In this document: positions 1-64,000 of the stretch, one piece after another
How positions within the stretch are numbered: position 1 is the first letter of the stretch
Layout of the letters: every line of letters begins with the position of its first letter
Source of the DNA: Candidatus Doudnabacteria bacterium
GTDB lineage: Bacteria > Patescibacteriota > Doudnabacteria > UBA920
Length of the DNA stretch: 64,000 nucleotides
Assembly (NCBI GenBank): GCA_963768175.1
Contig: CAVYGQ010000001.1
Location: forward strand, 5,908-69,907
Direction of reading: 5' to 3'
The notes under the pieces: generated by a model
What the model saw: only the letters and a program-made list of their open reading frames with translations
The model's database searches: none
What the model was told of the DNA's origin: nothing
Program-made: the position numbers and the translations under genes

Positions 1-1
1 T

Positions 2-2560
2 TACAACTCCTTTGGCACGGTAGTAGGCATTAACTCTACCACCCCCACTGCCAACCTGACTGTCCAAGGGATGTCCGGCTCTACCACCCCCATCTTTGTG
101 GTGGCTTCTTCCTCTAATGCCCAATACTTAACTGTCTTGGCTAATGGGAGAGTGGGAATTGGTAGCGCCACCCCCTCAACTACTTTATCTTTACAGGGTA
201 ATTCCGGTACTAACCCTCTATATATCGCCAGCTCTACCGGTACTGCCTTGATGGTTATGCAGCAGAACGGTAACGTCGGCATCGGCACCACCTCCCCTTC
301 CCAAGTGTTAACTGTAGGCAATAACAACCAATTCACTGTTACCTCTGCGGGTAATGCCTCGGCCACCAACCTGACCATCACCAGCTTTAGTGCTGCCAAT
401 AGCTACTGTATCCACTCGGTTAACGGCCTGCTCCAGACCACGGCTTCGGACTGTGGAGCCGGAGGCGGTGGTGCCGGTGGCGGCTGGTCTACTTCTACCC
501 CCAATATCATCTACAACTCCTTTGGCACGGTAGTAGGTATTAACTCCACCACCCCCACTGCCAACCTGACGGTGCAGGGTATGTCCGGCTCTTCTACCCC
601 TATATTTGTGGTGGCTTCTTCCTCTAATGCCCAATATTTAACCGTTTTGGCTAACGGGAATGTGGGGATTGGGACGGGGAGTCCGATGGCTTTGTTACAG
701 GTCGGCGGCGGCTTGCCCACTGCGTCCAGTTCGGGCATCAACTTTGGTGGCGATGCCACGGCGGATTTGTATAGAAGTGGTGCCGGTGAGATTACCACGG
801 ACGGAGGTTTGGTTGTCGGTAGTTATGTGTCGGCTGAGAATTATATTACTACTCCTAGTGCCTATGTCGGGACATATAATGGAGCTAGCGGCGCAAATAC
901 TACTTTTGGCCTTCGCGATACAGCCTATAATTATGATTTTCAGGATTCAACCGGCAACAATCATCTTTTATGGATTCAAAACAACGGTAACGTCGGTATC
1001 GGTACGGAGAACCCGGTCGGGCAACTCCATGTTACCAATACAGATGTAAATAGTGTTTTGGTATCTCCATATATGGGAACCGCCTTCTTTTCCGGAAAGG
1101 TATATGGTAATTTTGGATTGAATATAATTGGCGCTTCCAACTTAGCTACGGGTGACCGCCCGATATTCGGCGCGGTTAGGGCGGAAGGAACACTATCATC
1201 GCCACTCGGCGTTCAGAACGGGGATGAAACGTTTAGTTTCCTTAGCGGCGCTTATGACGGATCGTCGTTGGTTTATCCGGCTATGATTGACTTTGCCGTG
1301 GATGGCGCGGTTTCCTCGGGCGTGGTGCCTACGAAGATAACTTTTATTACCGGATCAAATGCCGGGAACAGGACAGCAAGGTTGACTGTTTCCAGCGGCG
1401 GCAACGTTGGTATCGGCAGTTCCACTCCCGCCCAACTTCTGTCGGTTGCCGGCAATATGCAGTTAACCGGTGCCCTGTTTGACAGTACCAACGCTTCCGG
1501 TACCAGCGGCATGGTTTTACAGACTACCGGCACCGGCACCCAGTGGGTGGCCACATCAACCTTGGGAATTGTCAGCGGCGGTAGCGCGGCCGGCTTAACT
1601 AATGCCATCCAATACAATAACAGCGGAAACTTTGGCGGCAGCCAGATGTTCTGGCTAGATGCCACTTCCGCTTTGGGCATAAACTCCACTACCCCCAATG
1701 CCACCTTAGTTGTCCAAGGCACAACTACCCAATCGACATTACCGATTTTAGTCATAGCTTCGTCTTCCGGCGCCACTATTTTGTCTGTTTCCGGCTCGGG
1801 TCTTATTGGGGTTAATACTAGCACAGCTACTTCGATAGTTGATATTCAGGGTCTGCCGGGTTCCGCCGCGCAGTTATTTGATGTCGGTTCTTCCAGCGGC
1901 GCCTCTTATTTCCATGTTGCCGCTAATAGTTATGTCGGCATCGGTACTTCTTCTCCGGTTGCTCAATTGTCCGTTTTGGGAATTTCCGGGAATAATCCGT
2001 TGCTTAGCATTAATTCCTCTACTGGCGCCTCCTTAATGTGGATGGGCGCCAACGGCATGTTAGCGCTGGGATCATCTACTGCTACCGCAATATTGGATGT
2101 CCAAGGCTTGCCGGGTTCCGCCGCGCAGTTGTTTGATGTTGGCTCTTCCAGCGGCGCTTCTTATTTCCACGTTGCCGCTAATGGTTATGTCGGCATCGGT
2201 ACCTCCTCGCCAATCAGCCAGTTAAGTGTGAACACTACGGCAGCCTTAACTAACGATCAGGTAACCATAACTAATGTTAATAACCCGGTGACGACAGCCG
2301 GAGTCAGTAATTTACAGTTATCTTATTTTGGCGGTGCAATGGGCATAGAATCCAGCGCCGAGAGAATAGACCTAACTGCCGGTACAAGCACCGGCGGCAC
2401 CTGGAACGGTTTGCGCATTACCGGCGCGGCTACCGGCCCGCTAGCCGGGGTGGTGGAAAACAGCATCAAACTGCAAGGCCCCACTGCTTGGGCGCCGGCG
2501 GACAGTTTAACGCGATTTATATTCCTTTGGCTAACTCCGGTACCGCCACCGGCACCATAA
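2..2560 (+). CDS. Giant tandem-repeat surface/adhesin-like protein, N-terminal portion. The 5' end is truncated by the window edge and it probably continues into the 2488..8082 ORF after a 1-nt frameshift.
   Basis: Open in frame 2 from the first base, so the ATG at 71 is not a real start. About 44-aa repeats (ASSTGTxLMxxQNGNVGIGTxSPxxLxVQG) are iterated many times, and bases 1-130 repeat 510-640. Confidence 0.6.
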   Translation, partial: YNSFGTVVGINSTTPTANLTVQGMSGSTTPIFVVASSSNAQYLTVLANGRVGIGSATPSTTLSLQGNSGTNPLYIASSTGTALMVMQQNGNVGIGTTSPSQVLTVGNNNQFTVTSAGNASATNLTITSFSAANSYCIHSVNGLLQTTASDCGAGGGGAGGGWSTSTPNIIYNSFGTVVGINSTTPTANLTVQGMSGSSTPIFVVASSSNAQYLTVLANGNVGIGTGSPMALLQVGGGLPTASSSGINFGGDATADLYRSGAGEITTDGGLVVGSYVSAENYITTPSAYVGTYNGASGANTTFGLRDTAYNYDFQDSTGNNHLLWIQNNGNVGIGTENPVGQLHVTNTDVNSVLVSPYMGTAFFSGKVYGNFGLNIIGASNLATGDRPIFGAVRAEGTLSSPLGVQNGDETFSFLSGAYDGSSLVYPAMIDFAVDGAVSSGVVPTKITFITGSNAGNRTARLTVSSGGNVGIGSSTPAQLLSVAGNMQLTGALFDSTNASGTSGMVLQTTGTGTQWVATSTLGIVSGGSAAGLTNAIQYNNSGNFGGSQMFWLDATSALGINSTTPNATLVVQGTTTQSTLPILVIASSSGATILSVSGSGLIGVNTSTATSIVDIQGLPGSAAQLFDVGSSSGASYFHVAANSYVGIGTSSPVAQLSVLGISGNNPLLSINSSTGASLMWMGANGMLALGSSTATAILDVQGLPGSAAQLFDVGSSSGASYFHVAANGYVGIGTSSPISQLSVNTTAALTNDQVTITNVNNPVTTAGVSNLQLSYFGGAMGIESSAERIDLTAGTSTGGTWNGLRITGAATGPLAGVVENSIKLQGPTAWAPADSLTRFIFLWLTPVPPPAP

Positions 2561-5500
2561 TCGGCCTGAACATCAGCAGCATTACCGGCGGCTCGGCTAC
2601 CGAAACCGCCATCTCCATCGGCAGCGGCTGGGATTCCTACTTAAACATCGCCACTATCTCCACCACGACCTTAATCAACATCCAGGGCACGGCCGGCCGC
2701 GATACCTTGAACATCTCTTCCTCCACCGGCGCTTCCATGTTCTATATTACAAATGGCGCCAGGATCGGGATTAACAGCTCTACGCCCGCGGCCACCCTCT
2801 CCGTCCAGGGAGCTGCGGTCGCCAACCCCTTGCTTATTGCCAGCTCCACCGGTACCGTCTTAATGGCCATCCTGCAAAACGGCAACGTCGGCATTGGCAG
2901 TGCCAGCCCCATTACCACCTTAGCCCTAACCGGCACTGTCGGGACCAACCCCTTAGTGGTTGCCTCTTCCACCGGTACCCAGCTCCTCACAATATTACAA
3001 AACAGCAATGTCGGTATCAGCAGTGCTACACCTGTGGCGACTCTCTCGCTGCAAGGCACTTCGGGAACCAATGCCCTTTTTATTGCCAGCTCTACGGGAA
3101 CCGGCCTGATGATCATTCAGCAAAACGGCAACGTGGGGATTGGCAGTTCCAGTCCCTCTACTAGCCTGGCCATCCAGGGTGTGGCCGGTTCCAGCGACTT
3201 GTTCAACATCGCCTCTTCCAGCGGTATTTCCGTCCTGCGCATTACCGCTACTCAAAGAGTGGGCATCGGTTCCACCAGCCCCATTGCTACTTTAGCTATA
3301 CAAGGCACTTCCACCTCGCCGACTTTGGACGTTTTAGACATAGCTTCTTCCACCGGTGCTATATTATTTAACGTCCTAGCTAATGGTAAAGTTGGTATTG
3401 GGACTTCGTCTCCGGCACAAACTTTGACACTGCAGGGCACTTCGGGAACGGATTTGCTCAACATCGCTTCCTCAACTGGGGCGAGTATAATGTATATAAT
3501 GCAGAATGGCAACGTCGGCATTGGCACCACTACTCCGGCCGCCACCTTAAACGTGCTGGGTACGGGTATTTTCCAAAGCACTACTAACACTCCCACGGCT
3601 TTCCAGGTGCAAAACGCCAGCGGCACCCCCATCTTGCTGGTTGACACCACGCCGACCTTTGGCGCCACCACCACCAATTACATCGCCAATCCGGGCTTTG
3701 AAGTCAACACCTCCGGCTGGGCGGCTTCCGGCACCGGCGCCACCATTGCCCGGGTGACTACCAATAAGTATATGGGTCTGGCTTCATTAAAGATTGACAG
3801 CTACGGCTCGGGAGCCGGCCAAGGAGCCAGCACCACCGTATTTACCATGAGCCCCACTGCCGGCACCTATGTCTTGAGCTTCTACGCCCGCACCGACATC
3901 AGCTCCTCCAGCTTTAGCACTTTAATGGCCGGCTATAGCACCAGCACCCAGTTCTCCGCCTGTACCCTAAACTCCAACACGGTCTCCAACTTGGGCTGGA
4001 GACGCTATAACTGCAGCTTTACCGTAAGCGGCCCCATTACCCAAATCTTCATCGGCCAATCCGATGCCAACCCCAACCGCACCTTCTATATTGATTCCAT
4101 CCAGCTGCAGCTGGGCAGCGCGCCCACCCCTTACGCCATCGGCAACATCCAGCTCCGCGGCGTCATTACCAGCCCGGTGTCCCTGCAGTCCCTGTCTAAC
4201 TCCGTGACCGCTTTCCAAATCCAGGATCAGACCGGAGTATCCAACCTGTTCATCGCCGATACCTTAAACAACGCCATTGACATCGGCACCTCTACCGGCA
4301 CCTCCGTTTTGAACATCCAGGGGGTAGCCGGCAGCACCAACGGTTTAGTCAGTATTTCTTCCTCTACTGGCGCTTCGCTGATGTATTTGGGCGCCAATGG
4401 CAAAGTCGGCTTTGGGTCTTCCACGCCAAACGCTACAATGGTGGTTGAGGGGGCCACGAACTTGCCGACTTCGGATATCTTACGCGTCGCCTCGTCATCT
4501 AACGCGGTTTTCTTAAATGTTACCGCGGCTGGCAATGTCGGCATCGGCACCACCACGCCGGCTACGGCTTTGAGCGTAGTTGGGTCCATTACCTCTACAG
4601 TTTTAGCCGGTACCGCCAATGGCATAGTCTATGTTGACGCCACGGGAAAATTAATCAACACCGTTTCCCCGCAGAACTTGGGCGTCAACCAATGTTTAGT
4701 TTCCAATAATGGCGGTACCCCGGCTTGGACCACCTGTACTTCTATTAACAGCACGACTACTATCTGGTCTTCCTTGGCTAATCCGACTGCCGCTTTGACC
4801 GTTAACATGGGTTCTAACACTACTAACTTTACTTATGGCAACACTACCGGCTCCGGAGTCAACTTATTTACCTTTAATGACAGCGCTAACAATACCGGCA
4901 CCGGCAGCTTATTCACCTTAAGTTCCAATACTGGTTCGGCATTAAATCCTTTCCAGGTGTTAGTCTCTTCCACTACGCCGGCCTTGGTCGTAACCGCTGG
5001 CGGTTTTGCCGGTTTTGGCACAACCACCCCCACTAGTGCTTTGTATATTTTAAACAGCACGACTTCTTTGTTCTCCATTGCCAGTACCGTCGGCTCTAGC
5101 TTGTTTGATATCAGGAATATTGGCGTTACTTTTGGCGCCGCGGGTTACGCGGGCGCGTTTGTCAGCAAAAACTCCTACTTTGGCGAAGAATACAGCCAAT
5201 TTCACAGCTTGGTTTTGACCGTAACCACGGCCGGCAAGGGAGGCACCTCCCAGGTCCGCGGCCAAAGCTCAACCTTAACCGCCAATACCGCCGGCAACGG
5301 CACCATGACTTTTAACACCAACATTACCGCCACCCCCGGCGGCTGTACCGCCACTTCCACCAACGCGCTCAACGGCATAGAAACAGTCATAGCTTCTTCT
5401 ACCGTCAGCACCAGCGCGTCTTGCATGGAAACCGTGACCACCAACGCTTCGGCTACCTTGTTGTCCATGTTCAATCCCAACAACCTGCCGGTGGTGGAAA

Positions 5501-8082
5501 TTAAAGCCAGTTCCACCAGCGTTACGGCCGCGGGCGCGACCCAGCCAAATTTGGTAGGCGCGGTCTTTTTGGGAATTGGCGATACCGCGGTGGCCTCTTC
5601 CACGCCGCCGAACAACGGCATCGTTTTTACTAATTGTACAAACCTTGCCTGTACCGCGACTTCCAGCAACTGGACCGGTATGGTCATAACCGCCGGCACT
5701 GTCAATACGGTTTCCTGTCCCGCCATAACTTTGGGCAAAATGGCTTTGCTGCGCTTTGAAGTCGCGTCTACTTCCAAGGTTAACTTTTTTGCGCAAAACA
5801 ACGTGGCTAACGGTCCTTACGAAACTTTCTGCGGCAGTGTTAACGCGGCTCTGCCCAACGTCAACATGACCGTGATGATGGAAGACAGCAGCACAGGCAC
5901 AAATAAAACCATATTGGATTTGGATTACTTCCGCGCCTGGCAGGACGATACTCCGCTGAATCCCGCCAATAATCCTCCCTCTGCCTACCAGGCCGCCTCT
6001 GCCGTGCCTGACTTAGTTACTTATGCGGCTTTAAGCCAGCGCTATCCGTCGTCCGGTGATATTCCCGACGGCTCCTTAGTCAGCTGGAATACTTCCACCT
6101 CCACGCCCTCAGTTGGGCTTTCATCCGTCCCTTATGACCAGCATATTTTGGGCGTAACCGTGCCTGAAGGCTCCATGAGCATAAACGATATGTCCGGAGG
6201 CGGAGCAGAAGTGGCGATTTCCGGCCGCGCCAGTTTGCAGGTTAGTTCGGAAAACGGCGGCATAGAGCCGGGCGACTACCTAACCTCTTCCGATATCCCC
6301 GGAGTCGCCATGAAAGCCATTAAAGCCGGCTTGGTGATTGGCAGGGCGTTAACCGAGTTTGCCGCCAGCGGTACTGGCAGCGTGGCGGTCCAAATCAGCC
6401 CCACTTACTTCTTTGGCGACTTAAATTCCCTTGCGGGCATAACCCAAGGGACGGGCAACGCCTTCTCCCAAAACCTGCTGACTTCATTGCAGGGCCAGAG
6501 CCAGCAGCTTTTGGCTTCCGCTACCGGCAGTTTGTCGCAAATCTACACCGACCGCGTAGCCGCCCTGCAGGTGGTAACGCCGCAATTAGTCAGCAACAGC
6601 TTAATGGTCAACAGCATCCAATCGGCGAGTAGTTCCGACTTAAGCATTTTGCTCGGCCAGAATAACCGTTTGGCGATTTTAGCCACCGGCACGCCGCAGG
6701 CCGGCTCCGGGCAAATTGTGCTAAGCGTAAATGCTTCCGGTAATCTGGTTACCTCCGGCACATTGGTGGTCAAAAACGGCCGGAACGTTTCGCAAATGTA
6801 TCCGGTTATAGACCAAAGCCTGGAGCCGGGCGATATTGTGGCTTTGGCTACCAGCACGATGGCTTCCGGCTCGCCCATTAGCGGCTTGGTCAAGGCTTCC
6901 AGCTCCACGCCCGATGTCTTGGGTGTTATTGCCAGTGAGCCGGGCTTAGTCCTGTCGGGCAGGACCGCCAGTTCCTTGCCGGTGTCGCTAATCGGCCAGG
7001 ACATAGTTAAGGTTTCTTTGGAAAACGGTAAGATTGAACCGGGCGACTACTTAACACTGTCCGCCATTTTGCCGGGCTACGCCATGAAGGCCGTTTATTC
7101 CGGCAATGTCATTGGGCGGGCCATGGCCGCCGCGACCGGCACTCCGGCAACATCCACAACCACCCTGCTTAGTTCCATCCAGTACGGCTGGCAGAACATT
7201 AATAATACTTTTGTACTTGGTGCCAATGACGGCCAACTGGCAAACGCGACTTCCACCTTTATGGTTTTGAGCTCGGCTTCTTCCACCGCCGCCACCATGT
7301 TGGTCAATCAAATGGGCAGCGGCGGTTTGTTACAGCTCCAGCAAAACGGTGAGGACAGATTGTTAATTGCCAATGACGGCAGCGTGAATATTTTGGCCAG
7401 TACCACCCTTGCCACTTCTACCGTATTGAGCGTGAAAGATTCCACTAGCACGCTGTTTTCCATAAACGCCCGTGGCGACGCGGCAGTGGCGGGAATAATA
7501 GTAATTAAAAACGATACGTTTGCTGGAAGCATTGCTACTGATATCAACGGGGAAGCTCAAATTATGTTTAGCTACGATGTAGGCACGGGCAAGCCGGTGG
7601 TTCAGCTAACGCCGGAAGCGGAAGTTCCGGTATTTGCTCAAGTTTTATCCTGGAGCAAAGATTCCAACCAAAATTATACAGGTTTTACTATTAAAACCTT
7701 CGGTCTGTCCGGCGCGCCGGTTTCCGCCATTGTCCACTATTTGGTGGTAGGGAAAGAAGATGGCTATCAAACTCAAGGCCAGGTTTTGCAGGTTACGCAG
7801 GCTTCGTCCGTAAATCAAGCCACAAATTCCGGACAGGTTGACCTTCAACCGGATTCGGAATCTTCAACCTCTACTGCGCCAAGCGACGCCAGTGCTTCTT
7901 CTACTTTTTCAACTACCTTGGCAACTTCGTCCGATTCGTCAATTCAGACTGCTTCGCTGGCCGCGGCTCCGGCCGCACAATCCGCCGCGGCCGCTCCTTC
8001 GTCCACTGATGATACCGCCGCCTCTGCCCCGGATACCGTTGGACAATCCGCCGCGGCTGACAACGCATCGCCAACAAATTAA
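2488..8082 (+). CDS. Giant repeat protein, C-terminal portion. It has more NGNVGIG repeats, a CBM4/9-like carbohydrate-binding module (around 3640-4150), a duplicated 'ENGxIEPGDYLT...GxVIGRA' module (around 6240-6360 and 7020-7130) and a Ser/Thr/Ala-rich C-terminal tail.
   Basis: 1864-aa ORF. Frame 1 is already open from 2311, and the protein-like translation switches from frame 2 to frame 1 around 2470-2510. The NPGFE..GW..YxxS motif is typical of a CBM. Confidence 0.6.
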   Translation: MGAGGQFNAIYIPLANSGTATGTIIGLNISSITGGSATETAISIGSGWDSYLNIATISTTTLINIQGTAGRDTLNISSSTGASMFYITNGARIGINSSTPAATLSVQGAAVANPLLIASSTGTVLMAILQNGNVGIGSASPITTLALTGTVGTNPLVVASSTGTQLLTILQNSNVGISSATPVATLSLQGTSGTNALFIASSTGTGLMIIQQNGNVGIGSSSPSTSLAIQGVAGSSDLFNIASSSGISVLRITATQRVGIGSTSPIATLAIQGTSTSPTLDVLDIASSTGAILFNVLANGKVGIGTSSPAQTLTLQGTSGTDLLNIASSTGASIMYIMQNGNVGIGTTTPAATLNVLGTGIFQSTTNTPTAFQVQNASGTPILLVDTTPTFGATTTNYIANPGFEVNTSGWAASGTGATIARVTTNKYMGLASLKIDSYGSGAGQGASTTVFTMSPTAGTYVLSFYARTDISSSSFSTLMAGYSTSTQFSACTLNSNTVSNLGWRRYNCSFTVSGPITQIFIGQSDANPNRTFYIDSIQLQLGSAPTPYAIGNIQLRGVITSPVSLQSLSNSVTAFQIQDQTGVSNLFIADTLNNAIDIGTSTGTSVLNIQGVAGSTNGLVSISSSTGASLMYLGANGKVGFGSSTPNATMVVEGATNLPTSDILRVASSSNAVFLNVTAAGNVGIGTTTPATALSVVGSITSTVLAGTANGIVYVDATGKLINTVSPQNLGVNQCLVSNNGGTPAWTTCTSINSTTTIWSSLANPTAALTVNMGSNTTNFTYGNTTGSGVNLFTFNDSANNTGTGSLFTLSSNTGSALNPFQVLVSSTTPALVVTAGGFAGFGTTTPTSALYILNSTTSLFSIASTVGSSLFDIRNIGVTFGAAGYAGAFVSKNSYFGEEYSQFHSLVLTVTTAGKGGTSQVRGQSSTLTANTAGNGTMTFNTNITATPGGCTATSTNALNGIETVIASSTVSTSASCMETVTTNASATLLSMFNPNNLPVVEIKASSTSVTAAGATQPNLVGAVFLGIGDTAVASSTPPNNGIVFTNCTNLACTATSSNWTGMVITAGTVNTVSCPAITLGKMALLRFEVASTSKVNFFAQNNVANGPYETFCGSVNAALPNVNMTVMMEDSSTGTNKTILDLDYFRAWQDDTPLNPANNPPSAYQAASAVPDLVTYAALSQRYPSSGDIPDGSLVSWNTSTSTPSVGLSSVPYDQHILGVTVPEGSMSINDMSGGGAEVAISGRASLQVSSENGGIEPGDYLTSSDIPGVAMKAIKAGLVIGRALTEFAASGTGSVAVQISPTYFFGDLNSLAGITQGTGNAFSQNLLTSLQGQSQQLLASATGSLSQIYTDRVAALQVVTPQLVSNSLMVNSIQSASSSDLSILLGQNNRLAILATGTPQAGSGQIVLSVNASGNLVTSGTLVVKNGRNVSQMYPVIDQSLEPGDIVALATSTMASGSPISGLVKASSSTPDVLGVIASEPGLVLSGRTASSLPVSLIGQDIVKVSLENGKIEPGDYLTLSAILPGYAMKAVYSGNVIGRAMAAATGTPATSTTTLLSSIQYGWQNINNTFVLGANDGQLANATSTFMVLSSASSTAATMLVNQMGSGGLLQLQQNGEDRLLIANDGSVNILASTTLATSTVLSVKDSTSTLFSINARGDAAVAGIIVIKNDTFAGSIATDINGEAQIMFSYDVGTGKPVVQLTPEAEVPVFAQVLSWSKDSNQNYTGFTIKTFGLSGAPVSAIVHYLVVGKEDGYQTQGQVLQVTQASSVNQATNSGQVDLQPDSESSTSTAPSDASASSTFSTTLATSSDSSIQTASLAAAPAAQSAAAAPSSTDDTAASAPDTVGQSAAADNASPTN

Positions 8083-8449
8083 CCTGGTCAAAAAAATCGT
8101 CTTTTTTCCCTTGCTGGGGCGCATCAATATTTTTAAAAACAGCCCTCCAACCCGAGAGGGATCAAAACCGGCCCTCTGGTGGAAGTCTTCAAAAAGCCTT
8201 ATAATATTCCTAAACGGCCATTACGCCACCGAGGTGGTACTATAAAAGAGTTCCCAAAAATCCAACCAAGATTTTTATAAGGGATTTTTGGGATAGAGGG
8301 GCAACAACGAATTGAGCGAAAGTTTTATTCGCGACGTAGAGCGAGTGAAAGTATATGCCTCCGGCAGATACTTTCCGAGCCGAGGAGCTAATGCAGGCTT
8401 AGGCCGTTATTCTAATAAAATTTAAACGAAAACGAGTTTATTGCGGCGA

Positions 8450-8742
8450 GGTTCCGTAGCTCAATGGATACCCGCCCGACTCGCCTGACGAGGCCTCGTA
8501 GCTCAATGGATAGAGCCGCGCTCTTCTAAGGCGCTGATGTAGGTTCGATTCCTACCGAGGTCACCAGACGAGTCAGGCGGGCGGGGAGCAGTGTTCTTCT
8601 AAGGCATTGATGTTGGCTTGCCTCGCACCAATTTCCTTAGTTGTTCTTGATGTGTAATATTATTATTGCAGAAAAAAATATTCATTCAATAAGAGTTGGT
8701 TAGGGGAATTGGTGCGGGGTGAGATTCCAACCGGGACCGCCA
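8450..8742 (+). pseudogene. Degenerate tRNA-Arg(TCT)-like gene interrupted by two insertions. An IR-flanked cassette holding the intact tRNA-Arg sits in the D-region, and a ~100-nt hairpin element sits in the T-loop.
   Basis: 8450-8470 matches the tRNA 5' part at 19 of 21 positions (GGTTCCGTAGCTCAATGGATA). 8583-8615 matches the D-stem 3' strand plus a wobble-paired TCT anticodon arm. 8616-8742 gives a T-stem GTTGG/CCAAC, acceptor 3' strand CGGGACC, G and CCA. The first insert is bounded by the imperfect inverted repeat cccgcccg..gcctgacg / cgtcaggc..gggcgggg. Confidence 0.4.
8492..8566 (+). tRNA. tRNA-Arg (anticodon TCT)
   Basis: Cloverleaf readable by eye: acceptor GGCCTCG/CGAGGTC, D-arm GCTC-AATGGATA-GAGC, anticodon loop CTTCTAA, T-arm GTAGG-TTCGATT-CCTAC, discriminator A and an encoded CCA. 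Confidence 0.85.
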
Positions 8743-8935
8743 TGAATTTAAAAGTCTTTCAGGTGTATAACTTTACTTGACACTAAATAACAAAAGGGTT
8801 AAATAGAAGGGGGGAGGGGGGAAAGGAGACCTTAAGACCTAAGATTTTTTAATAACAAATTTTATTAAATAGTCTCATATTTTAGCCTGATCATGGAGTT
8901 TAAATTTTTGATTTAAAATCCTACATTGGGAGGAG

Positions 8936-9121
8936 GTGATAAATATGCAGAATTTTCACATGTATATGTGCGATGGCTGCGGCTATTCCCGCGAAAAACC
9001 CGGAATCTGTCCATATTGCCAGGCTCCATTGACGGTTTATAGCAAGGAAGACCAGGCGGAGTATCTGGTGGATATGGAAGAAGCTATGCGCACAATGAGC
9101 GAGTATAAGTGGTATGTGTGA
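8936..9121 (+). CDS. Small zinc-ribbon (rubredoxin-like CxxCG...CPxC) protein, 61 aa
   Basis: Strong RBS GGGAGGAGGTGA upstream, a TTGACA-17-TAAATA promoter near 8767-8800, and the motifs MCDGCGY...CPYCQ. Confidence 0.5.
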   Translation: MINMQNFHMYMCDGCGYSREKPGICPYCQAPLTVYSKEDQAEYLVDMEEAMRTMSEYKWYV

Positions 9122-9170
9122 ATAACAAATAATTAATAATTGATAACAGAAAACATGTTATACAGCAGTT

Positions 9171-9202
9171 AAAACCCCGCATTAAACGATGCGGGGTTTT
9201 GT
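9171..9202. terminator. Bidirectional rho-independent terminator hairpin (AAAACCCCGC-attaaacgat-GCGGGGTTTT)
   Basis: GC stem flanked by A- and T-runs, between convergent genes. Confidence 0.6.
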
Positions 9203-9215
9203 TATGGGTTATAAA

Positions 9216-10291
9216 TTATTTGTTATTAGTTTTTCCGTGGTATTTCCTATGGATTTCCCTTAACCCTTGGTCGGTAACGTGGGTATAAATTTGCGTAGTG
9301 GTTATGCTGGAGTGTCCTAGCAGGGTTTGGACTGAGCGGATGTCGGCGCCATTTTGCAAAAGATCAGTGGCAAAGCTATGGCGCAATGTATGGGGCGTGA
9401 CTTTTTTTACAATTCCGGCCAAGCGGCAATATTTTTTTATAATCCTTTGGATTTGGCGGGGAGTGAGCCCGGACTGATTTGAGATTTCGGGTTTCTGGCT
9501 TGAAGATTTAAAACCTTGGGAGGCTATTTCTTTTTCCATTCTTTTTTGTCTGGCATCGACGGATTTCTTGTCGGTCTTTTCGGGTTTATCGGAAACTTTG
9601 CCAATTGTGGAATGGCCAATAAATAAAGCTTTGCTGTTGTCCTTTCTTTTGGCCAAATACTTTTTTAAGTCCTGGGCGGCTTCGTCGCTCAAAAATACCA
9701 GGCGCAATTTGCTGCCTTTGCCACGGACGGTAAATTCCCTTCTTTCCAAATTAATGGAGTCGCGTTTGAGCCCGGCGACTTCGGAAACGCGCAAGCCGGT
9801 GGAAAAGAGCGTTTGCAAAATTGCGGCATCCCTTAAGCGGGGAAGCTCTTGTTTTTCCTGGGCGGTGGCGGCGAATAGCCGTTGCAACTCCTCTTTCCCC
9901 AAAAATTCCACTTGCCTTTGGGGATTTTTTGGCAGCTCAATTTTTTCCGGACTTAAAGTTTTTACGTCATTCTTCATCAAGTATTTTAAGAATGCCCGGA
10001 GCGCGATTAAATGGTAGTTTTGCGTAATCAGTTTAAGAGTGCCGCCCTTGTCGTTTTCCAGCCTGTTTAAATAAAGCCGGTATTTGTTTACCGTCTGTAA
10101 AGTGATATCTTTTGGATCTTTCACCCCCAAGCTTGCCGCAAAACGCAAAAATTTAATTAAGTACCTGTAGTAAGCCGCTACAGTGTTAGGGCTTTGATTT
10201 TTTGCAATCTCGGAATACTCCAAAAAGTCGTTAACATAGGTCTGTAGGGGAGTAAGCTGAACCGGGCTTTTTTTAGGTTGATTTTCCATGT
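9216..10291 (-). CDS. xerD: Tyrosine site-specific recombinase/integrase (XerC/XerD family) with an internal K/S-rich insertion
   Basis: N-terminal SAM-like core-binding region, and C-terminal R...HTLRHSFAT...LLGHSSITTTQIYTHV catalytic motifs. Start placed at MENQPKK, because the upstream ORF extension is non-coding repeat DNA. Confidence 0.85.
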
Positions 10292-10486
10292 TTTTAAGAC
10301 CGATATTGCGCGATGTTGAAAATGTTGCGCAATATTGGTGCAATATGCGACATTTGTAATGTAGCATATTGTTACATTGCGCGACATGATAGTTATCCAC
10401 AATACCCACAGCGGTTATTACGACAATGACAATTATCCCCAAAGATAAATGCGTTACGCGACGCGTGACTATCAGGTAACCCTTTT

Positions 10487-10571
10487 GGCGTCATTCCGAG
10501 CGTAAAAGTAAACAATTCGCGGGGAATCTGTCTTTTTGAGATCCTTCACCCTTCGGGTTCAGGATGACGCC
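10487..10571. repeat. MITE-like element, family GGCGTCATYCTGA...TCAGGATGACGCC (copy 1)
   Basis: Terminal inverted repeat ggcgtcattccgag...tcaggatgacgcc, with the internal GATCCTTC/AGAGATYC core shared with the other copies. Confidence 0.7.
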
Positions 10572-10610
10572 ATAATTTAAGTTATGGCGGGTTTTTGCTA
10601 AGATTAACAC

Positions 10611-11489
10611 ATGATCTTAGTTATCTCATCTAAAAAAGTTTACGCTGCGAAAAGGCTGGCATGGGAAGCAGGCATTAGGAATCAAGAATTGCGGATTATG
10701 GATATGCAGGATTTGATTACCTGTAATTTTCAGATTGATCCAAACAAGTTTGATGCCCTGTACATCCGCGATCCTTATTTAAAAGACAGTCCAAAATACA
10801 CTCCGCAAATCGTCAAACTTGCAAAAAAATTTAAAGCCGCGGGCAAAAAGGTTGTTGATTCCGCGATTGCCGACGGGGAACTCGGCCAAGGCAAATGGGC
10901 GGATTATCAGAGGCTTCAAAAAGCCGGCTTGCCAATTCCAAAGACCGGTTTATTGTCTGACTACCCACTACCCACTATTCACTACCCACTAATTCTCAAA
11001 TGGACCTACGGCTTTAAGGCAAAAAATGTTTTTCTGATAAAAAACCAGCAACAGCTAAAAAATATCCTGCCCCTGCATCTCAAAAAAGAATGGCTGGTTC
11101 AGGAATTTATTAAAGCGGATTATGAATATAAAGTTATTACCGTCGGATACAAAGCATTGCCGGTGGTGTTGAGGTTTTCCACCAGAGGCGGATCCGCCTC
11201 TGGTGGAAAGATTAAAGACAACGGTTTTAGGACGGATTTCAAATCCGCATGCAGCGTGCCCATTTATGGGCGATCCAGACAGCCGATGAATCGGCACGCT
11301 ACCATTGTTAAATTTGCCGAAAGGGCATCGAAAATCTTAAACCGCGAACTGGCCAAAGTTGACATTTTGGAAGCCAAAGGCAAATTCTATATTCTGGAAG
11401 TTAACCGCTTCCCCGGCCTTAAGAGTTTTGAACAATTGACAGGCTATAATGTCTTTAAGGATTTTTTTAAATATCTTGTTTTAAAATGA
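10611..11489 (+). CDS. ATP-grasp family protein (RimK-like ligase)
   Basis: EWLVQEFI...YEYKVITVG ATP-grasp core. Carries the in-frame palindrome insert at 11178-11208 encoding GGSASGG. Confidence 0.65.
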   Translation: MILVISSKKVYAAKRLAWEAGIRNQELRIMDMQDLITCNFQIDPNKFDALYIRDPYLKDSPKYTPQIVKLAKKFKAAGKKVVDSAIADGELGQGKWADYQRLQKAGLPIPKTGLLSDYPLPTIHYPLILKWTYGFKAKNVFLIKNQQQLKNILPLHLKKEWLVQEFIKADYEYKVITVGYKALPVVLRFSTRGGSASGGKIKDNGFRTDFKSACSVPIYGRSRQPMNRHATIVKFAERASKILNRELAKVDILEAKGKFYILEVNRFPGLKSFEQLTGYNVFKDFFKYLVLK

Positions 11490-11605
11490 CTTGCGTAATT
11501 CGTCCGTTTAAGTTATAATGAGTTTATTAAATTAATTCCACGCGCGGGAAATTTACTGCCCGTAGCGTGCAGAAAGGCGCATCGATTACATCGGGCGAAA
11601 AGTAA

Positions 11606-11881
11606 ATGCTTACTCCTAGAGAGAAGAATAATATCATAAAGAAATTCCAGACCCACAAGGACGACACTGGCAGCCCCGAGGTCCAGGTTGCCATACTGAC
11701 CAAGGAAATTGAGCAGGTTTCCGAGCATTTAAAAACCCACCGCAAAGACAACCACTCCCGCCGGGGGCTGCTTAAAATGGTCGGCAACCGCAGAAGGCTT
11801 TTGCGCTATTTAAAGAGTGAGGACGAAAAGCGTTTTGAAAAACTTGCCGAAAAACTAAAGCTTAAAGTGGATTTACAATAA
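11606..11881 (+). CDS. rpsO: 30S ribosomal protein S15
   Basis: [10 protein letters not shown]...[29 protein letters not shown] signature. Confidence 0.92.
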
Positions 11882-11955
11882 TTTTCTATTATAGTAAATC
11901 CATCCCGAACGCAGTGAGGGATCTCTTAAATTTATTTAAATTAAACACAAATACT

Positions 11956-12369
11956 ATGGTAGTTAAAAGTTCAAATTTTGAGGATTTTGACAAAGAGTGG
12001 ATGGAATTAGGCAAACAAATTTGTCAGGCAGTATATATCCATCCCATGATCCGAAAAATTAAGGATTCGTTGCAAAAAAAAGGATTTTTGACGCTGGAAG
12101 AAAAAAGCGAGTTTATTAATACTTGTGATAAGGTTAAATATGAAGTTATTTACGCCAAATTCGGTGATGAGCAATCAGAAGGGTATAAGAAGTTCAGCGA
12201 AAGTTGGAAACAGTGGTTTCAGGAAAAGGGTGTCGGCAGCAACCAAAACCGTGGCCAGCGCAACAGCGTGGAGCATATTTTATTCGGCAGTACGCCTGAT
12301 CCGGTGCGATTTTTAACCAAGTTTGAGGAAGAGGTAGTAAATAACCATAATCATAATCATAATCATTAA
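11956..12369 (+). CDS. Hypothetical protein with a C-terminal (NH)n tail, inserted between rpsO and pnp
   Basis: ORF with start moved to the ATG at 11956, because the upstream part overlaps a partial MITE copy. No recognisable domain. Confidence 0.4.
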   Translation: MVVKSSNFEDFDKEWMELGKQICQAVYIHPMIRKIKDSLQKKGFLTLEEKSEFINTCDKVKYEVIYAKFGDEQSEGYKKFSESWKQWFQEKGVGSNQNRGQRNSVEHILFGSTPDPVRFLTKFEEEVVNNHNHNHNH

Positions 12370-12531
12370 TTAGTAACTATTAAAGTTTCGGATGGTGAAT
12401 AGGTAGAGCGCGGATTTTTTAAGTCCACGTTTACATATTTGTCATCCTGAAATTCACCCCGGTCAAATAAAAATTTCTTTGAAATTTTTGATTCGCTTCG
12501 CGAATCATTTGACGGGGTAAAAAGGATTAAG

Positions 12532-14802
12532 ATGGGAGTCAAAAAAATTAGCGTAAAAATCGGCGGGGCCGATTTTAGTTTTGAGACCGGCAGGCTGGCC
12601 GGACAGGCCAGTGGAGCGGTTTTGGCGCGCGTAGGCGACACGGTGGTTTTGGCCACCACCGTAATGAGCGAGAAGGCCAGGGAAGGGATTGATTTTTTCC
12701 CGATGCTACTCGATTATGAAGAGCGGCTTTACGCGGCCGGTAAAATTAAGGGTAGCCGTTGGATAAAGCGCGAGGGCCGCGCCACCGACGACGCAATTTT
12801 AAAAGGACGGGTAATAGACCGCACGCTGCGTCCGCTTTTTCCGGAAGGCATGCGCAACGACGTGCAGGTTACGGCAACGGTTTTATCCATTGACGGCGAA
12901 AATGAACCGGATATGCTGGCGGTTAACGCCTGTTCCATGGCTTTGGCTGTTTCCAACGTGCCTTTTGACGGACCGGTGGCAGGCGCGAGAGTGGGTAAAG
13001 TTGACGGCAAATATATTATTAATCCAACCCATCAGCAGCAGGAAACGTCGGTAATGGATTTAATAGTCTGCGGCACCGGCGAACATATTATTATGGTGGA
13101 AATGGGCGCCAAATTGGTTAAGGAGGAAGAAATCGTGGAAGGCATTAAATTCGCCCAGCCGTTTTTAGGAGAGTTGGTTAAATGCCAAATTAAATTTGCC
13201 GAACAGGTTGGCAAACAAAAAAGCGAGCCAATTATGGTTTTGCCCAACGAAGCCGTAATGGCCAAGGTTAAAGAGCTGTTGACCGAGGATAAAATCGATG
13301 CCGCACTTTATGTTCCGGGCAAAGAGGTGCGCGAGGAAAATATTAAAAAATTGACCGAGGAAATTACGGCAGCCGTTAAATCCGTTTTGGGAGATCCGCC
13401 AGCTGGCGGAGAAGGCGTGAACGTGGAAAACGATACGGCTAAAGCCATGGATAAAATTTTAAAAAAATACCAGCAAAAGCAGATTTTGGAAAAAGAGCGC
13501 CGCGTGGACGGGCGCAAACTAAACGAAACCCGCCCTATAAGCTGCGAAGTCGGGGTCTTGCCGCGCACGCACGGCAGCGCCATATTTAACCGCGGCGAAA
13601 CGCAAGCTTTAACAACCGTTACGCTGGGCAGTAAAGGCGACGAGCAAACTTTGGACGGCATGGAAGACCCTACCGAAGGCCGCACCAAGCGCTATATCCA
13701 CCACTATAATATGCCGGGCTACAGCGTGGGCGAAGTTGCCCCGCTGCGGGGTCCCGGCCGCCGGGAAATCGGCCACGGCATGCTGGCCGAGCGCGCGGTG
13801 GAAGTTGTCTTGCCGCCGCAGGAAACTTTCCCTTATACCATGAGGCTGGTGTCCGAGATTATGTCCAGCAACGGTTCCACTTCCATGGCCGCCACTTGCG
13901 GTTCCACTTTGGCTTTAATGGACGCGGGCGTGCCGATTACCGCAATTATCGGCGGCTGCGCCATGGGTTTGGTAATGGACGAAGAAAATCCGTCGCGTTT
14001 TAAAGTTTTAACCGACATTGCCGGGATAGAAGATTTTAACGGCCATATGGACTTTAAAGTTACCGGATCGGAAACCGGCATTACCGCACTGCAGCTGGAT
14101 ATGAAGCTTAAAGGGCTGTCGGCGGATATCTTGGCCAAAGCTTTAGAGCAGGCCAAGCCTGCGCGCGTACACATCATCTCCAAAATGAAGGAAGCTTTGC
14201 CGGCTCCCCGGCCGGATTTGTCGCCTTATGCTCCCCGAATAACATCGTTTATGATTAAGCCCGACAAGATCCGCGAAGTCATCGGTAGCGGCGGCAAAAC
14301 CATTAACGAGATTATTGCCAACTGCCCGGGCGTGAAAATAGATATAGAAGACAGCGGTTTGGTTATGGTCACTTCCGTAGATGCGGAAGCCTCTGCCAAA
14401 GCGGTAAAATGGATTCAGGACATTGTGCGCGAAGTTGAGGCCGGAGAAATTTTTGAAGGCAAAGTCACCCGCTTGATGGATTTTGGCGCTTTTGTGGAAG
14501 TTCTGCCCGGCAAGGAAGGCTTGGTGCACATTTCCCAGCTGGCCAATTACCGGGTTAACCGTGTGGAAGATGTCTGCAAAGTTGGCGACACGATGAAAGT
14601 GCAAGTGTCGGAGATTGACGATCAAGGGCGGATTAACCTTACCCACAAACCGTTTGCGGGTCCGGCGCCCGAGGGTGCGGCCGGAGCGTTTGGCAGCGGC
14701 GACCGCGGCTACGACAATCCGCGTCCGCGCCGCCCGTCATACGGTCCTCGGCGGGGCTCGGACTCTTCGGGCAGCCGCAGGCCTCCGAGAAGGAATTATT
14801 AA
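12532..14802 (+). CDS. pnp: Polyribonucleotide nucleotidyltransferase (PNPase)
   Basis: Full-length 756 aa with two RNase PH domains, KH and S1 domains, and an R/G/P-rich C-terminal tail. Confidence 0.95.
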   Translation: MGVKKISVKIGGADFSFETGRLAGQASGAVLARVGDTVVLATTVMSEKAREGIDFFPMLLDYEERLYAAGKIKGSRWIKREGRATDDAILKGRVIDRTLRPLFPEGMRNDVQVTATVLSIDGENEPDMLAVNACSMALAVSNVPFDGPVAGARVGKVDGKYIINPTHQQQETSVMDLIVCGTGEHIIMVEMGAKLVKEEEIVEGIKFAQPFLGELVKCQIKFAEQVGKQKSEPIMVLPNEAVMAKVKELLTEDKIDAALYVPGKEVREENIKKLTEEITAAVKSVLGDPPAGGEGVNVENDTAKAMDKILKKYQQKQILEKERRVDGRKLNETRPISCEVGVLPRTHGSAIFNRGETQALTTVTLGSKGDEQTLDGMEDPTEGRTKRYIHHYNMPGYSVGEVAPLRGPGRREIGHGMLAERAVEVVLPPQETFPYTMRLVSEIMSSNGSTSMAATCGSTLALMDAGVPITAIIGGCAMGLVMDEENPSRFKVLTDIAGIEDFNGHMDFKVTGSETGITALQLDMKLKGLSADILAKALEQAKPARVHIISKMKEALPAPRPDLSPYAPRITSFMIKPDKIREVIGSGGKTINEIIANCPGVKIDIEDSGLVMVTSVDAEASAKAVKWIQDIVREVEAGEIFEGKVTRLMDFGAFVEVLPGKEGLVHISQLANYRVNRVEDVCKVGDTMKVQVSEIDDQGRINLTHKPFAGPAPEGAAGAFGSGDRGYDNPRPRRPSYGPRRGSDSSGSRRPPRRNY

Positions 14803-14817
14803 TTTAAAAATAATTAA

Positions 14818-15006
14818 ATGATAAAATTTATGGGGACACAACCAGGGGTAGGAAATCCGGAGGCTGGGGGCTTTCATCCGGAATATATGGATCAACCGGT
14901 AGAAATTACTATGAAAGGTCCTGATGGGGTCAGATCTTTTAGATCGGTCAAGGAAATGTTAGATACTTTGAAGGAAGAAAATGCAAACAGGGATAGATGG
15001 AATTGA
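14818..15006 (+). CDS. Small hypothetical protein (62 aa)
   Basis: ORF only, with a weak RBS. Confidence 0.25.
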   Translation: MIKFMGTQPGVGNPEAGGFHPEYMDQPVEITMKGPDGVRSFRSVKEMLDTLKEENANRDRWN

Positions 15007-15089
15007 TTAAAAACAGCTCCGGTGACTCCGCCAGCCCCGACGTAACGTCGGGGCCAATTGGCGGACCGGAGCTGTTTTGGTATAATATT

Positions 15090-15175
15090 GTCATCCGGGC
15101 GTCATCCTGAGGCCGAAGGCCGAAGGATCTCAATAAAGAGATTCTTCGCCGCCAAAGGCGGCTCAGAATGACGCC
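15090..15175. repeat. MITE-like element, GGCGTCATCCTGA family (copy 2), immediately 5' of tgt
   Basis: gtcatccgggcgtcatcctgagg...gctcagaatgacgcc. The ORF-track ATG at 15168 lies inside its terminal repeat. Confidence 0.7.
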
Positions 15176-15185
15176 GTTATGTTTT

Positions 15186-16514
15186 ATGGCGTATTTTGAT
15201 TTAATAAAAAAAGTTTCGTCTGATAACGCGCCAACAGGCAGAGGTGTCCCCTCTGGAAGAGGGGACACCTCTGCCGCCAGAATCGGGATAATCCACACCG
15301 CGCACGGGGACGTAAAAACGCCGGCGTTTTTGCCTATTGGCACCAAAGGCACGGTTAAATCGGTCACCTCGGAAGAACTTAAGTTTTGGGGCGCGGATAT
15401 GATACTGGCCAATACCTATCATTTGTGGCAGCGTCCGGGCGACGGGCTTATTTATAAAGCTGGCGGCCTGCATAAATTTATGAACTGGAAAGGGCCGATT
15501 TTTACCGACAGCGGTGGGTTTCAGGTTTTTTCTTTGGCCAAAATGCGCAAGGTCATGGAAGCTGGCGTGTTGTTCCAGTTTGATCTGGACGGCAGGCAGG
15601 AAATTTTGTCGCCGGAAAAATCCGTGCAAATACAGGCCAACTTAGGCAGCGACATTGCTTTAATTTTGGACGATTTTCCGGGGTATCCATTTGAGTACGA
15701 GCGATCAAAAGAATCTATTGCGCAAACCAAGCGCTGGGCCGAGCGTGCGCAAAAAGAATATCAAAAAATAATGACGACCATATCCGCCGGAGGCGGATCC
15801 GCCTTTGGCGGAAATCCCGGGCAGAAATTGTGGGGGATTGTGCAGGGAGCTTCGTTTCCCGATTTGCGCAAACAGTCGGCAAACGATATGGCTAAGTTAG
15901 GATTTGAAGGATTTGCCATTGGCGGAGTGGCCGTGGGGGAGCCGCACGAAGAAATGATGAAAGCCGTGGAAGCATCCGTGCCTTTTTTGCCGGAATCCGC
16001 GCCAAAACATCTGTTGGGCGTGGGTACCCCTTTTGACATTGTGCAGGCAGTAAGCCGCGGCTGTGACACTTTTGATTGCGTTATCCCAACGAGGGAAGCG
16101 CGCCATGGTAGGCTTTATGTGTCCGCAAAAATCCACCCCTCTCTAACCCTCCCCCTCAAGGGGAGGGAAATTAAAGGAAAGCCAGGCGGTGTTGTTCCTC
16201 CCCCTGGAGGGGGGAGGCTAGGTGGGGGTGATGAATCTGTTGAAGGTTACTCAACAATTGACATCCGGCTTGAAAAATACAAAGAAGATTTTACGACAAT
16301 AGACAATACTTGCGATTGTTATTTATGCTTAAATCATACCAGATCTTATCTTCGCCACCTGTTTGCCGGCGGCGAGCCGTTGGCTATCCGTTTAGCTACC
16401 ATGCATAATCTGCGTTTTTATTTAAACTTGATGGCCAAAATCCGTAAAGCCATAGAATATGATTATTTTAACGAGATGGCGGAAAATTACAAAGATTATA
16501 CTAATATGGTATAA
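15186..16514 (+). CDS. tgt: Queuine tRNA-ribosyltransferase (tRNA-guanine transglycosylase), carrying in-frame palindromic inserts
   Basis: GIIHTAHGDVKTPAFLPIGTKGTVK and the zinc subdomain CDCYLC...H. In-frame inserts at 15238-15273, 15784-15811 and ~16135-16230. Confidence 0.85.
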   Translation: MAYFDLIKKVSSDNAPTGRGVPSGRGDTSAARIGIIHTAHGDVKTPAFLPIGTKGTVKSVTSEELKFWGADMILANTYHLWQRPGDGLIYKAGGLHKFMNWKGPIFTDSGGFQVFSLAKMRKVMEAGVLFQFDLDGRQEILSPEKSVQIQANLGSDIALILDDFPGYPFEYERSKESIAQTKRWAERAQKEYQKIMTTISAGGGSAFGGNPGQKLWGIVQGASFPDLRKQSANDMAKLGFEGFAIGGVAVGEPHEEMMKAVEASVPFLPESAPKHLLGVGTPFDIVQAVSRGCDTFDCVIPTREARHGRLYVSAKIHPSLTLPLKGREIKGKPGGVVPPPGGGRLGGGDESVEGYSTIDIRLEKYKEDFTTIDNTCDCYLCLNHTRSYLRHLFAGGEPLAIRLATMHNLRFYLNLMAKIRKAIEYDYFNEMAENYKDYTNMV

Positions 16515-16677
16515 TAAGTAAAATTATGAGGCAGTAATGTTGCATCACAATGGGCACCATTGTGTTGCACAATGGTGCCCATTGTATGGATCAACGATGA
16601 CAGAAAAAAATGATTTATCCAACTCCGCCACCCGCCGTCGCCAAGGCTATGGTGGACAAGAGGCTACGTCGGACAAG

Positions 16678-18095
16678 ATGGAAAAAATAGTATCTTTGTG
16701 CAAAAGGCGCGGGTTCATTTTTCCGGGCTCGGAAATTTACGGCGGGTTTGCCAACTCCTGGGATTACGGACCCGTAGGGGTGGAATTAAAAAATAATATT
16801 AAGCAGCTTTGGTGGGAGCGGTTCGTGCACCAGCGGGACGATATGGTCGGCATAGACGCGGCTTTGATAATGAAGCCGGTGGTCTGGGAAGCCAGCGGGC
16901 ATTTAAAAAATTTTTCTGATCCTTTGATAGAATGTAAAAAATGCCATAACAGATTTAAACCTGATCAGCTAGAGGGTATAAAACAAATTGAGAATTTGCC
17001 TGGGGAGTATCCTGCAGGTAAAAATGTCCATTCTGGTTTGGGATCAGGCGTGAGCATCGTTGGAGAAGATAATAAAAGAATTTTTATAAGCGAAAATACT
17101 AAATGCCCCACTTGTGGACAAAAATTTGAATTGAGCGATAAGCCTAAACAATTTAACTTAATGTTTAGAACCCATATCGGCCCTGTAGAATCTGATGAAA
17201 ACATCGTCTATTTCCGTCCGGAAACCGCGCAAGGGATGTTCGTACAATTTAAAAATGTTTTGGACACCAGCCGCAAAACCGTTCCGTTTGGAATTGCGCA
17301 GGTCGGTAAGGCTTTCCGCAACGAAATTACGCCTGGCAATTTTATTTTCCGCACGCGCGAGTTTGAACAAATGGAAATAGAGTATTTTATCCCGGTGCCA
17401 AAGTTGACCAAGACTGGAATAAGTATTTTGAAGATTGGCGGAAGCAGATGCTTTCCTGGATTAAAGATGATCTTGGTATTAAACTGAACCATATCCACGA
17501 GCTGGAAGTGCCGGAAAATGAGCGCGCGCATTACAGCAAACGAACCATTGATTTTGAATATGATTTTCCTTTTGGAAAATCGGAGTTGTATGGGTTGGCT
17601 TATCGCGGCGATTTTGATTTGGCGAACCATCAAAGAATGTCAGGCCAATCTTTGGAATATACCGACCCGCAGACCAACGAAAAATATCTGCCGCACGTAA
17701 TAGAGCCGACTTGGGGCGTGGACAGGAGCGTTTTGGCGGTTTTGTGCGAGTTTTATCGCGAGGAAGAAGACCGCGTGGTTTTGGCTTTGCCGCCAAAATT
17801 GGCTCCTTATAAAGTCGCGGTTTTTCCGCTTTTAAAGAACAAGCCGGAGCTTGTCGCTAAAGCAAAATCAATTTACGATGAATTGCGGAAATCTTTTGCT
17901 ACGGCCTGGGACGAGCGCGGCAATGTGGGCAAGCGTTATTATAGCCAGGACGAAATCGGCACGCCGTTTTGCGTTACCGTGGATTTTGACAGCTTGGAAG
18001 ATGGTATGGTAACCGTCCGCAACCGCGACAGCAAAGAACAGCCGAGGGTGAAGATTGAGGAATTGAAAAATTATTTGTTGGATAAAACCTTTTAA
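16678..18095 (+). CDS. glyQS: Glycyl-tRNA synthetase (alpha2 type), split over two frames by an apparent 1-nt indel near 17395-17405
   Basis: The 16537..17487 and 17448..18095 ORFs together give a complete GlyRS. Frame 1 (…EIEYFIPVPK) joins frame 0 (VDQDWNKYFEDWRKQM...). Start placed at MEKIVSLCKRRGF. Confidence 0.85.
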
Positions 18096-18097
18096 AG

Positions 18098-18400
18098 ATG
18101 GCAGAACGTTTTTCTTACCAAGAAAGTATGAGTTTTGAGCAACAAGCTATTGTTGCTAGATTAGAAAATTTGTGGGGTAGCGTAGAAGATGCTACAGCAA
18201 AATCATTCCCTCATATGTCGGAAGATGATCTTCCATATAATTATCAGCAAGATTATAAGACAATTAAGCATGAAATGTTGGAGATAATTAAGAAGATGAA
18301 ATCGGATCGGAATTATATACCTAGCGAGGAAACTACGCTTAACGATATTAGAATGCAGGTATTGGAATTTTTGGAAAGAGATGAATCAAAGAAATATTAA
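18098..18400 (+). CDS. Hypothetical protein
   Basis: 100-aa ORF with no recognisable domain. Confidence 0.35.
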   Translation: MAERFSYQESMSFEQQAIVARLENLWGSVEDATAKSFPHMSEDDLPYNYQQDYKTIKHEMLEIIKKMKSDRNYIPSEETTLNDIRMQVLEFLERDESKKY

Positions 18401-19571
18401 AATTTTACAGGGTAAATTATTAAACCCTATTCTGATTAAGAAAAAAGAAAACCTGTTGTATTTAACAGGTCGTTCTTTTATGCAGGGGTATCTTTTGGTA
18501 AAACCCTCCCGGCGTCATTCTGAACGAAGTGAAGAATCTCAAAGGAAGAGATCCTTCGGCCGCCAAAGGCGGCCTCAGGATGACGCCGTTGTGTTTTTTG
18601 GGGACGGGCTGGAAAAAGCAGAAGGAATACATACTGACATACTTAAGAATGTAAGGATGTATTTAGGCAAACAGAAAGTGTTGGATTTGGAAGATGAGTT
18701 TACTTTTGCGGAATATAATTATATCAAGTGCAAGTTAAAAGATGCAAAGCGCAAGGTAAAACTACAGCATGTCAAAAGTCCCGTAGATTTTCAAAGAGCT
18801 TTAAAAGATGAGCAGGAAATCGCGTTTGTTAAGAAATCAATGCAAATAGTGGAAAGGGTCTTTGGTTTAGTGCGAAGGGAAATCAAGAAGCCAGGGATAA
18901 CGGAAATTAGGCTGGCAAATTTTATTAAATCGTCAGGATTAAAAATGGGCGCGCAGGACATTAGTTTTCCGCCGATTGTGGCAAGCGGTCAAAACGCCGC
19001 GGTGCCCCACCACGTTCCGTCTTCAAAGCGCTTAAAAGCAGGGGAATCTATAATTTTGGATTTTGGGTTTAAATATAAAAATTACTGCAGCGATTTTACC
19101 CGCACGGTTTTCTTAAAAAAAGTGCCGCCAAAACTGGAAATGGTTTATAATCAGGTGGAAAAGGCGTATAAAGAGTGCATGTCATTGCGAGGAGTGCAGC
19201 CGACGAAGCAATCTCATCAAAGAGACAAATTGCCGCGCCCCTCGGATGCACTCGGGGCTCGCAATGACAGACCTGTGACAGGTAACGAACTTTACCAAAA
19301 ATCAGTTTCTGTTTTAGCCGAAAAACATCTGGATAAATATTTTATCCATTCCTTGGGTCATGGCACCGGCCTGGAAATCCACGAATTGCCTAATTTATCG
19401 CCAAAATCCAAAGACATTCTGCAAGACGGCATGGTTTTTAGCATAGAACCTGGCGTTTATATCCCAAACCAAGGTGGCGTAAGAATAGAGGATTTGGTAT
19501 ATTTAAAAGGGAATAAAGTTAATAAGTTTATAGATATCTCAACGAAATTGGAGAGCAATATAATAAAATAA
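18381..19571 (+). CDS. M24 family metallopeptidase (Xaa-Pro aminopeptidase / PepP-like) with two in-frame mini-element insertions
   Basis: ISFPPIVASGQNAAVPHH...DFTRT...HSLGHGTGLEIHE...GGVRIEDLV metal-binding motifs. In-frame inserts at 18511-18587 and ~19196-19280. Confidence 0.8.
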   Translation: MNQRNIKILQGKLLNPILIKKKENLLYLTGRSFMQGYLLVKPSRRHSERSEESQRKRSFGRQRRPQDDAVVFFGDGLEKAEGIHTDILKNVRMYLGKQKVLDLEDEFTFAEYNYIKCKLKDAKRKVKLQHVKSPVDFQRALKDEQEIAFVKKSMQIVERVFGLVRREIKKPGITEIRLANFIKSSGLKMGAQDISFPPIVASGQNAAVPHHVPSSKRLKAGESIILDFGFKYKNYCSDFTRTVFLKKVPPKLEMVYNQVEKAYKECMSLRGVQPTKQSHQRDKLPRPSDALGARNDRPVTGNELYQKSVSVLAEKHLDKYFIHSLGHGTGLEIHELPNLSPKSKDILQDGMVFSIEPGVYIPNQGGVRIEDLVYLKGNKVNKFIDISTKLESNIIK

Positions 19572-19574
19572 TTT

Positions 19575-19871
19575 ATGGGCGAATTTGATGAAATAAAAAA
19601 GAGATTGTCTACCGGAGAAATGGAAACCTTACAGTTGCTATATAGTTTAGAAGAAGAACTAGACAAGCCGACTTTTAGGGTTCAATCGGATCCATGGAAG
19701 TCGGAGTGGTATAAATTAAAAGCTAATATTCAGAAAACCATTTTTTTGATAAACGGAAACCAAGAGCTGCCATTGGAATTGGGGAAAAGTGTGTTAGTAG
19801 AGAGAGCGGCAAAATTGCTTGCGCAAACACAAATAAATCCTAAAAATTTGCCTGACCCGGACAACCTATAA
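19575..19871 (+). CDS. Hypothetical protein
   Basis: ORF only. Confidence 0.35.
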   Translation: MGEFDEIKKRLSTGEMETLQLLYSLEEELDKPTFRVQSDPWKSEWYKLKANIQKTIFLINGNQELPLELGKSVLVERAAKLLAQTQINPKNLPDPDNL

Positions 19872-19882
19872 ATAAGGAAACT

Positions 19883-21178
19883 ATGAAATATAATAAAAAA
19901 GTTTTATCGAATGGCCTAACAATAATTGAAGTTCCTTCTAGCGACGCGGAAAGCGTGGTGGTGGATTTTTTTGTGAAGACCGGCTCGCGCAGCGAAACCG
20001 CCAAAGAAAACGGCATTTCCCATTTTTTGGAACATTTTTTATTCAAGGGCAGCAGAAAATATCCTTCGGCCATGGCTATTTCGGAGGTTGTAGATGCCAT
20101 TGGCGGGGAAATGAACGCCAATACTGGCAAGGAATATACCCAGTTTTATATTAAAGCGGCCAGCAAACATTTGCCGCTGATTTTTGGAATTCTTACGGAC
20201 ATGATCCAGAATCCTCTTTTGGACAAAGAGGAAATGAAACGCGAGAAGGGCGTGATTATGGAAGAAATCAATATGTACAAAGACATGCCTATGGTGGAAA
20301 TAGACAACGTGCTGGAACGAACTATGTGGCCGAAAGATGCCTTAGGTCGCGATATTGCCGGCACCAAGAAAATCGTGGCCAAATTTAGCCGCCAAATGTT
20401 CGCAGATTATATTAATAGGCATTATCAGACGCCAAATATACTTTTGGGAGTTTCGGGTAAATATAATGCCAAGCAATTAAGTCAGCTAATCCAAAAATAT
20501 TGGCAATCTAGGAAGAGGACTGTCCTTTTTAAAAAGGACAGTCCTCACTGGATTCGCGTTAAAGACAAACAATCCACCCCGCGGATAAAAATAGATTACA
20601 AAGATACCAAACAAGCGCATTTGGCTTTGGGTTTTAAGGGCTTTGCTTATGGTGACAGCCGCAATTCTGCGGTGTCGGTTTTGGCCGCCGTTTTGGGCGG
20701 CGGGATGTCCAGCCGCCTATTTACGGAAGTGCGGGAAAAGCGCGGCTTGGGCTATTATGTGCGCTCAAGCCAGGGAAACTATCAGGATACCGGCAGCTTT
20801 ACCGTAAGCGCGGGCGTGCAGGTGGATAAAATTACGGAGGCGCTAAAAGTTATTTTAGTTGAATTAAAAAAGATTAAAGGCACTCCCGTTGGGGAAAAAG
20901 AAATCCAAAAAGCCAAAGAATACATAAAAGGCAAAACCGTTTTGGCATTGGAAGACAACCAAGTCAGGCTGGACTGGTTTTTGGAGCGCACGGCGTTTTA
21001 TAAAAAAATAGAAATTCCGGAAGAAGTTTTTAAGCGCATAGACGCGGTATCGGCAAAAGACATTGCCAAAGTCGCAAAACAATTATTCGTTAATAAAGGA
21101 ATGACATTGGCAATAATTGGTCCATATAAAACTGATAGAAATTTTAGGAGAAATTTAAATGTTGAAAGTAAAAAATAG
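19883..21178 (+). CDS. M16 family zinc peptidase (insulinase/PqqL-like)
   Basis: HFLEHFLFKGS HxxEH zinc-binding motif, 431 aa. Confidence 0.85.
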   Translation: MKYNKKVLSNGLTIIEVPSSDAESVVVDFFVKTGSRSETAKENGISHFLEHFLFKGSRKYPSAMAISEVVDAIGGEMNANTGKEYTQFYIKAASKHLPLIFGILTDMIQNPLLDKEEMKREKGVIMEEINMYKDMPMVEIDNVLERTMWPKDALGRDIAGTKKIVAKFSRQMFADYINRHYQTPNILLGVSGKYNAKQLSQLIQKYWQSRKRTVLFKKDSPHWIRVKDKQSTPRIKIDYKDTKQAHLALGFKGFAYGDSRNSAVSVLAAVLGGGMSSRLFTEVREKRGLGYYVRSSQGNYQDTGSFTVSAGVQVDKITEALKVILVELKKIKGTPVGEKEIQKAKEYIKGKTVLALEDNQVRLDWFLERTAFYKKIEIPEEVFKRIDAVSAKDIAKVAKQLFVNKGMTLAIIGPYKTDRNFRRNLNVESKK

Positions 21179-22104
21179 CTTGCTGATTGGCTGCCATGTT
21201 TCCTCCGCCGAGGGGGTGTTTAATGCGCCAAAAAACGCGGCAGATTTAGGCTGCGAAACCTTCCAGATTTTTACGCGGCCGCCTATGGGAGGCAAGGCGC
21301 CGGAGCTGACGGATGAGATTGCCAGGCGGTTTAAAGAGGAAATGGAAAAGTATTTTGACAGAGGTGTCCCCTCTGCTGCAGAGGGGACACCTCTGTTCGT
21401 GGTCCACTGCCCGTATTTTGTTAATTTCGGATCCAAGAGCCCGCATTTACCACGGTTCAATTTCGGTCGTGGGCGAGGAGTTAAAAAGAGCCAATATGCT
21501 TGGCGCAAAATATGTAATGACGCATTTGGGCAGCGGCAAGGATCTTGGCCAAACAGCTGCCCTTCATCAGGCTAAAGAAGGTTTAACGGAAGTCTTAAAA
21601 AAGTATGAGGGCCAAACCCAATTCTTGCTGGAAATTGCCGCCGGGGTAGGCGAAACGCTTGGCGGGACTTTTGAGCAATTGGCCGAACTGATGGGGCCAC
21701 TGGTAAAATTTAAAACTTTCGGCGGAATTTGCTTTGATACCCAGCATGCTTTTGCCAGCGGTTACGATTTGCGCGACGGCGCGGCCGTAGCGGAAACTTT
21801 TAAAAAATTTGATAAAACAATCGGCCTTAGATGGCTAAAAATGAGCCATATTAACGATTCCAAAATAGAGTTGGGCGGCAAAAAAGACCGCCACGAACAC
21901 ATCGGAGACGGGAAAATCGGGGAGAAGGGATTTGGGGCGCTTTTGGCTTATTTAAGCACCCTCTCTGCCACCCTTCGGGTGGCATCTTCTCCAAAGGGGG
22001 AGAAAGATAATGTGCTCCGCGCTTTACCCTTGATTTTGGAAACCGAGCATGATAAAGTAGAGGCAGATATTAAAATTTTGAAAAGTATAAGAGACAAAAT
22101 TTAA
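21159..22104 (+). CDS. nfo: Endonuclease IV (AP endonuclease), split by an apparent 1-nt indel near 21455-21470. Carries two in-frame palindrome inserts.
   Basis: The 21159..21575 ORF (…HCPYFVNFGSKSPHL) and the 21313..22104 ORF (SISVVGEELKRANMLGAKYVMTHLGS...) together match Endo IV. Inserts at 21359-21395 and ~21958-22010. Confidence 0.8.
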
Positions 22105-22120
22105 GAAAGGAAATAAATAT

Positions 22121-22333
22121 ATGTTAGAAGGTCGAAGAAGCGTGCCTGAAGCGAGGCCAACTATGCCAGATGTACCCCGTGATATTGAGACTCAAGGCAG
22201 AATAAAAATACCATCCATCTCACCTGAGTTAGCAACTCTCAAAATGAGAGATCCTTATGAGTGGGGTCAGAGAATTGTTGGCGATGACGGTCTTTTTCGA
22301 ATGATAACCGAGAGATTAGAAAGAAATCAATAA
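22121..22333 (+). CDS. Small hypothetical protein
   Basis: ORF only. Confidence 0.3.
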   Translation: MLEGRRSVPEARPTMPDVPRDIETQGRIKIPSISPELATLKMRDPYEWGQRIVGDDGLFRMITERLERNQ

Positions 22334-22336
22334 GAC

Positions 22337-22561
22337 ATGGACAATAAAACCCAAAGCATTATAGATTTAATCCGCCAAACGGATTTAGACCAAACTATTA
22401 AAGATATCCTCATTCGTGATTTACAAAACGAGGGGTTGACCGATTTTCTTAGAGAGCAAATAAAAGCTTACTGTCTGCAAGGGTTGAAAGAAATTGAGCC
22501 TCATTTGGAAGAAGCAAAAAAAATTCTTGAAGAACGCCAAAAACAAAATCCGGGGCAGTAA
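22337..22561 (+). CDS. Small hypothetical protein, followed by a terminator-like hairpin
   Basis: ORF, with tccggggcagtaactccgga + T-run downstream. Confidence 0.3.
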   Translation: MDNKTQSIIDLIRQTDLDQTIKDILIRDLQNEGLTDFLREQIKAYCLQGLKEIEPHLEEAKKILEERQKQNPGQ

Positions 22562-22606
22562 CTCCGGATTTTTGCTTTTTTACGGCAAATATTCTAATAT
22601 TACGGT

Positions 22607-23593
22607 ATGAAGTATAACGAACTGGACATTTCCACCAAAGTCATACTGCAGGTTGTGTTTGTGTTTTTGGCTTTGGTTTTTTTGTGGCTGATCCGCGATA
22701 TCATCCTTTTATTGTTGATTTCCCTTATTTTGGCGTCGGCCATGGAGCCTTTGGTGGACGCTTTGCACGAGAAAAAGGTGCCGCGGGTTTTAAGCGTATT
22801 TGTAGTCTACATAATTTTTATCGGCGTAGCCGCGCTGGTTATTTATTTGATGATTCCTCCCGTAATCCAGCAGGTGAAAATTTTGCAGGCCAACCTGCCT
22901 CAATACGGCCAGGCGCTGCAGTCGCAGTTCGGGGGTTTGGACGTCCAGAGCTTTTTGCAAAGCTTGGTTTCCGGCTTTAACGGAGGCAACGTGGTGCAGA
23001 GCACTTTTGGCGTATTCAACGGCGCGCTTAACGCCATCGCGGTGGTAATTATCTCGGTCTATCTGGTGGCCGAAGAAAAGGGCATGAAGACTTTTGTGGC
23101 GTCGCTTTTGCCCGCCCGCCACCACGAATTTGCCTTAAATTTAATCATCAAGATCCAAAAGAAAATGGGCGGGTGGGTTTTGGGGCAGATAATTATCAGT
23201 TTCGGCATCTTTTTATTTACCTACATCGGCCTTTTGCTGCTGCATGTCCAATATGCCCTGGTTTTAGCCTTGCTTTCGGGATTGTTTGAAGTTGTGCCTT
23301 ACATCGGCCCGTTTATTTCGGCCATTCCGGCAATGTTCATTGGTTTTATCCAGCACCCAAGCCTGGCTATTTGGGTAGCCGTGCTTTACTTGCTGGTGCA
23401 CGAAGTGGAAGGTTACGTTCTGGTCCCCAAAATTATGGAGAAGACTACCAGCACTTCACCGCTGTTGACCTTGGTGGCCTTAATGATAGGTTACGAGCTG
23501 GCCGGGGTTATTGGCTTGGTTATTTCCATACCCATTGCCACGGCTTTAACCGTGGCGGTCCAGGAGTTTTTTGCCAGCCGCAGCGCATCTTAA
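22607..23593 (+). CDS. AI-2E family transporter (PerM/UPF0118)
   Basis: Multi-TM protein with the typical AI-2E family layout. Confidence 0.75.
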   Translation: MKYNELDISTKVILQVVFVFLALVFLWLIRDIILLLLISLILASAMEPLVDALHEKKVPRVLSVFVVYIIFIGVAALVIYLMIPPVIQQVKILQANLPQYGQALQSQFGGLDVQSFLQSLVSGFNGGNVVQSTFGVFNGALNAIAVVIISVYLVAEEKGMKTFVASLLPARHHEFALNLIIKIQKKMGGWVLGQIIISFGIFLFTYIGLLLLHVQYALVLALLSGLFEVVPYIGPFISAIPAMFIGFIQHPSLAIWVAVLYLLVHEVEGYVLVPKIMEKTTSTSPLLTLVALMIGYELAGVIGLVISIPIATALTVAVQEFFASRSAS

Positions 23594-23754
23594 TGATTTG
23601 AAAAAAACGCTTTAAAAAGGTATAATAAAAGGGCTAGAAATAGCCTTTTTGTTTTATAGCGACACAAATATACGAATGCCACACTAATGATATGAATTCA
23701 TGGATTAGTATCATTCGTGTGTAAATTTATGTCATTAGTATCGCTTTTGCTTTT

Positions 23755-25275
23755 ATGGAAAAATTTTACATCACCACAACCTTGCCTTATGTAAACTCCG
23801 ATCCTCATTTGGGGTTTGCTTTAGAAATGGTCCAAGCCGACGTTATTGCCCGTTATCATAAGGATATTTTAAAGCAGGAAGTATTTTTTAACACGGGCAC
23901 CGATGAGCACGGGCTGAAAATTTTCCGCAAAGCCAAAGAAGAAGGCAAGGAAATCCAAAGCTACGTTAATGAATACGCGGAAAAGTTCAAAAAATTAATG
24001 CCGGCTCTGGGTATAATGCCGGATGTCCATTTTATCCGTACCACCGACCCGCACCATCTTGCCGCTTGCCGGGAGTTCTGGATAAGGTGTTTTAATAATG
24101 GCGATATTTATAAAAAAATCTATAAAGTTAAATATTGCGTAGGCTGCGAGCTGGAAAAAACCGAGAGCGATTTGGACGAAAACGGACGATGCTTGATCCA
24201 TCCGCATTTAAAAATTGAGCTTATAGACGAAGAAAATTATTTTTTCAGGTTTTCCAAATACCAACAGCCGCTTTTGGAATTGTACGGAAAAAATCCGCAA
24301 TTCGTGGTGCCGGATTTTCGCTTTAACGAAATTAAGCAATTCGTAAAATCCGGTTTGCAGGATTTTTCCGTCTCCCGTTTAAAATCCAAAATGCCCTGGG
24401 GCGTGCCGGTGCCGGATGACGAAAACCATGTAATGTATGTGTGGTTTGACGCGCTGATAAATTATGTGTCAACTTTGGGTTGGCCCTCCTCCGCTAAAGC
24501 TCCGGAGGGCAAGCCGTCAGAATTCGATCAATTATGGGGAACGCGCGAACACCCCAATTGCATACAAATCGCCGGCAAAGATAATATCCGCCAGCAGTCG
24601 GCCATGTGGCAAGCCATGCTAATGTCCGCCGGCCTTCCCAATTCCAAACAAATAATTATCCACGGCTTTATTAACAGCGGCGGGCAAAAAATGTCCAAAT
24701 CTTTGGGCAACGTGGCGGATCCGTATGTGATTATCGATCAGCTTAAATCTAAGGGCTTAACCGACGAACAAGCCATAGACGCCCTGCGCTATTATCTTGT
24801 GCGCGAAGTTTCCACCTTTGAAGACGGCGATTACACTTGGGAAAAGTTTGCGGAGAGCTATAACGCGGGCTTGGCGAATGGTATTGGCAATTTAACTAGC
24901 AGGATTATGAAGATGGCAATTAGTAACGATGTAAGTCCTATCAGTCCTATCAGTCCTATCAGTCCTATCAGTCCTATTTCGTCCTATCAGTCCAACCAGT
25001 TCTTGGATAACTACGAGCTCCAAAAAGCTTTCGACGCCGTTTGGCAAAAAATAAAAGCTTGCGATGAGTTTATCCAAAAAAACGAGCCATTCAAAGTTAT
25101 AAAGACAGACAAAGAAAAGGCCACGAAAGATATACAACATTTGTTATCGGAACAGCATCAGATCGCAACCGATTTAATTCCTTTCCTTCCCGCAACCAGC
25201 GAAAAGATATTAGCCGTTTTAAAAAATCCTAAATTGGAAAACATTCCAAAATTATTTCCGAGAATTGATTTTTAA
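23755..25275 (+). CDS. metG: Methionyl-tRNA synthetase, containing an in-frame (SPI)n microsatellite
   Basis: PHLGFA (HIGH-like) and KMSKSLGNV motifs. A 9-bp tandem repeat (agtcctatc) at 24934-24990 encodes SPISPISPISPIS. Confidence 0.85.
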   Translation: MEKFYITTTLPYVNSDPHLGFALEMVQADVIARYHKDILKQEVFFNTGTDEHGLKIFRKAKEEGKEIQSYVNEYAEKFKKLMPALGIMPDVHFIRTTDPHHLAACREFWIRCFNNGDIYKKIYKVKYCVGCELEKTESDLDENGRCLIHPHLKIELIDEENYFFRFSKYQQPLLELYGKNPQFVVPDFRFNEIKQFVKSGLQDFSVSRLKSKMPWGVPVPDDENHVMYVWFDALINYVSTLGWPSSAKAPEGKPSEFDQLWGTREHPNCIQIAGKDNIRQQSAMWQAMLMSAGLPNSKQIIIHGFINSGGQKMSKSLGNVADPYVIIDQLKSKGLTDEQAIDALRYYLVREVSTFEDGDYTWEKFAESYNAGLANGIGNLTSRIMKMAISNDVSPISPISPISPISPISSYQSNQFLDNYELQKAFDAVWQKIKACDEFIQKNEPFKVIKTDKEKATKDIQHLLSEQHQIATDLIPFLPATSEKILAVLKNPKLENIPKLFPRIDF

Positions 25276-25303
25276 ACCTTCAATCATAAATCTTAAATCT
25301 GTA

Positions 25304-26299
25304 ATGCTGATAGACACCCACGCCCATGTTAATTTTCGCAGTTTTAAAGACGATGCCAAGGAGACTTTGCAGCGGGCGCTTGACAGTGGCACTTGGGTAA
25401 TTAATGTCGGTTCGCAAATAGATACGTCGCGCCAGGCTGTGGAGCTGGCTAATCAGTTTGAAAAAGGAATTTACGCGGTGGTCGGGCTTCACCCGGAGCA
25501 TACGCATTCAAAATTTGTGGATGAGGAAGAAACGCACTTTTTAACTCGCGAAGAAAATTTTGACTACGAAAATTACAGGAAGCTGGCGCAAGATCCCAAA
25601 GTTGTAGGCATAGGGGAATGTGGACTTGACTATTATCGTTTGCCCGGAGGTGTTGAACCGCAAATCATTAAGCAAAAGCAAAAAGACGCATTTAGGTTAC
25701 AGGTAAAATTGGCGAAAGAATTAAATAAAGTTTTGGTCGTTCACAGCAGGCCGGAAAAAGACAGCGAAGAATTATTTAACGATTTAATTACGATCCTTGA
25801 TGAAGAACTCCTCCCTCGGCGTCATTCTGAGGGAGTGCAGCCGACTGAAGAATCTCAATCCAAGAATAAAGAGATCCTTCCCCCGGCTCAAGGCCGGGGT
25901 CAGGATGACGCCCTTCTTCGTTTTGAAGTTCATAGTTTTACCGGTAGCCCGGAATCTTTGCAAAAATTTCTTGACCGCGGCGCGTACGTCTCTTTTAACG
26001 GCATTATCACTTTTGGCCGACCAAAAAATAAAAATAGCCGGCCATCCGCCGAAGCTTTAGCGAAGGTGGATGATAAAACCGGCAATATGGAAAAATTGGT
26101 AAAACTGGCCCCGCTTGATAAAATAATATTGGAAACTGATTGCCCGTATTTGGCACCGGTGCCAAATCGCGGAAAAAGAAATGAACCCAGTTTTGTAAAG
26201 TTTGTGGCTAATAAGGTCGCGGAGATTAAGGGTTTATCAGTTGATGAAGTTGCCGAAGAGACAACTAAAAACGCTAAGCAATTATTCCTTCTCCCTTGA
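25304..26299 (+). CDS. tatD: TatD family hydrolase/DNase, with a ~95-nt MITE copy inserted in-frame
   Basis: MLIDTHAHVNF...GLHPEH...ETDCPYLAPVP motifs. In-frame insert at 25818-25912. Confidence 0.85.
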   Translation: MLIDTHAHVNFRSFKDDAKETLQRALDSGTWVINVGSQIDTSRQAVELANQFEKGIYAVVGLHPEHTHSKFVDEEETHFLTREENFDYENYRKLAQDPKVVGIGECGLDYYRLPGGVEPQIIKQKQKDAFRLQVKLAKELNKVLVVHSRPEKDSEELFNDLITILDEELLPRRHSEGVQPTEESQSKNKEILPPAQGRGQDDALLRFEVHSFTGSPESLQKFLDRGAYVSFNGIITFGRPKNKNSRPSAEALAKVDDKTGNMEKLVKLAPLDKIILETDCPYLAPVPNRGKRNEPSFVKFVANKVAEIKGLSVDEVAEETTKNAKQLFLLP

Positions 26300-26322
26300 G
26301 GGAGAAGGTGGCCGGAGGCCGG

Positions 26323-26676
26323 ATGAGGGGGATAGAAAGCCAAAAACTAATAACAATTGCCAAAAAGTTAAGGCAAAATCAAACACCTTGGGAAGCTAAA
26401 CTTTGGCAGTTGTTAAGAGGCAGGAGGTTTAGAAACTTCAAATTTAGAAGGCAATACCCAATCGGAAAATACGTAGCTGACCTTTGTTGTTTAAGTAAAA
26501 AATTGATTATTGAATTGGACGGAAGCGGTCATAATATGCCGGAAAATAAAGCTTACGATTTCAAGAGAAATAGGTTCTTTACACAGAAAGGTTATAAGGT
26601 TTTAAGAGTTTGGAATTCTGAACTAGATAATAATTTAGAGGGTGTGCTGCAGGAAATTTATAAATTTTTATCTTAA
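26323..26676 (+). CDS. DUF559 (Vsr-like endonuclease fold) protein
   Basis: KLWQLLRGRRFRNFKFRRQYPIGKYVADLCCLSKKLIIELDGSGH signature. Confidence 0.7.
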   Translation: MRGIESQKLITIAKKLRQNQTPWEAKLWQLLRGRRFRNFKFRRQYPIGKYVADLCCLSKKLIIELDGSGHNMPENKAYDFKRNRFFTQKGYKVLRVWNSELDNNLEGVLQEIYKFLS

Positions 26677-26680
26677 TAAC

Positions 26681-26760
26681 CCCCTCACCCGTCACCCTTC
26701 CGCCTCCGCCAAGGCTACGGCGGACAGGTCGGGTGACACCCTCTCCCTAAGGGAGAGGGG
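26681..26760. repeat. 80-nt element CCCTCACCCGTCACCC..CGCCAAGGCTACGGCGGACAGGTCGGGTG..CTCTCCCnnnGGGAGAGG (intergenic copy)
   Basis: Near-identical to 39081-39160, which lies inside purH. Confidence 0.7.
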
Positions 26761-26861
26761 TAATTGATTGCTATTATGCAAAAGTATAATCACAAAAAAA
26801 TAGAGGCCAAGTGGCCCTCCTTCGTCCGCCTTTGGCGGACTTCGGAGGGTAAACAAAAGAT

Positions 26862-29822
26862 ATGAATAAATATAATTTTAGTAAGATCGAAAAAAAATGG
26901 CAGTCTTATTGGTCAAAGAAAAAAATTTTTTTGGCCAAGGATTTTAGCAAAAAGCCCAAGAAATATATCTTGGTGGAATTTCCGTATCCCAGCGGCGCGG
27001 GGCTTCATATGGGGCATTTAAGGCCTTATGTGGCGGCCGATGTTTATACCAGATACAGCAGAATGAAGGGTTACGAGACTTTGTTTCCCATCGGCTGGGA
27101 CGCATTTGGCTTGCCCGCGGAAAATTACGCCATTAAAATGGGCGTGCATCCCTCCAAGACTACGGCGCAAAACGTTAAGAATGCCAAGAAGCAAATGCAG
27201 TCTTGGGCGCTTTCTTTTGACTGGAGCCGCGAAATTAATACCACGGACCCGAATTATTATAAATGGACTCAGTGGCTGTTTTTGCAATTTTACAAAAAGG
27301 GTTTGGCTTACGAAGCCACGGGTTTGATTAACTGGTGCCCTAAAGATAAAACCGGTTTGGCCAATGAAGAAGTGATCGATGGAAAATGTGAGCGTTGCAG
27401 CACGACCGTGGAAAAAAAAGAATTGCGCCAGTGGTATTTAAAAATTACCGCCTACGCGGAAAAATTATTGGAAGGACTTAAAAATTTGCCCGACTGGCCG
27501 GAACCGGTCAAGCTCCAGCAGGAGAATTGGATTGGCAAAAGCGTGGGCGCGGAAATAGATTTTATGCTTGTCCAGCCGCTGGTCAAGAGGTTTGTAATTC
27601 TACACGGGAGGGACGGCTCATCACGTAAAAATTTTACCCCTTGGCTCAAAAAAGAACTTGAGTTGCGCGGATTTGAAGTTCAGGCCCCAGATATGCCAAG
27701 TCCGGATATGCCGAATGATGTTCAGCAGGCCGAATTTGTTAAAAATAATTGTAAGTTAGACGAGCAAACCGTTATCATTGGCCATTCTTTTGGCGGGGTG
27801 GTAGCGTTGCGTCTTTTGGAGCAGGGAATTAAAGTTAACCGGACGGTTTTAGTATCAACCCCTTATAGCGGGAAGTTTTTGGACGGCAAGGAGAGGCCGA
27901 CTGTTGCCGCGGCGGTAAAAAAAGGTTTTGATTTTGGGTTCATTAAAAAACAAAAAGCATGTTTTAGCCTTTTGTATGATTTGGGCGATTATGTGGTGCC
28001 GATGTCCGATGGCGAGGAATTTGAGAAGCATACCGGCTTTGGGGTATTAAAAGCCAAAGCTCAGCAGCCGCATTTTAGTGCCAACGAGGAACCGGAAGTG
28101 CTGTCGGTAGCTTTAGGAGCCGTAAGAGTTTTTACCACCAGGCCGGATACGATTTTTGGAGCCACTTATTTGGTATTGGCGCCGGAGCATCCGGTGGCTC
28201 GCGCCACTGCCATGCAGGTCTCCAATTCCGCGGAGGTTTTAAAATATATTGAAGAGGCAAAAAATAAGACAGACATCCAGCGTTCGGCGACTGAAAAAGA
28301 CAAAACAGGCGTGGAGTTAAAGGGTGCGTTCGCGATTAATCCGGCCACCAAAGAAAAAATTTCTATTTGGGTGGCGGATTATGTGCTTTGGGTCTATGGC
28401 ACGGGTGCGATTATGGCCGTGCCCGCGCATGATGAAAGGGATTATGCATTTGCTAAGAAATATCAGCTGCCAATCAAGAGGGTCGTGGTTCCTAAAGGGT
28501 ATTTCGCAAAAGACGACTTTTATACAGGACCTGGCATACTTAAAGATTCGGATGATTTTAGTAATTTAGACTCTGAAGTTGCTATTCCTAAAATGGCAAA
28601 GGAGTTTGGCAAACCGGCCACACAATATAAACTGCGCGATTGGGTATTTTCCAGGCAAAGATATTGGGGCGAGCCGATCCCAATTATCCATTGTCCGAAG
28701 TGCGGGATTGTGCCCGTGCCGGACAAGGACTTGCCGGTAAAGCTTCCGCCGGTTAAAAATTATCAGCCGACCGGGACCGGGGAGTCGCCTTTGGCGGCAG
28801 TCAGCAAATGGGTAAATGTTAAATGTCCGGCCTGCAAATCTTCAGCTAAAAGGGAAACTAATACCATGCCAAATTGGGCAGGGTCATCGTGGTATTGGCT
28901 AAGGTATACCGACCCCAGAGATAAAAAATCTTTTGCCGATTTGCAAAAGCAAAAATACTGGACGCCGGTGGACGTGTATTTTGGCGGAATGGAGCACACC
29001 ACCTTGCATTTACTTTACTCAAGATTTTGGAATTTGTTTTTGTATGATCAAAAGTTGGTAACGTCGCGCGAGCCATACGCCTTGCGCAAGCCGCACGGCA
29101 TTATTTTAGGGCCGGACGGCGAGAAAATGTCCAAGAGCCGCGGCAATGTGGTCAATCCGGACGATATAGTCAAATCTTACGGTGCAGATACTTTAAGGAT
29201 GTATGAAATGTTTTTGGGCCCGCACGAAGATGCCATAGCCTGGAACGGCGAGAGCGTGATTGGCGTGAAGCGGTTTTTGGATAGGGTGTGGAATTGGGTA
29301 AGCGAAGTTGCGGGTGGCAAGTTGTTGGTCGAAAGTGATTCGGAAAAGGTTGCCCGTGCTTTAAATAAGCTGATAAAAAAAATTACCGAAGACATTGAAA
29401 ATTTCCATTTTAATACGGCCATTTCGGCGTTTATGGAATTCCATAATGAGGTTAAAGATGAGCCAATATCTGTGGAATCCATCAAAACATTTTTAAAATT
29501 ACTCTATCCGTTCGCGCCGTATATTTCGGAAGAACTAAATCAGCTTGTTGGCAAAACGCGCGGCCGCGCAAAAAGTCAACAATCCTTGCAGCTGGAAAAC
29601 TGGCCGGCTTTTGACCCGTCAAAAATTGTTGATGCCACTGTGGAAATTGTCGTGCAGATTAACGGCCGTGTTAAAGCCAAGCTGGCCGTGGATGCCGGCA
29701 GCAGTCAGCAACAAGTAAGCGCTAAAGCACAGGAGCTGAATGTAGTTAAGCAGGCTTTAATGAACAAAAGTATCAAGCGAATAATTTTTGTGCCAGGCAG
29801 GCTGATAAATTTTGTTATATAA
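26862..29822 (+). CDS. leuS: Leucyl-tRNA synthetase, carrying an internal ~185-aa YdeN/RBBP9-like alpha/beta serine-hydrolase domain insertion (about 27568-28126)
   Basis: HMGH and KMSKS class I motifs and a full-length LeuRS. Between ...IGKSVGAEIDF and RVFTTRPDTIFGATY lies FVILHGRDGSSRKNFTPWLKKEL...IIGHSFGG..., which resembles YdeN (VYIIHGY..FPWLKKRL.., GHSLG). Confidence 0.9.
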   Translation: MNKYNFSKIEKKWQSYWSKKKIFLAKDFSKKPKKYILVEFPYPSGAGLHMGHLRPYVAADVYTRYSRMKGYETLFPIGWDAFGLPAENYAIKMGVHPSKTTAQNVKNAKKQMQSWALSFDWSREINTTDPNYYKWTQWLFLQFYKKGLAYEATGLINWCPKDKTGLANEEVIDGKCERCSTTVEKKELRQWYLKITAYAEKLLEGLKNLPDWPEPVKLQQENWIGKSVGAEIDFMLVQPLVKRFVILHGRDGSSRKNFTPWLKKELELRGFEVQAPDMPSPDMPNDVQQAEFVKNNCKLDEQTVIIGHSFGGVVALRLLEQGIKVNRTVLVSTPYSGKFLDGKERPTVAAAVKKGFDFGFIKKQKACFSLLYDLGDYVVPMSDGEEFEKHTGFGVLKAKAQQPHFSANEEPEVLSVALGAVRVFTTRPDTIFGATYLVLAPEHPVARATAMQVSNSAEVLKYIEEAKNKTDIQRSATEKDKTGVELKGAFAINPATKEKISIWVADYVLWVYGTGAIMAVPAHDERDYAFAKKYQLPIKRVVVPKGYFAKDDFYTGPGILKDSDDFSNLDSEVAIPKMAKEFGKPATQYKLRDWVFSRQRYWGEPIPIIHCPKCGIVPVPDKDLPVKLPPVKNYQPTGTGESPLAAVSKWVNVKCPACKSSAKRETNTMPNWAGSSWYWLRYTDPRDKKSFADLQKQKYWTPVDVYFGGMEHTTLHLLYSRFWNLFLYDQKLVTSREPYALRKPHGIILGPDGEKMSKSRGNVVNPDDIVKSYGADTLRMYEMFLGPHEDAIAWNGESVIGVKRFLDRVWNWVSEVAGGKLLVESDSEKVARALNKLIKKITEDIENFHFNTAISAFMEFHNEVKDEPISVESIKTFLKLLYPFAPYISEELNQLVGKTRGRAKSQQSLQLENWPAFDPSKIVDATVEIVVQINGRVKAKLAVDAGSSQQQVSAKAQELNVVKQALMNKSIKRIIFVPGRLINFVI

Positions 29823-29833
29823 ATAATTAACAC

Positions 29834-29922
29834 GGATCTACTGATGGCACGCGGATCAACGGGTAACTGCTGATGTCCGAATCCGTAGACATCCGTAGAT
29901 CCGAATTCAATCCGTAGATCCG
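29834..29922. repeat. MITE-like element with the 11-bp TIR CACGGATCTAC / GTAGATCCGTG and internal ATCCGTAGA direct repeats
   Basis: Seen directly in the sequence between leuS and tsaC. Confidence 0.6.
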
Positions 29923-29926
29923 TGTT

Positions 29927-30604
29927 ATGGTAATTATTGATTACAAAAAACAATATCACAAACAAATTATCGCCGCGGCGGTAAAAGCTTTAAAAAGCGG
30001 CAAAGCAGTCGTTTATCCAACGGACACCAGCTATGGTTTGGCCGTGGATGCGGGTAACATTAAGGCTATAAAAAAACTATATAAAATTAAAGAACGCCAA
30101 AGCACCCAGCCCGTTCATATAGTGGTGCCGTCTGTGGCTTACGCGAAAAGCATCGTGCAGTGGAATAATTCAGCGTTAAAACTTGTAAAAAAGTTTTGGC
30201 CCGGACCGCTGACTTTAATTTTGTGCCTGAAAGTTAAAGGTATGGGATTAAAAATGCTATCGGCCAAAACTGGAAGCCTTGGTTTAAGAATGCCGGACAA
30301 CCTGATCGCGATGGACTTAGCAAGATATCTTGGCCGGCCGATTACGGCGACCAGCGCCAATGTATCGGGCCGGGCAGATTGTTACTCGGTCAAAGAAATA
30401 ATCGGACAGTTTTCCGCCAAAGGCGGATCCGCCTCCGGCGGAAAAAACCAAAAATACAAGCCCGACATTATCATAAATGCCGGCAAATTGCCCAAGCGTA
30501 AGCCCTCCACTTTAGTCCGTGTTTTTGACGATGTGGTAAAAGTCTTGCGCCAAGGTCCTGTTACTGAAAAAGAAATATACAAGGCTTTAGATATTAGATA
30601 TTAA
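29927..30604 (+). CDS. tsaC: L-threonylcarbamoyladenylate synthase (YrdC/TsaC/Sua5 family), with an in-frame GGCGGATCCGCC palindrome insert
   Basis: AVVYPTDTSYGLAVDA...KERQSTQP...GPLTLIL motifs. Insert at 30413-30440 encodes GGSASGG. Confidence 0.8.
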   Translation: MVIIDYKKQYHKQIIAAAVKALKSGKAVVYPTDTSYGLAVDAGNIKAIKKLYKIKERQSTQPVHIVVPSVAYAKSIVQWNNSALKLVKKFWPGPLTLILCLKVKGMGLKMLSAKTGSLGLRMPDNLIAMDLARYLGRPITATSANVSGRADCYSVKEIIGQFSAKGGSASGGKNQKYKPDIIINAGKLPKRKPSTLVRVFDDVVKVLRQGPVTEKEIYKALDIRY

Positions 30605-30650
30605 GTTTTAGTAAAATGGAAACACAAATAAAATCTAACATCCAGCCAGA

Positions 30651-31805
30651 ATGTCCAATTTATTAAATTTCCGTCTCCCGCACTACTTTTCCAAAGATGT
30701 GCGCAAGGAAATGGGCGAGCTTTACGCTTCCTCGGCCATTTCCAATTTCGCGCTGTCCATAATTACCCTATTTGAGCCGATTTTTTTGTATTCTGTTTTG
30801 CATTTAAAAATTCCCGTCATATTGCTGTTTACGGCGGCGGTTTATTTTGTTTATATTTTGTTAATTCCCTTTGGCGGTAAATTCGCAAGCGCTTACGGCT
30901 ACCGCCACGCCATCGTTTTAAGCGCGCCGTTCCAGATTTTTTACTGGCTGGCGCTGCTTGCCAGCATCGGGCATCCTATGGCCGTGTTCTTGGCCGCGCC
31001 GGTTTTGGCTTTGCAAAAATCCTTTTATTGGCCCGGTTTCCATTCGGTCATGGCCTATTATGGGCAAACCGAACAGGTGGGGCGCGAATTCGGCATGGTC
31101 TATGCCATAGAAAATATTTCGCAAATTGGCGGCCCGGTTTTGGGCGGAATTTTGGCCCAATACTTTGGCATGCCTGCGGCATTTTTAGTGGCCGCGCTTG
31201 TTTATTGCGTGAGTATTATTCCGCTGTTGCTCGCTGCGGAGATTTTTACGCCAAGGGATTACTCGTTTAGGCAGACTTGGGAATTATACAAAAGTTTTCC
31301 TAAAAAATTTGTCGGCTATTTGGGTTTTGGGGATGAGCTTTTTGTATTAACAATCTGGCCGGTATTTATTTACATTATCGTGACTGATTATAAAGACACC
31401 GGCCTGCTTACGGCCGGCGCCGCCTTAATTGCCACGATTACAGCTTTATTTTTGGGGAAAATTACCGACAGTTATACCAAGCGGGTTTTGGTAAAAATCG
31501 GCGCATTTTTTGGCTCAATATTTTGGGTCGGGCGTTATTTTTGCACCAACTTTGTCACGACTTTTACCGCCGACACCCTCTCGCGCACCAGCCGGGAGAC
31601 TATGTTTATCCCGCTGTCCACCTTAACTTACCTCCGCGCCGAGCAAACCCATGTGGTGCCTTATGCCGTATTTTTTGAGCAGTCCTTAGCTATAGGCAAG
31701 CTTAGCGCCTGTCTGCTCGGCGCGTTGCTATTTTATTTAACCAACAGTTTTATGGTATTATTCATAGTAGCAGCGGTGTACAGTTTGCTTTACATGTATA
31801 TTTGA
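30651..31805 (+). CDS. MFS-type membrane transporter
   Basis: About 12 predicted TM helices. Confidence 0.55.
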   Translation: MSNLLNFRLPHYFSKDVRKEMGELYASSAISNFALSIITLFEPIFLYSVLHLKIPVILLFTAAVYFVYILLIPFGGKFASAYGYRHAIVLSAPFQIFYWLALLASIGHPMAVFLAAPVLALQKSFYWPGFHSVMAYYGQTEQVGREFGMVYAIENISQIGGPVLGGILAQYFGMPAAFLVAALVYCVSIIPLLLAAEIFTPRDYSFRQTWELYKSFPKKFVGYLGFGDELFVLTIWPVFIYIIVTDYKDTGLLTAGAALIATITALFLGKITDSYTKRVLVKIGAFFGSIFWVGRYFCTNFVTTFTADTLSRTSRETMFIPLSTLTYLRAEQTHVVPYAVFFEQSLAIGKLSACLLGALLFYLTNSFMVLFIVAAVYSLLYMYI

Positions 31806-32353
31806 TTTTGATGTTCCTGGGTTTTATAATTTTGGGCTTAGTGTTTATTTCCATTCTTGCTTATTTTTTGTTTGTACTTGATGGGTTTTTTGGAGGCTAC
31901 GATTTTACAAGCAGCTCGGCCGTATCAGACAAGGTTATTAAAATTATTTCAGACCGGCGTTTACAGAGCGGTAAATTTTACGATTTTGGCTGCTGCCGGG
32001 GAGGCTTTGCCGTCAGGCTCGCCCGACATTTTCCAAAGTTGCGCATTTCGGGCATTGATGACAGCTGGTTTAGGATTTTTTGCTCAAAAGTCAGGGCGGT
32101 ATTTTTTAAAAATCTTAAGTTTAAAAAACAAGACATTTTTACCGCCGATATTTCCGATGCCGATGTCATCTATCTATATTTACCGCAGGAATTAATGCCT
32201 GCTTTGCAAGCTAAGCTGCAAAAAGAATTAAAACACGGCAGTTTGGTTATTAGCAATTCGGTAAGTTTCGCCAATTGGCAACCGGACGAGATTTTAATTA
32301 CGCATCAAGGCAAGCCGGATTTTAAAAGACTTTTCATCTACGAATTTATATAA
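31802..32353 (+). CDS. Membrane-anchored class I SAM-dependent methyltransferase (putative)
   Basis: N-terminal TM helix and a YDFGCCRGGF motif I-like glycine-rich loop. Confidence 0.45.
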   Translation: MILMFLGFIILGLVFISILAYFLFVLDGFFGGYDFTSSSAVSDKVIKIISDRRLQSGKFYDFGCCRGGFAVRLARHFPKLRISGIDDSWFRIFCSKVRAVFFKNLKFKKQDIFTADISDADVIYLYLPQELMPALQAKLQKELKHGSLVISNSVSFANWQPDEILITHQGKPDFKRLFIYEFI

Positions 32354-32439
32354 TCTTATGCAAAAGACAAAATTGCAAATCAAATATCAAAGTTTAAATT
32401 GGTAAGTTGTGGCGTGCCCGTTTATGGGTGGTTTTTTTC

Positions 32440-32540
32440 GGCGTCATTCTGAGGCAGTAGCAGCCGACGAATAATCTCGTCATCGTCAGTTGATTGAGAT
32501 CCTTCATTCCTCGGATGCACTCGGGATTCAGGATGACGCC
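32440..32540. repeat. MITE-like element, GGCGTCATYCTGA family (copy)
   Basis: ggcgtcattctgagg...ttcaggatgacgcc. Confidence 0.7.
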
Positions 32541-32584
32541 ATCAGAAGTAAATACGTACTCTATAATTTATTAACTATAAAAAT

Positions 32585-33925
32585 ATGAATTACTCAACAA
32601 TAAAGGAAGAAGATCCGGAAATTTATAATTTAATTCAAAAAGAAAAGCAAAGGCAAAAGGAGGGTTTGGAATTAATTCCTTCCGAAAATTACACTTCAGC
32701 CGCGGTTATGGAGTGTATGGGTTCCATTTTAACCAACAAATATTCCGAAGGCTACGCCAAAAAACGCTATTACGGCGGCAATGAGTTTATAGACGGCATT
32801 GAAATTTTGGCCATAGAGCGCGCTAAAAAATTATTCGGCGTGCCTCACGCCAATGTCCAGCCTTACAGCGGCAGTCCGGCCAACCTGGCCGTTTATATGG
32901 CCACCTGCCAGCCCGGCGACAACATTATGGGTTTGGCTTTGCCCGAAGGGGGGCATTTAACCCACGGCTGGAAAGTTTCGGCCACGGCGATATTTTATAA
33001 AAGTACGCAATACCACGTGCGCGAAGACGGCCGGATAGATATGGATGAGCTTTGGAAGCTGGCCAAAGAGCACAAGCCAAAATTAATCTGGGCCGGCGCC
33101 ACGGCTTACCCGTATATATACGAATACGATAAATTTGCGGAAGTGGCCGACAGCGTCGGGGCTTTTTTGGCCGCGGATATCGCCCACGTGGCCGGGCTTA
33201 TCGCCGCCGGCGCGCATCCCAGTCCGGTGCCTTACGCGCACATTATAACCACCACAACCCATAAAACTTTGCGCGGGCCACGCGGGGCCATGATTATGGT
33301 TACGCAAAAAGGGTTGGATAAAGATCCGGAACTTGGCGATAAAGTAGATAAAGCGGTGTTCCCGGGGCTCCAGGGCGGCCCGCACGACCACCAAACCGGG
33401 GCAATTGCCATCGCGCTTAAAGAAGCCGCAACCCCTGAATTTAAAATCTACGGACATCAAATTGTCAAAAACGCGAAAGCTTTGGCCAAATCGTTAAAAG
33501 CCAATGGCATAAAATTAGTGGCTAACGGCACGGAAAACCATTTGCTGCTTCTTGATTTGGTGCCGGTATTCGGTCCGGGCGGCGGGATTTTTGTCTCCGA
33601 AGCTTTGGATGTGGCGGCCATGACGGCCAATAAGAACACAATCCCCAAAGACCCTTCGTCTCCTTTTTATCCCAGCGGAGTCCGTATGGGTAGTCCGGCT
33701 TTGACCACGCGCGGTTTTAAGGAGAAAGAAATGGAAAAAGTGGGGGAGTGGGTTGCCCGGGTAATAAAAAATATAAGCCACTATAAATTGCCGGCGGCCA
33801 AAGAAGAACGCGCCGCTTACATAAATAAGTTCAAAAAGGAAATTAAAGATAACCCCGAGTTGAAAAAGATCAGGGCCGAAATAAAAGAATTAACCGTAAA
33901 TTTTCCGGTCCCGGGAATAGAATAG
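32585..33925 (+). CDS. glyA: Serine hydroxymethyltransferase
   Basis: LELIPSENYTS...TTTTHKTLRGPRG PLP-lysine region. Confidence 0.95.
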   Translation: MNYSTIKEEDPEIYNLIQKEKQRQKEGLELIPSENYTSAAVMECMGSILTNKYSEGYAKKRYYGGNEFIDGIEILAIERAKKLFGVPHANVQPYSGSPANLAVYMATCQPGDNIMGLALPEGGHLTHGWKVSATAIFYKSTQYHVREDGRIDMDELWKLAKEHKPKLIWAGATAYPYIYEYDKFAEVADSVGAFLAADIAHVAGLIAAGAHPSPVPYAHIITTTTHKTLRGPRGAMIMVTQKGLDKDPELGDKVDKAVFPGLQGGPHDHQTGAIAIALKEAATPEFKIYGHQIVKNAKALAKSLKANGIKLVANGTENHLLLLDLVPVFGPGGGIFVSEALDVAAMTANKNTIPKDPSSPFYPSGVRMGSPALTTRGFKEKEMEKVGEWVARVIKNISHYKLPAAKEERAAYINKFKKEIKDNPELKKIRAEIKELTVNFPVPGIE

Positions 33926-33933
33926 AACAAAAC

Positions 33934-33965
33934 TTCTTAAAACCGCGGCCGCGGTTTTAAGAAGT
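33934..33965. terminator. Palindromic terminator CTTCTTAAAACCGCGGCCGCGGTTTTAAGAAG (the same core recurs at 51216-51247)
   Basis: Perfect GC-rich palindrome flanked by A- and T-runs. Confidence 0.6.
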
Positions 33966-33973
33966 AAGGTAAT

Positions 33974-34582
33974 ATGCTTATTGACATTGTCATTTTGCCG
34001 CCCAAAAATATAAGATCAAAAGTCGGCAAAAAAATCCAAGCTGTGGCAAAAGATTATCCGCATCGTTATATTGTGGACAATGTTAAACTTATCCCGCATT
34101 TAAGTTTGTTCCATTTAAGGGTGTCAAAACCGAAGTTGAAGAAGTTAGGACAAGCAGTTGGGAAAATTGTCGGAAAATATCAACCATTCCGATTAAAGTC
34201 CGTTCGTATTGTTAAGTATGAAAAAGATACGGTTTTACATTTTAGAATTTCAAAACCCGCGATTCTTTCCAAATTGAACAGGGAAATTACGGAAAAGTGC
34301 CGTAAATTTAGGGATGGAGAGCTATTTGCTTGGTATAAAAATCACCCTTTCCCGAAGCAGGACAGGCCTTATATAAAAAAGTATGGGTCCTATTGGAGCA
34401 CAGGCAAAAATTTTGATCCCCATTTAACAATGGTTAAATACAAATCTCCTTCAGACGGGCCGAAGATGATTAAGAAAATGGGTAAATTTGGTTTTAATTT
34501 TTTGGCTGACACCGTTGCTTTGTGTGAGATAAATAAACACGGGCAAGTTTATAAAGTTTTAAAACAGTTTAAATTAAAATAA
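33974..34582 (+). CDS. 2H phosphoesterase superfamily protein (LigT-like)
   Basis: Two H-x-T/S-x motifs (PHLSLFH and DPHLTMVK). Confidence 0.55.
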   Translation: MLIDIVILPPKNIRSKVGKKIQAVAKDYPHRYIVDNVKLIPHLSLFHLRVSKPKLKKLGQAVGKIVGKYQPFRLKSVRIVKYEKDTVLHFRISKPAILSKLNREITEKCRKFRDGELFAWYKNHPFPKQDRPYIKKYGSYWSTGKNFDPHLTMVKYKSPSDGPKMIKKMGKFGFNFLADTVALCEINKHGQVYKVLKQFKLK

Positions 34583-35115
34583 TGCCTATTTCCGATCAGA
34601 GTTATTTGAATTGGCAAAGACAATTGTCTGCAAAAAAAATATTCCGCTGGTTTTGGGAATTTTGGGGGCTTTACATTCTCGGATTTTTTTATGCCGGAAC
34701 GGTGTTGTTCTTTTTTCCCCGCTTTAGGATTTTAGCAGTTTTAGCTTTAATTACTTTTTTGTTTGCCAAGTTCGCAGTTAATGACTTAGTTTATTTTTTT
34801 TATAAAAGGCAGCGGCCTTACCAAAAGCTGAATTTTTCCCCGCCGGCTTCGCCGTTTTTCCTTTCCCGGTTGCATAAAAAATTCAACTCCATGCCTTCTG
34901 ACCATGCCGCAAGCCTTATGGCTATCGCTTGCGTCTGTTTGGTATTTTTGCCTTGGCTGGGCGTATTGGGGTTAATGGCGACCATATTAGACGGTGTGGC
35001 CAGGGTGATTTTAGGCTATCACTATCCGTCCGATATTTTAGTCGGCTGGCTGGTGGGGGTATTATCGGCTTTAGCGGTGGTTCATTGGCTTGGACCGCTA
35101 CTCTTTACCCATTAG
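34582..35115 (+). CDS. PAP2 family phosphatase (membrane)
   Basis: PSDHAAS...GYHYPSDILVG PAP2 motifs. Confidence 0.7.
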   Translation: MPISDQSYLNWQRQLSAKKIFRWFWEFWGLYILGFFYAGTVLFFFPRFRILAVLALITFLFAKFAVNDLVYFFYKRQRPYQKLNFSPPASPFFLSRLHKKFNSMPSDHAASLMAIACVCLVFLPWLGVLGLMATILDGVARVILGYHYPSDILVGWLVGVLSALAVVHWLGPLLFTH

Positions 35116-35150
35116 GGGAATTTTGTTAGAATGGTTAAGAACTTAAGTAG

Positions 35151-35235
35151 GCCGGAGTGATGAAACTGGCAAACATACACAACTCAAAATCGTGCGCCGA
35201 AAGGCTTGTGGGTTCAAGTCCCACCTCCGGCACCA
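35151..35235 (+). tRNA. tRNA-Leu (anticodon CAA), class II with a long variable arm
   Basis: Acceptor GCCGGAG/CTCCGGC, anticodon loop CTCAAAA, variable arm GCC-GAAA-GGC, T-arm GTGGG-TTCAAGT-CCCAC, discriminator A and CCA. The ORF-track N-terminus of 'parB' overlaps it and is spurious. Confidence 0.7.
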
Positions 35236-35343
35236 GACTTCGTTAAAGCTTCGTCTGGCCTTCGGCCACTACACTTGCAGCTTTTGCGAAGTCTGTCCGA
35301 CGAAGCCTTGGCGAAGTCGGACCGGTTGAAATATTTAATTTTT

Positions 35344-36375
35344 ATGGACGACATTACCGCACAACCAAACGTTACAATCCAGTCTTTAGACTCTTTAGCT
35401 GTGCCGCAAATCGGTACGCCCGCCTTCGCCAAGGCTTCCGACTTCGCTAAAGCTACGTCGGACAAGTCGGCGGGTGAAGCGGCCTTGCCGGCTGAGCCCG
35501 TCTTGCACGATTTGCCTTCTGCCCCGACATCGGCAACAACATTGCCGGATCCGGAAAAAGTTTCCTACGCCGACGCCAAGATCCAGGAAATTGAAGTAAC
35601 TAAAATTTCCCCCAACCCCTTTCAGCCAAGAAAGGTTTTTGAACCGGCAGCGCTAAGGGAATTGGCTAATTCCATAAAAGAGCACGGCGTAATCCAGCCT
35701 TTGGTGGTTACCCAAACCCCGGTCGGTTACGAGATGGTGGTGGGGGAACGGCGTTTCCGCGCCGCGCAGCTGGCAGGTTTGGAAAAAGTGCCGGCCATCA
35801 TCAAGGAAGCCATGGTGGACCAGACTAAGCTGGAGGTCGCGCTGATAGAAAATATCCAGCGGCAGGAACTAAACCCCATAGAAGAAGCGCAGGCCTATGA
35901 GCGCTTGATGAAGACCTTTAATTTGACGCAGGACCAGGTGGCAAAAAAAGTCGGCAAGAGCAGGCCGGCCGTGGCTAATACCGTCAGGTTATTGAACCTG
36001 CCGGCGGAAATCCAGCGCGCGGTTATAGAAGGCAAGCTTATGGAAGGCCATGCCAGGGCTTTGCTTGGCTTAAACGATCCGGAAAAAATGTTGCTAATGT
36101 ACAAAGTGGTAATTGACCAGAACTTAAACGTGCGGCAGGTGGAAAGCAAAGTCCGCGATTTAATGGCCAAGCGCCAAATGGACTCCGCCGCGCCCGATCC
36201 CAAACTTTTGGCCATGGAAAGCGAACTGCGCGGCAAGCTGGGCACGCAGGTGAAAATCTCGCGCCAGGGGCAGGGCGGGAAAATTACCATTGAATTTTTT
36301 AGCGACGAAGAGCTGAATGAGATTATCCGCAAAATGGCCAAAGAGAATGCGGGGGAAGATTATCTTACTGTATAA
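35344..36375 (+). CDS. parB: ParB/Spo0J family partition protein (no parA adjacent)
   Basis: ParB N-terminal domain (GERRFRAAQLAGL..VPAII) and the HTH region. Start moved downstream of the tRNA-Leu. Confidence 0.8.
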   Translation: MDDITAQPNVTIQSLDSLAVPQIGTPAFAKASDFAKATSDKSAGEAALPAEPVLHDLPSAPTSATTLPDPEKVSYADAKIQEIEVTKISPNPFQPRKVFEPAALRELANSIKEHGVIQPLVVTQTPVGYEMVVGERRFRAAQLAGLEKVPAIIKEAMVDQTKLEVALIENIQRQELNPIEEAQAYERLMKTFNLTQDQVAKKVGKSRPAVANTVRLLNLPAEIQRAVIEGKLMEGHARALLGLNDPEKMLLMYKVVIDQNLNVRQVESKVRDLMAKRQMDSAAPDPKLLAMESELRGKLGTQVKISRQGQGGKITIEFFSDEELNEIIRKMAKENAGEDYLTV

Positions 36376-36566
36376 TATGCCGTTTGTGGAAAATTTTACT
36401 TGACAAAAAATCATTTTGTGATTATACTTCACTTACTTAAATTATTTTGTTTATGAAGAGCTCTCGCCAAAGCTGGATTATCTCCGTTCCGACCCTCTCC
36501 GAAGTCGTCCTTTTTGTTGCGCGTGGGGCAGTAAGGTGAAAGTGTAAAAAGTTTTAACTCACCAAA

Positions 36567-36593
36567 CCTGCCCCGCAAAGGGCAGGTTTTTTT
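36567..36593 (+). terminator. Rho-independent terminator (CCTGCCCCGCAAAGGGCAGG + T7) closing a short promoter-driven unit (promoter TTGACA-17-TATACT around 36402-36430)
   Basis: Seen directly in the sequence. Confidence 0.55.
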
Positions 36594-36760
36594 GAGAACA
36601 TTAATAAAAATAATAGCCGAAATTCGCTAGAGCCTTGGCGAAGGCGGACAAAGCCTAAGTTTACAGTTAGTTGCAATTTTATCCTAAAAGTTTGAGGATA
36701 AGTTTGCAGCTCGTTGTCATCCAGGGCAGAGCTGTCGCAGGACGAAAGTCTGCGGCCCAA

Positions 36761-37241
36761 TCATAGACTGATGGAGGAAACAAGGTGGTGGAAAAGGTCC
36801 CAGTTTGGATTGACGGCCAGAGGGTGTACCTCCGGGTCACGCGGCTTTACTGCCGGCACTGTCGCGCTTTCGAGCGCAAAGTGGTGGTAAACACCAAAGT
36901 CATACCAGACGGCAAGATGGACCTCTTGCCGGATGGCAAAGAAGTGGGGATATGCTTGGGGTGTTACGAATTCGGCCAGTATTTTGGCCGGTCGGAACCG
37001 CTTTTCCAGGCATTCACGCTGATGCCCGTAGCCGCGCGCGTGTGCGAGATGGAACTCGCAACCGTCGCCACCTGATCCGATATAGTGGGCATTAAGATTT
37101 GCGCCGGCGATAGCTAGGCCGACGACGGAGTCTTAACTGGCCCAAATTTGCTGGTCCCAACCAGGAGCCAGCGCTCACAACTCGCTCCGGCGAGTTAACC
37201 CCGAGGGACGTTGTTTGTTGATGGACTATCCAGTCTGTCAT
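36761..37241 (-). pseudogene. GC-rich (~60%) gene of unknown function, frameshifted near 37125-37140. It is a paralog of the 51390..52043 gene.
   Basis: Manual translation of the minus strand gives MTDWIVHQQ...GPANLGQ / DSVVGLAIAGANLNAHYIGSGGDGCEFHLAHARGYGHQRECLEKRFRPAKILAEF...SSISL*, with a GAGGAG RBS. The span length is 3n+1. It shares the motifs YIG..GG..EF...(R)E(R)C..P(A)KI..AE with the 51390..52043 ORF. Confidence 0.45.
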
Positions 37242-37278
37242 TCAGATAGCGTCTCCTCGGGTCGCTGTTTTTCACAAT

Positions 37279-37305
37279 AAAAAAACCGCCTAACGGCGGT
37301 TATTT
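37279..37305. terminator. Bidirectional terminator hairpin CCGCC-taa-CGGCGG flanked by A6 and T-runs
   Basis: Seen directly in the sequence. Confidence 0.5.
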
Positions 37306-37312
37306 TCATTTG

Positions 37313-37386
37313 TGGTCGGGCTGCCGGGAATTGAACCCGGTCTACATGCACCCCATGCATGCGTACTACCGGTATACTACAGCCCG
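37313..37386 (-). tRNA. tRNA-Pro (anticodon GGG)
   Basis: Minus-strand cloverleaf: acceptor CGGGCTG/CAGCCCG, D-arm GTAT/GTAC, anticodon stem CATGC/GCATG with loop ATGGGGT, T-arm CCGGG-TTCAATT-CCCGG, discriminator A and CCA. Confidence 0.8.
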
Positions 37387-37479
37387 AGATTTCGGAATAC
37401 TCCAAACATTATAACTAAAAGCCATATAAATATCAATTATTTTCTTATATAATATCGGTTTTTATGCTAAAATCACTTT

Positions 37480-38055
37480 ATGAACAGGCAAATTATTTTA
37501 GCATCAGCATCGCCAAGAAGGTTGGAGATGTTTAAGCTTTTAAAGATAAAGTTTAAAGTTGTGGATTCGGGATATAAAGAGGTGGTTAACCCTAAACTTA
37601 GCCATAAAGAGCTGGTCCAGTTTTTGGCTTTGGGCAAGGCGCAGGCCACGGCAAAAAAATATCCAAAAGCGGTAATTGTCGCGGCAGACACAATGGTATC
37701 ATTTAAGGGTAAAATTATCGGCAAACCAAAAAATAAGAAAGACGCGGAAAAAATGCTTAAAAGTTTTAGTGGTAAGGCGCAGGAACTTATTACTGGCGTG
37801 GCGGTTTTGGACGCGTCTACCAAACAGGTTAAAGTAGCGGTAGACAAAATTAAAATTTATTTTAAAAAATTATCAGACGCGGAAATATCGGCTTACGTAA
37901 AAAGCGGCGAGCCTTTTGGCAAAGCCGGAGGCTACAACTTACAGGGGCTTGGCTTTAACTTAATTCAGAAAATTGAGGGTGATTTTACCTGCGCCTTGGG
38001 CCTGCCCATGACCATAGTATTTAATGCTTTGGAAAAGTTGGAGGTGGAAGTTTAA
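37480..38055 (+). CDS. maf: Maf-like nucleoside triphosphate pyrophosphatase
   Basis: ILASASPRR...AADTMV...NLQGLG motifs. Confidence 0.85.
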   Translation: MNRQIILASASPRRLEMFKLLKIKFKVVDSGYKEVVNPKLSHKELVQFLALGKAQATAKKYPKAVIVAADTMVSFKGKIIGKPKNKKDAEKMLKSFSGKAQELITGVAVLDASTKQVKVAVDKIKIYFKKLSDAEISAYVKSGEPFGKAGGYNLQGLGFNLIQKIEGDFTCALGLPMTIVFNALEKLEVEV

Positions 38056-38175
38056 TTTTGCTATAATCAAAAGGTCAATATTGTTCGAGTTTGTCGAGAA
38101 TATATTGACCTTAGAGAAAATTTTGGCTTCTCGACAAGCTCGAAGACTAAAATTTTTATCAGTTTTCAGCCAATT

Positions 38176-38700
38176 ATGATCATAAAAGGAGAAAAAGTTA
38201 TACTTCGTCCTATAAGGCTTTCCGACGCCCCGCGGTTTGTGAAGTGGTTTAATGATCCAAAATTCAACAAGTTTATGTTAGTCAGGAAAGCGACTCTGCG
38301 AGAGGAAATTAAATGGATAAAAGATTTGGCGAAAAAGAAAAAAACCGACCTGGTTTTTGCGATTGAAACCGAAAGCGGAAACCATATTGGTAGCGTAGGG
38401 TTACACCAGATTAATAAAGAATATGGCCATGCTACTTTGGGCATAATGATAGGTGGCAGGAGATATTGGAATAAGGGTTACGGAACTGACGCGTCCCGCG
38501 CTATTATCAATTACGGTTTTAAAAAAATGAAGCTTCATCGCATAGGTTTGGATGTATACGAATACAATCCTAGGGCGATAAAAGTTTATAAAAGATTGGG
38601 ATTTAAAATTGAAGGCAGGAAAAGAGAACTGACAAAATTAAATGGAAAATATTATGACGCTTTTTATATGGGGTTGCTCGGGAGCGAGTGGAAAAAATAA
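38176..38700 (+). CDS. GNAT family N-acetyltransferase (RimL-like)
   Basis: GNAT motif A region (IGLDVYEYNPRAIKVYKRLGF). Confidence 0.8.
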   Translation: MIIKGEKVILRPIRLSDAPRFVKWFNDPKFNKFMLVRKATLREEIKWIKDLAKKKKTDLVFAIETESGNHIGSVGLHQINKEYGHATLGIMIGGRRYWNKGYGTDASRAIINYGFKKMKLHRIGLDVYEYNPRAIKVYKRLGFKIEGRKRELTKLNGKYYDAFYMGLLGSEWKK

Positions 38701-38732
38701 TTAATTTAATACATTCATACACGACTGTATGA

Positions 38733-40427
38733 ATGTACGAAAAAATGAAAACAGCGTTAATTTCAGTTTACAATAAACAAGGGATCGCGGAGTTTGTCAA
38801 AGACTTGGCGGATTTGGGATTTAAGATTTTGGCGAGCAGTGGGACGGCCAAGGTCTTGTCGGAGGCCGGAATTGAGGTGACGGATGTAGCTTCGCTTGTC
38901 GGCGGGGCGATTTTGGGGCATCGCGTGGTTACGTTGTCGCGTGAAATCCATGCAGGACTTTTGGCGCGGGATGTTAAGGGAGACCGTGATGAACTGGAAC
39001 GGTTAAACATTCCTTGGATAGATTTGGTTTGCGTGGACTTGTATCCGTTATCGGAGGAGATCGCTAAGTGGGATCAAAGAACCCTCACCCGTCACCCTTT
39101 CGCCTCCGCCAAGGCTACGGCGGACAGGTCGGGTGGCACCCTCTCCCAAAGGGAGAGGGAGAAAATGACTTCGGCTATAATCGAAAAAACCGATATAGGC
39201 GGGCCGGCAATGTTAAGGAGCGCGGCTAAAGGCAGGAGAATTGTAGTTTGCGACCCGGCCGATCGCCAATCCGTTATCAGCTGGCTAAAAAACGAGCAAC
39301 CCGACAAAGAACAGTTTATTGCATCGCTGGCCGCGAAAGCCGAAGCCGTGGTGGCGGATTATTGTTTGGTTTCGGCGCAGTATCACAGTGGCGGTGATTA
39401 TGAAGGCATGGTTGGGCATCAGGTTGTGGTCTGCAAATATGGGGAAAACGGATATCAAACGCCTGCCGGGCTTTATCGAGTTTCCGGCGGCGACGAGTTG
39501 GCTTTATTGAAATTTAAAGTTTTAGCCGGCATGGCCCCGAGTTACAATAATTGGGCGGATGTTGACCGGCTGCTTCAAACCATGACGCATATTGCCTCGG
39601 GGTTTGACGTGAATTTTCATCAGACGCCAAAAATCGCGGTCGGGGTTAAGCACGGCAATCCCTGCGGCGCGGCGGTCGGCCAAGATAAATCGGAAGTTAT
39701 CAAAAAAATGCTGGAAGGGGATTTGCGCGCGATTTTTGGCGGCCTTGTTATGGTAAATTTTCCGGTTGATGAAAGCTTGGCCGAAGTTTTATTAACTCAT
39801 AAAATGGAAAACGGCAGAAGGCTGCTGGACGGCATAATCGCGCTTTCGTTTACAACGGAAGCGATAAAAATGCTTAAACGAAAAGGCGACAAATGCCGGT
39901 TCATGGTTAATAAGGCATTATTGTCGTTAAATAAAAATTCTTTAGACATCCATAAACGCTTGCGTTACGTGCGCGGCGGATTTTTGGCTCAGCCGAATTA
40001 TACTTTTGTTTTGGATTTTAAGAGTAAATCGTTGGAGAAGGCCGGACAGGCAACCGGCGAGCAGGAAAAAGATATGCTGCTGGCCTGGGCCATTGGTTCA
40101 ACTTCCAACAGTAATACGGTCAGTTTGGTAAAAAACGGCATGTTGCTCGGCAATGGCGTGGGACAGCAGGACAGGGTCGGTTGCTGCCAGTTGGCGATTA
40201 AACGCGCTATTGATGCCGGCCATAAAATCCAAGGTGCCGTGGCTTACAGCGACAGTTTTTTTCCTTTTGTGGACGGGCCGCAGACTTTGGCCGATGCCGG
40301 AATTTCCGCAATTTTCGCTACCAGCGGCAGCGTCAGGGATGCGGACGTAAAAAAGTTTTGCCAGGAAAAGAATATCGGGTTATACTTAATACCCGACAGC
40401 GAGGCCAGGGGATTTTTTGGTCACTAG
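38733..40427 (+). CDS. purH: Bifunctional AICAR transformylase/IMP cyclohydrolase, with an 80-nt repeat element inserted in-frame
   Basis: MGS-like N-terminal domain (ISVYNKQGIAEFVKDLADLGFKILASSGT) and the AICARFT domain. Insert at ~39081-39160 encodes ...RTLTRHPFASAKATADRSGGTLSQRERE. Confidence 0.85.
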   Translation: MYEKMKTALISVYNKQGIAEFVKDLADLGFKILASSGTAKVLSEAGIEVTDVASLVGGAILGHRVVTLSREIHAGLLARDVKGDRDELERLNIPWIDLVCVDLYPLSEEIAKWDQRTLTRHPFASAKATADRSGGTLSQREREKMTSAIIEKTDIGGPAMLRSAAKGRRIVVCDPADRQSVISWLKNEQPDKEQFIASLAAKAEAVVADYCLVSAQYHSGGDYEGMVGHQVVVCKYGENGYQTPAGLYRVSGGDELALLKFKVLAGMAPSYNNWADVDRLLQTMTHIASGFDVNFHQTPKIAVGVKHGNPCGAAVGQDKSEVIKKMLEGDLRAIFGGLVMVNFPVDESLAEVLLTHKMENGRRLLDGIIALSFTTEAIKMLKRKGDKCRFMVNKALLSLNKNSLDIHKRLRYVRGGFLAQPNYTFVLDFKSKSLEKAGQATGEQEKDMLLAWAIGSTSNSNTVSLVKNGMLLGNGVGQQDRVGCCQLAIKRAIDAGHKIQGAVAYSDSFFPFVDGPQTLADAGISAIFATSGSVRDADVKKFCQEKNIGLYLIPDSEARGFFGH

Positions 40428-40534
40428 TTTGATTGACAAGATCGGCATGAATTAAAAGAATGACAAGAATACTCTGCAAATTTAAGAATTTGTTGTAGTT
40501 AAATTTTGAACCTTAAATCTTTAATCTAATATCT

Positions 40535-40708
40535 ATGTCTCACTACGTATGCACTGGCGGTTGCGGCGGGGTGTCGGATACCCCGGGCATCTGCCAAGCC
40601 GAAAGTTGCTCGCTTTTTGGCCAGTCCCTAAAAGAATGTAATTGCACGGACGGTAAACACGAGGAAGTTTTTGCTAAGGCCGAAAATGCCGACAAGCAAG
40701 GTCGGTAA
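40535..40708 (+). CDS. Small Cys-rich protein (57 aa) sharing a YxCxGCG..S..PGIC motif with the 8936..9121 protein
   Basis: Manual ORF (below the ORF-track size cut-off): MSHYVCTGGCGGVSDTPGICQAESC... It is followed by the bidirectional terminator at 40726-40760. Confidence 0.35.
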   Translation: MSHYVCTGGCGGVSDTPGICQAESCSLFGQSLKECNCTDGKHEEVFAKAENADKQGR

Positions 40709-40725
40709 TCATCAGATATTCCAAT

Positions 40726-40760
40726 AAGGGGCATCCTTTTGTTGCAAAAGGATGCCCCTT
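40726..40760. terminator. Bidirectional terminator AAGGGGCATCCTTTT-gttgc-AAAAGGATGCCCCTT (the same palindrome core recurs at 56093-56140)
   Basis: Perfect 15-bp inverted repeat between convergent genes. Confidence 0.6.
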
Positions 40761-40765
40761 ATTCT

Positions 40766-42070
40766 TTACTGGTCAATCAGAGTTTTTACGGTCGAAGTCA
40801 GCGCTGCATTACCGGTAGCCGCGGTCAGTTTGGTCGGCCAGGCTTTGTCGCCAACATCAATGTCCGGCAAAACGCCGTTGTCCTGGATAGGTGGCTGACC
40901 TTGCACAACCGTCAGGGCGGTGACCAAGTGCACCGAATAAATCTGGTTAAAATCAAACTGGTTGCTAATGGAAAAGGGCTGTTCGTTTTCTACCGTGCCC
41001 CAGCCGAAAGTTTTGTTGCCCACCAAAATGCCGACATTGAATTTTTTAAGCGCCCCGGCCAAAAGTTCGGTGGAAGATTGGTCTTGGCCGTCAATCAAAA
41101 TTACAATATGCTTAAAGCGCGCCAGAGCCGGCAATACGTTAGCCGTGGTCTGGAATGATTGGTAGTTGCCCTGATGCAAAAATTGATAGGCGACCTGGTT
41201 TTGGCCGACAAAGAAGCCGAGCATCTGTGGAATTATGTCCAGGTAACCGCCAATATTGCCGCGTAAATCAAAAATCAGAGTGTCCAGCTTAGGTGGCTGG
41301 CTGCTTACGGAATTGACTGCATCGGTAAATTCTTTAATTGAGGTGCTCGGCGAAAAACGGACAAAGTGCATATAAAAAATTTCCGACGACAGCTGTTTGT
41401 TGACAATGGTGGCTTGGATGCCTTGCGTGTCGTACAATTGTTTGCTTGAGGGTTGGGACAGGGTGGCGTAGGCATTGTTGATTTTTGCCAATTTTTGCTT
41501 GGCCGCGGGCGTATTTTGTTTATTTAAAGCCGCGGACTGCTGTTGGTAGGACTGCTGGATCTGTTGGGGGCTGGCGTTTTGGCCTAAGCCCAAATCCGCG
41601 TAAAGGTTTTGGTTGGGGTTAATATTATTGAGTTCGTACATCAGCGCTTGCTGGGAGGCCTGGGTGTAAAGGGCACTGCGGCCGGTCGGCGGCAGGTTGT
41701 TTAAGACATTGGCGGACAGCAGAGAGGCATAGAGGTTTTGCTGTTGGATGGTAAAACCGGCCATGGCTTGGGTCATCATTGTTTCCAGCCCCGCTTTATT
41801 GGGGCTCGGCAAAGGCACATGTTTGCCCAGCAGTTTATCGGAAGCGTCCTGATAGAGCTTGGTCAGCTGCTGGTCGGAAATGTTATCCCAATAATTTTTT
41901 TGGATGGTGTCGTAGACTTCGTCGGTAAAGGCCAGGTAAGTGTTTTTGGTCTGCGCGGCGGCCGGCGTGGATTTACTCTGTTTGATTTTTACCGCAGCAA
42001 AAACCGCGGCGCCTATTAATATTGCCGCAATCAGTATCCAGGCTATTAGATTGGGGTTAAGCTTTTTCAT
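40766..42070 (-). CDS. S41 family C-terminal processing peptidase with an N-terminal TM anchor and a degenerate J-domain-like segment
   Basis: LIFDLRGNIGGYL...ILIDGQDQSSTELLAGALK...VGNKTFGWGTVE. The segment YADLGLGQNASPQQIQQSY...AKQKLAKINNAYATLSQPSSKQLYD resembles a J-domain lacking HPD. Confidence 0.75.
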   Translation of the reverse strand: MKKLNPNLIAWILIAAILIGAAVFAAVKIKQSKSTPAAAQTKNTYLAFTDEVYDTIQKNYWDNISDQQLTKLYQDASDKLLGKHVPLPSPNKAGLETMMTQAMAGFTIQQQNLYASLLSANVLNNLPPTGRSALYTQASQQALMYELNNINPNQNLYADLGLGQNASPQQIQQSYQQQSAALNKQNTPAAKQKLAKINNAYATLSQPSSKQLYDTQGIQATIVNKQLSSEIFYMHFVRFSPSTSIKEFTDAVNSVSSQPPKLDTLIFDLRGNIGGYLDIIPQMLGFFVGQNQVAYQFLHQGNYQSFQTTANVLPALARFKHIVILIDGQDQSSTELLAGALKKFNVGILVGNKTFGWGTVENEQPFSISNQFDFNQIYSVHLVTALTVVQGQPPIQDNGVLPDIDVGDKAWPTKLTAATGNAALTSTVKTLIDQ

Positions 42071-42090
42071 ACTTTATTATTATACCAAAC

Positions 42091-42126
42091 AAAACCCCGC
42101 CCCTCGACTTCGCTCGGGGCGGGGTT
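42091..42126. terminator. Terminator hairpin AAAACCCCGCCCC-tcgacttcgct-CGGGGCGGGGTT
   Basis: Seen directly, downstream of rpmB on the minus strand. Confidence 0.55.
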
Positions 42127-42137
42127 AATTAATCTGG

Positions 42138-42314
42138 TTATTTTGCGGCTTTAGCCTGGGTTTTTATGCATTTGGTGCAGGCTTTTACCCTTTTACCGTC
42201 AAAAACCGCGTATTGCAAATTCGGCAACAGCCTGCGGATGGAGGCTCTCATGGAGTGGGAACGTTTTATGGTGCGGGAATAAATTTTGCCGCATTGGGTG
42301 CACATTCTTGGCAT
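42138..42314 (-). CDS. rpmB: 50S ribosomal protein L28
   Basis: Manual translation MPRMCTQCGKIYSRTIKRSHSMRASIRRLLPNLQYAVFDGKRVKACTKCIKTQAKAAK. The ORF track lists a different-frame ORF here. Confidence 0.8.
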   Translation of the reverse strand: MPRMCTQCGKIYSRTIKRSHSMRASIRRLLPNLQYAVFDGKRVKACTKCIKTQAKAAK

Positions 42315-42435
42315 AAAAATATTTAGTCTTCGACCCTGTGGAGAAACTAAATATTTTTAGTTCTCGACAAACTCGAACAATATTGATTAAATCAAGTCTT
42401 TGATAGATTATCATAATATGATAAAATAAGCAAGT

Positions 42436-43062
42436 ATGGAAATAATAATTGTATTAATTATCCTATTATTTTCCGCCATTGTGCATGAAGTCAGCCACGG
42501 ACTGATGGCGGAAAAACTGGGCGACGACACGGCGCGGGAGCAGGGGAGAATTACCCTAAATCCTATATCCCACATAGACCCTTACGGTACTATACTCTTG
42601 CCGATTTTAATGTATTTTGCCCAGGCGCCGTTTACCGCGCATCCCATAATTTTTGGCGCGGCCAAGCCGGTGCCGGTAAACTTCAGCCAGCTTAAACCAA
42701 GAAAACTCGGCATGATTTTGGTTTCCCTGGCCGGGCCGTTTTCTAATTACGCTTTGGCGGTTTTGTTCGGCGTAATTATAAAGCTTGGTTTGTCTAACAG
42801 CATATCTTACCCGATTTTAGTGGATGCGATTTTTGTAAACCTTTTGCTCGGCACGTTTAATTTAATTCCCATTCCGCCGCTGGACGGCAGCAAGGTTTTT
42901 GCCGCGCTTTTGCCGGACGAAGTTATGTACAGAATTTTGTCGTGGGAGCGCTGGGGGTTTATTTTGGTCTTGGTATTTTTGTATTTGGGTTGGCTGGGGA
43001 ATATTTTATTGCCGGTACTAAGCCTTTTTAGCAGGATATTCGGAATTGATTTTGGGCTTTGA
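42436..43062 (+). CDS. M50 family (site-2 protease-like) membrane metalloprotease
   Basis: HEVSHGLMA HExxH motif in a TM helix, plus an LDGS motif. Confidence 0.75.
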   Translation: MEIIIVLIILLFSAIVHEVSHGLMAEKLGDDTAREQGRITLNPISHIDPYGTILLPILMYFAQAPFTAHPIIFGAAKPVPVNFSQLKPRKLGMILVSLAGPFSNYALAVLFGVIIKLGLSNSISYPILVDAIFVNLLLGTFNLIPIPPLDGSKVFAALLPDEVMYRILSWERWGFILVLVFLYLGWLGNILLPVLSLFSRIFGIDFGL

Positions 43063-43456
43063 CAAAATTTTAATAAGCAAGTATAATACTAACAATTAAA
43101 TAAGGAACCTCCCGCTCTGGCGGGAAATTACTCAATTTAAGTCGATTTGGCCGGGAAGAACCCTCATCCGCCACCCTTTGGGTGGCACCTTCTCTCAAAG
43201 GGAGAAGGAAAGAAGGAAAGGGCTATGCATCAAAAGGTTTCAGATGAGTACCGGCCGAACGAAGTAGCAAAAAATCCTTTTTTGCTTGGGATTTTTTTGT
43301 TGCAATAGATTTTTAATCATTATTTTTCTCCCCAAAGCTTGGGGAGATGTCCCGAGCGGGAGCGAGGGATAGAGAGGTTTGAACCTTACTTTTAACCTCT
43401 CCCCCGACCCCTCTCCATGAATTGGAGAGGGGAGCCCAATAAGGAAAAAGATTCTT

Positions 43457-43870
43457 ATGCCAACTATAAATCAACTCGTTCGTAGTGGCCGGCACGCTTT
43501 TAAATACAAAAGCAAGAGCCCGGCGCTGATGCGCAGACAAAACTTGATTAAGAATAAAACTTTGTTTATAAAAACCGGGGCGCCGTTTATGCGCGGCGTG
43601 TGCTTAAAGGTTTATACCACCACGCCTAAAAAGCCGAATTCGGCTTTGCGCAAAGTCGCCAAGGTCAAGCTGACCAACGGCATGGAAGTTATTGCTTACA
43701 TTCCCGGCATCGGCCACAACTTGCAAGAGCACAGTGTGGTAATGATCCGCGGCGGCAGGGTAAAAGATTTGCCCGGCGTGCGCTACCACATTATTCGCGG
43801 GAAATTGGATACGTTAGGCGTTGACGGTCGTGAACGCTCAAGAAGCAAGTATGGAGCAAAAAAGAAATAA
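43457..43870 (+). CDS. rpsL: 30S ribosomal protein S12
   Basis: MPTINQLVR...[18 protein letters not shown]. Confidence 0.95.
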
Positions 43871-43948
43871 GCAACCAGTAGGACGTAGGGAAGTAGGAAG
43901 GTAGACTAAGCTACTGGCCTACATCCTACCAACCTACGAGCTAAACAT
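43871..43948. repeat. Structured repeat family R3 (GTAGGAAGGTAG...CCTAC...GCTAAAC + ATG), immediately 5' of the rpsG start codon. Other copies at 53088-53166, 59088-59160 and 63196-63268, plus a variant at 58553-58670.
   Basis: Shared tagg/ctac-rich hairpin-forming sequence ending in gctaaa(c/g)(t) + ATG. Confidence 0.6.
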
Positions 43949-44584
43949 ATGCCAAGAAAATCCAGAAGTTACGATAAACATATCCCGGCGCCCGACCCGA
44001 AATACGGCAGCGTAAAATACGCTAAATTTATTAATTATATAATGGAGCGCGGGAAAAAGAACGTGGCGCGCAAGATTTTTTACGATGCCTTGGATATTGT
44101 CGGCGAAAAAGTCGTTGCCGCGCCTGTGGCAGCTCCTGCTCCGGTAAAGCCGGCTATGGAGGTTAAAGGTAAATCAGCCGATAAAAAATCCGTCATTGAA
44201 GCTAAAACGGTTGAAGAAAAGCCGCAAGTCCATGCCGAGGGAAAACAGAAAGCGCAGGACAAAAAGTTGGACGGACGTACGGTTTTTGATATCGCATTAA
44301 AAAACGTGGCGCCGATTATGGAATTAAAATCACGCAGAATCGGCGGCGCCAACTACCAGGTGCCTATGGAAGTGCAGGAACCGCGCAAAACAACCTTGGG
44401 CATGCGCTGGCTTTTGACCGCGGCCAGGAGCAAAAAAGGCATGCGCATGGCCGAGCGTTTGGCCGGCGAGATAATGGATGCTTACAACAAGACCGGCATA
44501 GCCATGAAGAAGCGCGAAGACGTCCACCGCATGGCCGAAGCCAACAAGGCTTTCGCGCATTTTGCGAGGTTTGGCAGGAGATAA
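43949..44584 (+). CDS. rpsG: 30S ribosomal protein S7 with a ~55-aa A/P/K/E-rich low-complexity insertion
   Basis: S7 ends conserved (…[16 protein letters not shown]...[18 protein letters not shown]). The insert [24 protein letters not shown]...QDKKLDG is absent from canonical S7. Confidence 0.9.
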
Positions 44585-44606
44585 AAAATTAAAAATTATT
44601 GAAACT

Positions 44607-46799
44607 ATGTCAAGAGAATATCCTATTGAAGTTACAAGAAATATCGGCATTATCGCCCACATAGATGCCGGCAAAACAACCGTCACCGAAGGCGTTTTGT
44701 ATAACACCGGCATGGTCCACAAAATCGGCGCGGTGCACGAAGGTGATACCGTTACCGACTGGATGGAGCAGGAGCGCGAGCGCGGCATTACCATTACCGC
44801 CGCGGCCGTAACCTGCTATTGGGTGCCAAAATTTATTAAATTGGCTAACGACATTAATCCCGTTAGAAGTCAGACGCCAGGGGCGTCTGCTGGTGCGCGA
44901 GCGCACCAGACTTCTAACGGGATAAAGCATAAAATAAATATTATAGACACTCCCGGCCACGTGGACTTTACCGTGGAAGTGGAGCGGTCTTTGCGCGTGC
45001 TGGACGGCGCGGTGGTCGTGTTTGACGGCAAAATGGGCGTGGAGCCGCAAAGCGAAACCGTGTGGCGCCAGGCTGACAAATACCACGTGCCGCGCATGTG
45101 CTTTATCAACAAAATCAACCAGACCGGCGGAGACTTTTACAAGTCGCTGGACTCAATCCATAAAAGATTATCGCCGAACGCTTTTCCCATCCAGTTGCCC
45201 ATAGGCTTTGAAAAAGACATTTGCGGGGTGGTGGATTTGATAAACATGAAAGCTTACACTTACAAGGATTTTACGGACAAGGAATTTACCGTGGGCGAAG
45301 TTCCGGCCGACATGCTGGAAAAGGCCAAAGAATGGCGCCACAAGCTTTTGGAAAAAGTCGTGGAGAGCGATGACGTAATAATGGAAAAATATTTGTCCGG
45401 ACAGGAGCTAACGGAAACCGAAGTTTTAACGGCTATCCGCAAGGCCGTGCAGGGCGGACAGTTCTTCCCGGTTTTGGGCGGAGACGGCCGGGGCATTATT
45501 GTGCAGACTATTTTGGATGCCGTAACCAACTTTTTGCCGAGCCCGGTAGACCGCGGCAATATCAAAGGCCATGACCTTAAAACTGGTATGGAGATAGAAA
45601 GAAAGCCCAGCGATGACGAGCCTTTTACCGCTTTGGCTTTTAAAATCGCCACCGATGCTTTTGTCGGAAGGTTGTGTTTTTTCCGCGTTTACGCCGGGCA
45701 TTTGGAAGCTGGCTCCTACGTGCTTAACGCGCGAACGGAAAATAAAGAGCGCGTGGGGCGCATTGTGCGCATGAAGGCGGATGAACGCGAAGAAGTCAAG
45801 GAAGTTTTTGCCGGCGATATTTGCGCGCTGGTCGGGCCCAAAGATACTTTTACCGGAGACACTTTGTGCGACGTGGAAAAACCCATTGTCCTGGAAAGAA
45901 TCAAGTTTGCCGAGCCGGTAATCCACATGTCCATTGAGCCCAAGACCAAAGCCGACCAGGAAAAAATGGGCATCGCGCTTTCCAAACTCGCCGAAGAAGA
46001 CCCGACTTTTAAACTTTCCACCAACGAGGAAACCCAGCAGACCATTATTGGCGGGATGGGCGAACTCCATTTGGAAATCATTGTGGACAGGATGAAGCGC
46101 GAATTTAAAGTGGAAGCCAATGTGGGCAAGCCGGAAGTCGCGTATAAAGAAACCATCAAAAAAACGGCCGAAGCCGAAAGCAAATACATCCGCCAAACCG
46201 GCGGCCGCGGGCAATACGGGCATGTTTATTTGCGCGTAGAGCCGCTGCAGCGCGGTAAAGGCTATGAGTTTGTGGATGAAGTTGTCGGCGGCGTTATTCC
46301 CAAAGAATACATTAAGCCGATAGACAAAGGCATCCAGGAAAGCGCGGCTAACGGCGTCATTGCCGGATATCCTTTGGTGGACTTTAGGGCCGCGGTATTC
46401 GATGGTTCCTACCACGAAGTTGACTCTTCGGAAATGGCGTTTAAAATTGCCGCTTCCAAGGGCTTGCAGGACGCGGTCAAAAAAGCCGACCCGGTTATTT
46501 TGGAGCCGATTATGAAGGTAGAAGTTACCACGCCGGAAGTCAATATGGGCGACGTGATTGGGGATTTGAATTCCAAGCGCGCGCAGATAAATGAAATGAC
46601 GGGCAAGTTGCATTTAAAAGTTATTGATGCGATGGTGCCGCTTTCTGAAATGTTTGGTTATGCCACGGCTCTTCGTTCCATGACACAAGGACAAGCTAGC
46701 TACACTATGGAGTTTGACCATTACGCCGAAGTGCCTAGGAACGTCGCGGCCGGGATTATTGAGAGCAGGGCCGGGATTAATGTACGTAAGGGGATGTAA
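44607..46799 (+). CDS. fusA: Elongation factor G, with a 22-codon in-frame palindromic insertion in the G domain
   Basis: [14 protein letters not shown]...DTPGHVDF. Insert 44857-44923 encodes ...[22 protein letters not shown]. Confidence 0.95.
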
Positions 46800-46843
46800 A
46801 CCGCTGAATGAACGCGGATTGCTACGCTGATTAGACGCTGAAT

Positions 46844-46868
46844 AAGGGCGGCCTACGGCCGCCCTTTT
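46844..46868 (+). terminator. Terminator AAGGGCGGCC-tac-GGCCGCCCTTTT after fusA
   Basis: Seen directly in the sequence. Confidence 0.6.
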
Positions 46869-47139
46869 ATATAGTTGTCATTGCGAGGAGCCTCGAGTGC
46901 ATCCGAGAGGCGACGAAGCAATCTTATTTTGTGTCATTCCGGAATTTTGCGGAGCAAAATATCCGGAATCTAGATTCCCGCTTTCGCGGGAATGACATGA
47001 ATATTCTGGAAAAAGAAAAAGCCCGCTGCGCCGTGGAGGTTCGCAGTAGGCAGTTGAGCCGCAGTTCCGTCGGAACCGCCGGGAGGCGGGTGGGGGAAAA
47101 GGGCGCGGATATGTGGCGACCACTCGGGCAGTGTCGGGG

Positions 47140-47274
47140 TTATTGGTATTTCTTTTCCAGGCACCGAACTGCATAACCGATTGCCATCCCCATTGCGAGT
47201 AAGCCCGTGACGGGCCAAGTCAGATTAAGCAGGTAATGGCCGGCCAACAGACCGAGACCCATTATGGCCCACAT
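47140..47274 (-). CDS. Small hydrophobic membrane protein (44 aa)
   Basis: Strong RBS (AAAGGAGGCTGT-ATG) and two predicted TM segments. Confidence 0.35.
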   Translation of the reverse strand: MWAIMGLGLLAGHYLLNLTWPVTGLLAMGMAIGYAVRCLEKKYQ

Positions 47275-47395
47275 ACAGCCTCCTTTCGTGGAACACCAAG
47301 AATAGCAAAGAGACAAGCAGTTGTAAAGGCTTAAGAACAGGGGTATAATCAATAGCAGATATTAGGATATTGATTGATATTAAGATATTAAACAC

Positions 47396-47746
47396 ATGAC
47401 AAATCTAAATGATTTAATTAATCTAGCTAAAGCCGATGGAGGCAAGTTTTTTGTCATTGACGAGAGCGGGGATGCTAAGTTGGTGATAATGAGCGTGGAA
47501 GATTACCAGCGCCTGCTACTCGGCAAGCTCCAGCGCCAGGTAATGGATGTGGAAAGCATCAACAAGGAAATTTTAAAAGCCCAGCTGGAAGAGCAGCCTT
47601 CGTCGCCCGCACCGCAAACCAAAGGCCCGACTGTCGTCAACAGGCCGCAAGTCCATCAACAGCGCAATTCCGTTGATTTGCGCGCGGAAGTTATAGACCC
47701 GAGTTTTGATTTTGAAGGCCCGAAGGTGGAAATAGATGATTTGTAA
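47396..47746 (+). CDS. Phd/YefM-like antitoxin-fold protein with an unusual C-terminal tail (orphan, no toxin adjacent)
   Basis: N-terminal KFFVIDESGDAKLVIMSVEDYQRLL resembles the Phd/YefM fold. Confidence 0.4.
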   Translation: MTNLNDLINLAKADGGKFFVIDESGDAKLVIMSVEDYQRLLLGKLQRQVMDVESINKEILKAQLEEQPSSPAPQTKGPTVVNRPQVHQQRNSVDLRAEVIDPSFDFEGPKVEIDDL

Positions 47747-47898
47747 AACGCTGATTTCACGCTGATAAGGACGCTGAAATTACGCTGATGACAGGCGTGC
47801 CCATTCCGGAATTTTTGATTGAAATAAGATTATCATCGGCAATCAAAAATATCCGGAATCCAGAAACATATACATTATCATCTTAAAATCAAAATAGT

Positions 47899-48195
47899 GT
47901 GCAAGAAAAATTATATTACGTTTACATATTAGCCAACCACAAAAACGGGACTTTGTATACCGGATTTGCAAGCAACCTTGTGCAAAGGACATTTACCCAT
48001 AAAAACGATATTGTTAAAGGTTTTACGCAGAAATATCAAGTTCATCGGCTGATGCATTATGAAGTTTTTGAAGACCGGGACGAAGCCCTAAAACGCGAAA
48101 AACAGCTTAAAAAATGGCATAGAAAATGGAAACTGGAGCTTATTGAAGAAACGAATCCCGATTGGAAAGATCTTTACGATAAAATTGCAGGTTAA
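47899..48195 (+). CDS. GIY-YIG nuclease family protein (UPF0213/YhbQ-like)
   Basis: YYVYILANHKNGTLYTGFASNLVQRTFTH GIY-YIG motif. Confidence 0.7.
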   Translation: MQEKLYYVYILANHKNGTLYTGFASNLVQRTFTHKNDIVKGFTQKYQVHRLMHYEVFEDRDEALKREKQLKKWHRKWKLELIEETNPDWKDLYDKIAG

Positions 48196-48276
48196 ATTAT
48201 TTATTCTGGACCCCGGATATTTTCCAGACGATGAATTGCTTAAACTGAAAAATTCCGGGGTGGAGACACCTGTTTT

Positions 48277-49002
48277 ATGAAAAGGATACTGTTAGCATCA
48301 ATAACAATTTTAACAATTTTTCTTTTAGCCGCCGGATGCTCTAAAACGCAGCCGGCGGTTCAGACTGCGCCGGTAAGCCAAAATCAACCGTCACAAAACC
48401 AGCAGGCAAATCTATCACCGGTTTCCGCGACCACTACCCCACAAAAATCGGCAGCTTCCACTACGCCGCTGACCCTGAATGTTTACAACAATGCCGCGGA
48501 GCATTTTAAGGTTTTATATTTAAGTTATTTTAAACTTTTTACTCCGGCAAGTATAAAAGCAAATAATCCCAAGAGCGTAAATTTTTCCGCCTGCGTGCCG
48601 TATGGAATAATGCCGGGCTGGTGTTTTGTGTTAAATAATCAGCCTTATGCGGATACAAATTTGGAATCGGCGGGAGTAGCGATATCAATCTTAAAAAATA
48701 AAACCGGTATTGCCGATTGCGGGAATTTTAGCGCGCAGGATTTGGAGGGCGGCCATACCACAAGCCCGGTGCAGGCCAACGGCGTGGTTTTTGTTACGGC
48801 CACCGCCTCCGACGCCGGAGCCGGCAATTTTAGCGAAACTCATTTTAACAGGGCATTTTACGGAACAACCTGTTATGAAGTAGATGAAACTGCCAGGTGG
48901 GCTAACGCGGAGGTTTTTGACCCGCCAAGAACGGAGTTTGACCGGACAGATGTTTGGGGCAAGCTGGATGTTTTGAGGAACGGCTTTCAATTTGTTAAAT
49001 AA
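48277..49002 (+). CDS. Lipoprotein (lipobox LAAGCS) with a Q/N-rich linker
   Basis: Signal peptide plus Cys, then TAPVSQNQPSQNQ... Confidence 0.55.
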   Translation: MKRILLASITILTIFLLAAGCSKTQPAVQTAPVSQNQPSQNQQANLSPVSATTTPQKSAASTTPLTLNVYNNAAEHFKVLYLSYFKLFTPASIKANNPKSVNFSACVPYGIMPGWCFVLNNQPYADTNLESAGVAISILKNKTGIADCGNFSAQDLEGGHTTSPVQANGVVFVTATASDAGAGNFSETHFNRAFYGTTCYEVDETARWANAEVFDPPRTEFDRTDVWGKLDVLRNGFQFVK

Positions 49003-49600
49003 TGAAATGAGGAAATATTTTGTTATCGCATCAATTTTCCTTTTAGCCACCGGCTGTGCAAAACAGCCCGTCTTGCCCAGCGCGGGCCGAGGCGGACAAC
49101 CCCTAATTCAGACTGCGCCGATAAGCCAAAACCAACCGGCGCAAAATCAGGCGACATCCACGCCGGATCAAACCGCGACTTCCACTACAATATCGCTTCC
49201 GGTTAAGTATGATAATGCCCAATACGGATTTATTTTTTTTCTGCCCGCCGACTGGCAGGGGTATTCCATTTTGAACAAAACATGGCAAGGCACTCCCGCG
49301 GCTTCCGAAGGCGATGTAAATGCCGTTAAAGTCAGCGGACCTTTAATTTATATCCGCAATCCAAACTGGACAACCAAAAATCCTTATGAAGATATCCCGG
49401 TTGCGGTTTTTACACCGGATCAATGGGATCAAGTCCAAGCAGGACAGCTTGATGTTTACGCCGCCCCGTTCCCGCCATCCGAGCTCGGGCGTAATAAGAA
49501 TTATGTTTTTGGCCTGCCTCCCCGTTATAATTACGATTTTCGTGCAGGATTTGAGGAAGTCGAAAAGATAATGCAGAATAATCCTTTGGTTGGTTATTAA
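48992..49600 (+). CDS. Lipoprotein (lipobox LATGCA), a paralog of the preceding lipoprotein in its N-terminal region
   Basis: Signal peptide plus Cys, then TAPISQNQPAQNQ... Confidence 0.55.
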   Translation: MLNNEMRKYFVIASIFLLATGCAKQPVLPSAGRGGQPLIQTAPISQNQPAQNQATSTPDQTATSTTISLPVKYDNAQYGFIFFLPADWQGYSILNKTWQGTPAASEGDVNAVKVSGPLIYIRNPNWTTKNPYEDIPVAVFTPDQWDQVQAGQLDVYAAPFPPSELGRNKNYVFGLPPRYNYDFRAGFEEVEKIMQNNPLVGY

Positions 49601-49675
49601 TAATCATGGATTTAACCCCATTAGAAGTCAATGCCTAAAGGCATCAGTTGGCGCGATGCGCGCCAGATTTTTAAC

Positions 49676-49705
49676 AGGGTTGACAAATTTGATAAATAAC
49701 TTTAA
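49676..49705 (+). promoter_or_regulatory. Sigma70-like promoter for tuf (TTGACA-17-TAAAAT). The leader carries a copy of the CTTCGCTAAAGCTTCG repeat.
   Basis: Seen directly in the sequence. Confidence 0.5.
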
Positions 49706-49924
49706 AATAAGTTGTAGTTAAAAAATTAATTTTTGCTCTGGATTCCAATACGCCCCTGCTTCGCTTCCCCCTTCGCTAAAGCTTCGGGGGACAAGAAAGC
49801 TTCGCAGGGCAGGGAAAAAAAGAGATAAACCCTTGGTCTTGTGCCAAAGATCGATCAGGCACAGTGCCTAGGGTTTCTCGGGCAAATATCGCCCCCAGAA
49901 TGGGGGAAAAGAAAGGTTAAAACA

Positions 49925-51112
49925 ATGGCAGAAAAATTTGACCGCAGCAAGACGCACGTCAATGTGGGAACCATCGGCCACGTAGACCACGGAAAAACCA
50001 CTTTGACCGCCGCGATTACCATGGTGCTCGCCAAAACCGGCGGAGCCAAGGTCCGCCCTTACGACAGCATTGACAATGCCCCGGAAGAAAAAGCCCGCGG
50101 CATTACCATTAACACCGCGCACGTGGAATATTCCACGGCCAAGCGCCACTACGCGCACGTGGACTGTCCGGGGCACGCCGACTACATCAAAAACATGATT
50201 ACCGGCGCCGCCCAAATGGACGGAGCGATTTTGGTGGTTTCGGCCGCCGACGGCCCAATGCCCCAGACCCGCGAACATATTTTATTGGCCAGCCAAGTCG
50301 GCGTTAAGTACATTGTGGTTTACATGAACAAGTGCGACATGGTCCAGGATGCCGAACTTTTGGATTTGGTGGAAGAGGAAATCCGCGATCTTTTGACTAA
50401 ATATGGTTATCCCGGAAAAGATACTCCGATTATCCGCGGCAGCGCCTTAAAAGCCCTGGAAGGGGATGCCAGCGAGATGGGTGAAGGTTCCGTTAAAAAA
50501 TTGCTTGATGCTTTGGACACTTATATTCCGGATCCGAAGCGCGAAACCGACAAGCCGTTTTTGATGCCCATAGAAGATATTTTTTCCATTGAAGGCAGAG
50601 GAACCGTGGTTACCGGCAGGATTGAACGCGGAGAAATTAAGTTAAACGAAGAAGTGGAAATTGTCGGCTTAAGGCCCACCCAAAAAACCGTGGTTACCGG
50701 TATTGAAATGTTCAACAAACAGCTGGACAGCGGTATGGCCGGCGATAACGCCGGAGTTTTGCTCCGCGGCACCAAGAAAGAGGAAGTGGAACGCGGACAG
50801 GTTTTGTGCAAACCAGGTACTATTACCCCGCACACGGAATTTGAAGGCGAAATTTATATTTTGACCAAAGAAGAAGGCGGACGCCATACCCCGTTCTTTA
50901 AGGGTTATAAGCCGCAATTCTATATCCGCACCACGGACGTAACCGGCGATGTAACTCTTCCTGAAGGCCAGGAAATGGTTATGCCCGGCGACACCGTGAA
51001 ATTAGTCATTAAGCTGATTACCCCGGTCGCTTTGGAAGAAAAAAGCAAATTCGCTATTAGAGAGGGTGGTCATACCGTGGGTGCGGGCGTAGTTACTAAG
51101 ATCATCAAGTAA
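49925..51112 (+). CDS. tuf: Elongation factor Tu
   Basis: [30 protein letters not shown]... The ORF-track start at 49841 is an upstream in-frame extension. Confidence 0.97.
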
Positions 51113-51148
51113 AAAGATAAACACGGACTGATAATGGATTAACACGAA

Positions 51149-51184
51149 AAAGGACTGTCCTTGTTTAGGACAGTCCTTTTGGTT
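51149..51184 (+). terminator. Terminator AAAGGACTGTCC-ttgtttagg-ACAGTCCTTTT after tuf
   Basis: Seen directly in the sequence. Confidence 0.6.
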
Positions 51185-51389
51185 ATGTACGTTTGTTTAT
51201 CTGGTTGACTACAACTGCTTAAAACCGCGGCCGCGGTTTTAAGCAGTAACTTCTTCTTTCCACTCGCAAATGTTTGTGGGCGGGAAGAAGGGGACGAACA
51301 AACAGCGTTCGTCCCAAAGTGCATACCCTGAACCGCTAAAGAGCGGTTCAGCCGCTCGGATTGCCCGAGCAGCTCTGCCAGGATTTTGG

Positions 51390-52043
51390 CTATTTGTATA
51401 TGAGGCGTGTCGCCTCTCCCAGAGAGCGGAGGCGGCGCCAGTCAATTGCTACGGGGATTGGTGCGGAGACGGGGTACCATCTCCTCCAGCTCCCTTCTGA
51501 CCGGCAGGCCCAGATGGGACGGGCGAATTTGTCCACGAAAACTACCGTGGAAGATTCCGAGCCGCCGATGCGGGCGACCGCCTCTGCTGGCGGCCGAACG
51601 GCGGTCGTCCCCTTTGCGAAGCAGACTTCCTTCGGTCTGGGGTCGTTCCTGTGGGAGAAACACATCCGCCTTGCCTGTTGCAAGGTGACGTGCTCTTCTC
51701 GCCGTTCGGCCCGGATTTTGGGCAGGGTGCAGCGCTCCCACAGCCGGGTAGCTATCAGGCTCGCCGGGCACGGCCGGATGAGGAACTCCACCCCTCCGAA
51801 CTTCAATGTATGACCGATGTACGATCGGTCCAAACGCATACGGAATAGCGCGTCGACCACATACAGTGGGCCGACGGCCGCGTTGGTGTGATAGCCCTTC
51901 TGTCTTACTTCTTCAAAATCCCCCGGCTTTGGGGGCTCACTGAAGAAGCGGGTATGAATCCCATACCCGATCCCCGAAAGGATCGTGTCCTCCAGGCCGG
52001 CTACTCCAGCCTCGAAGTCCACTAGCAACAACATCTTCGCCAT
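51390..52043 (-). CDS. GC-rich (~60%) hypothetical protein (217 aa), inserted between tuf and rpsJ. Paralog of the frameshifted gene at 36761..37241.
   Basis: Strong RBS (AAGGAGTAAGAAA-ATG) at the MAKM start. Local GC is far above the window average. Hairpin clusters lie 3' of the gene (51270-51360), and an imperfect 24-bp inverted repeat (CTTATAGGGAGCAAACCAATTATC / GATAATCAATTTGTTCCCTATAAG) lies 5' of it (52100-52170). Confidence 0.5.
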   Translation of the reverse strand: MAKMLLLVDFEAGVAGLEDTILSGIGYGIHTRFFSEPPKPGDFEEVRQKGYHTNAAVGPLYVVDALFRMRLDRSYIGHTLKFGGVEFLIRPCPASLIATRLWERCTLPKIRAERREEHVTLQQARRMCFSHRNDPRPKEVCFAKGTTAVRPPAEAVARIGGSESSTVVFVDKFARPIWACRSEGSWRRWYPVSAPIPVAIDWRRLRSLGEATRLIYK

Positions 52044-52526
52044 TTTCTTACTCCTTCCCTTGCCAGTCACCTTGCGCCAGCTGGCGCAAAGCGAAATTCT
52101 GGGCTTATAGGGAGCAAACCAATTATCTTTAAAAGTTAGGATTTAGATAATCAATTTGTTCCCTATAAGAGTTGTTAGGAAAGAAATAAGGCAATCTATT
52201 TTATTTTGTCAAAGAACTAACCGATTGTCTGATGCCTAAATTTAGCTTCTCCACAAGGTCGAAGACTAAATATTTAGCATTCGGCAATACTGGCTCCAAA
52301 ATCTTATTTCAGATTTTGAAGTAATATTATAGCATATATTCAATTTTTTGTCAATACTGCCCATTTCTATTGACAAAAGCTACATCTTACTATAAACTAT
52401 TGCAAGTATGTTATTGTAACGCGGAAGGACGCGGAATTTAACGCGGAACAACGCGGAAGCTATATTTTTATCAATTAATAAGGCAAAAGTCGCCAGTTTT
52501 AGATTTGCGGACAAGGTCTTTAAAAA

Positions 52527-52850
52527 ATGGATAAGGAAGCCCAAGCTCCAAAGATTCGCATAAAGATAAAAGCTTATGACCATAAGCTTATTGATCAAAG
52601 TGCGAAACAGATTGTAGAGACCGCCAAACGCACCGGCGCGTCTATTTCGGGCCCGATTCCGCTTCCTACGGAAAAGACCAAGTATACCGTGCTTCGCTCC
52701 ACCTTTGTGCACAAAGACAGCCGCGAACAGTTTGAAATGCGCGTCCATAAACGGCTGATTGATATTTTAAACGCCACGCCAAAAACCATAGATTCTTTAA
52801 CGAACTTGAATTTACCGGCGGGAGTTGACGTAGAAATCAAAATGAGCTAA
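52527..52850 (+). CDS. rpsJ: 30S ribosomal protein S10
   Basis: [30 protein letters not shown]. Confidence 0.95.
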
Positions 52851-53087
52851 AGCTCATTTCTAGTTATAAAGTTGAAAGTTATAAAGTTAATAAAGTAAGT
52901 GAATTAGTTCTATTTTTCTTAGAGCTATAAGAAGGCCTAAGAAAATAACCCTCTCTGCCCGCCTTCGGCGGACATCTCCCCCAAAGGGGGAGAGAAATAA
53001 GGAAAGGCTATGTAGAAAACGATTTGCTCCAAACATTATCAAGTTTTTGATATTATTGCGGGCAAATCGGCCCCGCATTTTTATTTA

Positions 53088-53166
53088 GCAAGTAGGAAGG
53101 TAGCAAGTAGCTTGTAGCAACCGCAAGGCTACCGCCCTACTATCCTACAAGCTACAAGCTAAAGTT
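53088..53166. repeat. R3 family structured repeat, immediately 5' of the rplC start
   Basis: GCAAGTAGGAAGGTAGCAAGTAGCTTGTAGC...CTACAAGCTAAAGTT-ATG. Confidence 0.6.
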
Positions 53167-53856
53167 ATGAATTTTTTATTAGGCAGAAAATTAAATATGA
53201 CCCAGTATTTTGACGAAGCCACGGGCGAAGTAATCCCGGTGACCGTTATTTCGGCCGTCCCGATGACTGTAACGCAAGTCAAGGAAGCCGCCGGCAAAGA
53301 CAAATACAGCGCGGTTCAGGTTGGCATAGATAAAAAGAACCCTTCGACTTCGCTCAGGGCAAGAAAGCAGTCTAAATCTTTACAGGGACACTTAAAGGGT
53401 TTGGGTGCTTTTGCCGTTTTATCGGAGTTCAGGGTGAACGACGCAAACAGCTATAAAAAAGGCCAAAAGGTAGATATTTCCGGCTTTAAGCCTGGTGAAA
53501 TGGTCAATGTGGAAGGAACAAGCAAAGGCCGCGGTTTTGCCGGCGCGATGAAGCGCCACGGTTTTGCCGGTTTTCCCATGTCCCACGGCCACAACAGGCC
53601 GCGCTCTGTGGGATCTATCGGCCAACGTTTTCCCCAGCATACCAGAAAAGGTATGCGCATGGCCGGCCATATGGGCAACATCGGCGTTACCGTAAAGAAC
53701 TTGCAGGTTGTGGAAGTTGACCCCAAGAAGAATCTGATTAGCTTAAAAGGTGCCGTACCGGGACATCCTCACGCTTTGGTTAAAATAATTTCCACCGGAA
53801 GAGTTAAAGCTTTGGTAAAAGTGGAAGTTGTGAAGGAAGAGAAAAAGAAGAAGTGA
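53167..53856 (+). CDS. rplC: 50S ribosomal protein L3
   Basis: MTQYFDE...GKGFAG.MKRHGFAG. Confidence 0.95.
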   Translation: MNFLLGRKLNMTQYFDEATGEVIPVTVISAVPMTVTQVKEAAGKDKYSAVQVGIDKKNPSTSLRARKQSKSLQGHLKGLGAFAVLSEFRVNDANSYKKGQKVDISGFKPGEMVNVEGTSKGRGFAGAMKRHGFAGFPMSHGHNRPRSVGSIGQRFPQHTRKGMRMAGHMGNIGVTVKNLQVVEVDPKKNLISLKGAVPGHPHALVKIISTGRVKALVKVEVVKEEKKKK

Positions 53857-53866
53857 CGCCAGGCTT

Positions 53867-53967
53867 GGCGTCATCCTGAGTCCGCTCTAAGCAAATCTAG
53901 GCGGACGAAGGATCTCATCAAAGTTTAAGAGATTCCTCGGTCGGCTGCACTCCCTCGGAATGACGCC
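53867..53967. repeat. MITE-like element, GGCGTCATCCTGA family, between rplC and rplD
   Basis: ggcgtcatcctgagt...ctcggaatgacgcc. The ORF-track start of rplD at 53960 lies inside it. Confidence 0.7.
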
Positions 53968-53989
53968 GGATGACGGAAGTTATGAATCT

Positions 53990-54669
53990 ATGAAGACGAA
54001 TCTTTACAATCAAAAAGGTGAAACTATCGGCGATGTGGAATTAAACCCAAAGATTTTTGAGGTTAAACCCAACGAACATCTTTTAGCCGAAGCGGTAAGG
54101 ATACAATTATCCAATTCCCGCCAGGGCACCAGCAATACTAAAACCCGCGGCGAAGTATCCGGCGGCGGCAAAAAGCCCTGGAAGCAAAAAGGCACCGGCC
54201 GCGCCCGCGCAGGCTCAAGCAGAAGCCCGATTTGGCGCCACGGCGGCATTACTTTTGGCCCCGCTCAAACCGCAATTGGGAATTAAAAATCAACAAAAAG
54301 GCCAAGACCGCGGCGCTGTTTATGTCCCTTTCCGACAAGGCCAAAGAAAAGCAGTTTTTTGTCATTGACCAAATTGTTTTAGAAAACCCCAAGACCAAGG
54401 AATTCGTCGCAGTGTTAAAAGGTTTGGAAGCGAAGCTTTCCGTCGAAGGCGGATCCGCCTTTGGCGGAAAGAATTTGGGCAAGAAGCAAATGCTTATTCT
54501 TCCAAGAAAAGACGCAAAGCTAGTCCGTGCTACCAGCAATTTACAATCGGTCAATACCGTTTTGGCAAACAGCCTGAACCTGGTGGATGTAATAACGGCT
54601 AACAGCATTATCGCGCTTAAAGACAGTTTGCCGGTCATAGAGAAAGTATATCTTAAAAAAAGCAAGTAA
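53990..54669 (+). CDS. rplD: 50S ribosomal protein L4, with an apparent 1-nt frameshift near 54265-54290 and an in-frame GGCGGATCCGCC insert (54445-54467)
   Basis: Frame 2 [10 protein letters not shown]...[13 protein letters not shown] then frame 1 ...[20 protein letters not shown]... The shift lies at gggaattaaaaatc. Confidence 0.85.
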
Positions 54670-54670
54670 A

Positions 54671-54768
54671 ATGACAAAAACGACGGAAATGACAAAAATG
54701 AGCAAAAATAAACTACAGTTCTAATTTTTGTCATTTATTTAATTTTTTTAATTTTTGTTCATTAATTT
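54671..54768. repeat. Repeat family R1 (~97 bp: ATGACAAAAA..GAAATGACAAAAATGAGCAAAAATAAACTACAGTTCTAATTTTTGTCATTTATTTAATTTTTTTAATTTTTGTTCATTAA), immediately 5' of the rplW start. A near-identical copy lies at 61279-61378, 5' of rpsN.
   Basis: Two copies are >90% identical. Each contains the internal inverted repeat ATGACAAAAAT / ATTTTTGTCAT. Confidence 0.75.
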
Positions 54769-55150
54769 TATGGCCATTTTTTCCAAAAAACCAGAAACTG
54801 ACGAGAAGGTTGAATATAAAACGGATGACAAACCTTCCGCTACTGTCGGCAATGGCCCGACAATAAAAATCCCTACCATTTTAATCCAGCCCAGAATTTC
54901 CGAAAAAGCGGGTAGCTTAGCGCAAATGAACAAGTATGTTTTTTTGGTCGCAAAAGCCGCCAATAAAGTAGAGGTCAAAAAAGCGGTGGAAGCGGTTTAT
55001 AAAGTCAAAGTCACGCAAGTTAACGTTATAAATAATTATGGGAAGAAAAGAAATTATGGACAGACAAAAGGCGTAACCTCGGATTTTAAAAAAGCAATAG
55101 TAACACTAAAAGCTGGAGATAAAATAGAAGGGATAACGGAGACTATTTAA
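54769..55150 (+). CDS. rplW: 50S ribosomal protein L23
   Basis: ...VFLVAKAANKVEVKKAVEAVYKVKVTQVNVIN. Start placed at ATGGCC by analogy with the identical repeat/start junction at rpsN. Confidence 0.85.
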
Positions 55151-55246
55151 ATGACAAGAATGACATGATTGAGCAAGAATGACAAGGATCGCTGCAGTCA
55201 AATCATGTCAATCATTTAAATCTTTTAATTCATGTTCAATTAATCT
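55151..55246. repeat. Repeat family R2 (ATGACAAGAATGACA...CTGCAGTTAAATCATGTCAATCATTTAAATCTTTTAATTCATGT), immediately 5' of the rplB start. Other copies at 57775-57868 (5' of rpsC) and 62739-62837 (5' of rplR).
   Basis: Three copies share a >80% identical core ending within ~20 nt of the start codon. Confidence 0.75.
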
Positions 55247-56083
55247 ATGGCGGTAAAACTTTACAAACCAACAAGTGCCGGACGGCGCATCCAAAGTGTG
55301 ACCGATTATTCGGTATTGCGGAAAAAGTACAAAACACCTAAAGGATTAATAGTGAGCAAAGCCAAGCCGGCCGGCCGCAATAATAGCGGCAAGATCACCG
55401 TGCGCCATCAGGGCGGCGGAGCCATCCGCAAAACCAGGATTGTGGATTTTTCCCGGGCCGATAAAAAAGACATTCCGGCAAAAGTTTTGACCATAGAGTA
55501 CGATCCGACCCGCACCGCATTTATATCTTTGGTGTCCTACAAAGACGGCAGTAAGCGTTTTATTTTAACCCCACAGGGCTTGAAAGTCGGCGACAAGGTG
55601 ATGTTTGGGGAAAATGCCGAAATCCTTCCCGGCAACAGGCTAATGTTAAAAAATATTCCGGTCGGCTCTTTTGTTCATGATATTGAATTAATTCCCGGCC
55701 AGGGCGGGAAAATTGCCCGCAGTGCCGGCAATTATGCCATACTCCAGACTGTGGAAGCCGGTTATTCTTTGCTGAAAATGCCGAGCGGCGAGATACGCAA
55801 AGTCCGCGAAACTTGTTTGGCCTCCATTGGCCAGCTCGCCAACGCGGATTGGATGAATGTCAGAATAGGCAAGGCCGGCCGGATGCGGCATATGGGCTGG
55901 CGGCCCACAGTCCGCGGTAAAGTGATGAACCCGGTGGACCACCCGCACGGCGGAGGCGAGGGCCACAACCCGATTGGTATGAAATACCCAAAAACCCCGT
56001 GGGGCAAGCATGCTTTGGGGGTGAAGACGAGGTTAAAGAAAAAGTATAGCAACAGTTTTATAGTTAAACGAAGATCTAAGTAA
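55247..56083 (+). CDS. rplB: 50S ribosomal protein L2
   Basis: [10 protein letters not shown]...[11 protein letters not shown]. Confidence 0.97.
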
Positions 56084-56152
56084 GCAAACAACCAAGGGGC
56101 ATCCTTGGTCTGAGGACTAACTAAGTCAAAGGATGCCCCTTGGGTCAAAGTT

Positions 56153-56773
56153 ATGAAGAAATATTTTCTCCTTACAATCCCATTCCTGTTCCTCGCCGCG
56201 GCCTGCAATAATCAGCAAGCCCAGGTTCAGCCTGTGCAAAATCAGCTGGTGCAGACAGCACAGCAGCAGGTTCAGCCGGTACAACCAGCGCAAGTTCAGT
56301 CACAAGCACAGCAACCACAAGCTGCGCCAACCGATGAAACCGCAAATTGGCAAACCTACACGGATAGCTTTTATAATTTTACTTTTAAGTATCCCAATGG
56401 AATGGTTGCTAACCTATTAAAGTTAAATGGTTCAGTTGCCAATTCGGTGCCAAGTCAATATACAATTAAAATCAACAGACCCAATGACGTTACTACAAAC
56501 GGAGTAACAATTGGCGATGTTTCTGAGGCATTTTTGAATATCAGTGCCGCCCCTGTTAAAGTTACCGGTTCTACGATCAATATTGATAGTCCTTCAGGCC
56601 AAATAGCCGCTACCTACTCCACAGCAACTACCCCGATGGGATATACATATTATGAGTATGACTTTCAAAAAAATGGGAACTATTACTCATTTAGAATGAA
56701 TAACTACGATCCGGTTTTCCTGAGTGCGGCTGATTTCAAAAAAATGGTTGATACCATTAAGTTTGCTAAGTAA
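56153..56773 (+). CDS. Q-rich lipoprotein (lipobox LAAACNN) inserted inside the S10 operon between rplB and rpsS
   Basis: Signal peptide plus Cys followed by [28 protein letters not shown]... It is preceded by the palindrome at 56093-56140 (CCAAGGGGCATCCTT...AAGGATGCCCCTTGG). Confidence 0.6.
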
Positions 56774-56780
56774 TAAATAT

Positions 56781-57113
56781 ATGTCTAGAAGCTCAAAAAA
56801 AGGACCATACGTAGACCCAAGAGTACTCAAGAAAGTAATGGCGGGCAAAGCGGGCAAGACCCAGATTAAGACCTGGTCTCGCGCTTGCAGTATTGCGCCG
56901 GAGTTTGTGGGTTTTACCTTTTTGGTGCATAATGGCAGGACGCACGTGCCGGTTTTTGTGACGGAAAATATGGTTGGCCACAAATTGGGCGAATTTTCCT
57001 TAACCCGTAAGTTCCAGAGGCATGGCGGCAAGATGGCCAAAGAGCAGGAAATGGCCAAAGCCGAAGCCGAGAAGGCAAAGCTGGCCGCGGCAAAAGAACC
57101 GGAAAAAAAATAA
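56781..57113 (+). CDS. rpsS: 30S ribosomal protein S19 with a K/A/E-rich C-terminal extension
   Basis: [18 protein letters not shown]...[23 protein letters not shown]. Confidence 0.92.
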
Positions 57114-57138
57114 GACAAATAGGACCTATTAGACCTAT

Positions 57139-57765
57139 ATGACCAATAAGGCATCAACAACCGAATCAGGAAAGTTAGTCACGGCGCACGCCCGCGATCT
57201 TCATATTGCTCCCAGAAAAATGCGCTTGGTAACTAACTTAGTCAAAAATATGAACGCCTTGGATGCCTTGGTCCAGCTTCAGCATACCGACAAAAAGGCT
57301 TCGCCGATGTTAATTAAGTTAATCCAGTCTGCCGTGGCGAACGCCAAGAATAATTTTTCGCTTGACCCCCAGCATTTGTTTATTAAGGAATTGACCTGTG
57401 ATATGGGCAAAGTAATGAAGCGCTACTTTCCCCGCGCCCGCGGCAGCGCTTTTGAGATTAGGCGCAAAATGAGCCATGTGAACATTGTTTTGGAAGAGCG
57501 CAAGAAAGCCAAAGCCAGCAAGGTCAAGGCTGGATTTCTTACAAAGCCGAAAGCCGAAGAGAAAAAAGTCCAGAATGTAGATCAGCAGGCTGCCGTTAAT
57601 AAAGAACCCTCCTTCGCTCCCGACTTCGCTAAGGCTTCGTCGGGCAAGAAAGCTACGGAGGGCAAAGAAGTCAAAAAGAGCCAGGTGTTTAGGACGGACG
57701 AGCAGAAAAAAATGAGTACCGCGGCAAATAAGAGAAGGCTGTTTAACAGGAAGTCCGGAGAGTAA
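57139..57765 (+). CDS. rplV: 50S ribosomal protein L22 with a ~90-aa K-rich C-terminal extension containing the DFAKASSGKK repeat
   Basis: ARDLHIAPRKMRLV...QSAVANA L22 core. The extension includes EPSFAPDFAKASSGKKATEG (57600-57665). Confidence 0.9.
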   Translation: MTNKASTTESGKLVTAHARDLHIAPRKMRLVTNLVKNMNALDALVQLQHTDKKASPMLIKLIQSAVANAKNNFSLDPQHLFIKELTCDMGKVMKRYFPRARGSAFEIRRKMSHVNIVLEERKKAKASKVKAGFLTKPKAEEKKVQNVDQQAAVNKEPSFAPDFAKASSGKKATEGKEVKKSQVFRTDEQKKMSTAANKRRLFNRKSGE

Positions 57766-57868
57766 AATAATTGACAAAATTGACATGAATGAACAAGAAT
57801 GACAAAAATTTACTGCAGTTAAATCATGTCAATCATTTAAATCTTTTAATTCATGTCCAATCAAACCT

Positions 57869-58552
57869 ATGGGTCATAAGATAAATCCGACATCGTTTAG
57901 AATGAATATTACCGAAGGCTGGAAATCCAGATGGTTTTCCAAGGGGCATTTTTCCAAGCAGCTCATGGAAGACGTAAAAATACGTGAATATTTGGAACTG
58001 CACTTAAAGAAAGCCGGCTTGGTAAGAATTGATATTGAGAGATTAAACGATGGAACAATCACGGTAATCATCAGAACCACCAAACCCGGGTTGATTATTG
58101 GCAAAGGCGGCGCAGGAATTGAGGAATTAAAAAAGAAAGTTAAAACCAAATTGGGAATTAAGCAGGAGCTCAAGATTAATATAGAGGAAGTCCGCGACGT
58201 GAATTTGCAGGCCCAGGTTATTGCCAACGGCATTGCCGAACAGCTGGAAAAGCGCGTGGCTTTCCGCAGGCTGATGAAACAGAGCCTGGAGCAGATTATG
58301 AACGCCGGAGCCAAGGGTGCCAAAGTCGCTATTGGCGGACGGCTAAACGGGGCGGACATTGCCCGCACGGAGCATTTGTCGAACGGCAAAATTCCTCTTC
58401 ACACCCTTCGCGCCGATATCGACTTTGCGAGAGCGACTGCATTTACAACCTACGGCACGGTCGGGATAAAGGTTTGGATTTATAAAGGAGATGTGTTTGA
58501 GGACAAGAAATCCGGCGGTAAGACTAAAGTTATTGAATCGGAGAAAGTTTAG
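57869..58552 (+). CDS. rpsC: 30S ribosomal protein S3
   Basis: MGHKINPTSFR...KH domain... Confidence 0.95.
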   Translation: MGHKINPTSFRMNITEGWKSRWFSKGHFSKQLMEDVKIREYLELHLKKAGLVRIDIERLNDGTITVIIRTTKPGLIIGKGGAGIEELKKKVKTKLGIKQELKINIEEVRDVNLQAQVIANGIAEQLEKRVAFRRLMKQSLEQIMNAGAKGAKVAIGGRLNGADIARTEHLSNGKIPLHTLRADIDFARATAFTTYGTVGIKVWIYKGDVFEDKKSGGKTKVIESEKV

Positions 58553-58670
58553 TAGATATCTGTCTTTACTAACTACTAATCTTTACGAATATACTAAACC
58601 GTGAAGTCAGCATCAGTATATTGGTACCAATTAGTAGTTAGTAAATTAAGTAAGATAATCAAGTATATCT

Positions 58671-59087
58671 ATGTTTATACCGAAAAAATTAAAGCACAGA
58701 AAGCATCATCGCGGGACCACTAAAGGGCAGGCGACGGCCGGCCAGGAAATTGCGTTCGGCCAGTATGCCTTAAAGGCTTTGGAAAGTTCCTGGGTAACGG
58801 CCCGGCAAATTGAAGCCGCCAGGCGCGCCATGACCAGATACGTCCAGCGCGGCGGTAAAATTTGGATTCGCGTGTTTGCCGATAAGCCCGTAACTTTGCA
58901 CGGCAACGAAAGCCCGATGGGCGGCGGAAAAGGCGCGGTGGACCATTTTGTCAGCGTGGTTAAAAAAGGCAAAATATTATTCGAAATGGACGGGGTTACC
59001 AAGGAGCAGGCCCAGGAAGCCATGAGGTTAGCCAGCTACAAGTTACCGGTTAAATCCAGATTTTTAACAAAGGAACATCAAGGGTAG
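58671..59087 (+). CDS. rplP: 50S ribosomal protein L16
   Basis: [15 protein letters not shown]... Confidence 0.95.
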
Positions 59088-59160
59088 GTTAGTAGTATGT
59101 TGTAAGTTGGTAAGCAGCAAGTTACTTACAACTCTACAACTTAGAACTTACAACTTTTTT

Positions 59161-59355
59161 ATGAAGTACAAAGAACTTACAATCAAGACCGAAGCTGAAG
59201 TCAGGCAGCTGCTAATGGAGCTTCGCGAGAAGAGCCACGATTTATCGGTAAAGCTCAAGTTGAACCAGCTTAAAAATACCAAAGAGTTGGGCGCGGTAAA
59301 AAAAGACATCGCGAAGATAATGTTTTACTTGCACTCACGAAAAAGTAAACAATAG
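59161..59355 (+). CDS. rpmC: 50S ribosomal protein L29
   Basis: MKYKELTIKTEAEVRQLLMELREK...; start moved to the ATG at 59161. Confidence 0.8.
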   Translation: MKYKELTIKTEAEVRQLLMELREKSHDLSVKLKLNQLKNTKELGAVKKDIAKIMFYLHSRKSKQ

Positions 59356-59367
59356 CAATCCAGTTTT

Positions 59368-59444
59368 GGCGTCATCCTGAACGCAGTGAAGGATCTTAAA
59401 TATAGAGAAAAGAGATTCTTCGCGTACCGCTTAGGAATGACGCC
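59368..59444. repeat. MITE-like element, GGCGTCATCCTGA family, between rpmC and rpsQ
   Basis: ggcgtcatcctgaacgcagtgaaggatct...ttaggaatgacgcc. Confidence 0.7.
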
Positions 59445-59461
59445 GAAGGGAAAATCAATTT

Positions 59462-59707
59462 ATGGATAAAATTTCAAAAAAACAACAGCTCATCGGCATC
59501 GTCGTGTCTGATAAAATGGATAAGACCGTCGTGGTTAAAGTTGACATGAGAAAGCGCCACCCCAAATATAAGAAAGCTTATACCATTTCCAAAAAATTCA
59601 AGGCGCATGATGAAAACGAAGAGTACAAAATCGGCGACAGGGTGGTTATAGAATCCATTCGGCCGATGAGCAAAGAAAAGAAGTTTAAGGTTATAAGTAA
59701 AGCATAG
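59462..59707 (+). CDS. rpsQ: 30S ribosomal protein S17
   Basis: [16 protein letters not shown]... Confidence 0.95.
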
Positions 59708-59819
59708 ACCGCTGAATGGACGCTGATAGGGACGCTGAAAAAACGCTGAGAGCATAATCTCAGCTCAGCGACATGTCAGCGTAGTAATCAGCGACCAATC
59801 AGCGGAATAAGCAATATAT

Positions 59820-60212
59820 ATGCTACAAGTACGATCCTACATTAAAATAGCGGATAACACCGGCGCGAAAGTCGTCAATGTTTTCAGCGTCAACGGGAAA
59901 AACAGCAACCGGTTTGCCAGGATTGGCGATGTTGTAGCCGGCTCGGTAAGGCAGGTATCGCCGAATGCCAATATAAAAAAAGGCGATAAAGTTTATGCGG
60001 TAATTGTCCGTTTGCGCAAGGAAATAAGGCGCAAGGACGGTTCATACATCCGTTTTGACGAGAATGCCGGCGTGCTTGTAGACAAAGAATCGGGCGAGCC
60101 CAAAGGTACCCGCATTTTCGGCCCCGTCCCCCGGGAAATCCGCGAGAAGGCCAAAGGTAATTACGAAGATGGGTTTAAAAAAATAGTATCATTAGCTCCC
60201 GAGGTCATTTAA
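59820..60212 (+). CDS. rplN: 50S ribosomal protein L14
   Basis: [17 protein letters not shown]... Confidence 0.93.
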
Positions 60213-60225
60213 GAACTACCAGATT

Positions 60226-60298
60226 GGCGTCATCCTGAACGCAGTGAAGGATCTCCTCAAAGGAAAAGAGATTCCTCGCCCCGCTCGGGATGACGTCG
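60226..60298. repeat. MITE-like element, GGCGTCATCCTGA family, between rplN and rplX (near-identical to the copy at 59368-59444)
   Basis: ggcgtcatcctgaacgcagtgaaggatctc...ctcgggatgacgtcg. Confidence 0.7.
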
Positions 60299-60320
60299 AT
60301 GGGGGCAATAAATTTATTAT

Positions 60321-60641
60321 ATGAGCAACAAACTAAAGATTAGAACCGGCGATACCGTCAAGCTGTTGTCCGGCAAGGACAAAGGCAAGACCGGTAAGGT
60401 TATAAAGGTTTTTCCCAAAACGGGCAAGCTCGTGGTTGAAGGTGTAAACTCAAAAACCAGGTTTGAGCGTTCCAAGAAGGCGGGGGACTCCGGAAAGAAA
60501 ATAACCTTTTTTGCTTCACTCTTTGCCTCCAAGGTTATGCTGGTAGATCCGAATTCGGGAAACCCCACCAGGGTTTCATTTACAATTTTAGAAAACGGCA
60601 ACAAACAAAGAATCGGAAAGGACAGCGGAAAAGCTATATAG
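60321..60641 (+). CDS. rplX: 50S ribosomal protein L24
   Basis: KIRTGDTVKLLSGKDKGKTGKV KOW motif. Confidence 0.95.
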   Translation: MSNKLKIRTGDTVKLLSGKDKGKTGKVIKVFPKTGKLVVEGVNSKTRFERSKKAGDSGKKITFFASLFASKVMLVDPNSGNPTRVSFTILENGNKQRIGKDSGKAI

Positions 60642-60742
60642 CTCTACTAAATACTAAAAGGAGCGAAATACGAAATATAGAAAATCCCAAGTTTAGTATT
60701 TAGTTCCCTTTCGTATTTAGTAGAAAAATTTATTTAAATTTT

Positions 60743-61282
60743 ATGGAAAGACTTCAGGAACAATATAATAAGAAAATCGTCCCGGCTTTGAAAGAGAAGT
60801 TTGGTTTTAAGAATATTATGCAGGTGCCAAAAATCCTGAAAGTCGTGGTTAACGCCGGCGTGGGCAAATTTAAGGACGATAAAAAGAAAGTTGACCAGAT
60901 AGTGGAAGACATTAAAAAGATTACCGGGCAGGCGCCCATAAAGGCCAAAGCCAGAAAATCTATTGCCGGTTTTAAAGTCAGGGAAAACCAGGTTGTCGGG
61001 ATTGTCTGCACTTTAAGGGGTTTTAGGATGTATAGCTTCTTGGATAAACTGGTAAACGTGGCTTTACCAAGGGTCCGCGATTTTCAGGGCATTTCACTGG
61101 GCGGTTTTGACGGACGCGGTAATTATCATTTAGGCATTAAGGAGCATCTGGTTTTTCCGGAAATTTCCTCGGAAAGCCTGGAAAACATTTTTGGCCTGGA
61201 AGTATCGGTTGTCACCAACGCGAAGAAAGATGCGACTGCCGGGGAATTATTAACATTAATGGGATTCCCATTCAAGAAATGA
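60743..61282 (+). CDS. rplE: 50S ribosomal protein L5
   Basis: MERLQEQYNKKIVPALKEKFGF... Confidence 0.95.
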   Translation: MERLQEQYNKKIVPALKEKFGFKNIMQVPKILKVVVNAGVGKFKDDKKKVDQIVEDIKKITGQAPIKAKARKSIAGFKVRENQVVGIVCTLRGFRMYSFLDKLVNVALPRVRDFQGISLGGFDGRGNYHLGIKEHLVFPEISSESLENIFGLEVSVVTNAKKDATAGELLTLMGFPFKK

Positions 61283-61378
61283 CAAAAACGATGGAAATGA
61301 CAAAAATGAGCAAAAATAAACTACAGTTCTAATTTTTGTCATTTATTTAATTTTTTTAATTTTTGTTCATTAAACTTT

Positions 61379-61573
61379 ATGGCCACAGAAGCACAAATTG
61401 CAAAAGCAAAACGCAGCAGGATTAATCCGAAGTTTTCCACAAGACTCATCCGGCGCTGTTGGAAATGTGGGCGCAAAGCCGCATATATGAGGGATTTTGA
61501 TATGTGCAGGATTTGTTTTAGGGAGCTGGCTTCCAAGGGAGAAATCCCCGGAATAGTTAAAGCGTCCTGGTAG
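61379..61573 (+). CDS. rpsN: 30S ribosomal protein S14 (type Z, zinc-binding)
   Basis: [25 protein letters not shown]. Confidence 0.93.
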
Positions 61574-61679
61574 AAATAATTTTCAATTCTTAATTTTCAA
61601 TTTTTAAACAATTTTCAATGAATAAATTTTCAATAACTAATATTAAAAATTAGAAATTGAAAATTGAAAATTTTACTCT

Positions 61680-62078
61680 ATGTACACCGATCCTATAGCC
61701 GACATGTTAACCCGCATCCGCAACGCAAGCTTAGCCCAAAAAGCCGAGCTGGTTTTACCGTATTCCAAATTCAAGGCTCGCCTTGCGGAGCTGTTGGTTA
61801 AATCGGGTTTCGTTGCCGGCTGCACTGAGATGCTTTCGGGCGATAACCATAAGTTATTGCAGATTAAATTAAAGTATTCGGGCGCGGGCGAGCCGGTTAT
61901 AGCCGGAATTAAAAGAGTCAGCAAGCCGGGCCAGCGGATATATTTGGCGGCCGACAAGTTGCCCAGGACTAACAGCGGATACGGCGTAACGGTAGTTTCC
62001 ACTTCCAAGGGCTTGATGACGGACAAAGAAGCCCGCAAGTTAAAAGTCGGCGGCGAGGTTGTGTGCCAGGTTTGGTAG
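61680..62078 (+). CDS. rpsH: 30S ribosomal protein S8
   Basis: DPIADMLTRIRNA. Confidence 0.95.
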   Translation: MYTDPIADMLTRIRNASLAQKAELVLPYSKFKARLAELLVKSGFVAGCTEMLSGDNHKLLQIKLKYSGAGEPVIAGIKRVSKPGQRIYLAADKLPRTNSGYGVTVVSTSKGLMTDKEARKLKVGGEVVCQVW

Positions 62079-62179
62079 TATAAATGAAAAGTCCAAAAAC
62101 CAAAATGTTAAATAAATGATTCCGCCAAAGGCGGAAACCTAAATTTTAAACTTTGATATTTACATTTTAATTTTCTTTT

Positions 62180-62734
62180 ATGAGCAGAATAGGGAAAAAA
62201 CCAGTAGCCCTTCCTTCCGGCGTCAAGGCCGAAAAAAAAGATTTAACTTTGACCGTTACCGGTCCCAAAGGGATTTTGGTTTTGTCTTTGCATCCTAAAG
62301 TGGGAGTTACCGTAAGCGAAAAAGAAATTTTGGTTGACGTAAAGAGCAAAGATAACAAGCGCGAAAAAGCCCTGTGGGGACTATTCCGTTCCTTAATCCA
62401 AAATATGGTTGAGGGCGTAACCAAAGGTTTTGAAAAGAAATTGGAAGTTGTGGGTGTGGGCTTTAAGGTTGCCACAACTCCGGGCAAACTGACTTTAAAT
62501 TTGGGTTTTTCCCATCCGATAGTTGTTGAGGTACCGAAAGAGTTGACCATTGCCGTGGATAAAAACACCATCAGCATTTTTGGCGCCGATAAGCAGAAAG
62601 TCGGGCAGTTTGCCGCCGAAGTCCGCGAATTAAAAAAACCCGAGCCATATAAAGGCAAGGGCATTAAATATATAGACGAAGTGATTTTGAGAAAAGCGGG
62701 TAAGGTTGTTAAAGTGGTCGGGGGAGGAAAGTAG
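62180..62734 (+). CDS. rplF: 50S ribosomal protein L6
   Basis: MSRIGKKPVALPSGV. Confidence 0.95.
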   Translation: MSRIGKKPVALPSGVKAEKKDLTLTVTGPKGILVLSLHPKVGVTVSEKEILVDVKSKDNKREKALWGLFRSLIQNMVEGVTKGFEKKLEVVGVGFKVATTPGKLTLNLGFSHPIVVEVPKELTIAVDKNTISIFGADKQKVGQFAAEVRELKKPEPYKGKGIKYIDEVILRKAGKVVKVVGGGK

Positions 62735-62837
62735 AAAAAATTGACAAGATTGACATAATTGAGCAAGAATGACAAGAATGGACTGCAGTTAAATCATGTC
62801 AATTATTTAATTCATTTAAATCTTGATCAATCAAACT

Positions 62838-63191
62838 ATGAACAAGCAAAGGCAAAAAAGAATAAAGCGAGCCATCCGCCATCAAAGGGTAAGGAGCAGG
62901 GTAACGGGGACAGAAGGTAAGCCCAGGCTTTCGGTTTTTAAGGCTAACCGGCATATTTACGCCCAGTTAATAGATGACGGCGCCGGCAAAACATTAGTTT
63001 CCGCTTCCAGTTTGGAAGTTAAATCCAAGGGCAAAAAAAGCGATATTGCCAAAGAAGTGGGCAAGCTGGTCGCATCCAAAGCTTTGGCAAAGAAAATTAA
63101 GGCAGTGAAATTTGACCGCGGCGGTTTTGCGTATCACGGCAGGATTAAAGCCTTGGCGGAAGGCGCCAGGGAAGGCGGATTAGAATTTTAA
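62838..63191 (+). CDS. rplR: 50S ribosomal protein L18
   Basis: [37 protein letters not shown]. Start moved to the ATG at 62838. Confidence 0.92.
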
Positions 63192-63268
63192 ATATTAGGG
63201 GAGTAGGTTAGTAGGAAAGTAGCCAGTAGGCTACTGACCTACCATCCTACCAGCTACAGGGCTAAACT

Positions 63269-63772
63269 ATGGAAAAAAGACGAAGACAATCAAATAGGGA
63301 AGGCTCAGAGCGGGAACGCAGCGAGTTTGACCAAAAAGTCGTGGAAGTTAAAAGGGTCACCCGCGTGGTTGCCGGCGGAAAAAGAATGCGCTTCCGCGCT
63401 CTGGTGGTTATTGGAAACCACAAAGGCAAGGTTGGCATGGGCTTAAAAAAAGGCGCGGATGTTGCCGAGAGCGTGAATAAAGCGGTGAACGCCGCCAAAA
63501 AGAATTTAATCATTTTGCCTCTGGTAAACGAAACAATCCCCCACGCCCTAAATGTTAAATACAAATCCAGCAGCCTGATGCTCAAACCGGCTAAGCCCGG
63601 TACCGGCGTTATTGCCGGCGGCGCAGTCCGCAGCGTTATGGATCTTTCCGGCGTTAAGAATGTGGTCTGTAAAATGCTTGGCAGCAACAACAAAGTAAAC
63701 AACGTTAAAGCGGTTTTTTCGGCTTTCGGCAAAATGAAGAGCAAGGAAACACTTTGGCAGATGAGAAAATAA
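63269..63772 (+). CDS. rpsE: 30S ribosomal protein S5
   Basis: VKRVTRVVAGGKRMRFRALVVIGN. Confidence 0.95.
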   Translation: MEKRRRQSNREGSERERSEFDQKVVEVKRVTRVVAGGKRMRFRALVVIGNHKGKVGMGLKKGADVAESVNKAVNAAKKNLIILPLVNETIPHALNVKYKSSSLMLKPAKPGTGVIAGGAVRSVMDLSGVKNVVCKMLGSNNKVNNVKAVFSAFGKMKSKETLWQMRK

Positions 63773-63859
63773 TTATCCACCAATTCGCGAATCACCACTA
63801 ATCACACTAGACAATTTCGTGGTATTCGTGCAATTAGTGAATTGGTGGGCAAACAATTT

Positions 63860-64000
63860 ATGCTAAGACTCCACGAACTTCATAAACATCCTAAATCCAC
63901 CCACCGCCGCAAAGTTGTCGGGCGCGGTCTTGGAAGCGGCCACGGCACTTATTCCACGCGCGGCGGCAAAGGGCAGACAGCCAGAACCGGACACAGCAAG
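63860..64000 (+). CDS. rplO: 50S ribosomal protein L15 (3' truncated by the window), directly after rpsE with no L30 gene
   Basis: MLRLHELHKHPKSTHRRKVVGRGLGSGHGTYSTRGGKGQTARTGHSK. Confidence 0.85.
   Translation, partial: MLRLHELHKHPKSTHRRKVVGRGLGSGHGTYSTRGGKGQTARTGHSK

Follow-up and report, generated by a model that had tools for sequence, protein, structure and literature searches.

A resident tRNA-Arg(UCU) gene has probably been split by an insertion of DNA and functionally replaced by what was inserted, a promoter-less mobile "disrupt-and-replace" cassette. The locus lies in the window (the whole 64-kb stretch of DNA analysed, whose numbering is used throughout), and the probable outcome is a case of selfish DNA, here a gene-less, promoter-less 115-bp element, occupying an essential gene of which a tiny genome has a single copy. 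The cassette would knock out the resident tRNA-Arg and supply a working copy on the resident promoter, which offers a possible route for horizontal tRNA-allele replacement and for Russian-doll tRNA loci in Patescibacteria.

Architecture of the nested tRNA-Arg locus

The initial annotation described an intact tRNA-Arg nested within a second tRNA-Arg(TCT)-like copy at 8450–8742, and this arrangement is borne out by direct repeats between the two copies, by complementary arms around the inner one and by the tRNA that is called once the inserts are taken out. The whole outer tRNA-Arg(UCU) span, 8450–8742, resolves as follows.

8450–8470, forward strand: 5' segment of the outer, resident relic tRNA-Arg(UCU), with the acceptor 5' strand GGTTCCG, U8/A9, the D-stem 5' strand and the D-loop to A21
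8471–8491, forward strand: cassette left arm CCCGCCCGACTCGCCTGACGA, pairing with 8567–8585
8492–8566, forward strand: inner tRNA-Arg(UCU), the cassette cargo and predicted working gene (ARAGORN; Rfam)
8567–8585, forward strand: cassette right arm GACGAGTCAGGCGGGCGGG, complementary to the left arm at 8471–8491
8586–8616, forward strand: middle segment of the outer tRNA-Arg, with the D-stem 3' strand, anticodon arm (UCU), variable region and T-stem 5' strand
8617–8722, forward strand: second insert, in the T-loop of the outer copy, where a hairpin element of 106 nt takes the place of nt 54–56
8723–8742, forward strand: 3' segment of the outer tRNA-Arg, with GATT of the T-loop, T-stem CCAAC, acceptor CGGGACC, discriminator G and CCA

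On the native sequence, the sole tRNA called by ARAGORN and Rfam was the inner tRNA-Arg(tct) at 8492–8566 (Rfam tRNA, 66.8 bits, E = 1e-13), and intron-tolerant ARAGORN settings gave no call beyond it. The tRNA tools see the inner copy alone and an att-like repeat is absent (see below), but the flanking similarity holds, with 8447–8470 matching 8489–8512 at 88% over 24 nt and 8586–8629 matching 8513–8556 at 73% over 44 nt. After in silico deletion of 8471–8585 and ~8619–8722, ARAGORN called a tRNA-Arg(tct) of 75 nt, in which GGTTCCG/CGGGACC forms a 7-bp acceptor stem and the T-loop is non-canonical, accepting the acceptor 3' strand, discriminator G and CCA that had been recognised near the 3' end.

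The cassette (8471–8585, 115 bp) interrupts the outer D-loop precisely at the A21/G22 junction. The imperfect inverted repeat noticed around the inner tRNA corresponds to its 21- and 19-nt complementary GC-rich arms, within which the termini form a perfect 8-bp terminal inverted repeat. Between the arms there is the tRNA alone; the cassette contains no ORF and leaves no space for a promoter. The left arm occurs a single time in the window (0 expected by chance), and the window holds one cassette copy. The second insert has arms CCTCGCACCAATTTCC and GGAATTGGTGCGGGG around an AT-rich centre and carries no cargo; a repeat search placed its inverted-repeat arms at 8621–8639 and 8701–8719. Two positions shift relative to the initial annotation, in which a ~100-nt hairpin in the T-arm was given as 8624–8716 (the inverted repeat is real, the insert being 8617–8722) and the outer anticodon arm as 8583–8615 (present, at 8591–8607). 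Folding of 8450–8742 as RNA predicts nested helices (−124 kcal/mol, z = −6.3), including a long helix for the T-loop insert.

Empty sites and the cassette family

Four relatives (L130, L131, L137 and L138), with Xer proteins 87%, 84%, 78% and 78% identical to that of the window, respectively, possess an identical un-nested 75-nt tRNA-Arg gene (GGTTCCG...CGGGACCACCA), and the upstream flank of L130 is common with the window. The outer 5' segment, correctly read at the outset as the 5' acceptor and D-arm, matches the first 21 nt of this gene at 21/21, the middle segment matches at 30/31 (C30-to-T at 8594) and the 3' segment at 19/20 (discriminator G vs A in the relatives). Adding the 115-bp cassette, the T-loop insert of 106 nt and the changes C30-to-T and A73-to-G to the relatives' gene yields the outer copy in the window. 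Because the outer gene is intact, un-nested and the same in all four relatives, and L130 shares the window's upstream flank, the sequence comparison identifies the outer copy as the ancestral resident gene. The same alignment of filled and empty sites (...GGATA, cassette, GAGC...) shows a seamless insertion, with zero bases duplicated or lost, and a presence/absence polymorphism among relatives at the orthologous site. The two substitutions and the disrupted T-loop show an outer copy that is, as judged against these relatives, decaying.

The check for the same arrangement in other genomes was productive. With the left arm as the search key, 37 non-redundant loci were found in which the first 18–19 nt of the left arm lie upstream of a tRNA-Arg; in 33 of them an intact tRNA-Arg is positioned at +20 to +22 after the arm (anticodons CCT, 14; TCT, 12; TCG, 3; CCG, 3; GCG, 1). 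The host site of the arms is another tRNA-Arg, entered in the D-loop at 27 loci and in the anticodon loop at 7. The apparent invariance of the left arm is partly ascertainment because it was the search key; the right arm, on which the search was not selected, matches at all 19 positions in 14 of the 25 loci where it persists. The right side has been lost in 12 loci, and many outer copies have extra hairpins or truncations. Exact removal of the cassette gives an ARAGORN-callable outer tRNA-Arg in 8 loci, and about 8 to 10 of the 37 outer copies would be intact tRNAs with the inserts taken out. Acceptor pairing averages 6.25/7 in outer vs 6.93/7 in inner copies. Inserts were seen at D-loop 16/17 and 21/22, at anticodon loop 35/36 and 37/38, and in the T-loop. 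Overall, the element recurs in dozens of uncultivated Patescibacteria belonging to at least three synteny groups, and the census of loci shows a widespread, tRNA-Arg-specific cassette family using D-loop 21/22 or anticodon-loop 35/36. The arms are strongly conserved, and could have some function in addition to mobility.

Comparison of alleles points to serial invasion. Two compensatory base-pair changes are all that separates the window's inner tRNA from its counterpart in L002, the inner allele of L070 is approximately the same as the outer allele of L002, and the outer copy of L050 is a 5'/3' chimera. At L071, the inner and outer bodies are identical and the acceptor stems alone differ, which suggests gene conversion with the outer copy as the source of the five cargo anticodons. 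Relatives of the T-loop element's arms are present in the T-loops of tRNA-Arg copies at L024, with another tRNA-Arg as cargo, and at L028. A loose regular-expression search for this element returned mostly noise, the convincing matches being these two and perhaps L115. A literature search found no description of the cassette and no match to either arm sequence, so that the element is, as far as found, apparently undescribed, a literature-search result that is no proof of novelty.

Proposed mechanism and alternative explanations

Under the favoured explanation of disruption and replacement, the inner tRNA would be transcribed from the resident promoter within a chimeric precursor and freed by RNase P and 3' processing, while the outer halves would be discarded. 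An essential gene could tolerate the element because the element brings a spare copy, and insertions would persist chiefly at sites whose lost function the cargo can supply. As the cargo tRNA is itself a target, repeated rounds would produce Russian-doll nests, which may then collapse via recombination between the repeated arms and tRNA segments. The cargo-less hairpin, from another family, would have landed later in the T-loop of the already disabled outer copy. Such a history would account for tRNA-like debris and assembly breaks at tRNA-Arg genes, and carries a warning for annotators that tRNA finders see the innermost copy only.

The arms are the putative mobility determinant; an enzyme encoded at another place would recognise them in hairpin or single-stranded form. 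Candidates for it are a transposase of the RAYT/HUH type and a GIY-YIG-type nuclease coupled to copying by repair. The first 18 nt of the arm also open REP-like hairpins that, on Desulfobacterota contigs, are associated with RAYT and GIY-YIG genes, and the same 18-mer opens a GIY-YIG-carrying element. These hairpins and the GIY-YIG element break a RAYT gene seamlessly and out of frame; after in silico removal, the RAYT ORF has 82% identity to intact homologues over 100% of its length. The link to REP/RAYT systems rests on this shared 18-mer in another phylum, and hints at a shared hairpin-recognising machinery across phyla. Neither the window nor the cassette loci gave a RAYT match, no mobilising enzyme was identified, and clustering of the ORFs around cassettes recovered lineage synteny only, with no shared nuclease or transposase. 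Among the viral contigs searched there was one match, a tRNA-less REP-like hairpin. A GIY-YIG ORF directly follows an interrupted tRNA-Arg T-loop at L027 only. A GIY-YIG gene seemingly inside the outer T-loop at L077/L091 was rejected as such, as it belongs to a separate element that lies downstream of the tRNA locus and is bounded by inverted repeats of its own.

Excision at the level of RNA is an unlikely reading of the locus. A bacterial activity recognising the closing helix would remove the inserts in an intron-like manner, so that one transcript gave the inner tRNA together with an outer tRNA that is either re-joined or in two pieces. Each insert is indeed closed by a helix that brings its flanks together, all sites fall in cloverleaf loops, at positions similar to those of archaeal non-canonical introns, and exact removal restores a tRNA in the 8 loci noted above. 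Further, a like hairpin breaks the RAYT ORF out of frame while leaving it otherwise intact, and outer acceptor stems are mostly paired, though a recent insertion fits this too. Patescibacteria are also rich in tRNA introns (PMC13011429). The geometry argues otherwise, as pairing of the arms starts at the terminal bases of the insert, so that the helix begins at the junction, and the predicted fold lacks the 3-nt bulges 4 bp apart of a bulge-helix-bulge. No Rfam ribozyme was found, and the 40 nt of arms are too short to encode one; a search of 8000–11000 with Rfam at E up to 10 returned the tRNA and chance microRNA-like matches to the long hairpin, with no intron family. A hammerhead-like CUGACGA in the left arm was dismissed on inspection, with the A9 position variable among loci and no GAA after helix II. 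Additionally, the outer copy in the window has been substituted and its T-loop is non-restorable while the four relatives are invariant, many outer copies are truncated or missing one half, and an intact tRNA-Arg cargo is nearly always there, which would be needless if the insert were harmlessly spliced. The lack of both a bulge-helix-bulge and an intron ribozyme, together with the changed exons, speaks against the archaeal-like multi-intron tRNA that was initially entertained. A wider version, in which helix-closed inserts of every kind (arms with cargo, the T-loop element and small YCCGAC hairpins) are removed or cut as RNA by a bacterial activity, is somewhat less probable again. If true, it would imply that tRNA-Arg is made from precursors that are nested or split, that bacteria have a protein-dependent system for splicing or fragmenting tRNA, and that a tRNA is hosted inside a tRNA intron.

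It is similarly improbable, and slightly more so than excision at this locus, that the nest arose by local rearrangement, with slippage, template switching at hairpins or break repair duplicating the gene within itself and gene conversion homogenising the copies, with no mobile unit involved. Some loci have identical inner and outer bodies (e.g., L071 and L018), relic 5' fragments without arms occur in L139, L001, L006 and L008, and recombinational collapse and chimeras are evident. In the window, however, the inner and outer tRNA-Arg are different alleles with ~12 differences, and therefore the inner copy is not a local duplicate. Also against this reading, the same 19-nt arms recur at two different sites, in genes for five isoacceptors and across at least three synteny groups, and close relatives have the clean empty site.

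The initial annotation proposed a scar of serial integrations beside a XerC/D-type integrase. What stands of this is the splitting of a resident gene by inserted DNA, with successive rounds in related loci; the recombinase as agent does not. Classical integration, in which the nest would be the att scars of islands or prophages brought in by the adjacent tyrosine recombinase, with the repeats upstream of its gene as arm sites, has been largely refuted and is very improbable. The enzyme is a Xer-type recombinase ~650 bp from the nest, encoded at 9216–10289 with its ATG at 10289 (previously given as 9216–10291), and its orthologues lie 0.1 to 2.5 kb from nested tRNA-Arg(TCT) at five other loci (L002, L003, L070, L103 and L123). 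The orthologue is, however, present in thousands of relatives, and its gene belongs to a conserved neighbourhood of the order rpsO – rimK-like – xer – Zn-ribbon. Because this conserved syntenic orthologue also occurs where the tRNA-Arg is uninterrupted, the gene order indicates that the Xer recombinase is not part of the element and not the mobilising enzyme. The upstream repeats, once read as recombinase arm sites, are conserved intergenic sequence that is likewise found beside uninterrupted tRNA-Arg; they are also unlikely as a dif site, with the palindromic part absent in several relatives. No recombinase was found near the cassettes in other tRNA-Arg genes (CCT, TCG and CCG). In the search for direct repeats that might delimit an island, which allowed up to 3 mismatches across the 64-kb window, neither tRNA 3' end had an att-like second copy, and there was no integrated island at the locus, where the insert is 115 bp and lies in a D-loop.

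A chimeric join of repeated tRNA sequence during metagenome assembly is hardly credible: a second public assembly (Logan contig L134), 100% identical over window 8562–11205, breaks inside the inner tRNA, which shows that the repeat troubles assemblers, but independently confirms the right arm together with the T-loop hairpin and the 3' part of the outer copy, and the same architecture and arms occur in dozens of independent assemblies from different projects.

Comparison with known systems

Islands and prophages that target tRNA genes resemble the cassette in that the incoming DNA supplies tRNA sequence and preserves function, a displaced piece of the old gene is left as a scar and repeated events can stack. 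The cassette differs in having no integrase or ORF, in its size (115 bp vs kilobases), in supplying a whole tRNA vs a 3' segment, in the absence of att direct repeats and in its entry at D-loop 21/22 or anticodon loop 35/36, such that the old gene surrounds the new.

Group I introns have been described in tRNA genes of Patescibacteria, including at position 35/36, with no comparable tRNA-Arg interruption and no nested tRNA among those given (PMC13011429). The phylum is the same, position 35/36 is used by some cassette copies and standard tRNA finders miss the interrupted gene in both cases. Unlike these introns, the cassette has no core detected by Rfam, and its non-tRNA part is 40 nt, against about 200 nt or more for a group I intron. 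In archaeal multi-intron tRNAs and the split tRNAs of Nanoarchaeum, the latter with GC-rich complementary leaders, interruptions occur in the D-, anticodon- and T-loops and a GC-rich helix aligns the halves, the same pattern as seen here. The present locus differs from them in its bacterial host, the lack of a bulge-helix-bulge, the complete tRNA in the insert, the decaying exons and the uninterrupted gene in a close relative.

Among mobile elements, REP/REPIN–RAYT systems and bacterial MITEs are, like the cassette, short GC-rich imperfect palindromes that are non-coding, multi-copy and polymorphic for presence/absence. Terminal inverted repeats, small size and the lack of an ORF are found in the cassette as in MITEs and REPINs, and over its first 18 nt the arm has the same sequence as REP-like hairpins located within and beside RAYT genes on Desulfobacterota contigs. 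Unlike these elements, the cassette carries a functional tRNA, as predicted, and is intragenic and target-specific, and the host phylum differs from that of the matching hairpins. In contrast to DDE-derived MITEs, there is no target-site duplication. IS200/IS605-type elements and their palindrome-associated derivatives enter seamlessly on the 3' side of a fixed target tetra- or pentanucleotide; the cassette insertion is seamless, and its left flanks vary between loci (GGATA, CTTC, GTC, GAAC and others at the junction).

Two further systems offer analogies. Rickettsia palindromic elements are palindromic mini-elements inserted inside genes and retained in the gene product, and differ from the cassette in being without cargo. 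In cleave-and-rescue, a selfish element disables an essential target and carries a working copy of it, much as proposed for the cassette, with the difference that these drives are synthetic and encode their own nuclease.

The nested tRNA-Arg and its un-nested counterparts

As proposed in the initial annotation, a tRNA-Arg(TCT) is nested in a degenerate copy resembling itself, which was borne out by the repeat finder, direct reading of the sequence, in silico removal of the inserts and a predicted fold. ARAGORN called three tRNAs in the whole window, the sole one in the nest region being tRNA-Arg(tct) at 8492-8566 (Rfam score, 66.8 bits), and the intron-tolerant run suggested for the native nest region yielded this inner tRNA alone, with no tRNA beyond those already called. 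Properly aligned, the flanking similarity amounts to 88% (8447-8470 vs 8489-8512) and 73% (8586-8629 vs 8513-8556), and the repeat finder recovered both reported inverted repeats, one around the inner tRNA (8475-8489 / 8572-8586) and one in the hairpin splitting the outer T-arm (8621-8639 / 8701-8719). By direct reading, the region is composed as follows.

8450-8470, outer copy, 5' part (GGTTCCG TA GCTC AATGGATA)
8471-8491, left arm of the cassette
8492-8566, inner tRNA
8567-8585, right arm of the cassette
8586-8616, outer copy, middle part (GAGC A GTGTT CTTCTAA GGCAT TGAT GTTGG)
8617-8722, T-loop hairpin
8723-8742, outer copy, 3' part (GATT CCAAC CGGGACC G CCA)

With both inserts removed in silico, ARAGORN gives a 75-nt tRNA-Arg(tct), and 8450-8742 folded as RNA, a check also proposed at the outset, is predicted to form nested helices (-124 kcal/mol, z = -6.3).

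Contigs of several orthologues of the nearby recombinase (Xer) were retrieved, and cassette presence is polymorphic among these relatives. Four contigs (L130, L131, L137 and L138; Xer identity to that of the window 87%, 84%, 78% and 78%, respectively) carry an un-nested tRNA-Arg(TCT), identical in 4/4 (GGTTCCGTAGCTCAATGGATAGAGCAGTGCTCTTCTAAGGCATTGATGTTGGTTCGATTCCAACCGGGACCACCA), and L130 has the upstream flank in common with the window as far as the first base of the tRNA. Compared with the un-nested gene, the outer copy has 115 bp added precisely between A21 and G22, a 106-nt hairpin in place of T-loop nucleotides 54-56, and the substitutions C30 to T (8594) and A73 to G (8739). The arm-bounded tRNA cassette was inserted seamlessly, at the DNA level, within a loop-encoding part of the resident gene, a tRNA-Arg, with zero target bases duplicated and zero lost at the junctions (filled vs empty site). 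Because the un-nested gene has no changes over 75 nt in the four relatives and the outer copy has several, the latter is ancestral, a resident gene on which selection has since relaxed. The inner tRNA represents another allele (GGCCTCG..., GAGCCGCGCT..., T-stem GTAGG), and its differences from the inner tRNA of contig L002 are two compensatory base pairs, a pattern that a working tRNA would be expected to show.

The cassette in other tRNA-Arg genes

The cassette recurs as a unit with defined boundaries. A scan of one genome per species, for a D-arm half with a full D-arm after it, returned eight loci; in five, all from Patescibacteria or Saccharibacteria MAGs, the same arms surround an inner tRNA-Arg, again in that position of the D-loop, so that the arrangement the initial annotation had proposed seeking in other genomes does recur. 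A metagenome scan with the 18-nt left arm returned at least 120 loci, and 37 non-redundant arm instances in a tRNA-Arg context among the matches listed formed a census. Among these listed matches, an intact tRNA, every time a tRNA-Arg, follows the arm by 20-22 nt in 33/37 (anticodons: CCT, 14; TCT, 12; TCG, 3; CCG, 3; GCG, 1), further interruption is seen in 4/37, and the insertion sites are D-loop 21/22 (n = 27), anticodon loop 35/36 (n = 7) and behind another hairpin (n = 3). The right arm, which lay outside the query, is kept in 25 of the loci listed (14 perfect over 19 nt), and both it and the 3' half are gone in 12 listed outer copies. When the cassette is cut out exactly, from first C to last G, ARAGORN calls an outer tRNA-Arg of matching anticodon in eight loci. 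The outer copy is in decay; outer copies are generally poorer than inner ones (mean acceptor pairing 6.25/7 vs 6.93/7), many with added hairpins, odd anticodon loops or truncations. Inner and outer anticodons mostly agree; L100, L103 and L081 are exceptions.

Insertion happened in repeated rounds. A triple nest is seen directly in contig L024, and in the TCT lineage the inner allele of L070 is the outer allele of L002. In L050 the outer copy joins the 5' half of one allele to the 3' half of another, as would be left behind by a triple nest whose repeated arms had recombined.

Further observations concern individual loci. In L139 (5690-5890), an intact tRNA-Arg(GCG) is preceded, at a distance of 46 nt, by a relic tRNA-Arg(GCG) 5' fragment with two hairpins in its D-loop; the 5' strand of the relic is a better partner for the 3' acceptor strand of the intact gene than that gene's own, which suggests replacement of a 5' half without the arms. 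Another tRNA (GGGCCCTTAGCTCATTTGGTAGAGCGCT...) seemingly begins in the outer tRNA-Arg anticodon region of L005 (7838-8000), where the locus ends. A TCCGATT T-loop, with C at position 55, where U is near-universal, occurs in the tRNA-Arg(TCT) of L050 and L070 (inner copies) and L140 (sole copy).

Excision of the inserts at the RNA level would accord with the helix-closed architecture, the positions of the inserts in loops and the share of outer copies still intact; it is nonetheless unlikely, as neither a bulge-helix-bulge motif nor a ribozyme came out of Rfam and the fold, the exons show decay, truncation affects many outer copies and the locus nearly always has a spare tRNA. That the nest arose by purely local duplication is quite improbable, given that the inner and outer copies in the window are different alleles and that the same arms occur at two sites and in five isoacceptor genes.

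The neighbouring recombinase and related hairpins

The XerC/D-type integrase noted beside the nest matches XerC, XerD and archaeal XerA models (~230 bits) and has Phage_integrase and SAM-like domains, with thousands of orthologues (65-87% identity) in Doudnabacteria and other Patescibacteria. Its suggested part as agent did not hold, since it is a conserved neighbour also beside an intact tRNA: the gene order rpsO - rimK-like - xer - 58-aa Zn-ribbon - tRNA-Arg region is kept in relatives whether the tRNA there is nested, intact or absent. No recombinase lies near the cassettes in CCT, TCG and CCG genes, and the cassette loci share no ORF beyond lineage synteny. The repeats at 10292-10440 (GTCGCATAAYG-type boxes and a conserved DnaA box) are present as described but align with the corresponding intergenic region of relatives, contrary to their reading as integration-linked arm sites, and the search for direct repeats delimiting an island found no repeat of either tRNA 3' end within the 64-kb window. 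Scars of integrase-mediated insertion are thus very improbable, and the recombinase is a neighbour of the cassette, not part of it. An assembly artefact is scarcely credible, as the architecture recurs across projects and a Logan contig starting within the inner tRNA (L134) agrees independently, with 100% identity to window 8562-11205.

Several features of the surroundings were also observed. Upstream of xer (10300-10390) are repeated GTCGC[A/G][C/T]AA[T/C]G-type boxes, with a 14-nt palindrome at 10341-10371, that look like candidate operator sites; part of this block occurs in the window and L131 only. The xer - rimK intergenic region has one perfect (TTATCCACA) and one near-perfect DnaA box (10393-10401, 10433-10441), both conserved in five relatives, and the GC skew changes sign near 8 kb; together these could mark a replication origin, although the left 8 kb is dominated by a compositionally odd giant gene. 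There, 71-8082 holds two very long ORFs (829 and 1864 aa), S/T/A/G-rich with repeated IASSTG-like units, at 52-58% GC vs ~44% in the remaining window. A palindromic element between xer and the rimK-like gene (10483-10575, GGCGTCATTCCGAGCG...CAGGATGACGCC) has similar elements in the corresponding position of L131 and L132. Immediately upstream of the tRNA, an 88-nt block (8330-8417; hairpin GAAAGTATATGCC/GGCAGATACTTTC), missing in L130 and with a similar block in L132, looks like another small inserted hairpin element. The ~90-nt block before it (8243-8329, hairpin CCCAAAAATCC...GGATTTTTGGG), conserved upstream of tRNA-Arg in L130 and beside tRNA-Arg(GCG) in L131, may be a promoter or leader element.

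The T-loop hairpin is a second arm family (CCTCGCACC... / ...GGTGCGGGG, with CT[T/C]G and TG[A/C]G immediately outside), present in the window without cargo in a dead outer gene, and with relatives at the same position in L024, carrying yet another tRNA-Arg, and L028. Paired small hairpins at D-loop 16/17 also occur in the outer or relic tRNA-Arg of eight contigs (L050, L070, L071, L076, L077, L093, L123 and L139), with conserved stems (CTCCGAC...GTCGGAG, YCCCGAC...GTCGGGR) and variable loops, across five Arg isoacceptors; similar hairpins are intergenic (e.g., window 35295, 35436 and 57618).

Hairpins without a tRNA (CCCGCCCGACTCGCCTGAGCGAGAGCGATGGCGGGCAGG) account for ~50 of the metagenome matches listed. 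In L045, L069, L109 and L111, an element opening with the 18-mer of the arm carries a GIY-YIG ORF (Pfam); it splits an ORF between the N and H codons of ...ALIPN|HFHLLL..., and the same ORF is broken again further on by a 41-nt hairpin in the opposite orientation.

L045, 2311-2686 and 2812-2852, interruptions of the ORF

Once both inserts are taken out in silico, the ORF is matched by the REP-associated tyrosine transposase (RAYT) model and is 82% identical over 100% of its length to intact 380-aa homologues, the named ones being from Desulfobacterota. As elements opening with the 18-mer interrupt a RAYT ORF seamlessly, the cassette arm would, by sequence, be one member of a broader family of REP-like hairpins that insert seamlessly. 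No RAYT was found in the window or any cassette locus. The interrupted ORF (RAYT + DnaA_C), with seamless inserts in Desulfobacterota-like metagenome contigs, was also observed in L010, L097 and L126; the hairpin in L010, of 39 nt, preserves the reading frame and would be translated. GIY-YIG ORFs further occur free-standing in the window (47899-48195, 98 aa, Pfam E = 9e-17), flanked by inverted repeats with CCGGAAT/ATTCCGG, and directly 3' of an interrupted tRNA-Arg T-loop in L027.

Proposed mechanism and comparison with known elements

As the cassette is too small to include a promoter of its own, transcription of the inner tRNA would start from the resident promoter, with release by RNase P and 3' processing. 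Insertions may survive where the cargo makes up for the lost function, which would account for a tRNA-Arg as both cargo and target, mostly with the same anticodon. The cargo could be retargeted by gene conversion between the inner and the outer copy; in L071 the two bodies are identical and differ in their acceptor stems alone. Because it retains the target sequence, the cargo would be open to new insertion, giving nests that may later collapse through recombination. Every insertion observed falls in an unpaired loop, either of the cloverleaf or of another hairpin, which suggests recognition of the target in a folded, single-stranded form of nucleic acid.

In the literature searched, neither arm sequence was found, and no description of the cassette came up in work on nested or interrupted tRNA genes, REP/RAYT with tRNA, or tRNA interruptions in Patescibacteria. 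The work that comes closest, on group I introns interrupting tRNA genes of Patescibacteria at positions that include 35/36, does not list the cassette (PMC13011429). The cassette is assigned to two known kinds, palindromic non-autonomous elements and tRNA-targeting, target-restoring elements; what is unusual is the combination of an entire tRNA as cargo with a target in a loop inside a gene, with neither duplication of the target nor an enzyme linked to the element.

Follow-up and report, generated by a model that had tools for sequence, protein, structure and literature searches.

The palindromic repeats scattered through the 64-kb stretch of a Candidatus Doudnabacteria genome analyzed here (GCA_963768175.1 CAVYGQ010000001.1:5908-69907; hereafter, the window) are very probably selfish or formerly selfish members of the CGTC-tagged REP superfamily, in which each element is a head-to-head dimer, mostly a heterodimer, with the tags on the outside, spread would proceed without target-site duplication, and genic copies would be tolerated within proteins. 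The evidence consists of the anatomy and covariation of the half-elements, the absence of target-site duplications, the lineage-specific in-frame inserts in conserved genes, and the occurrence of the same termini in several bacterial phyla.

Repeat copies in the window

Half-sites corresponding to GGCGTCATCCTGA with no more than two mismatches occur 15 times in the window, compared with an expectation of 0.69, and 15 was reached in 0 of 100 shuffles. A census with an nhmmer profile made from 57 CPR copies recovered exactly the eight full copies listed in the initial annotation, with E-values from 3e-18 to 4e-10, and both counts bear out the claim of one repeat family with conserved inverted termini. 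The same profile also matched a divergent copy in pepP (19181-19268, E 5e-5) and two weak remnants (46877-46949 and 11897-11951, the latter with E 0.21), giving a window total of eight full copies, one divergent copy and two remnants (Table 1); the divergent variants annotated near 46880-46990 and 19196-19280 were recovered as the first of these remnants and as the divergent pepP copy, respectively. The second full copy, annotated at 15090-15175, is genuine but begins at 15098, because positions 15090-15097 are an extra partial GTCATCCG. Two partial copies had been placed at ~11895 and ~12440, of which the former persists as the weak remnant with E 0.21 and the latter was discarded, having in common only TGTCATCCTGA and being part of another palindrome. 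Counted as YGTC-AT stem-loop units, the window carries 20, compared with ~1.9 in Markov shuffles, and these are mostly arranged as outward-tagged pairs.

Table 1. Repeat copies, remnants and host genes in the window.
Feature	Coordinates	Strand	Units or structure	Setting	Profile E
Head-to-head dimer of CGTC REPs	10487..10571		10489-10527 (+), 10541-10569 (-)	Intergenic, integrase start (10442, - strand) to RimK-like gene (10611)	1.3e-12
Weak one-half remnant, CGTC tag lost	11897..11951		ATCCC-GA-ACGCAGT-GA-GGGAT-CTC		0.21
Head-to-head dimer	15098..15175		15100-15128 (+), 15141-15173 (-)	~10 nt upstream of likely tgt start	
pepP, M24 Xaa-Pro aminopeptidase family	18381..19571	+	Two inserts	Host gene	
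Head-to-head heterodimer, 77 nt	18511..18587	+		In frame in pepP (site 1)	
Sister-family head-to-head dimer	19180..19269	+	TGTC tags, ATTGC/GCAAT stem	In frame in pepP (site 2)	5e-5
tatD, TatD-family hydrolase	25304..26299	+	331-aa product	Host gene	
Head-to-head heterodimer, 95 nt	25818..25912	+		In frame in tatD	
Head-to-head dimer	32440..32540			Intergenic, methyltransferase gene (ends 32353) to glyA/SHMT (starts 32585)	3e-18
Repeat cluster	46876..46997		Singleton TGTC-ATTGC REP 46876-46922, then head-to-head dimer	Downstream of fusA	
Head-to-head dimer of the cluster			46932-46969 (+), 46974-46997 (-)	Downstream of fusA	
Head-to-head dimer	53867..53967		Orientation reversed relative to tatD copy	Between rplC (ends 53856) and rplD	
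Copy with degenerate right half	59368..59444		Intact left REP 59370-59394	rpmC (L29, ends 59355) to rpsQ (S17, starts 59462)	
Copy with degenerate right half	60226..60298		Intact left REP	rplN (ends 60212) to rplX (starts 60321)	

Anatomy of the element

Read from its tag, the half-element has the form CGTC-ATYCT-GA-(variable perfect hairpin)-GA-AGRAT-CTC, with GG before the tag, and comprises an unpaired CGTC tag, a 5-bp stem (ATYCT/AGRAT), a GA/GA 2x2 internal loop, a distal hairpin and an unpaired CTC tail; folds of the single-stranded DNA return the same succession, with both tag and tail unpaired. The feature originally described as a 13-bp TIR is thus GG plus the CGTC tag plus the 5′ strand of the hairpin stem, and the “internal core” corresponds to the stem's 3′ strand followed by the CTC tail. 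The outer termini can be given as GG-CGTC and GACG-CC for all eight copies, with degenerate right ends in those at 59368 and 60226, and the sister units carry TGTC. The left REPs of the latter two copies are identical over 31 nt, and the copy at 15098 has two perfectly paired distal hairpins (GGCC-GAA-GGCC and GCCGCC-TTT-GGCGGC).

The stem covaries: its Y:R pair is Watson-Crick in all 119 scorable halves (66 C:G and 53 T:A), although this perfect linkage could partly stem from common descent of a few master copies rather than from selection for pairing. The tail is CTC in 92 of the 119 halves, and the distal segment, for which many different sequences are used, closes with a mean of 2.8 bp, compared with 0.42 bp in shuffles. 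Heterodimers predominate among the CPR copies: a T.G/A.C form, with T:A in one half and C:G in the other, was found in 57 of 77 copies, and the inner A and C are linked in 48 of 48 scorable heterodimers. Since the two halves differ at the same stem position, the long hairpin formed by the whole element contains one wobble pair and one mismatch. Where the distal module is GGGAGTGCAGCCGAC, a half fails to fold by itself and finds better pairing in its partner, which is a point against the interpretation as REP dimers.

The copies had been described as looking strongly hairpin-forming, and as RNA their predicted stabilities are -35 to -49 kcal/mol. Seven of the eight fold far better than shuffles (z -3.3 to -8.3, the last for the copy at 15098), and the copy at 10487 reaches z -2.4. 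A z of -5.1 was obtained for the region 46876..46997. A search of Rfam, at gathering thresholds and at E<=1, matched the elements to no family; the resemblance of part of the copy at 15098 to a hammerhead core (CUGA..GGCCGAAGGCCGAA) was judged to be coincidental.

CGTC-tagged REPs are defined by an unpaired CGTC tag (with TGTC or CCTC variants) and a stem that starts with A-T and T-A, and have an uninterrupted stem of 8–9 bp, a loop of 4–5 nt and a 3-nt CCA tail, although families with atypical loops exist (Di Nocera, De Gregorio & Rocco, 2013, BMC Genomics 14:522, PMC3733652). The repeat family of the window shares the terminal unpaired tag and, as CGTC-AT(Y)CT...AG(R)AT in 119 of 119 halves, the published start of the stem; the unpaired tail is likewise 3 nt long, with CTC in place of CCA. 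The unit at 46974-46997, downstream of fusA, is a canonical CGTC-1-type REP (TGTC-ATTCCCGC-GAAA-GCGGGAAT-CTA), and its 8-bp stem and GAAA loop fit the published geometry exactly. Sphingomonas copies, which have identical 13-nt termini, are also canonical (CGTC-ATCCTGAA-CTCGT-TTCAGGAT-CCA).

In-frame copies in pepP, tatD and other genes

The copies inside pepP and tatD are read through in frame as annotated, with the conserved Pfam domains (M24 and TatD, respectively) on both sides. At pepP site 1, the insert encodes RRHSERSEESQRKRSFGRQRRPQDDA (residues 44-69) and lies in a beta-turn, where empty-site orthologues read GYLLVKK-ND-VVFFGDG; the site 2 insert encodes roughly SLRGVQPTKQSHQRDKLPRPSDALGARND. 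The tatD insert comprises residues 172-203 (32 residues), a net gain of 96 nt relative to an empty-site orthologue, and in an independent assembly of run ERR10755942, a Logan contig matches window positions 24948-26317, this copy included, with 100% identity. The tatD product also contains a second, unrelated repeat-derived insert at residues ~238-258.

The comparison with orthologues that the initial annotation had proposed revealed empty sites at all three positions, in 69 of 120 orthologues at the TatD site, 45 of 120 at pepP site 1 and 18 of 120 at pepP site 2, and an insert of the RRHSE type was present in 9 of 120 at the TatD site. The peptide segments are absent from most orthologues rather than being conserved where the DNA repeat is lacking. 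In an AlphaFold2 model of TatD, the core has pLDDT >90 and the insert, with pLDDT 51–62, forms a coil that links a helix to a strand. On translation, the inserts would add 26–32 residues, probably disordered, to the proteins.

In the wider set, in-frame occurrence extends to more than 10 unrelated proteins, and the host genes are genuine housekeeping genes, including those for MnmA, CarA, Lgt, LeuRS, GT4, YchF, a UvrD-like protein and UvrC. No stop codon interrupts the host frame in the genic copies, and essentially two frames of the element are in use (RRHSE...QDDA or GVIL...QNDA). Their length is 2 mod 3 in 10 of 14 cases, as opposed to 7 of 35 for copies outside genes (Fisher p 0.0018), which points to selection at the level of translation. 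A profile of 32 insert positions, a query too short for the size of the database, gave 8 matches among 1.8 billion representative proteins; Bacteroidetes-type CHSERSEES...AQNDT repeats and a RecJ-like fragment were among them. The use of one family as both an intergenic element and a protein insert, initially considered unusual, is documented for the CGTC superfamily (RPE-4/-6 and intragenic CGTC/GTAG REPs; PMC3733652), and the window contains two or more further palindrome families that are likewise both intergenic and in frame in genes.

Distribution and proposed route of spread

Identical termini occur in Doudnabacteria, Saccharibacteria, Sphingomonas, Acidobacteriota and Gemmatimonadota, and more than 101 loci were collected from Doudnabacteria, Saccharibacteria, other Patescibacteria, Sphingomonas, Terriglobia, Gemmatimonadales and Burkholderiales, a pattern for which the estimated chance expectation is ~0.03. 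As palindromic repeats of the CGTC REP superfamily that are, or once were, selfish, the elements may have spread without target-site duplication. The likely route would pass through a single-stranded hairpin on which an enzyme not encoded beside the copies acts in trans, an HUH/Y1 transposase being the leading candidate. Copies landing in genes would survive only where the frame is kept, no stop codon is introduced and the site is a tolerant surface loop, and would then be translated as extra residues. Those in operon spacers would be co-transcribed, and their strong hairpins may affect mRNA stability or processing.

Alternative explanations

The initial annotation regarded the family as a TIR-bounded MITE, classically a deletion derivative of an IS with a DDE transposase that is recognized by its 13-bp TIRs and moved in trans by the parent IS. 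The small size (73–101 bp), multiple copies, strong hairpin and conserved 13-bp inverted terminus agree with this, and the terminus itself stands, but the identity as a MITE is not supported. Direct repeats at the junctions are depleted in 77 copies (k=1 in 8 vs. ~21 expected, k=2 once, k>=3 in 0 of 77), so that the alignment check suggested for target-site duplication found none, and the flanks carry on the palindromic symmetry with Y at -1 and R at +1. No longer element or parent IS bounded by GGCGTCATYCTGA ends, lone half-sites included, and no transposase adjoining any copy was found in the window and 104 loci; a scan of viral contigs for the repeats gave 0 matches, and a plasmid BLAST search with a Sphingomonas copy gave two weak matches without a transposase. 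The tyrosine integrase at 9216-10442, beside the copy at 10487, was set aside as a mobilizing enzyme because its link to the repeats is without support; it is a tRNA-Arg-linked island integrase. The same termini, moreover, cap different interiors in different phyla, and because the halves are each independent stem-loops of REP type, complete with a covarying stem and an unpaired tag and tail, the “TIR” is a by-product of two head-to-head REPs, and identity as a classical MITE is very improbable. It is less implausible, yet still unlikely, that the dimer is a REPIN, that is, the replicative unit of a dedicated RAYT whose single gene in each genome has the same REPs on its flanks. The family does resemble REPINs in its dimer architecture, its lack of target-site duplication and its conserved stem imperfections, and Doudnabacteria and Saccharibacteria encode RAYT-like proteins with conserved HUH and YxxH motifs (Pfam Y1_Tnp, E 5.8e-6; NCBIfam NF047646, E 1.8e-18 and 66.9 bits, below the curated 80-bit cut-off). 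However, the flanks of all three CPR RAYT genes examined (loci L102, L089 and L035) carry GTAG-type REPs (GTAGGGGCGG..., GTAGTTTGCCGATTTATCGGCC), as do those metagenome RAYT homologues, among 80, that have detectable flanking repeats; GGCGTCATYC occurs in 0 of these 80 loci, a RAYT flanked by the repeat family of the window in 0 of the 83 loci examined (3 CPR and 80 metagenome), and a RAYT flanked by CGTC REPs is absent from the literature (PMC3733652). Cross-mobilization by a GTAG-type RAYT is a possible variant. In locus L102, a RAYT-like gene lies directly downstream of tatD; the window gene in this slot encodes a DUF559 (Vsr-like endonuclease) protein, for which no link to the repeats could be shown.

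The remaining alternatives concern what the copies do rather than how they move. As annotated, several lie close to the starts of tgt and rplD and between ribosomal genes: the distance from the end of the element to the probable start codon is ~10–25 nt for tgt, rplD, rpsQ and rplX, and three copies occupy spacers of the S10/spc ribosomal-protein operon. REPs are known to stabilize upstream mRNA, a point discussed in PMC3733652, and such positions, with the very stable hairpins, would suit a structured RNA or DNA signal (an mRNA stabilizer, processing site, attenuator or translation modulator) maintained by selection primarily for its benefit to the host. The same sequence is, however, found in frame inside the more than 10 unrelated proteins mentioned above, its presence at a given site differs among orthologues, it matches no Rfam family, and it lacks a U-tract, for which reason the copies are not intrinsic terminators; a primary host function therefore appears decidedly unlikely, whereas secondary exaptation of single copies is compatible with these observations. 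Insertions in CPR rRNA genes are known to be excised, and the elements are strongly structured, which could suggest that copies in genes never reach the finished protein, being removed in the manner of an intron or intein, and leave PepP and TatD undecorated. Splicing is disfavored because stop-free copies in two frames with one enriched length class are not required of spliced elements; the copies are, furthermore, too small for group I or II introns, match no ribozyme, and have neither the size nor the motifs of inteins, which makes removal exceedingly improbable. The interpretation as CGTC REP dimers, tolerated where they have entered genes, is preferred over these alternatives.

Significance

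Nothing specific on such repeats in CPR was found in the literature, and both the presence of CGTC REPs in CPR and the recurrent colonization of particular protein loops by more than one repeat family are apparently new. To our knowledge, CGTC REPs and the related RPEs are widespread and can sit inside proteins, and no enzyme that moves them is known. Dense families in CPR genomes of ~1 Mb extend the superfamily to new phyla and indicate that “streamlined” genomes tolerate pervasive selfish palindromes even in ribosomal-protein operons and essential enzymes, and the mobilizing factor should be easier to look for in them because of their small gene inventory. The inserts make proteins longer, give rise to spurious ORFs and start codons (an ATG lies inside ...ATGACGCC) and break short-read assemblies, and masking of these repeats is advised for the annotation of CPR genomes.

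More tentatively, the same loops in Doudnabacteria (the pepP beta-turn, the pepP M24 loop and the TatD helix-strand loop) might have been colonized many times independently by different REP families, by targeted insertion into pre-existing palindromes, and the shared 13-nt termini might reflect recent exchange of the mobilizing machinery; we regard this as possible but doubtful. If true, it would imply that REPs home into, or replace, other REPs and that protein loops in CPR are still being diversified from a source present throughout the genome; the identical 13-nt termini in CPR, soil Acidobacteriota and Sphingomonas would record recent exchange of machinery between episymbionts and potential hosts, and a genome of <1 Mb (949 kb for the source genome) would be the smallest search space yet for the long-missing enzyme that mobilizes CGTC REPs.

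Comparison with known repeat families

The Neisseria Correia element (NEMIS), ERIC, RUP and Nezha resemble the repeats described here in being small, having inverted termini, being co-transcribed with their neighbors and sometimes lying in frame, but they are flanked by target-site duplications (TA for Correia) and their ends are like those of an IS; neither feature is present in the window family. REPINs, reportedly described by Bertels & Rainey in 2011 and Nunvar et al. in 2010, are said to consist of GTAG-type REPs with a cognate RAYT flanked by the same REP. They share with the present elements an inverted REP doublet, a long imperfect hairpin, the absence of target-site duplication and presumed movement via single-stranded DNA, and differ in their cognate RAYT, since the RAYT-like genes found here are flanked only by GTAG REPs.

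A closer biological parallel is offered by the Rickettsia palindromic elements (RPE), said to have been reported by Ogata et al. in Science in 2000 and in Genome Research in 2002, and cited in PMC3733652. These palindromes also populate a small genome, both between genes and in frame within housekeeping genes, where they are tolerated at the protein surface, and no transposase is known for them; the window, too, contains in-frame palindromic repeats in conserved genes, at structurally tolerant sites and absent from most orthologues. RPE-1, in contrast, is longer (about 100–150 bp) and unrelated in sequence, and the host of RPEs is an intracellular alphaproteobacterium, whereas here the host is a CPR bacterium in which several unrelated families recur in the same orthologue loops. 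The tie of the window family to RPEs runs only through the published assignment of RPE-4 to CGTC-4 and RPE-6 to CGTC-1 (PMC3733652).

The closest relatives are the CGTC REPs themselves, which include Neisseria dRS3 as well as RPE-4 and RPE-6, form predominantly head-to-head dimers with short spacers, commonly heterodimers, occur in frame within genes such as those for UvrC, UvrD and tRNA synthetases, and have no transposase (PMC3733652). The outward-tagged dimers of the window, often heterodimeric, follow this pattern, and they too are without an associated transposase, as judged from 64 kb of the source genome and 83 RAYT-like loci. The main family in the window departs from the published 8–9 bp stem and 4–5 nt loop in its 5-bp stem, GA/GA loop and variable distal hairpin, and these departures, with the CTC tail, count against the assignment; the Patescibacteria, Acidobacteriota and Gemmatimonadota that host it are not among the five phyla listed in 2013, and its frequency of genic copies appears to be much higher than that of the published families.

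Repeat copies in the window

The terminal motif GGCGTCATCCTGA occurs 15 times in the window with up to two mismatches, against 0.69 occurrences expected, and none of 100 shuffled sequences reached 15. Searching with a profile of 57 related copies recovered all eight copies listed in the initial annotation (E 3e-18 to 4e-10) and no others at that strength; this recovery, together with the excess of the motif over shuffles, establishes that the repeat is real. The second copy, listed as 15090-15175, is present but starts at 15098, and copies 59368 and 60226 have degenerate right halves. The divergent variant proposed at ~19196-19280 lies in pepP and was also matched by the profile, and the further proposed partial or variant copies proved to be two weak remnants (Table), except that the sequence at ~12440 is a different palindrome with only its first 11 bases in common. 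Strong hairpin formation, suspected from the sequence, was confirmed by RNA folding against shuffled controls for seven of the eight copies (z -3.3 to -8.3), the fold of copy 10487 being weaker (z -2.4). The element is thus real and was well described, yet it is neither a new kind of element nor a classical MITE.

Table. Window features with their coordinates
Feature	Position	Remark
Main family, full copies (starts)	10487; 15098; 32440; 53867; 59368; 60226	
Main family, pepP site 1	18511-18587	in frame
Sister family, pepP site 2	19180-19269	TGTC-tagged; profile match 19181-19268, E 5e-5
Main family, tatD	25818-25912	in frame
Weak remnants matched by the profile	11897-11951; 46877-46949	
Short TGTC-tagged unit	46974-46997	
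ATG within repeat right end	15168; 53960	tgt, rplD
Class II aminoacyl-tRNA synthetase	16537-18095	two overlapping ORFs
rplD	53960-54669	two overlapping ORFs
Match to independent contig	24948-26317	100% identity
GGATCC-centred family	11173-11212; 15778-15817; 30408-30447; 54434-54473	
GCTTCCGACTTCGCTAAAGCTACGTCGGACAAG family, 33-nt units	16628; 24481; 35230; 35434; 39096; 57616	
GCTTCCGACTTCGCTAAAGCTACGTCGGACAAG family, intergenic	26696; 49763	
S10/spc AT-rich inverted repeats	54655-54768; 55145-55221; 57760-57852; 58565-58645; 60643-60724; 61277-61373; 61578-61672; 62737-62836	
DUF559 gene	26296-26676	start within palindrome
Palindrome after DUF559 gene	26682-26759	
Large repeat ORFs	71-8082	829 and 1864 aa
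tRNA-Arg	8492-8566	
Tyrosine integrase	9216-10442	

Anatomy of the element

Each copy consists of two tagged stem-loops, or halves, arranged head to head with the tags outside, and each half, read inward from either end, follows the plan GG / CGTC / ATYCT / GA / variable self-complementary segment / GA / AGRAT / CTC. The conserved termini described as a 13-bp TIR with an internal core are therefore present but differently constituted: the TIR corresponds to the tag together with the 5′ strand of a half's stem, and the core to the 3′ strand together with the tail. Scoring was possible for 119 halves, drawn from the window and 100 related loci; their stem positions Y and R covary, forming a Watson-Crick pair in 119/119 (66 C:G, 53 T:A), and the CTC tail occurs in 92. 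The variable segment pairs over a mean of 2.8 bp, against 0.42 in shuffles, through many different sequences (for example GGCC-GAA-GGCC, GCCGCC-TTT-GGCGGC, AC-GAA-GT and CCCCGGCC-TTGA-GCCGGGG). Single-stranded DNA folds of the halves leave the 4-nt tag and the 3-nt tail unpaired; between them stand a 5-bp stem, a 2x2 GA/GA loop and a distal stem-loop. Heterodimers of one T:A and one C:G half make up 57 of 77 copies from the Candidate Phyla Radiation (CPR); a whole-element hairpin of such a heterodimer contains a T.G wobble and an A.C mismatch, with linked states in 48/48 scorable copies. The window holds 20 tagged stem-loop units (about 1.9 expected), mostly paired with tags outside.

Insertion into protein-coding genes

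In-frame read-through in pepP (M24 peptidase) and tatD, as initially annotated, was upheld by conserved Pfam domains flanking the elements on both sides, and alignment of 120 orthologues of each protein revealed many empty sites. In TatD, the segment LDEE...LRFEVHS spans at most 20 residues in 69/120 orthologues and at least 28 in 39/120, with a basal state of 15 residues (46/120); the window-type RRHSE...QDDA insert is found in only nine, the other inserts being unrelated repeat-derived peptides. Relative to the empty-site orthologue of a sister genome (LDEE-KTEG-LRFEVHS), the window's tatD is 96 nt longer on balance, the element itself measuring 95 nt. An unoccupied pepP site 1 consists of a beta-turn of 16 residues (GYLLVKK-ND-VVFFGDG; 45/120), and inserts at this site of at least eight residues from several families occur in 64/120, three of them of the RRHSE type; site 2 is empty in only 18/120 and carries an ...ARND type in 23. 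By these alignments, the pepP and tatD copies are lineage-specific in-frame insertions. In an AlphaFold2 model of window TatD, the barrel core has pLDDT >90 and the insert (pLDDT 51-62) is a coil with a helix on one side and a strand on the other, consistent with a tolerated surface loop.

Across CPR loci, the family also lies in frame in TatD, PepP, MnmA, CarA, Lgt, LeuRS, GT4 glycosyltransferases, YchF, a UvrD/AddA-like helicase and UvrC, and near the C-termini of O-antigen ligase and Mur ligase; the MnmA and GT4 inserts each occupy one site in two genomes. A length of 2 mod 3 was found for 10/14 genic copies, which encode the peptide xRRHSE...QDDA, against 7/35 non-genic copies (Fisher p 0.0018). 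Such a bias in frame and length is expected if the inserts are translated, not if they are spliced, and suggests that genic copies are translated. The family-bearing LeuRS of a Patescibacteria MAG (AMAZON01; L039 2187-5393) also carries a ~180-residue serine-hydrolase/alpha-beta-hydrolase domain after its editing domain. Tandem CHSERSEES...ILRYAQNDT peptides inside other proteins (P0243, P0244, P0248) are apparently translated from a related repeat of the GTCATTCTGAGCGAAGCGAAGAATC type, which would extend the in-frame habit of the superfamily further.

The tatD insert is not an assembly artefact, since an independent Logan contig (run ERR10755942) is identical across it; the nearest named relatives of window TatD and PepP are from Candidatus Doudnabacteria and Patescibacteria. 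Two window genes are each split by a single frameshift, located in rplD at a C homopolymer, where GGCCCCGC is one C short, and known to gene level in the class II synthetase. Neither gene looks like a pseudogene; both splits resemble indel errors of the assembly, and single-base indel errors are therefore present elsewhere in the window sequence. With an ATG present in the element's right end (...ATGACGCC), mechanical ORF calling began tgt and rplD within the repeat; their true starts probably lie 18-30 nt further downstream.

Other repeats in the window

The same pepP and tatD loops host inserts of many unrelated palindrome families across Doudnabacteria, and this hot-spot behaviour is the most interesting residue of the finding. 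Together with the in-frame presence of other window families in Tgt, L4, Sua5/TsaC, MetRS, ParB, PurH and L22, it suggests pervasive in-frame insertion of palindromes throughout this lineage.

The GGATCC-centred family (TTTCCGCCAAAGGCGGATCCGCCTCCGGCGGAAA) is read as ...GGSA(F/S)GG... in a RimK-like gene, tgt, Sua5/TsaC and the L4 gene, as well as in UvrC of a related locus (L090). A third family, GCTTCCGACTTCGCTAAAGCTACGTCGGACAAG, is read as A(P/S)DFAKA(S/T)S... in the C-terminal tail of L22 and in the split synthetase, MetRS, PurH and, at two places, ParB. AT-rich inverted-repeat elements of some kind occupy almost all intergenic spacers of the S10/spc operon (e.g., AAATGACAAAAA...TTTTTGTCATTT); one pair of copies shares 99% identity over 97 nt, and several carry TTGACA-like hexamers. 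Two very large ORFs with ~123-nt and ~255-nt periodic repeats (...NGNVGIG...) have a G+C content of 53%, against about 44% in the rest of the window, gave no match in a Pfam search, and end shortly 5′ of the tRNA-Arg and integrase genes; possibly, the region is an island of foreign origin that codes for giant repetitive surface proteins.

Proposed mobility

The MITE label given to the family did not survive inspection of the junctions, where no target-site duplication is present and direct repeats are under-represented (8 at k=1, about 21 being expected; 0/77 at k>=3). A pyrimidine at -1 and a purine at +1 instead carry the palindromic symmetry into the flanks. No longer element with identical ends was found in 104 loci, a scan of viral contigs gave no matches and plasmids gave just two weak ones; a classical MITE was accordingly rejected. 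An inverted REP doublet (REPIN) served by a cognate REP-associated tyrosine transposase (RAYT) was likewise considered, and three RAYT-like Y1 transposase genes do occur in relatives; the flanking repeats of these, and of those among 80 metagenome homologues in which flanking repeats were detectable, are nonetheless of the GTAG type, and GGCGTCATYC was found in 0/80 metagenome loci. These flanks agree with the apparent lack of a dedicated transposase for CGTC-tagged REPs (PMC3733652).

One of the three genes (L102 3874-4287) lies immediately 3′ of tatD in the sister genome between inverted GTAG REPs (GTAGTTTGCCGATTTATCGGCC), its slot in the window being occupied by a DUF559 (Vsr-like endonuclease) gene. 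The other two, from 'Saccharibacteria' MAGs (L089 3756-4286; L035 599-1123), carry GTAG-type REPs both on their flanks and, in frame, inside the transposase gene itself.

The element may have spread via a single-stranded hairpin intermediate on which an enzyme acts in trans; the foremost candidate, though unsupported, is of the HUH/Y1 type. Purifying selection would remove genic copies other than those that keep the frame, lack stop codons and sit in permissive loops. The S10/spc operon contains three copies, and several copies end 10-25 nt upstream of start codons; operon copies would be co-transcribed as stable hairpins, possibly affecting mRNA fate.

Distribution and relationship to CGTC-tagged REPs

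A scan across 185,579 species, each represented by a single genome, requiring both 13-nt termini at a gap of 45-75 nt, yielded at least 101 stretches, against a chance expectation that we estimate at about 0.03. The matches listed include Doudnabacteria, Saccharibacteria, other Patescibacteria, Sphingomonas and relatives, Terriglobia/Acidobacteriaceae, Gemmatimonadales and Burkholderiales; the termini are thus common to several phyla. The interior GAAGGATCT...AGATCCTTC is shared by CPR, acidobacterial and gemmatimonad copies, and Sphingomonas copies are canonical short hairpins. The five phyla reported for CGTC REPs in 2013 exclude Patescibacteria, Acidobacteriota and Gemmatimonadota (PMC3733652), and literature searches returned no report of these repeats in CPR.

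Two REP superfamilies, with unpaired GTAG or CGTC tags, were defined by Di Nocera, De Gregorio and Rocco (2013; PMC3733652). CGTC REPs carry a CGTC, TGTC or CCTC tag, 8-9 bp stems opening with A-T and T-A pairs, 4-5 nt loops and a 3-nt tail, mostly CCA; head-to-head dimers with outside tags predominate, often as heterodimers, intragenic units occur in uvrC, uvrD-like and tRNA-synthetase genes, among others, and Neisseria dRS3 and Rickettsia RPE-4 and RPE-6 match them (PMC3733652). Sphingomonas copies bearing the window's 13-nt termini (CGTC-ATCCTGAA-CTCGT-TTCAGGAT-CCA) fit this description exactly, as does the short TGTC-tagged window unit (TGTC-ATTCCCGC-GAAA-GCGGGAAT-CTA), whereas the main family differs in its 5-bp stem, GA/GA loop, variable distal hairpin and CTC tail. 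The main family is a new and somewhat derived member of the CGTC-tagged REP superfamily, built as head-to-head heterodimers, in a phylum without an earlier report.

Follow-up and report, generated by a model that had tools for sequence, protein, structure and literature searches.

Within the 64-kb window, by which we mean the whole stretch of DNA analysed, GGCGGATCCGCC occurs exactly four times, at positions 11187, 15792, 30422 and 54448, compared to 0.01 copies expected from shuffles, and none of 100 shuffles reached four copies, ruling out a chance origin of the repeats. The host genes identified by Pfam, encoding a RimK-like ATP-grasp protein, TGT, a Sua5/YciO/YrdC family protein (TsaC) and L4 (Table 1), agreed with those in an earlier note on this DNA, which had reported a 12-bp palindrome in four conserved genes. 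The alignment indicated that tgt orthologues start at the Met codon at position 15186. A C-run near 54258 appears to have lost one C, so that rplD falls into two reading frames (53990-54286 and 54232-54669), and the window carries two homopolymer-type frameshifts.

In each copy, GGCGGATCCGCC is the core of a 30-nt unit, TCCGCC-NNA-GGCGGA^TCCGCC-TNN-GGCGGA (here and below, the caret marks a junction), consisting of two abutting 15-nt mini-hairpins, each with a 6-bp GC-rich stem and a 3-nt loop. The core palindrome described earlier is real, though the unit is longer than was noted, and the CCAAAGG/CCTTTGG sequences taken for its flanks belong to the element, as its loop and outer arm. The occurrence of CCGCCAAAGGCGG inside larger GGCGTCATCCTGA elements was also found, at 15149 and 18560. 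The four copies have two or fewer mismatches to TCCGCCNNNGGCGGATCCGCCNNNGGCGGA, and no copies with three to seven mismatches to the 30-nt element were found in the 64-kb window. The element translates as S-A-x-G-G-S-A-x-G-G; all four copies begin on a codon boundary and keep the in-frame reading of the GGSA(S/F)GG type that had been ascribed to them.

Table 1. Element copies, host genes and solitary units in the window
Feature	Position	Strand	Sequence	Remarks
Copy 1	11178..11207	+	TCCACCAGAGGCGGATCCGCCTCTGGTGGA	Perfect palindrome; STRGGSASGG in RimK-like gene
Copy 2	15783..15812	+	TCCGCCGGAGGCGGATCCGCCTTTGGCGGA	SAGGGSAFGG in tgt
Copy 3	30413..30442	+	TCCGCCAAAGGCGGATCCGCCTCCGGCGGA	SAKGGSASGG in tsaC
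Copy 4	54439..54468	+	TCCGTCGAAGGCGGATCCGCCTTTGGCGGA	Ten-residue reading in rplD
RimK-like ATP-grasp gene	10611..11489	+		Pfam PF08443, E = 1.4e-14
tgt (tRNA-guanine transglycosylase)	15168..16514	+		Pfam PF01702, E = 8e-137
tsaC (Sua5/YciO/YrdC family)	29927..30604	+		Pfam PF01300, E = 5e-45; PDB 9d3h
rplD (L4)	53990..54669	+		Pfam PF00573 on both pieces
Solitary 15-nt unit	26825..26839	.	TCCGCCTTTGGCGGA	Intergenic, nested in larger hairpin (CCCTCC...GGAGGG)
Solitary 15-nt unit	62121..62135	.	TCCGCCAAAGGCGGA	Intergenic

Empty sites in orthologous genes

The RimK-like gene aligned with a clean 30-nt gap to that of the syntenic relative L001, in which the empty site reads TTT^AAG without target-site duplication. 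The tgt copy was absent from all 27 orthologues (79-89% identity) and corresponded to a 13-aa gap in the best-matching solved bacterial Tgt (10fb); in L001 the site reads ATA^AAC, and immediately upstream of it a further 9 nt are missing from the window. The first tsaC site was filled in 6 of 27 orthologues and empty in 21, with exactly 30 nt inserted and no duplication relative to P0125, P0127 and P0130, and the empty sites at the DNA level read CAA TTT^AAA AAT in P0125 and TTC^AAA in P0127 and P0139. At the second tsaC site, P0127 and P0139 differ by an insert, though they are 93.8% identical in nucleotide sequence. The rplD orthologue L135 (74% identity) has an uninterrupted AAT TTT^AAA GAG without an insert, while the alignment with Bacillus subtilis uL4 (3j3v_E) showed gaps of 4 and 11 aa; the 80 metagenome loci around rplD (660 kb) held no element copy and only one useful empty site. 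The tgt and rplD sites are less clean than those in RimK and tsaC, owing to the 9-nt loss and four extra codons, respectively.

Filled and empty pairs differ by exactly 30 nt with the flank unrepeated, so that the target-site duplication typical of MITEs is absent. The element thus enters DNA as a block of precisely 30 bp where a T-rich stretch meets an A-rich one (consensus TTT^AAA), it leaves no target-site duplication, and its copies are either intact or absent. The orthologue alignment that the earlier note had proposed gave clean 30-nt boundaries in RimK and tsaC, and, judged against close orthologues, all four window copies are genuine insertions.

L001 lacks the RimK and tgt copies, yet has a copy of its own in pnp. 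The six filled tsaC orthologues are scattered over the neighbour-joining tree, each beside an empty sister; the tsaC copies in P0122, P0129 and P0131 are decaying, and some copies carry nested inserts. The stem codons in tsaC are nearly invariant, whereas identity at fourfold sites beyond the element is no more than 36-57%. The difference by an insert between 94%-identical genes and the scattered filling of tsaC indicate that the element is, or recently was, mobile.

Target preference, reading phase and hosts

In 108 copies among the matches listed, T was present at flank positions -3, -2 and -1 in 56%, 82% and 63%, respectively (symmetrised), and the two flanks were independent of each other (71/34/3 observed compared to 72.6/31.9/3.5 expected). 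Because the unit is always 30 nt, any insertion is frame-neutral, and selection acts on the reading phase: 73 of the 83 copies within long ORFs among the matches listed were in the Gly/Ser frame, for which target availability predicts about 52%, and the three phases were filled in the ratio 73:6:4, compared to 360:263:72 available sites. The second x was Ser in 42 and Phe in 16 cases on the coding strand, with 21:31 at the mirror position.

The AspRS insert corresponded to an exact 10-aa gap in solved AspRS. In the AlphaFold model of TsaC, the insert (residues 163-172) lies in an unstructured stretch between H155-162 and E181-184, with pLDDT below 50 at residues 166-173, in agreement with the surface-loop position that the earlier note had proposed to check. 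The Tgt structure model was unusable because its mean pLDDT was 39, and the PDB alignment was used instead.

The element was found at no fewer than 120 loci in species genomes, all of those listed being metagenome-assembled genomes. Among the matches listed, about 60 were from Patescibacteria and others were labelled Omnitrophota, Kiritimatiellae, Lentisphaerae, Planctomycetes, Ignavibacteriota, Chloroflexota and others, about ten phyla in all, with taxon labels taken from record titles; the 'Gammaproteobacteria' labels are doubtful, since the insertion domain usual in bacterial AspRS is missing from that of L019. The hosts among the matches listed include DnaG, RpoC, AspRS and Lnt, and 106 Pfam families were represented in 58 hosts. 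The element is thus not peculiar to this genome. Searches of the open-access literature yielded primer sequences and general repeat papers but no description of it. A phage or plasmid vector was rejected, as only one or two of six viral loci were true copies and neither the GenBank phages nor the plasmids of PLSDB gave anything real. Among the window ORFs scanned (64 kb of the 949-kb contig), there was no transposase, RAYT and Y1 HUH (TnpA) included; they yielded only a syntenic tyrosine recombinase (9216-10442) and a DUF559 nuclease (26296-26676).

Structure of the unit and its possible origin

RNA folding favoured one very stable hairpin over the 30-nt element (-24 to -30 kcal/mol, z-score down to -7). 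However, a single long hairpin was rejected as the functional fold, since the two loops were mutually complementary in only 20 of 107 copies among the matches listed, compared to 15.9 expected, and heterodimers pair within units only. In 111 of 117 cases, adjacent 6/3/6 hairpins abutted with no nucleotide between them. Eight heterodimers with covarying stems were found (TCAGCC/GGCTGA, CCAGCC/GGCTGG, CCCGCC/GGCGGG, CCCTCC/GGAGGG, CTCGCC/GGCGAG and TGCGCC/GGCGCA), though this 'covariation' arises partly by construction because the search demanded perfect stems, which leaves the zero-gap preference and the T/A flanks as the only features that do not depend on the search. Inside the unit, stems are invariant or covary, and loops vary freely, mostly by exchanges of G and A or of C and T. 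Sense-strand mismatches comprised seven G.T and eight A.C, and selection on mRNA structure was rejected for lack of a G.U excess; a known RNA family was also rejected, as Rfam gave only sub-threshold hairpin noise (best RAGATH-30, 18 bits compared to a gathering score of 59.5). Neither a larger composite element bounded by two 15-mers nor a tandem array of three or more units was found in about 1 Mb of loci.

Considering these results, we propose, with a probability of roughly 0.6, that the element is a 30-bp non-autonomous mobile DNA composed of two abutting 15-nt mini-hairpins. Its length, a multiple of three, would ensure that insertion never breaks the reading frame, and intragenic copies may survive mainly on a codon boundary, where they would give a flexible S-A-x-G-G-S-A-x-G-G in a surface loop. 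The form recognised may be the folded DNA hairpin, on either strand, and not the mRNA, because stems are invariant or covary, loops drift, and the coding strand has G.T and A.C mismatches in equal measure. By analogy, a trans-acting enzyme for single-stranded hairpins, an IS200/IS605- or RAYT-like 'peel-and-paste' HUH enzyme, could insert and excise the element precisely without duplication, though we regard its involvement as rather unlikely. Such an enzyme or its vector would need horizontal spread, since the same stems occur in many phyla; for the identity of 24 stem positions across phyla, no vector emerged from viral contigs, plasmids and phages, which hardly carry the element, and this counts against the proposal.

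A unit-by-unit origin would account no less well for the independence of the loops, that of the flanks, and the heterodimers. In one such scenario, a blunt break at TTT^AAA would be healed after both 3' ends (TTT) had annealed as primers, through microhomology of 1-3 nt, to the A-tail of a small self-complementary RNA or DNA template, TCCGCC-NNN-GGCGGA-AAA; a polymerase or reverse transcriptase would add one 15-nt unit to each end, and the extended ends would be joined blunt, giving U1 plus the reverse complement of U2. Break healing accounts for the independence of the two loops, the independent and only degenerately T/A-rich flanks, the heterodimers of different units, the junction at exactly GGA^TCC without duplication, the rare solitary units, and copy 1, a perfect palindrome from an imperfect unit (TCCACC...GGCGGA and its reverse complement), although the symmetric imperfect arms of this copy are not significant as support for either model (one case compared to 0.23 expected). 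We nevertheless consider it improbable. Neither the template nor the enzyme was found in the data examined, and we know of none for such a route; copying of the 30-mer as a whole is favoured by L170, which carries one heterodimer in two oppositely oriented copies with matching 3-nt flanks, and window copy 2, the exact reverse complement of copy 3, was also counted for whole-element copying. Furthermore, the junction is never ragged, though the search pattern itself demanded an exact junction, and break healing leaves the precise loss between 94%-identical genes unexplained if that difference reflects excision.

The stable RNA hairpin (-24 to -30 kcal/mol) would suit removal or skipping of the 30 nt in RNA or translation, by a mini-intron or by bypassing like mitochondrial 'byp', leaving the proteins unaltered, and ribosome bypass of GC-rich hairpin inserts in yeast mitochondrial genes was reportedly described by Lang et al. 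in 2014, a study to which PMC4478555 refers. However, removal or bypass would be indifferent to phase, stop codons and encoded amino acids, and the biased phase (73:6:4) and the preference for Ser over Phe on the coding strand only, together with the absence of a sense-strand G.U excess and of Rfam family matches, make it very unlikely. Less probable again is an old vertically inherited insertion whose uniformity is maintained by gene conversion or selection: several Doudnabacteria orthologues are filled at one and the same tsaC site, with stem codons far better conserved than the fourfold sites outside (36-57%), but the filled orthologues lie among empty sisters, the insert differs between 94%-identical genes, the syntenic L001 is filled at different sites, copies decay in P0122, P0129 and P0131, and many phyla have the identical sequence in genes unrelated to one another. 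Some library protocols use palindromic linkers with a restriction site at their centre, and the origin of all the loci listed (120 or more) from metagenome-assembled genomes and the two homopolymer-type frameshifts in the window would be compatible with a sequencing, assembly or linker artefact. This we hold to be the least probable explanation, as the copies differ in their loops and in some stem bases, the stems of sister units are different, insertion is at TT^AA sites in one phase, copies decay and take nested inserts, and the records come from many projects and assemblers.

A 30-bp mobile element thus remains the preferred reading. Tentatively, it may represent the smallest self-contained mobile DNA known to date, spread horizontally over at least ten phyla of uncultured bacteria via hairpin-specific machinery or by break healing adding one unit per DNA end. 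If so, it would represent a natural 'linker-insertion mutagenesis' of essential proteins (RNA polymerase, primase, L4, aminoacyl-tRNA synthetases), and 'selfish DNA that writes itself into proteins' would, if confirmed, reach beyond Rickettsia and organelles to many uncultured bacteria. The element would mark permissive surface loops in essential proteins, account for some of the length variation and unusual Gly/Ser-rich insertions of CPR proteins, and call for caution in the annotation, alignment and phylogenomics of MAGs. It would also offer a tiny defined substrate (a 30-mer with TTT^AAA targets) for tracing the enzyme that moves hairpin repeats, RPEs and mitochondrial GC clusters among them.

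Comparison with known repeats

Rickettsia palindromic elements (RPEs) are in-frame palindromic repeats in many unrelated conserved functional genes, encode a fold-compatible peptide and have no known transposase (PMC10969869, PMC3733652). The 30-bp element shares the in-frame insertion into unrelated conserved genes, and the likeness to Rickettsia RPEs drawn in the earlier note is apt, with the insertions confirmed against orthologues. However, RPEs are described as approximately 100-150 bp long, in some ten families and restricted to Rickettsia, whereas the element is 30 bp long with one dominant stem sequence, a Patescibacteria host and about ten phyla labels. Di Nocera et al. (2013; PMC3733652) described intragenic REP dimers that encode 20-30 aa in Opitutus terrae, R. 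conorii, Thauera and Xanthomonas. One end of a REP bears a GTAG or CGTC tetranucleotide (PMC3733652), which is found neither in the element nor in its T-rich/A-rich flank logo. Though REP/REPIN hairpin units of 20-40 nt often form inverted dimers, as the abutting 15-nt units do, they are mostly extragenic and species-specific, with RAYT genes flanking some copies, whereas most copies of the element are intragenic and its sequence is common to several phyla.

Mitochondrial GC clusters, some of which lie in coding regions, resemble the element as short GC-rich hairpin modules, set in a genome richer in AT, with conserved stems and variable loops. They are organellar and mostly intergenic, with a putative AG target-site duplication, and some are bypassed by ribosomes, whereas the element lies in bacterial chromosomes, lacks the duplication and is translated. 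IS200/IS605 elements cause no target-site duplication, have end hairpins, excise precisely and use single-stranded DNA as substrate, and the comparison of filled and empty sites shows duplication-free insertion of the present element and would fit its precise excision. However, IS200/IS605 elements span 0.6-2 kb with tnpA and subterminal hairpins and have a specific 4-5-nt target on the 5' side only; both flanks of the element show the same degenerate T/A preference, mutually independent, which may be a further difference. Terminal inverted repeats, as in MITEs, are present, the whole element being palindromic (TCCGCC...GGCGGA), though MITEs are approximately 50-500 bp long and derive from a parent IS, compared to 30 bp here. 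In GC clusters (yeast GC42), which are double-hairpin elements, loops are far more variable than stems, units merge and shuffle, and turnover of presence and absence is rapid (PMC4478555), features in which the element resembles them. PARCELs are dyad-symmetric coding sequences with a patchy, apparently horizontal distribution among distant microbes (PMC2996958). The element shares the dyad symmetry of coding sequence and the patchy distribution among distant microbes; PARCELs, however, form 25-residue tandem units in surface-protein ORFs, whereas the element occurs as single inserts in housekeeping enzymes.

Element copies and insertion sites in the window

The 12-mer GGCGGATCCGCC occurred four times in the 64-kb window, at 11187, 15792, 30422, and 54448, compared with an expected count of 0.01 in dinucleotide-preserving shuffles of the window. 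Sequence inspection and a repeat finder (families D11, I6, I8, and I10) showed that a longer unit surrounds each occurrence. The repeat, described in the earlier note as a 12-bp palindrome, thus has that core, but the actual unit is 30 nt long, with two abutting 15-nt mini-hairpins. When the window was scanned for TCCGCCNNNGGCGGATCCGCCNNNGGCGGA, which has 24 fixed positions, exactly four places were found, each with 0-2 mismatches, and no copies with 3-7 mismatches to these positions in the 64-kb window. With four copies per 64 kb, the window is rich in the element, and solitary 15-nt units are rare, two being present. The host proteins were identified by Pfam as RimK-like ATP-grasp, TGT, Sua5/YciO/YrdC (TsaC), and ribosomal protein L4, and all four copies start on a codon boundary, giving the predicted peptide S-(A/T/V)-x-G-G-S-A-(S/F)-G-G. 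The presence of in-frame copies in four unrelated conserved genes, as first noticed, was thus borne out. The window derives from a Patescibacteria (CPR) bacterium close to Candidatus Doudnabacteria.

Coordinates of element copies, other repeats, and neighbouring features in the window
Feature	Position	Remarks
Copy 1	11178-11207	RimK-like ATP-grasp gene; perfect 30-nt palindrome
Copy 2	15783-15812	tgt; over 32 nt exact reverse complement of copy 3
Copy 3	30413-30442	tsaC; over 32 nt exact reverse complement of copy 2
Copy 4	54439-54468	rplD
Solitary 15-nt unit	26825-26839	intergenic; same region as DUF559 nuclease ORF
Solitary 15-nt unit	62121	intergenic
rplD	53990-54669	break at ~54258
Class II aminoacyl-tRNA synthetase	16537-18095	break at ~17405-17415
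tgt hot spot	~16125-16255	residues 320-362
TatD gene	25265-26299
97-nt palindromic element	25817-25913	in frame in TatD
DUF559 nuclease region	26296-26839
78-nt nested-hairpin repeat	26682-26759; 39082-39159	first copy directly after DUF559 ORF
34-nt palindromes	33932-33965; 51214-51247	just downstream of genes
AT-rich 97-nt repeat	54669-54765; 61277-61373	between ribosomal protein genes
GC-rich first 8 kb	1-8082	53% GC vs ~44% elsewhere
Giant ORFs	71-2560; 2488-8082	829 and 1864 aa

Comparison with empty alleles (^, insertion point) defined the boundaries. In the RimK-like gene, the syntenic relative L001 reads ...AGATTT^AAGATA... and the window ...AGGTTT[30 nt]AAGATT..., with unambiguous boundaries and zero duplication. 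In tsaC, ten residues are missing in 21 of the 27 orthologues, the empty alleles reading CAA TTT^AAA AAT (orthologue P0125) or CAA TTC^AAA AAC (P0127 and P0139) and the filled allele in the window CAG TTT[30]AAA AAC. The tgt insert is absent from 27/27 orthologues (79-89% identity); in L001, whose Tgt is 83% (BLASTP) or 88% (alignment A1) identical to that of the window, the site is ATA^AAC, and the window is also short of 9 nt directly upstream. The closest rplD orthologue (L135, 74%) has AAT TTT^AAA GAG unbroken, relative to which the window carries the element and four extra codons. All four copies are insertions relative to close orthologues; in the RimK-like gene and tsaC the inserts are exactly 30 nt without target-site duplication, and the tgt and rplD sites are less clean. 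P0139 and P0123 also carry the element at a second tsaC site, GT(A/T)^AAA, which is empty in P0127; P0127 and P0139 share 93.8% nucleotide identity. These comparisons show an exact 30-bp gain or loss without duplication. Two filled alleles differ from their empty relatives in having a T as the base directly 5' of the element (GTA to GTT at tsaC site 2; TAC to TTT in pnp), reflecting either divergence or conversion.

In agreement, the solved structures of Tgt (10fb) and TsaC (9d3h) each have a 13-aa gap relative to the window proteins, and Bacillus subtilis uL4 has gaps of 4 and 11 aa relative to the window L4. In the AspRS of another carrier, SAKGGSASGG lies opposite an exact 10-aa gap in Thermus thermophilus AspRS. 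AlphaFold modelling of TsaC (mean pLDDT 84.5) places residues 163-172, the insert, in an unstructured stretch between helix 155-162 and strand 181-184, with pLDDT below 50 at residues 166-173; the Tgt model was too poor for use, and 10fb was compared. In the host proteins, the insert would probably form part of a flexible surface loop.

Other repeats and irregularities were observed nearby. The rplD gene is split over two reading frames, with one C apparently missing from a C-run relative to L135, as is the synthetase gene (tRNA-synt_2b core and HGTP anticodon-binding domain), both pieces of which aligned to the L001 orthologue; both splits have the look of errors in long-read assembly, not of pseudogenes. 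TatD contains in frame the 97-nt element GGCGTCATTCTGA...TCAGGATGACGCC, at the same spot as a different insert in the relative L129, and further along a second insert of 19 aa (GRPKNKNSRPSAEALAKVD); other repeat families here therefore also enter genes in frame. The tgt hot spot is hypervariable, with nested GC hairpins (CCCTCCCCCTCAAGGGGAGGG and CCTCCCCCTGGAGGGGGGAGG) and unrelated inserts of 0-90 aa in orthologues, and PPSPRLRRTAPDS in some Tgt orthologues was taken to be a putative translated D2-type repeat family of the window. The L001 RimK orthologue (5057-6148) lacks the 30-mer; it is extended at the N-terminus by a GGCGTCATTCTGA element and contains two further inserts, a 63-nt hairpin and one of ILRSAQDD type, and none of the three is in the window. 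The AT-rich 97-nt repeat copies are 99% identical and contain their own inverted repeat, the 34-nt palindromes, which have a NotI site (AAAACCGCGGCCGCGGTTTT) at their centre, look like putative terminators, and the giant ORFs contain 123-nt periodic repeats. At the position of the DUF559 (Vsr-like, PD-(D/E)xK) nuclease ORF, L129 has a different, unannotated ORF.

Hairpin anatomy, target site, and reading phase

In a generic search of 1.7 Mb for adjacent perfect 6/3/6 GC-rich hairpins, 111 pairs had zero gap and 6 had any other gap. Eight of the 111 were heterodimers with other stems (TCAGCC/GGCTGA, CCAGCC/GGCTGG, CCCGCC/GGCGGG, CCCTCC/GGAGGG, CTCGCC/GGCGAG, and TGCGCC/GGCGCA) and the same T/A flanks. 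Because the search required perfect stems, stem covariation is partly built in; the zero-gap rule and T/A flanks are support independent of that requirement. The constrained unit is thus identified as the 15-nt mini-hairpin; a single long hairpin, which RNA folding prefers, does not fit, since the loops are not complementary and heterodimers pair only within units. Most of the 3-nt loops are RRA or TYY, with transitions as the main differences, and loop pairs were complementary no more often than by random pairing (20/107 compared with 15.9, p = 0.15). On the coding strand, G.T (7) and A.C (8) mismatches were equally frequent, which makes DNA, on either strand, a more probable structured molecule than mRNA.

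Across 108 non-redundant copies among the matches listed, the three flanking bases were rich in T on the left side and in A on the other, with symmetrised T frequencies at -3, -2, and -1 of 56%, 82%, and 63%. T/A flanks on both sides, one side, and neither were observed in 71, 34, and 3 copies, respectively, compared with 72.6, 31.9, and 3.5 expected from independence at a frequency of p = 0.82, so that left and right flanks are statistically independent. Since empty alleles already have these bases, they represent target preference rather than insert, showing a TT^AA-type target.

Among the matches listed, 58 host ORFs matched 106 Pfam families, and the hosts included DnaG primase, DEAD-box helicases, several aminoacyl-tRNA synthetases, Hsp70, RNA polymerase beta and beta' (RpoC of locus L084 carrying KVSAKGGSASGGK), CTP synthase, PGK, ATP synthase, and GyrA. 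Among these matches, 83 copies lay within an ORF of 120 codons or more, of which 73 were in the S-A-x-G-G-S-A-x-G-G phase, 6 in the P-P-x-A-D-P-P-x-A-E phase, and 4 in the R-R-R-I-R-L-R-R-K phase. Candidate target sites in the window coding sequence are distributed 360:263:72 by corresponding phase, and target availability thus does not explain the bias. Moreover, the second variable codon on the coding strand encodes Ser in 42 and Phe in 16 copies, whereas the mirror-image position would give 21:31, an asymmetry that would require production of the peptide and selection on it. These sequence counts indicate that the element is translated in one phase.

Turnover and distribution across genomes

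Neither the RimK nor the tgt copy is present in L001, which has its own copy in the polynucleotide phosphorylase C-terminal tail (FSARGGSASGGD), a copy that the window pnp lacks. Six orthologues filled at site 1 were scattered over a TsaC neighbour-joining tree, each next to an empty sister, which implies either repeated same-site insertion or repeated precise loss. Decaying tsaC copies were found in P0122 (TTC TCC) and P0129 (GAA), and in P0131 (L134, 3001-3735) a 42-nt second hairpin element (core CGCTCGGGC-GGA-GCCCGAGCG) is nested just 3' of the central GGATCC of the 30-mer; protection after insertion is thus weak. Yet the window copies are all intact, which indicates fast gain and loss and hence rapid element turnover.

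When one genome per species was scanned with AGGCGGATCCGCCTNNGGNGGA, which requires 19 fixed bases, at least 120 loci were obtained, and those listed all lie in metagenome-assembled genomes. By taxon names taken from record titles, the matches listed included approximately 60 Patescibacteria (Saccharibacteria, Kaiser-, Lipton-, Doudna-, Moran-, Uhr-, and Parcubacteria, and others), 14 Omnitrophota, and Kiritimatiellae, Lentisphaerae, Verrucomicrobiota, Planctomycetes, Elusimicrobia, Ignavibacteriota, Bacteroidota, Chloroflexota, Desulfotomaculaceae, Deltaproteobacteria, Firestonebacteria, and 'Gammaproteobacteria', the last label being doubtful because the AspRS of that locus (L019) is without the usual bacterial insertion domain. 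Because some carrier contigs are long (1.6 Mb, Ignavibacteriota; 130-290 kb, Omnitrophota) and the hosts in Omnitrophota include Lnt, which belongs to diderm bacteria, the spread past Patescibacteria is real. The distribution of the element is wide, and the hairpin unit is its conserved feature. Six viral-contig loci included true copies only in L123 and, partly, L125; no real copy was found in PLSDB plasmids and GenBank phages, and none in 660 kb of metagenome S10-operon loci, and the carriers are therefore a subset of genomes. In the Kiritimatiellae MAG STD1_155 (L009 4587 and 6408; L005; L066), the 30-mer lies within the context gcataggaattt[30]caatccgtcttt, which recurs in both orientations, and may be part of a larger repeat.

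Proposed mobilization and comparison with known systems

Considering these results, we propose that an activity specific for DNA hairpins and provided in trans may move the element, possibly through an IS200/IS605 or RAYT-like single-strand 'peel-and-paste' reaction. This reaction was preferred because it is the known chemistry by which DNA with hairpin ends is precisely inserted and excised, leaving no duplication. An identical heterodimer present twice in locus L170, in opposite orientations with identical 3-nt flanks, together with the reverse-complementary window copies 2 and 3, supports the view that the whole 30-mer may be copied as one. However, the target is symmetric and two-sided, the window has no candidate gene for the mobilizing enzyme, containing only a syntenic tyrosine recombinase and the DUF559 Vsr-like nuclease, and the GTAG/CGTC tag is missing (PMC3733652).

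The main rival is a blunt break at TTT^AAA, each 3' end of which would gain one 15-nt unit from a small self-complementary template before joining. This would explain the independent loops and flanks, the heterodimers, the exact GGA^TCC junction, and copy 1, a perfect palindrome from an imperfect unit, though we know of no enzyme for it. Specific results contradict the other alternatives: the phase, Ser/Phe asymmetry, and mismatches speak against splicing or bypass; the tree scatter, decay, and P0127/P0139 pair against vertical inheritance; and the phase and decay against artefact. A library artefact is further argued against because the records span many projects and assemblers.

No published account of the element was found in open-access papers and bioRxiv preprints. 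Several systems have palindromic inserts in frame, among them Rickettsia RPEs (PMC10969869), intragenic REP dimers of a few species (PMC3733652), mitochondrial GC clusters, and PARCELs, an example of a palindromic coding repeat patchily common to distant microbes (PMC2996958). In mitochondrial GC clusters, whose units merge and shuffle, loops are more variable than stems (PMC4478555), as they are in the element. Without duplication and too small, the element falls outside the definition of a MITE; lacking the tag, it is not a tagged REP, and its size and host differ from those of an RPE. In contrast to RPEs, REP dimers, GC clusters, and PARCELs, it is only 30 bp, makes no duplication, and has the same stems in genomes labelled as approximately 10 phyla.
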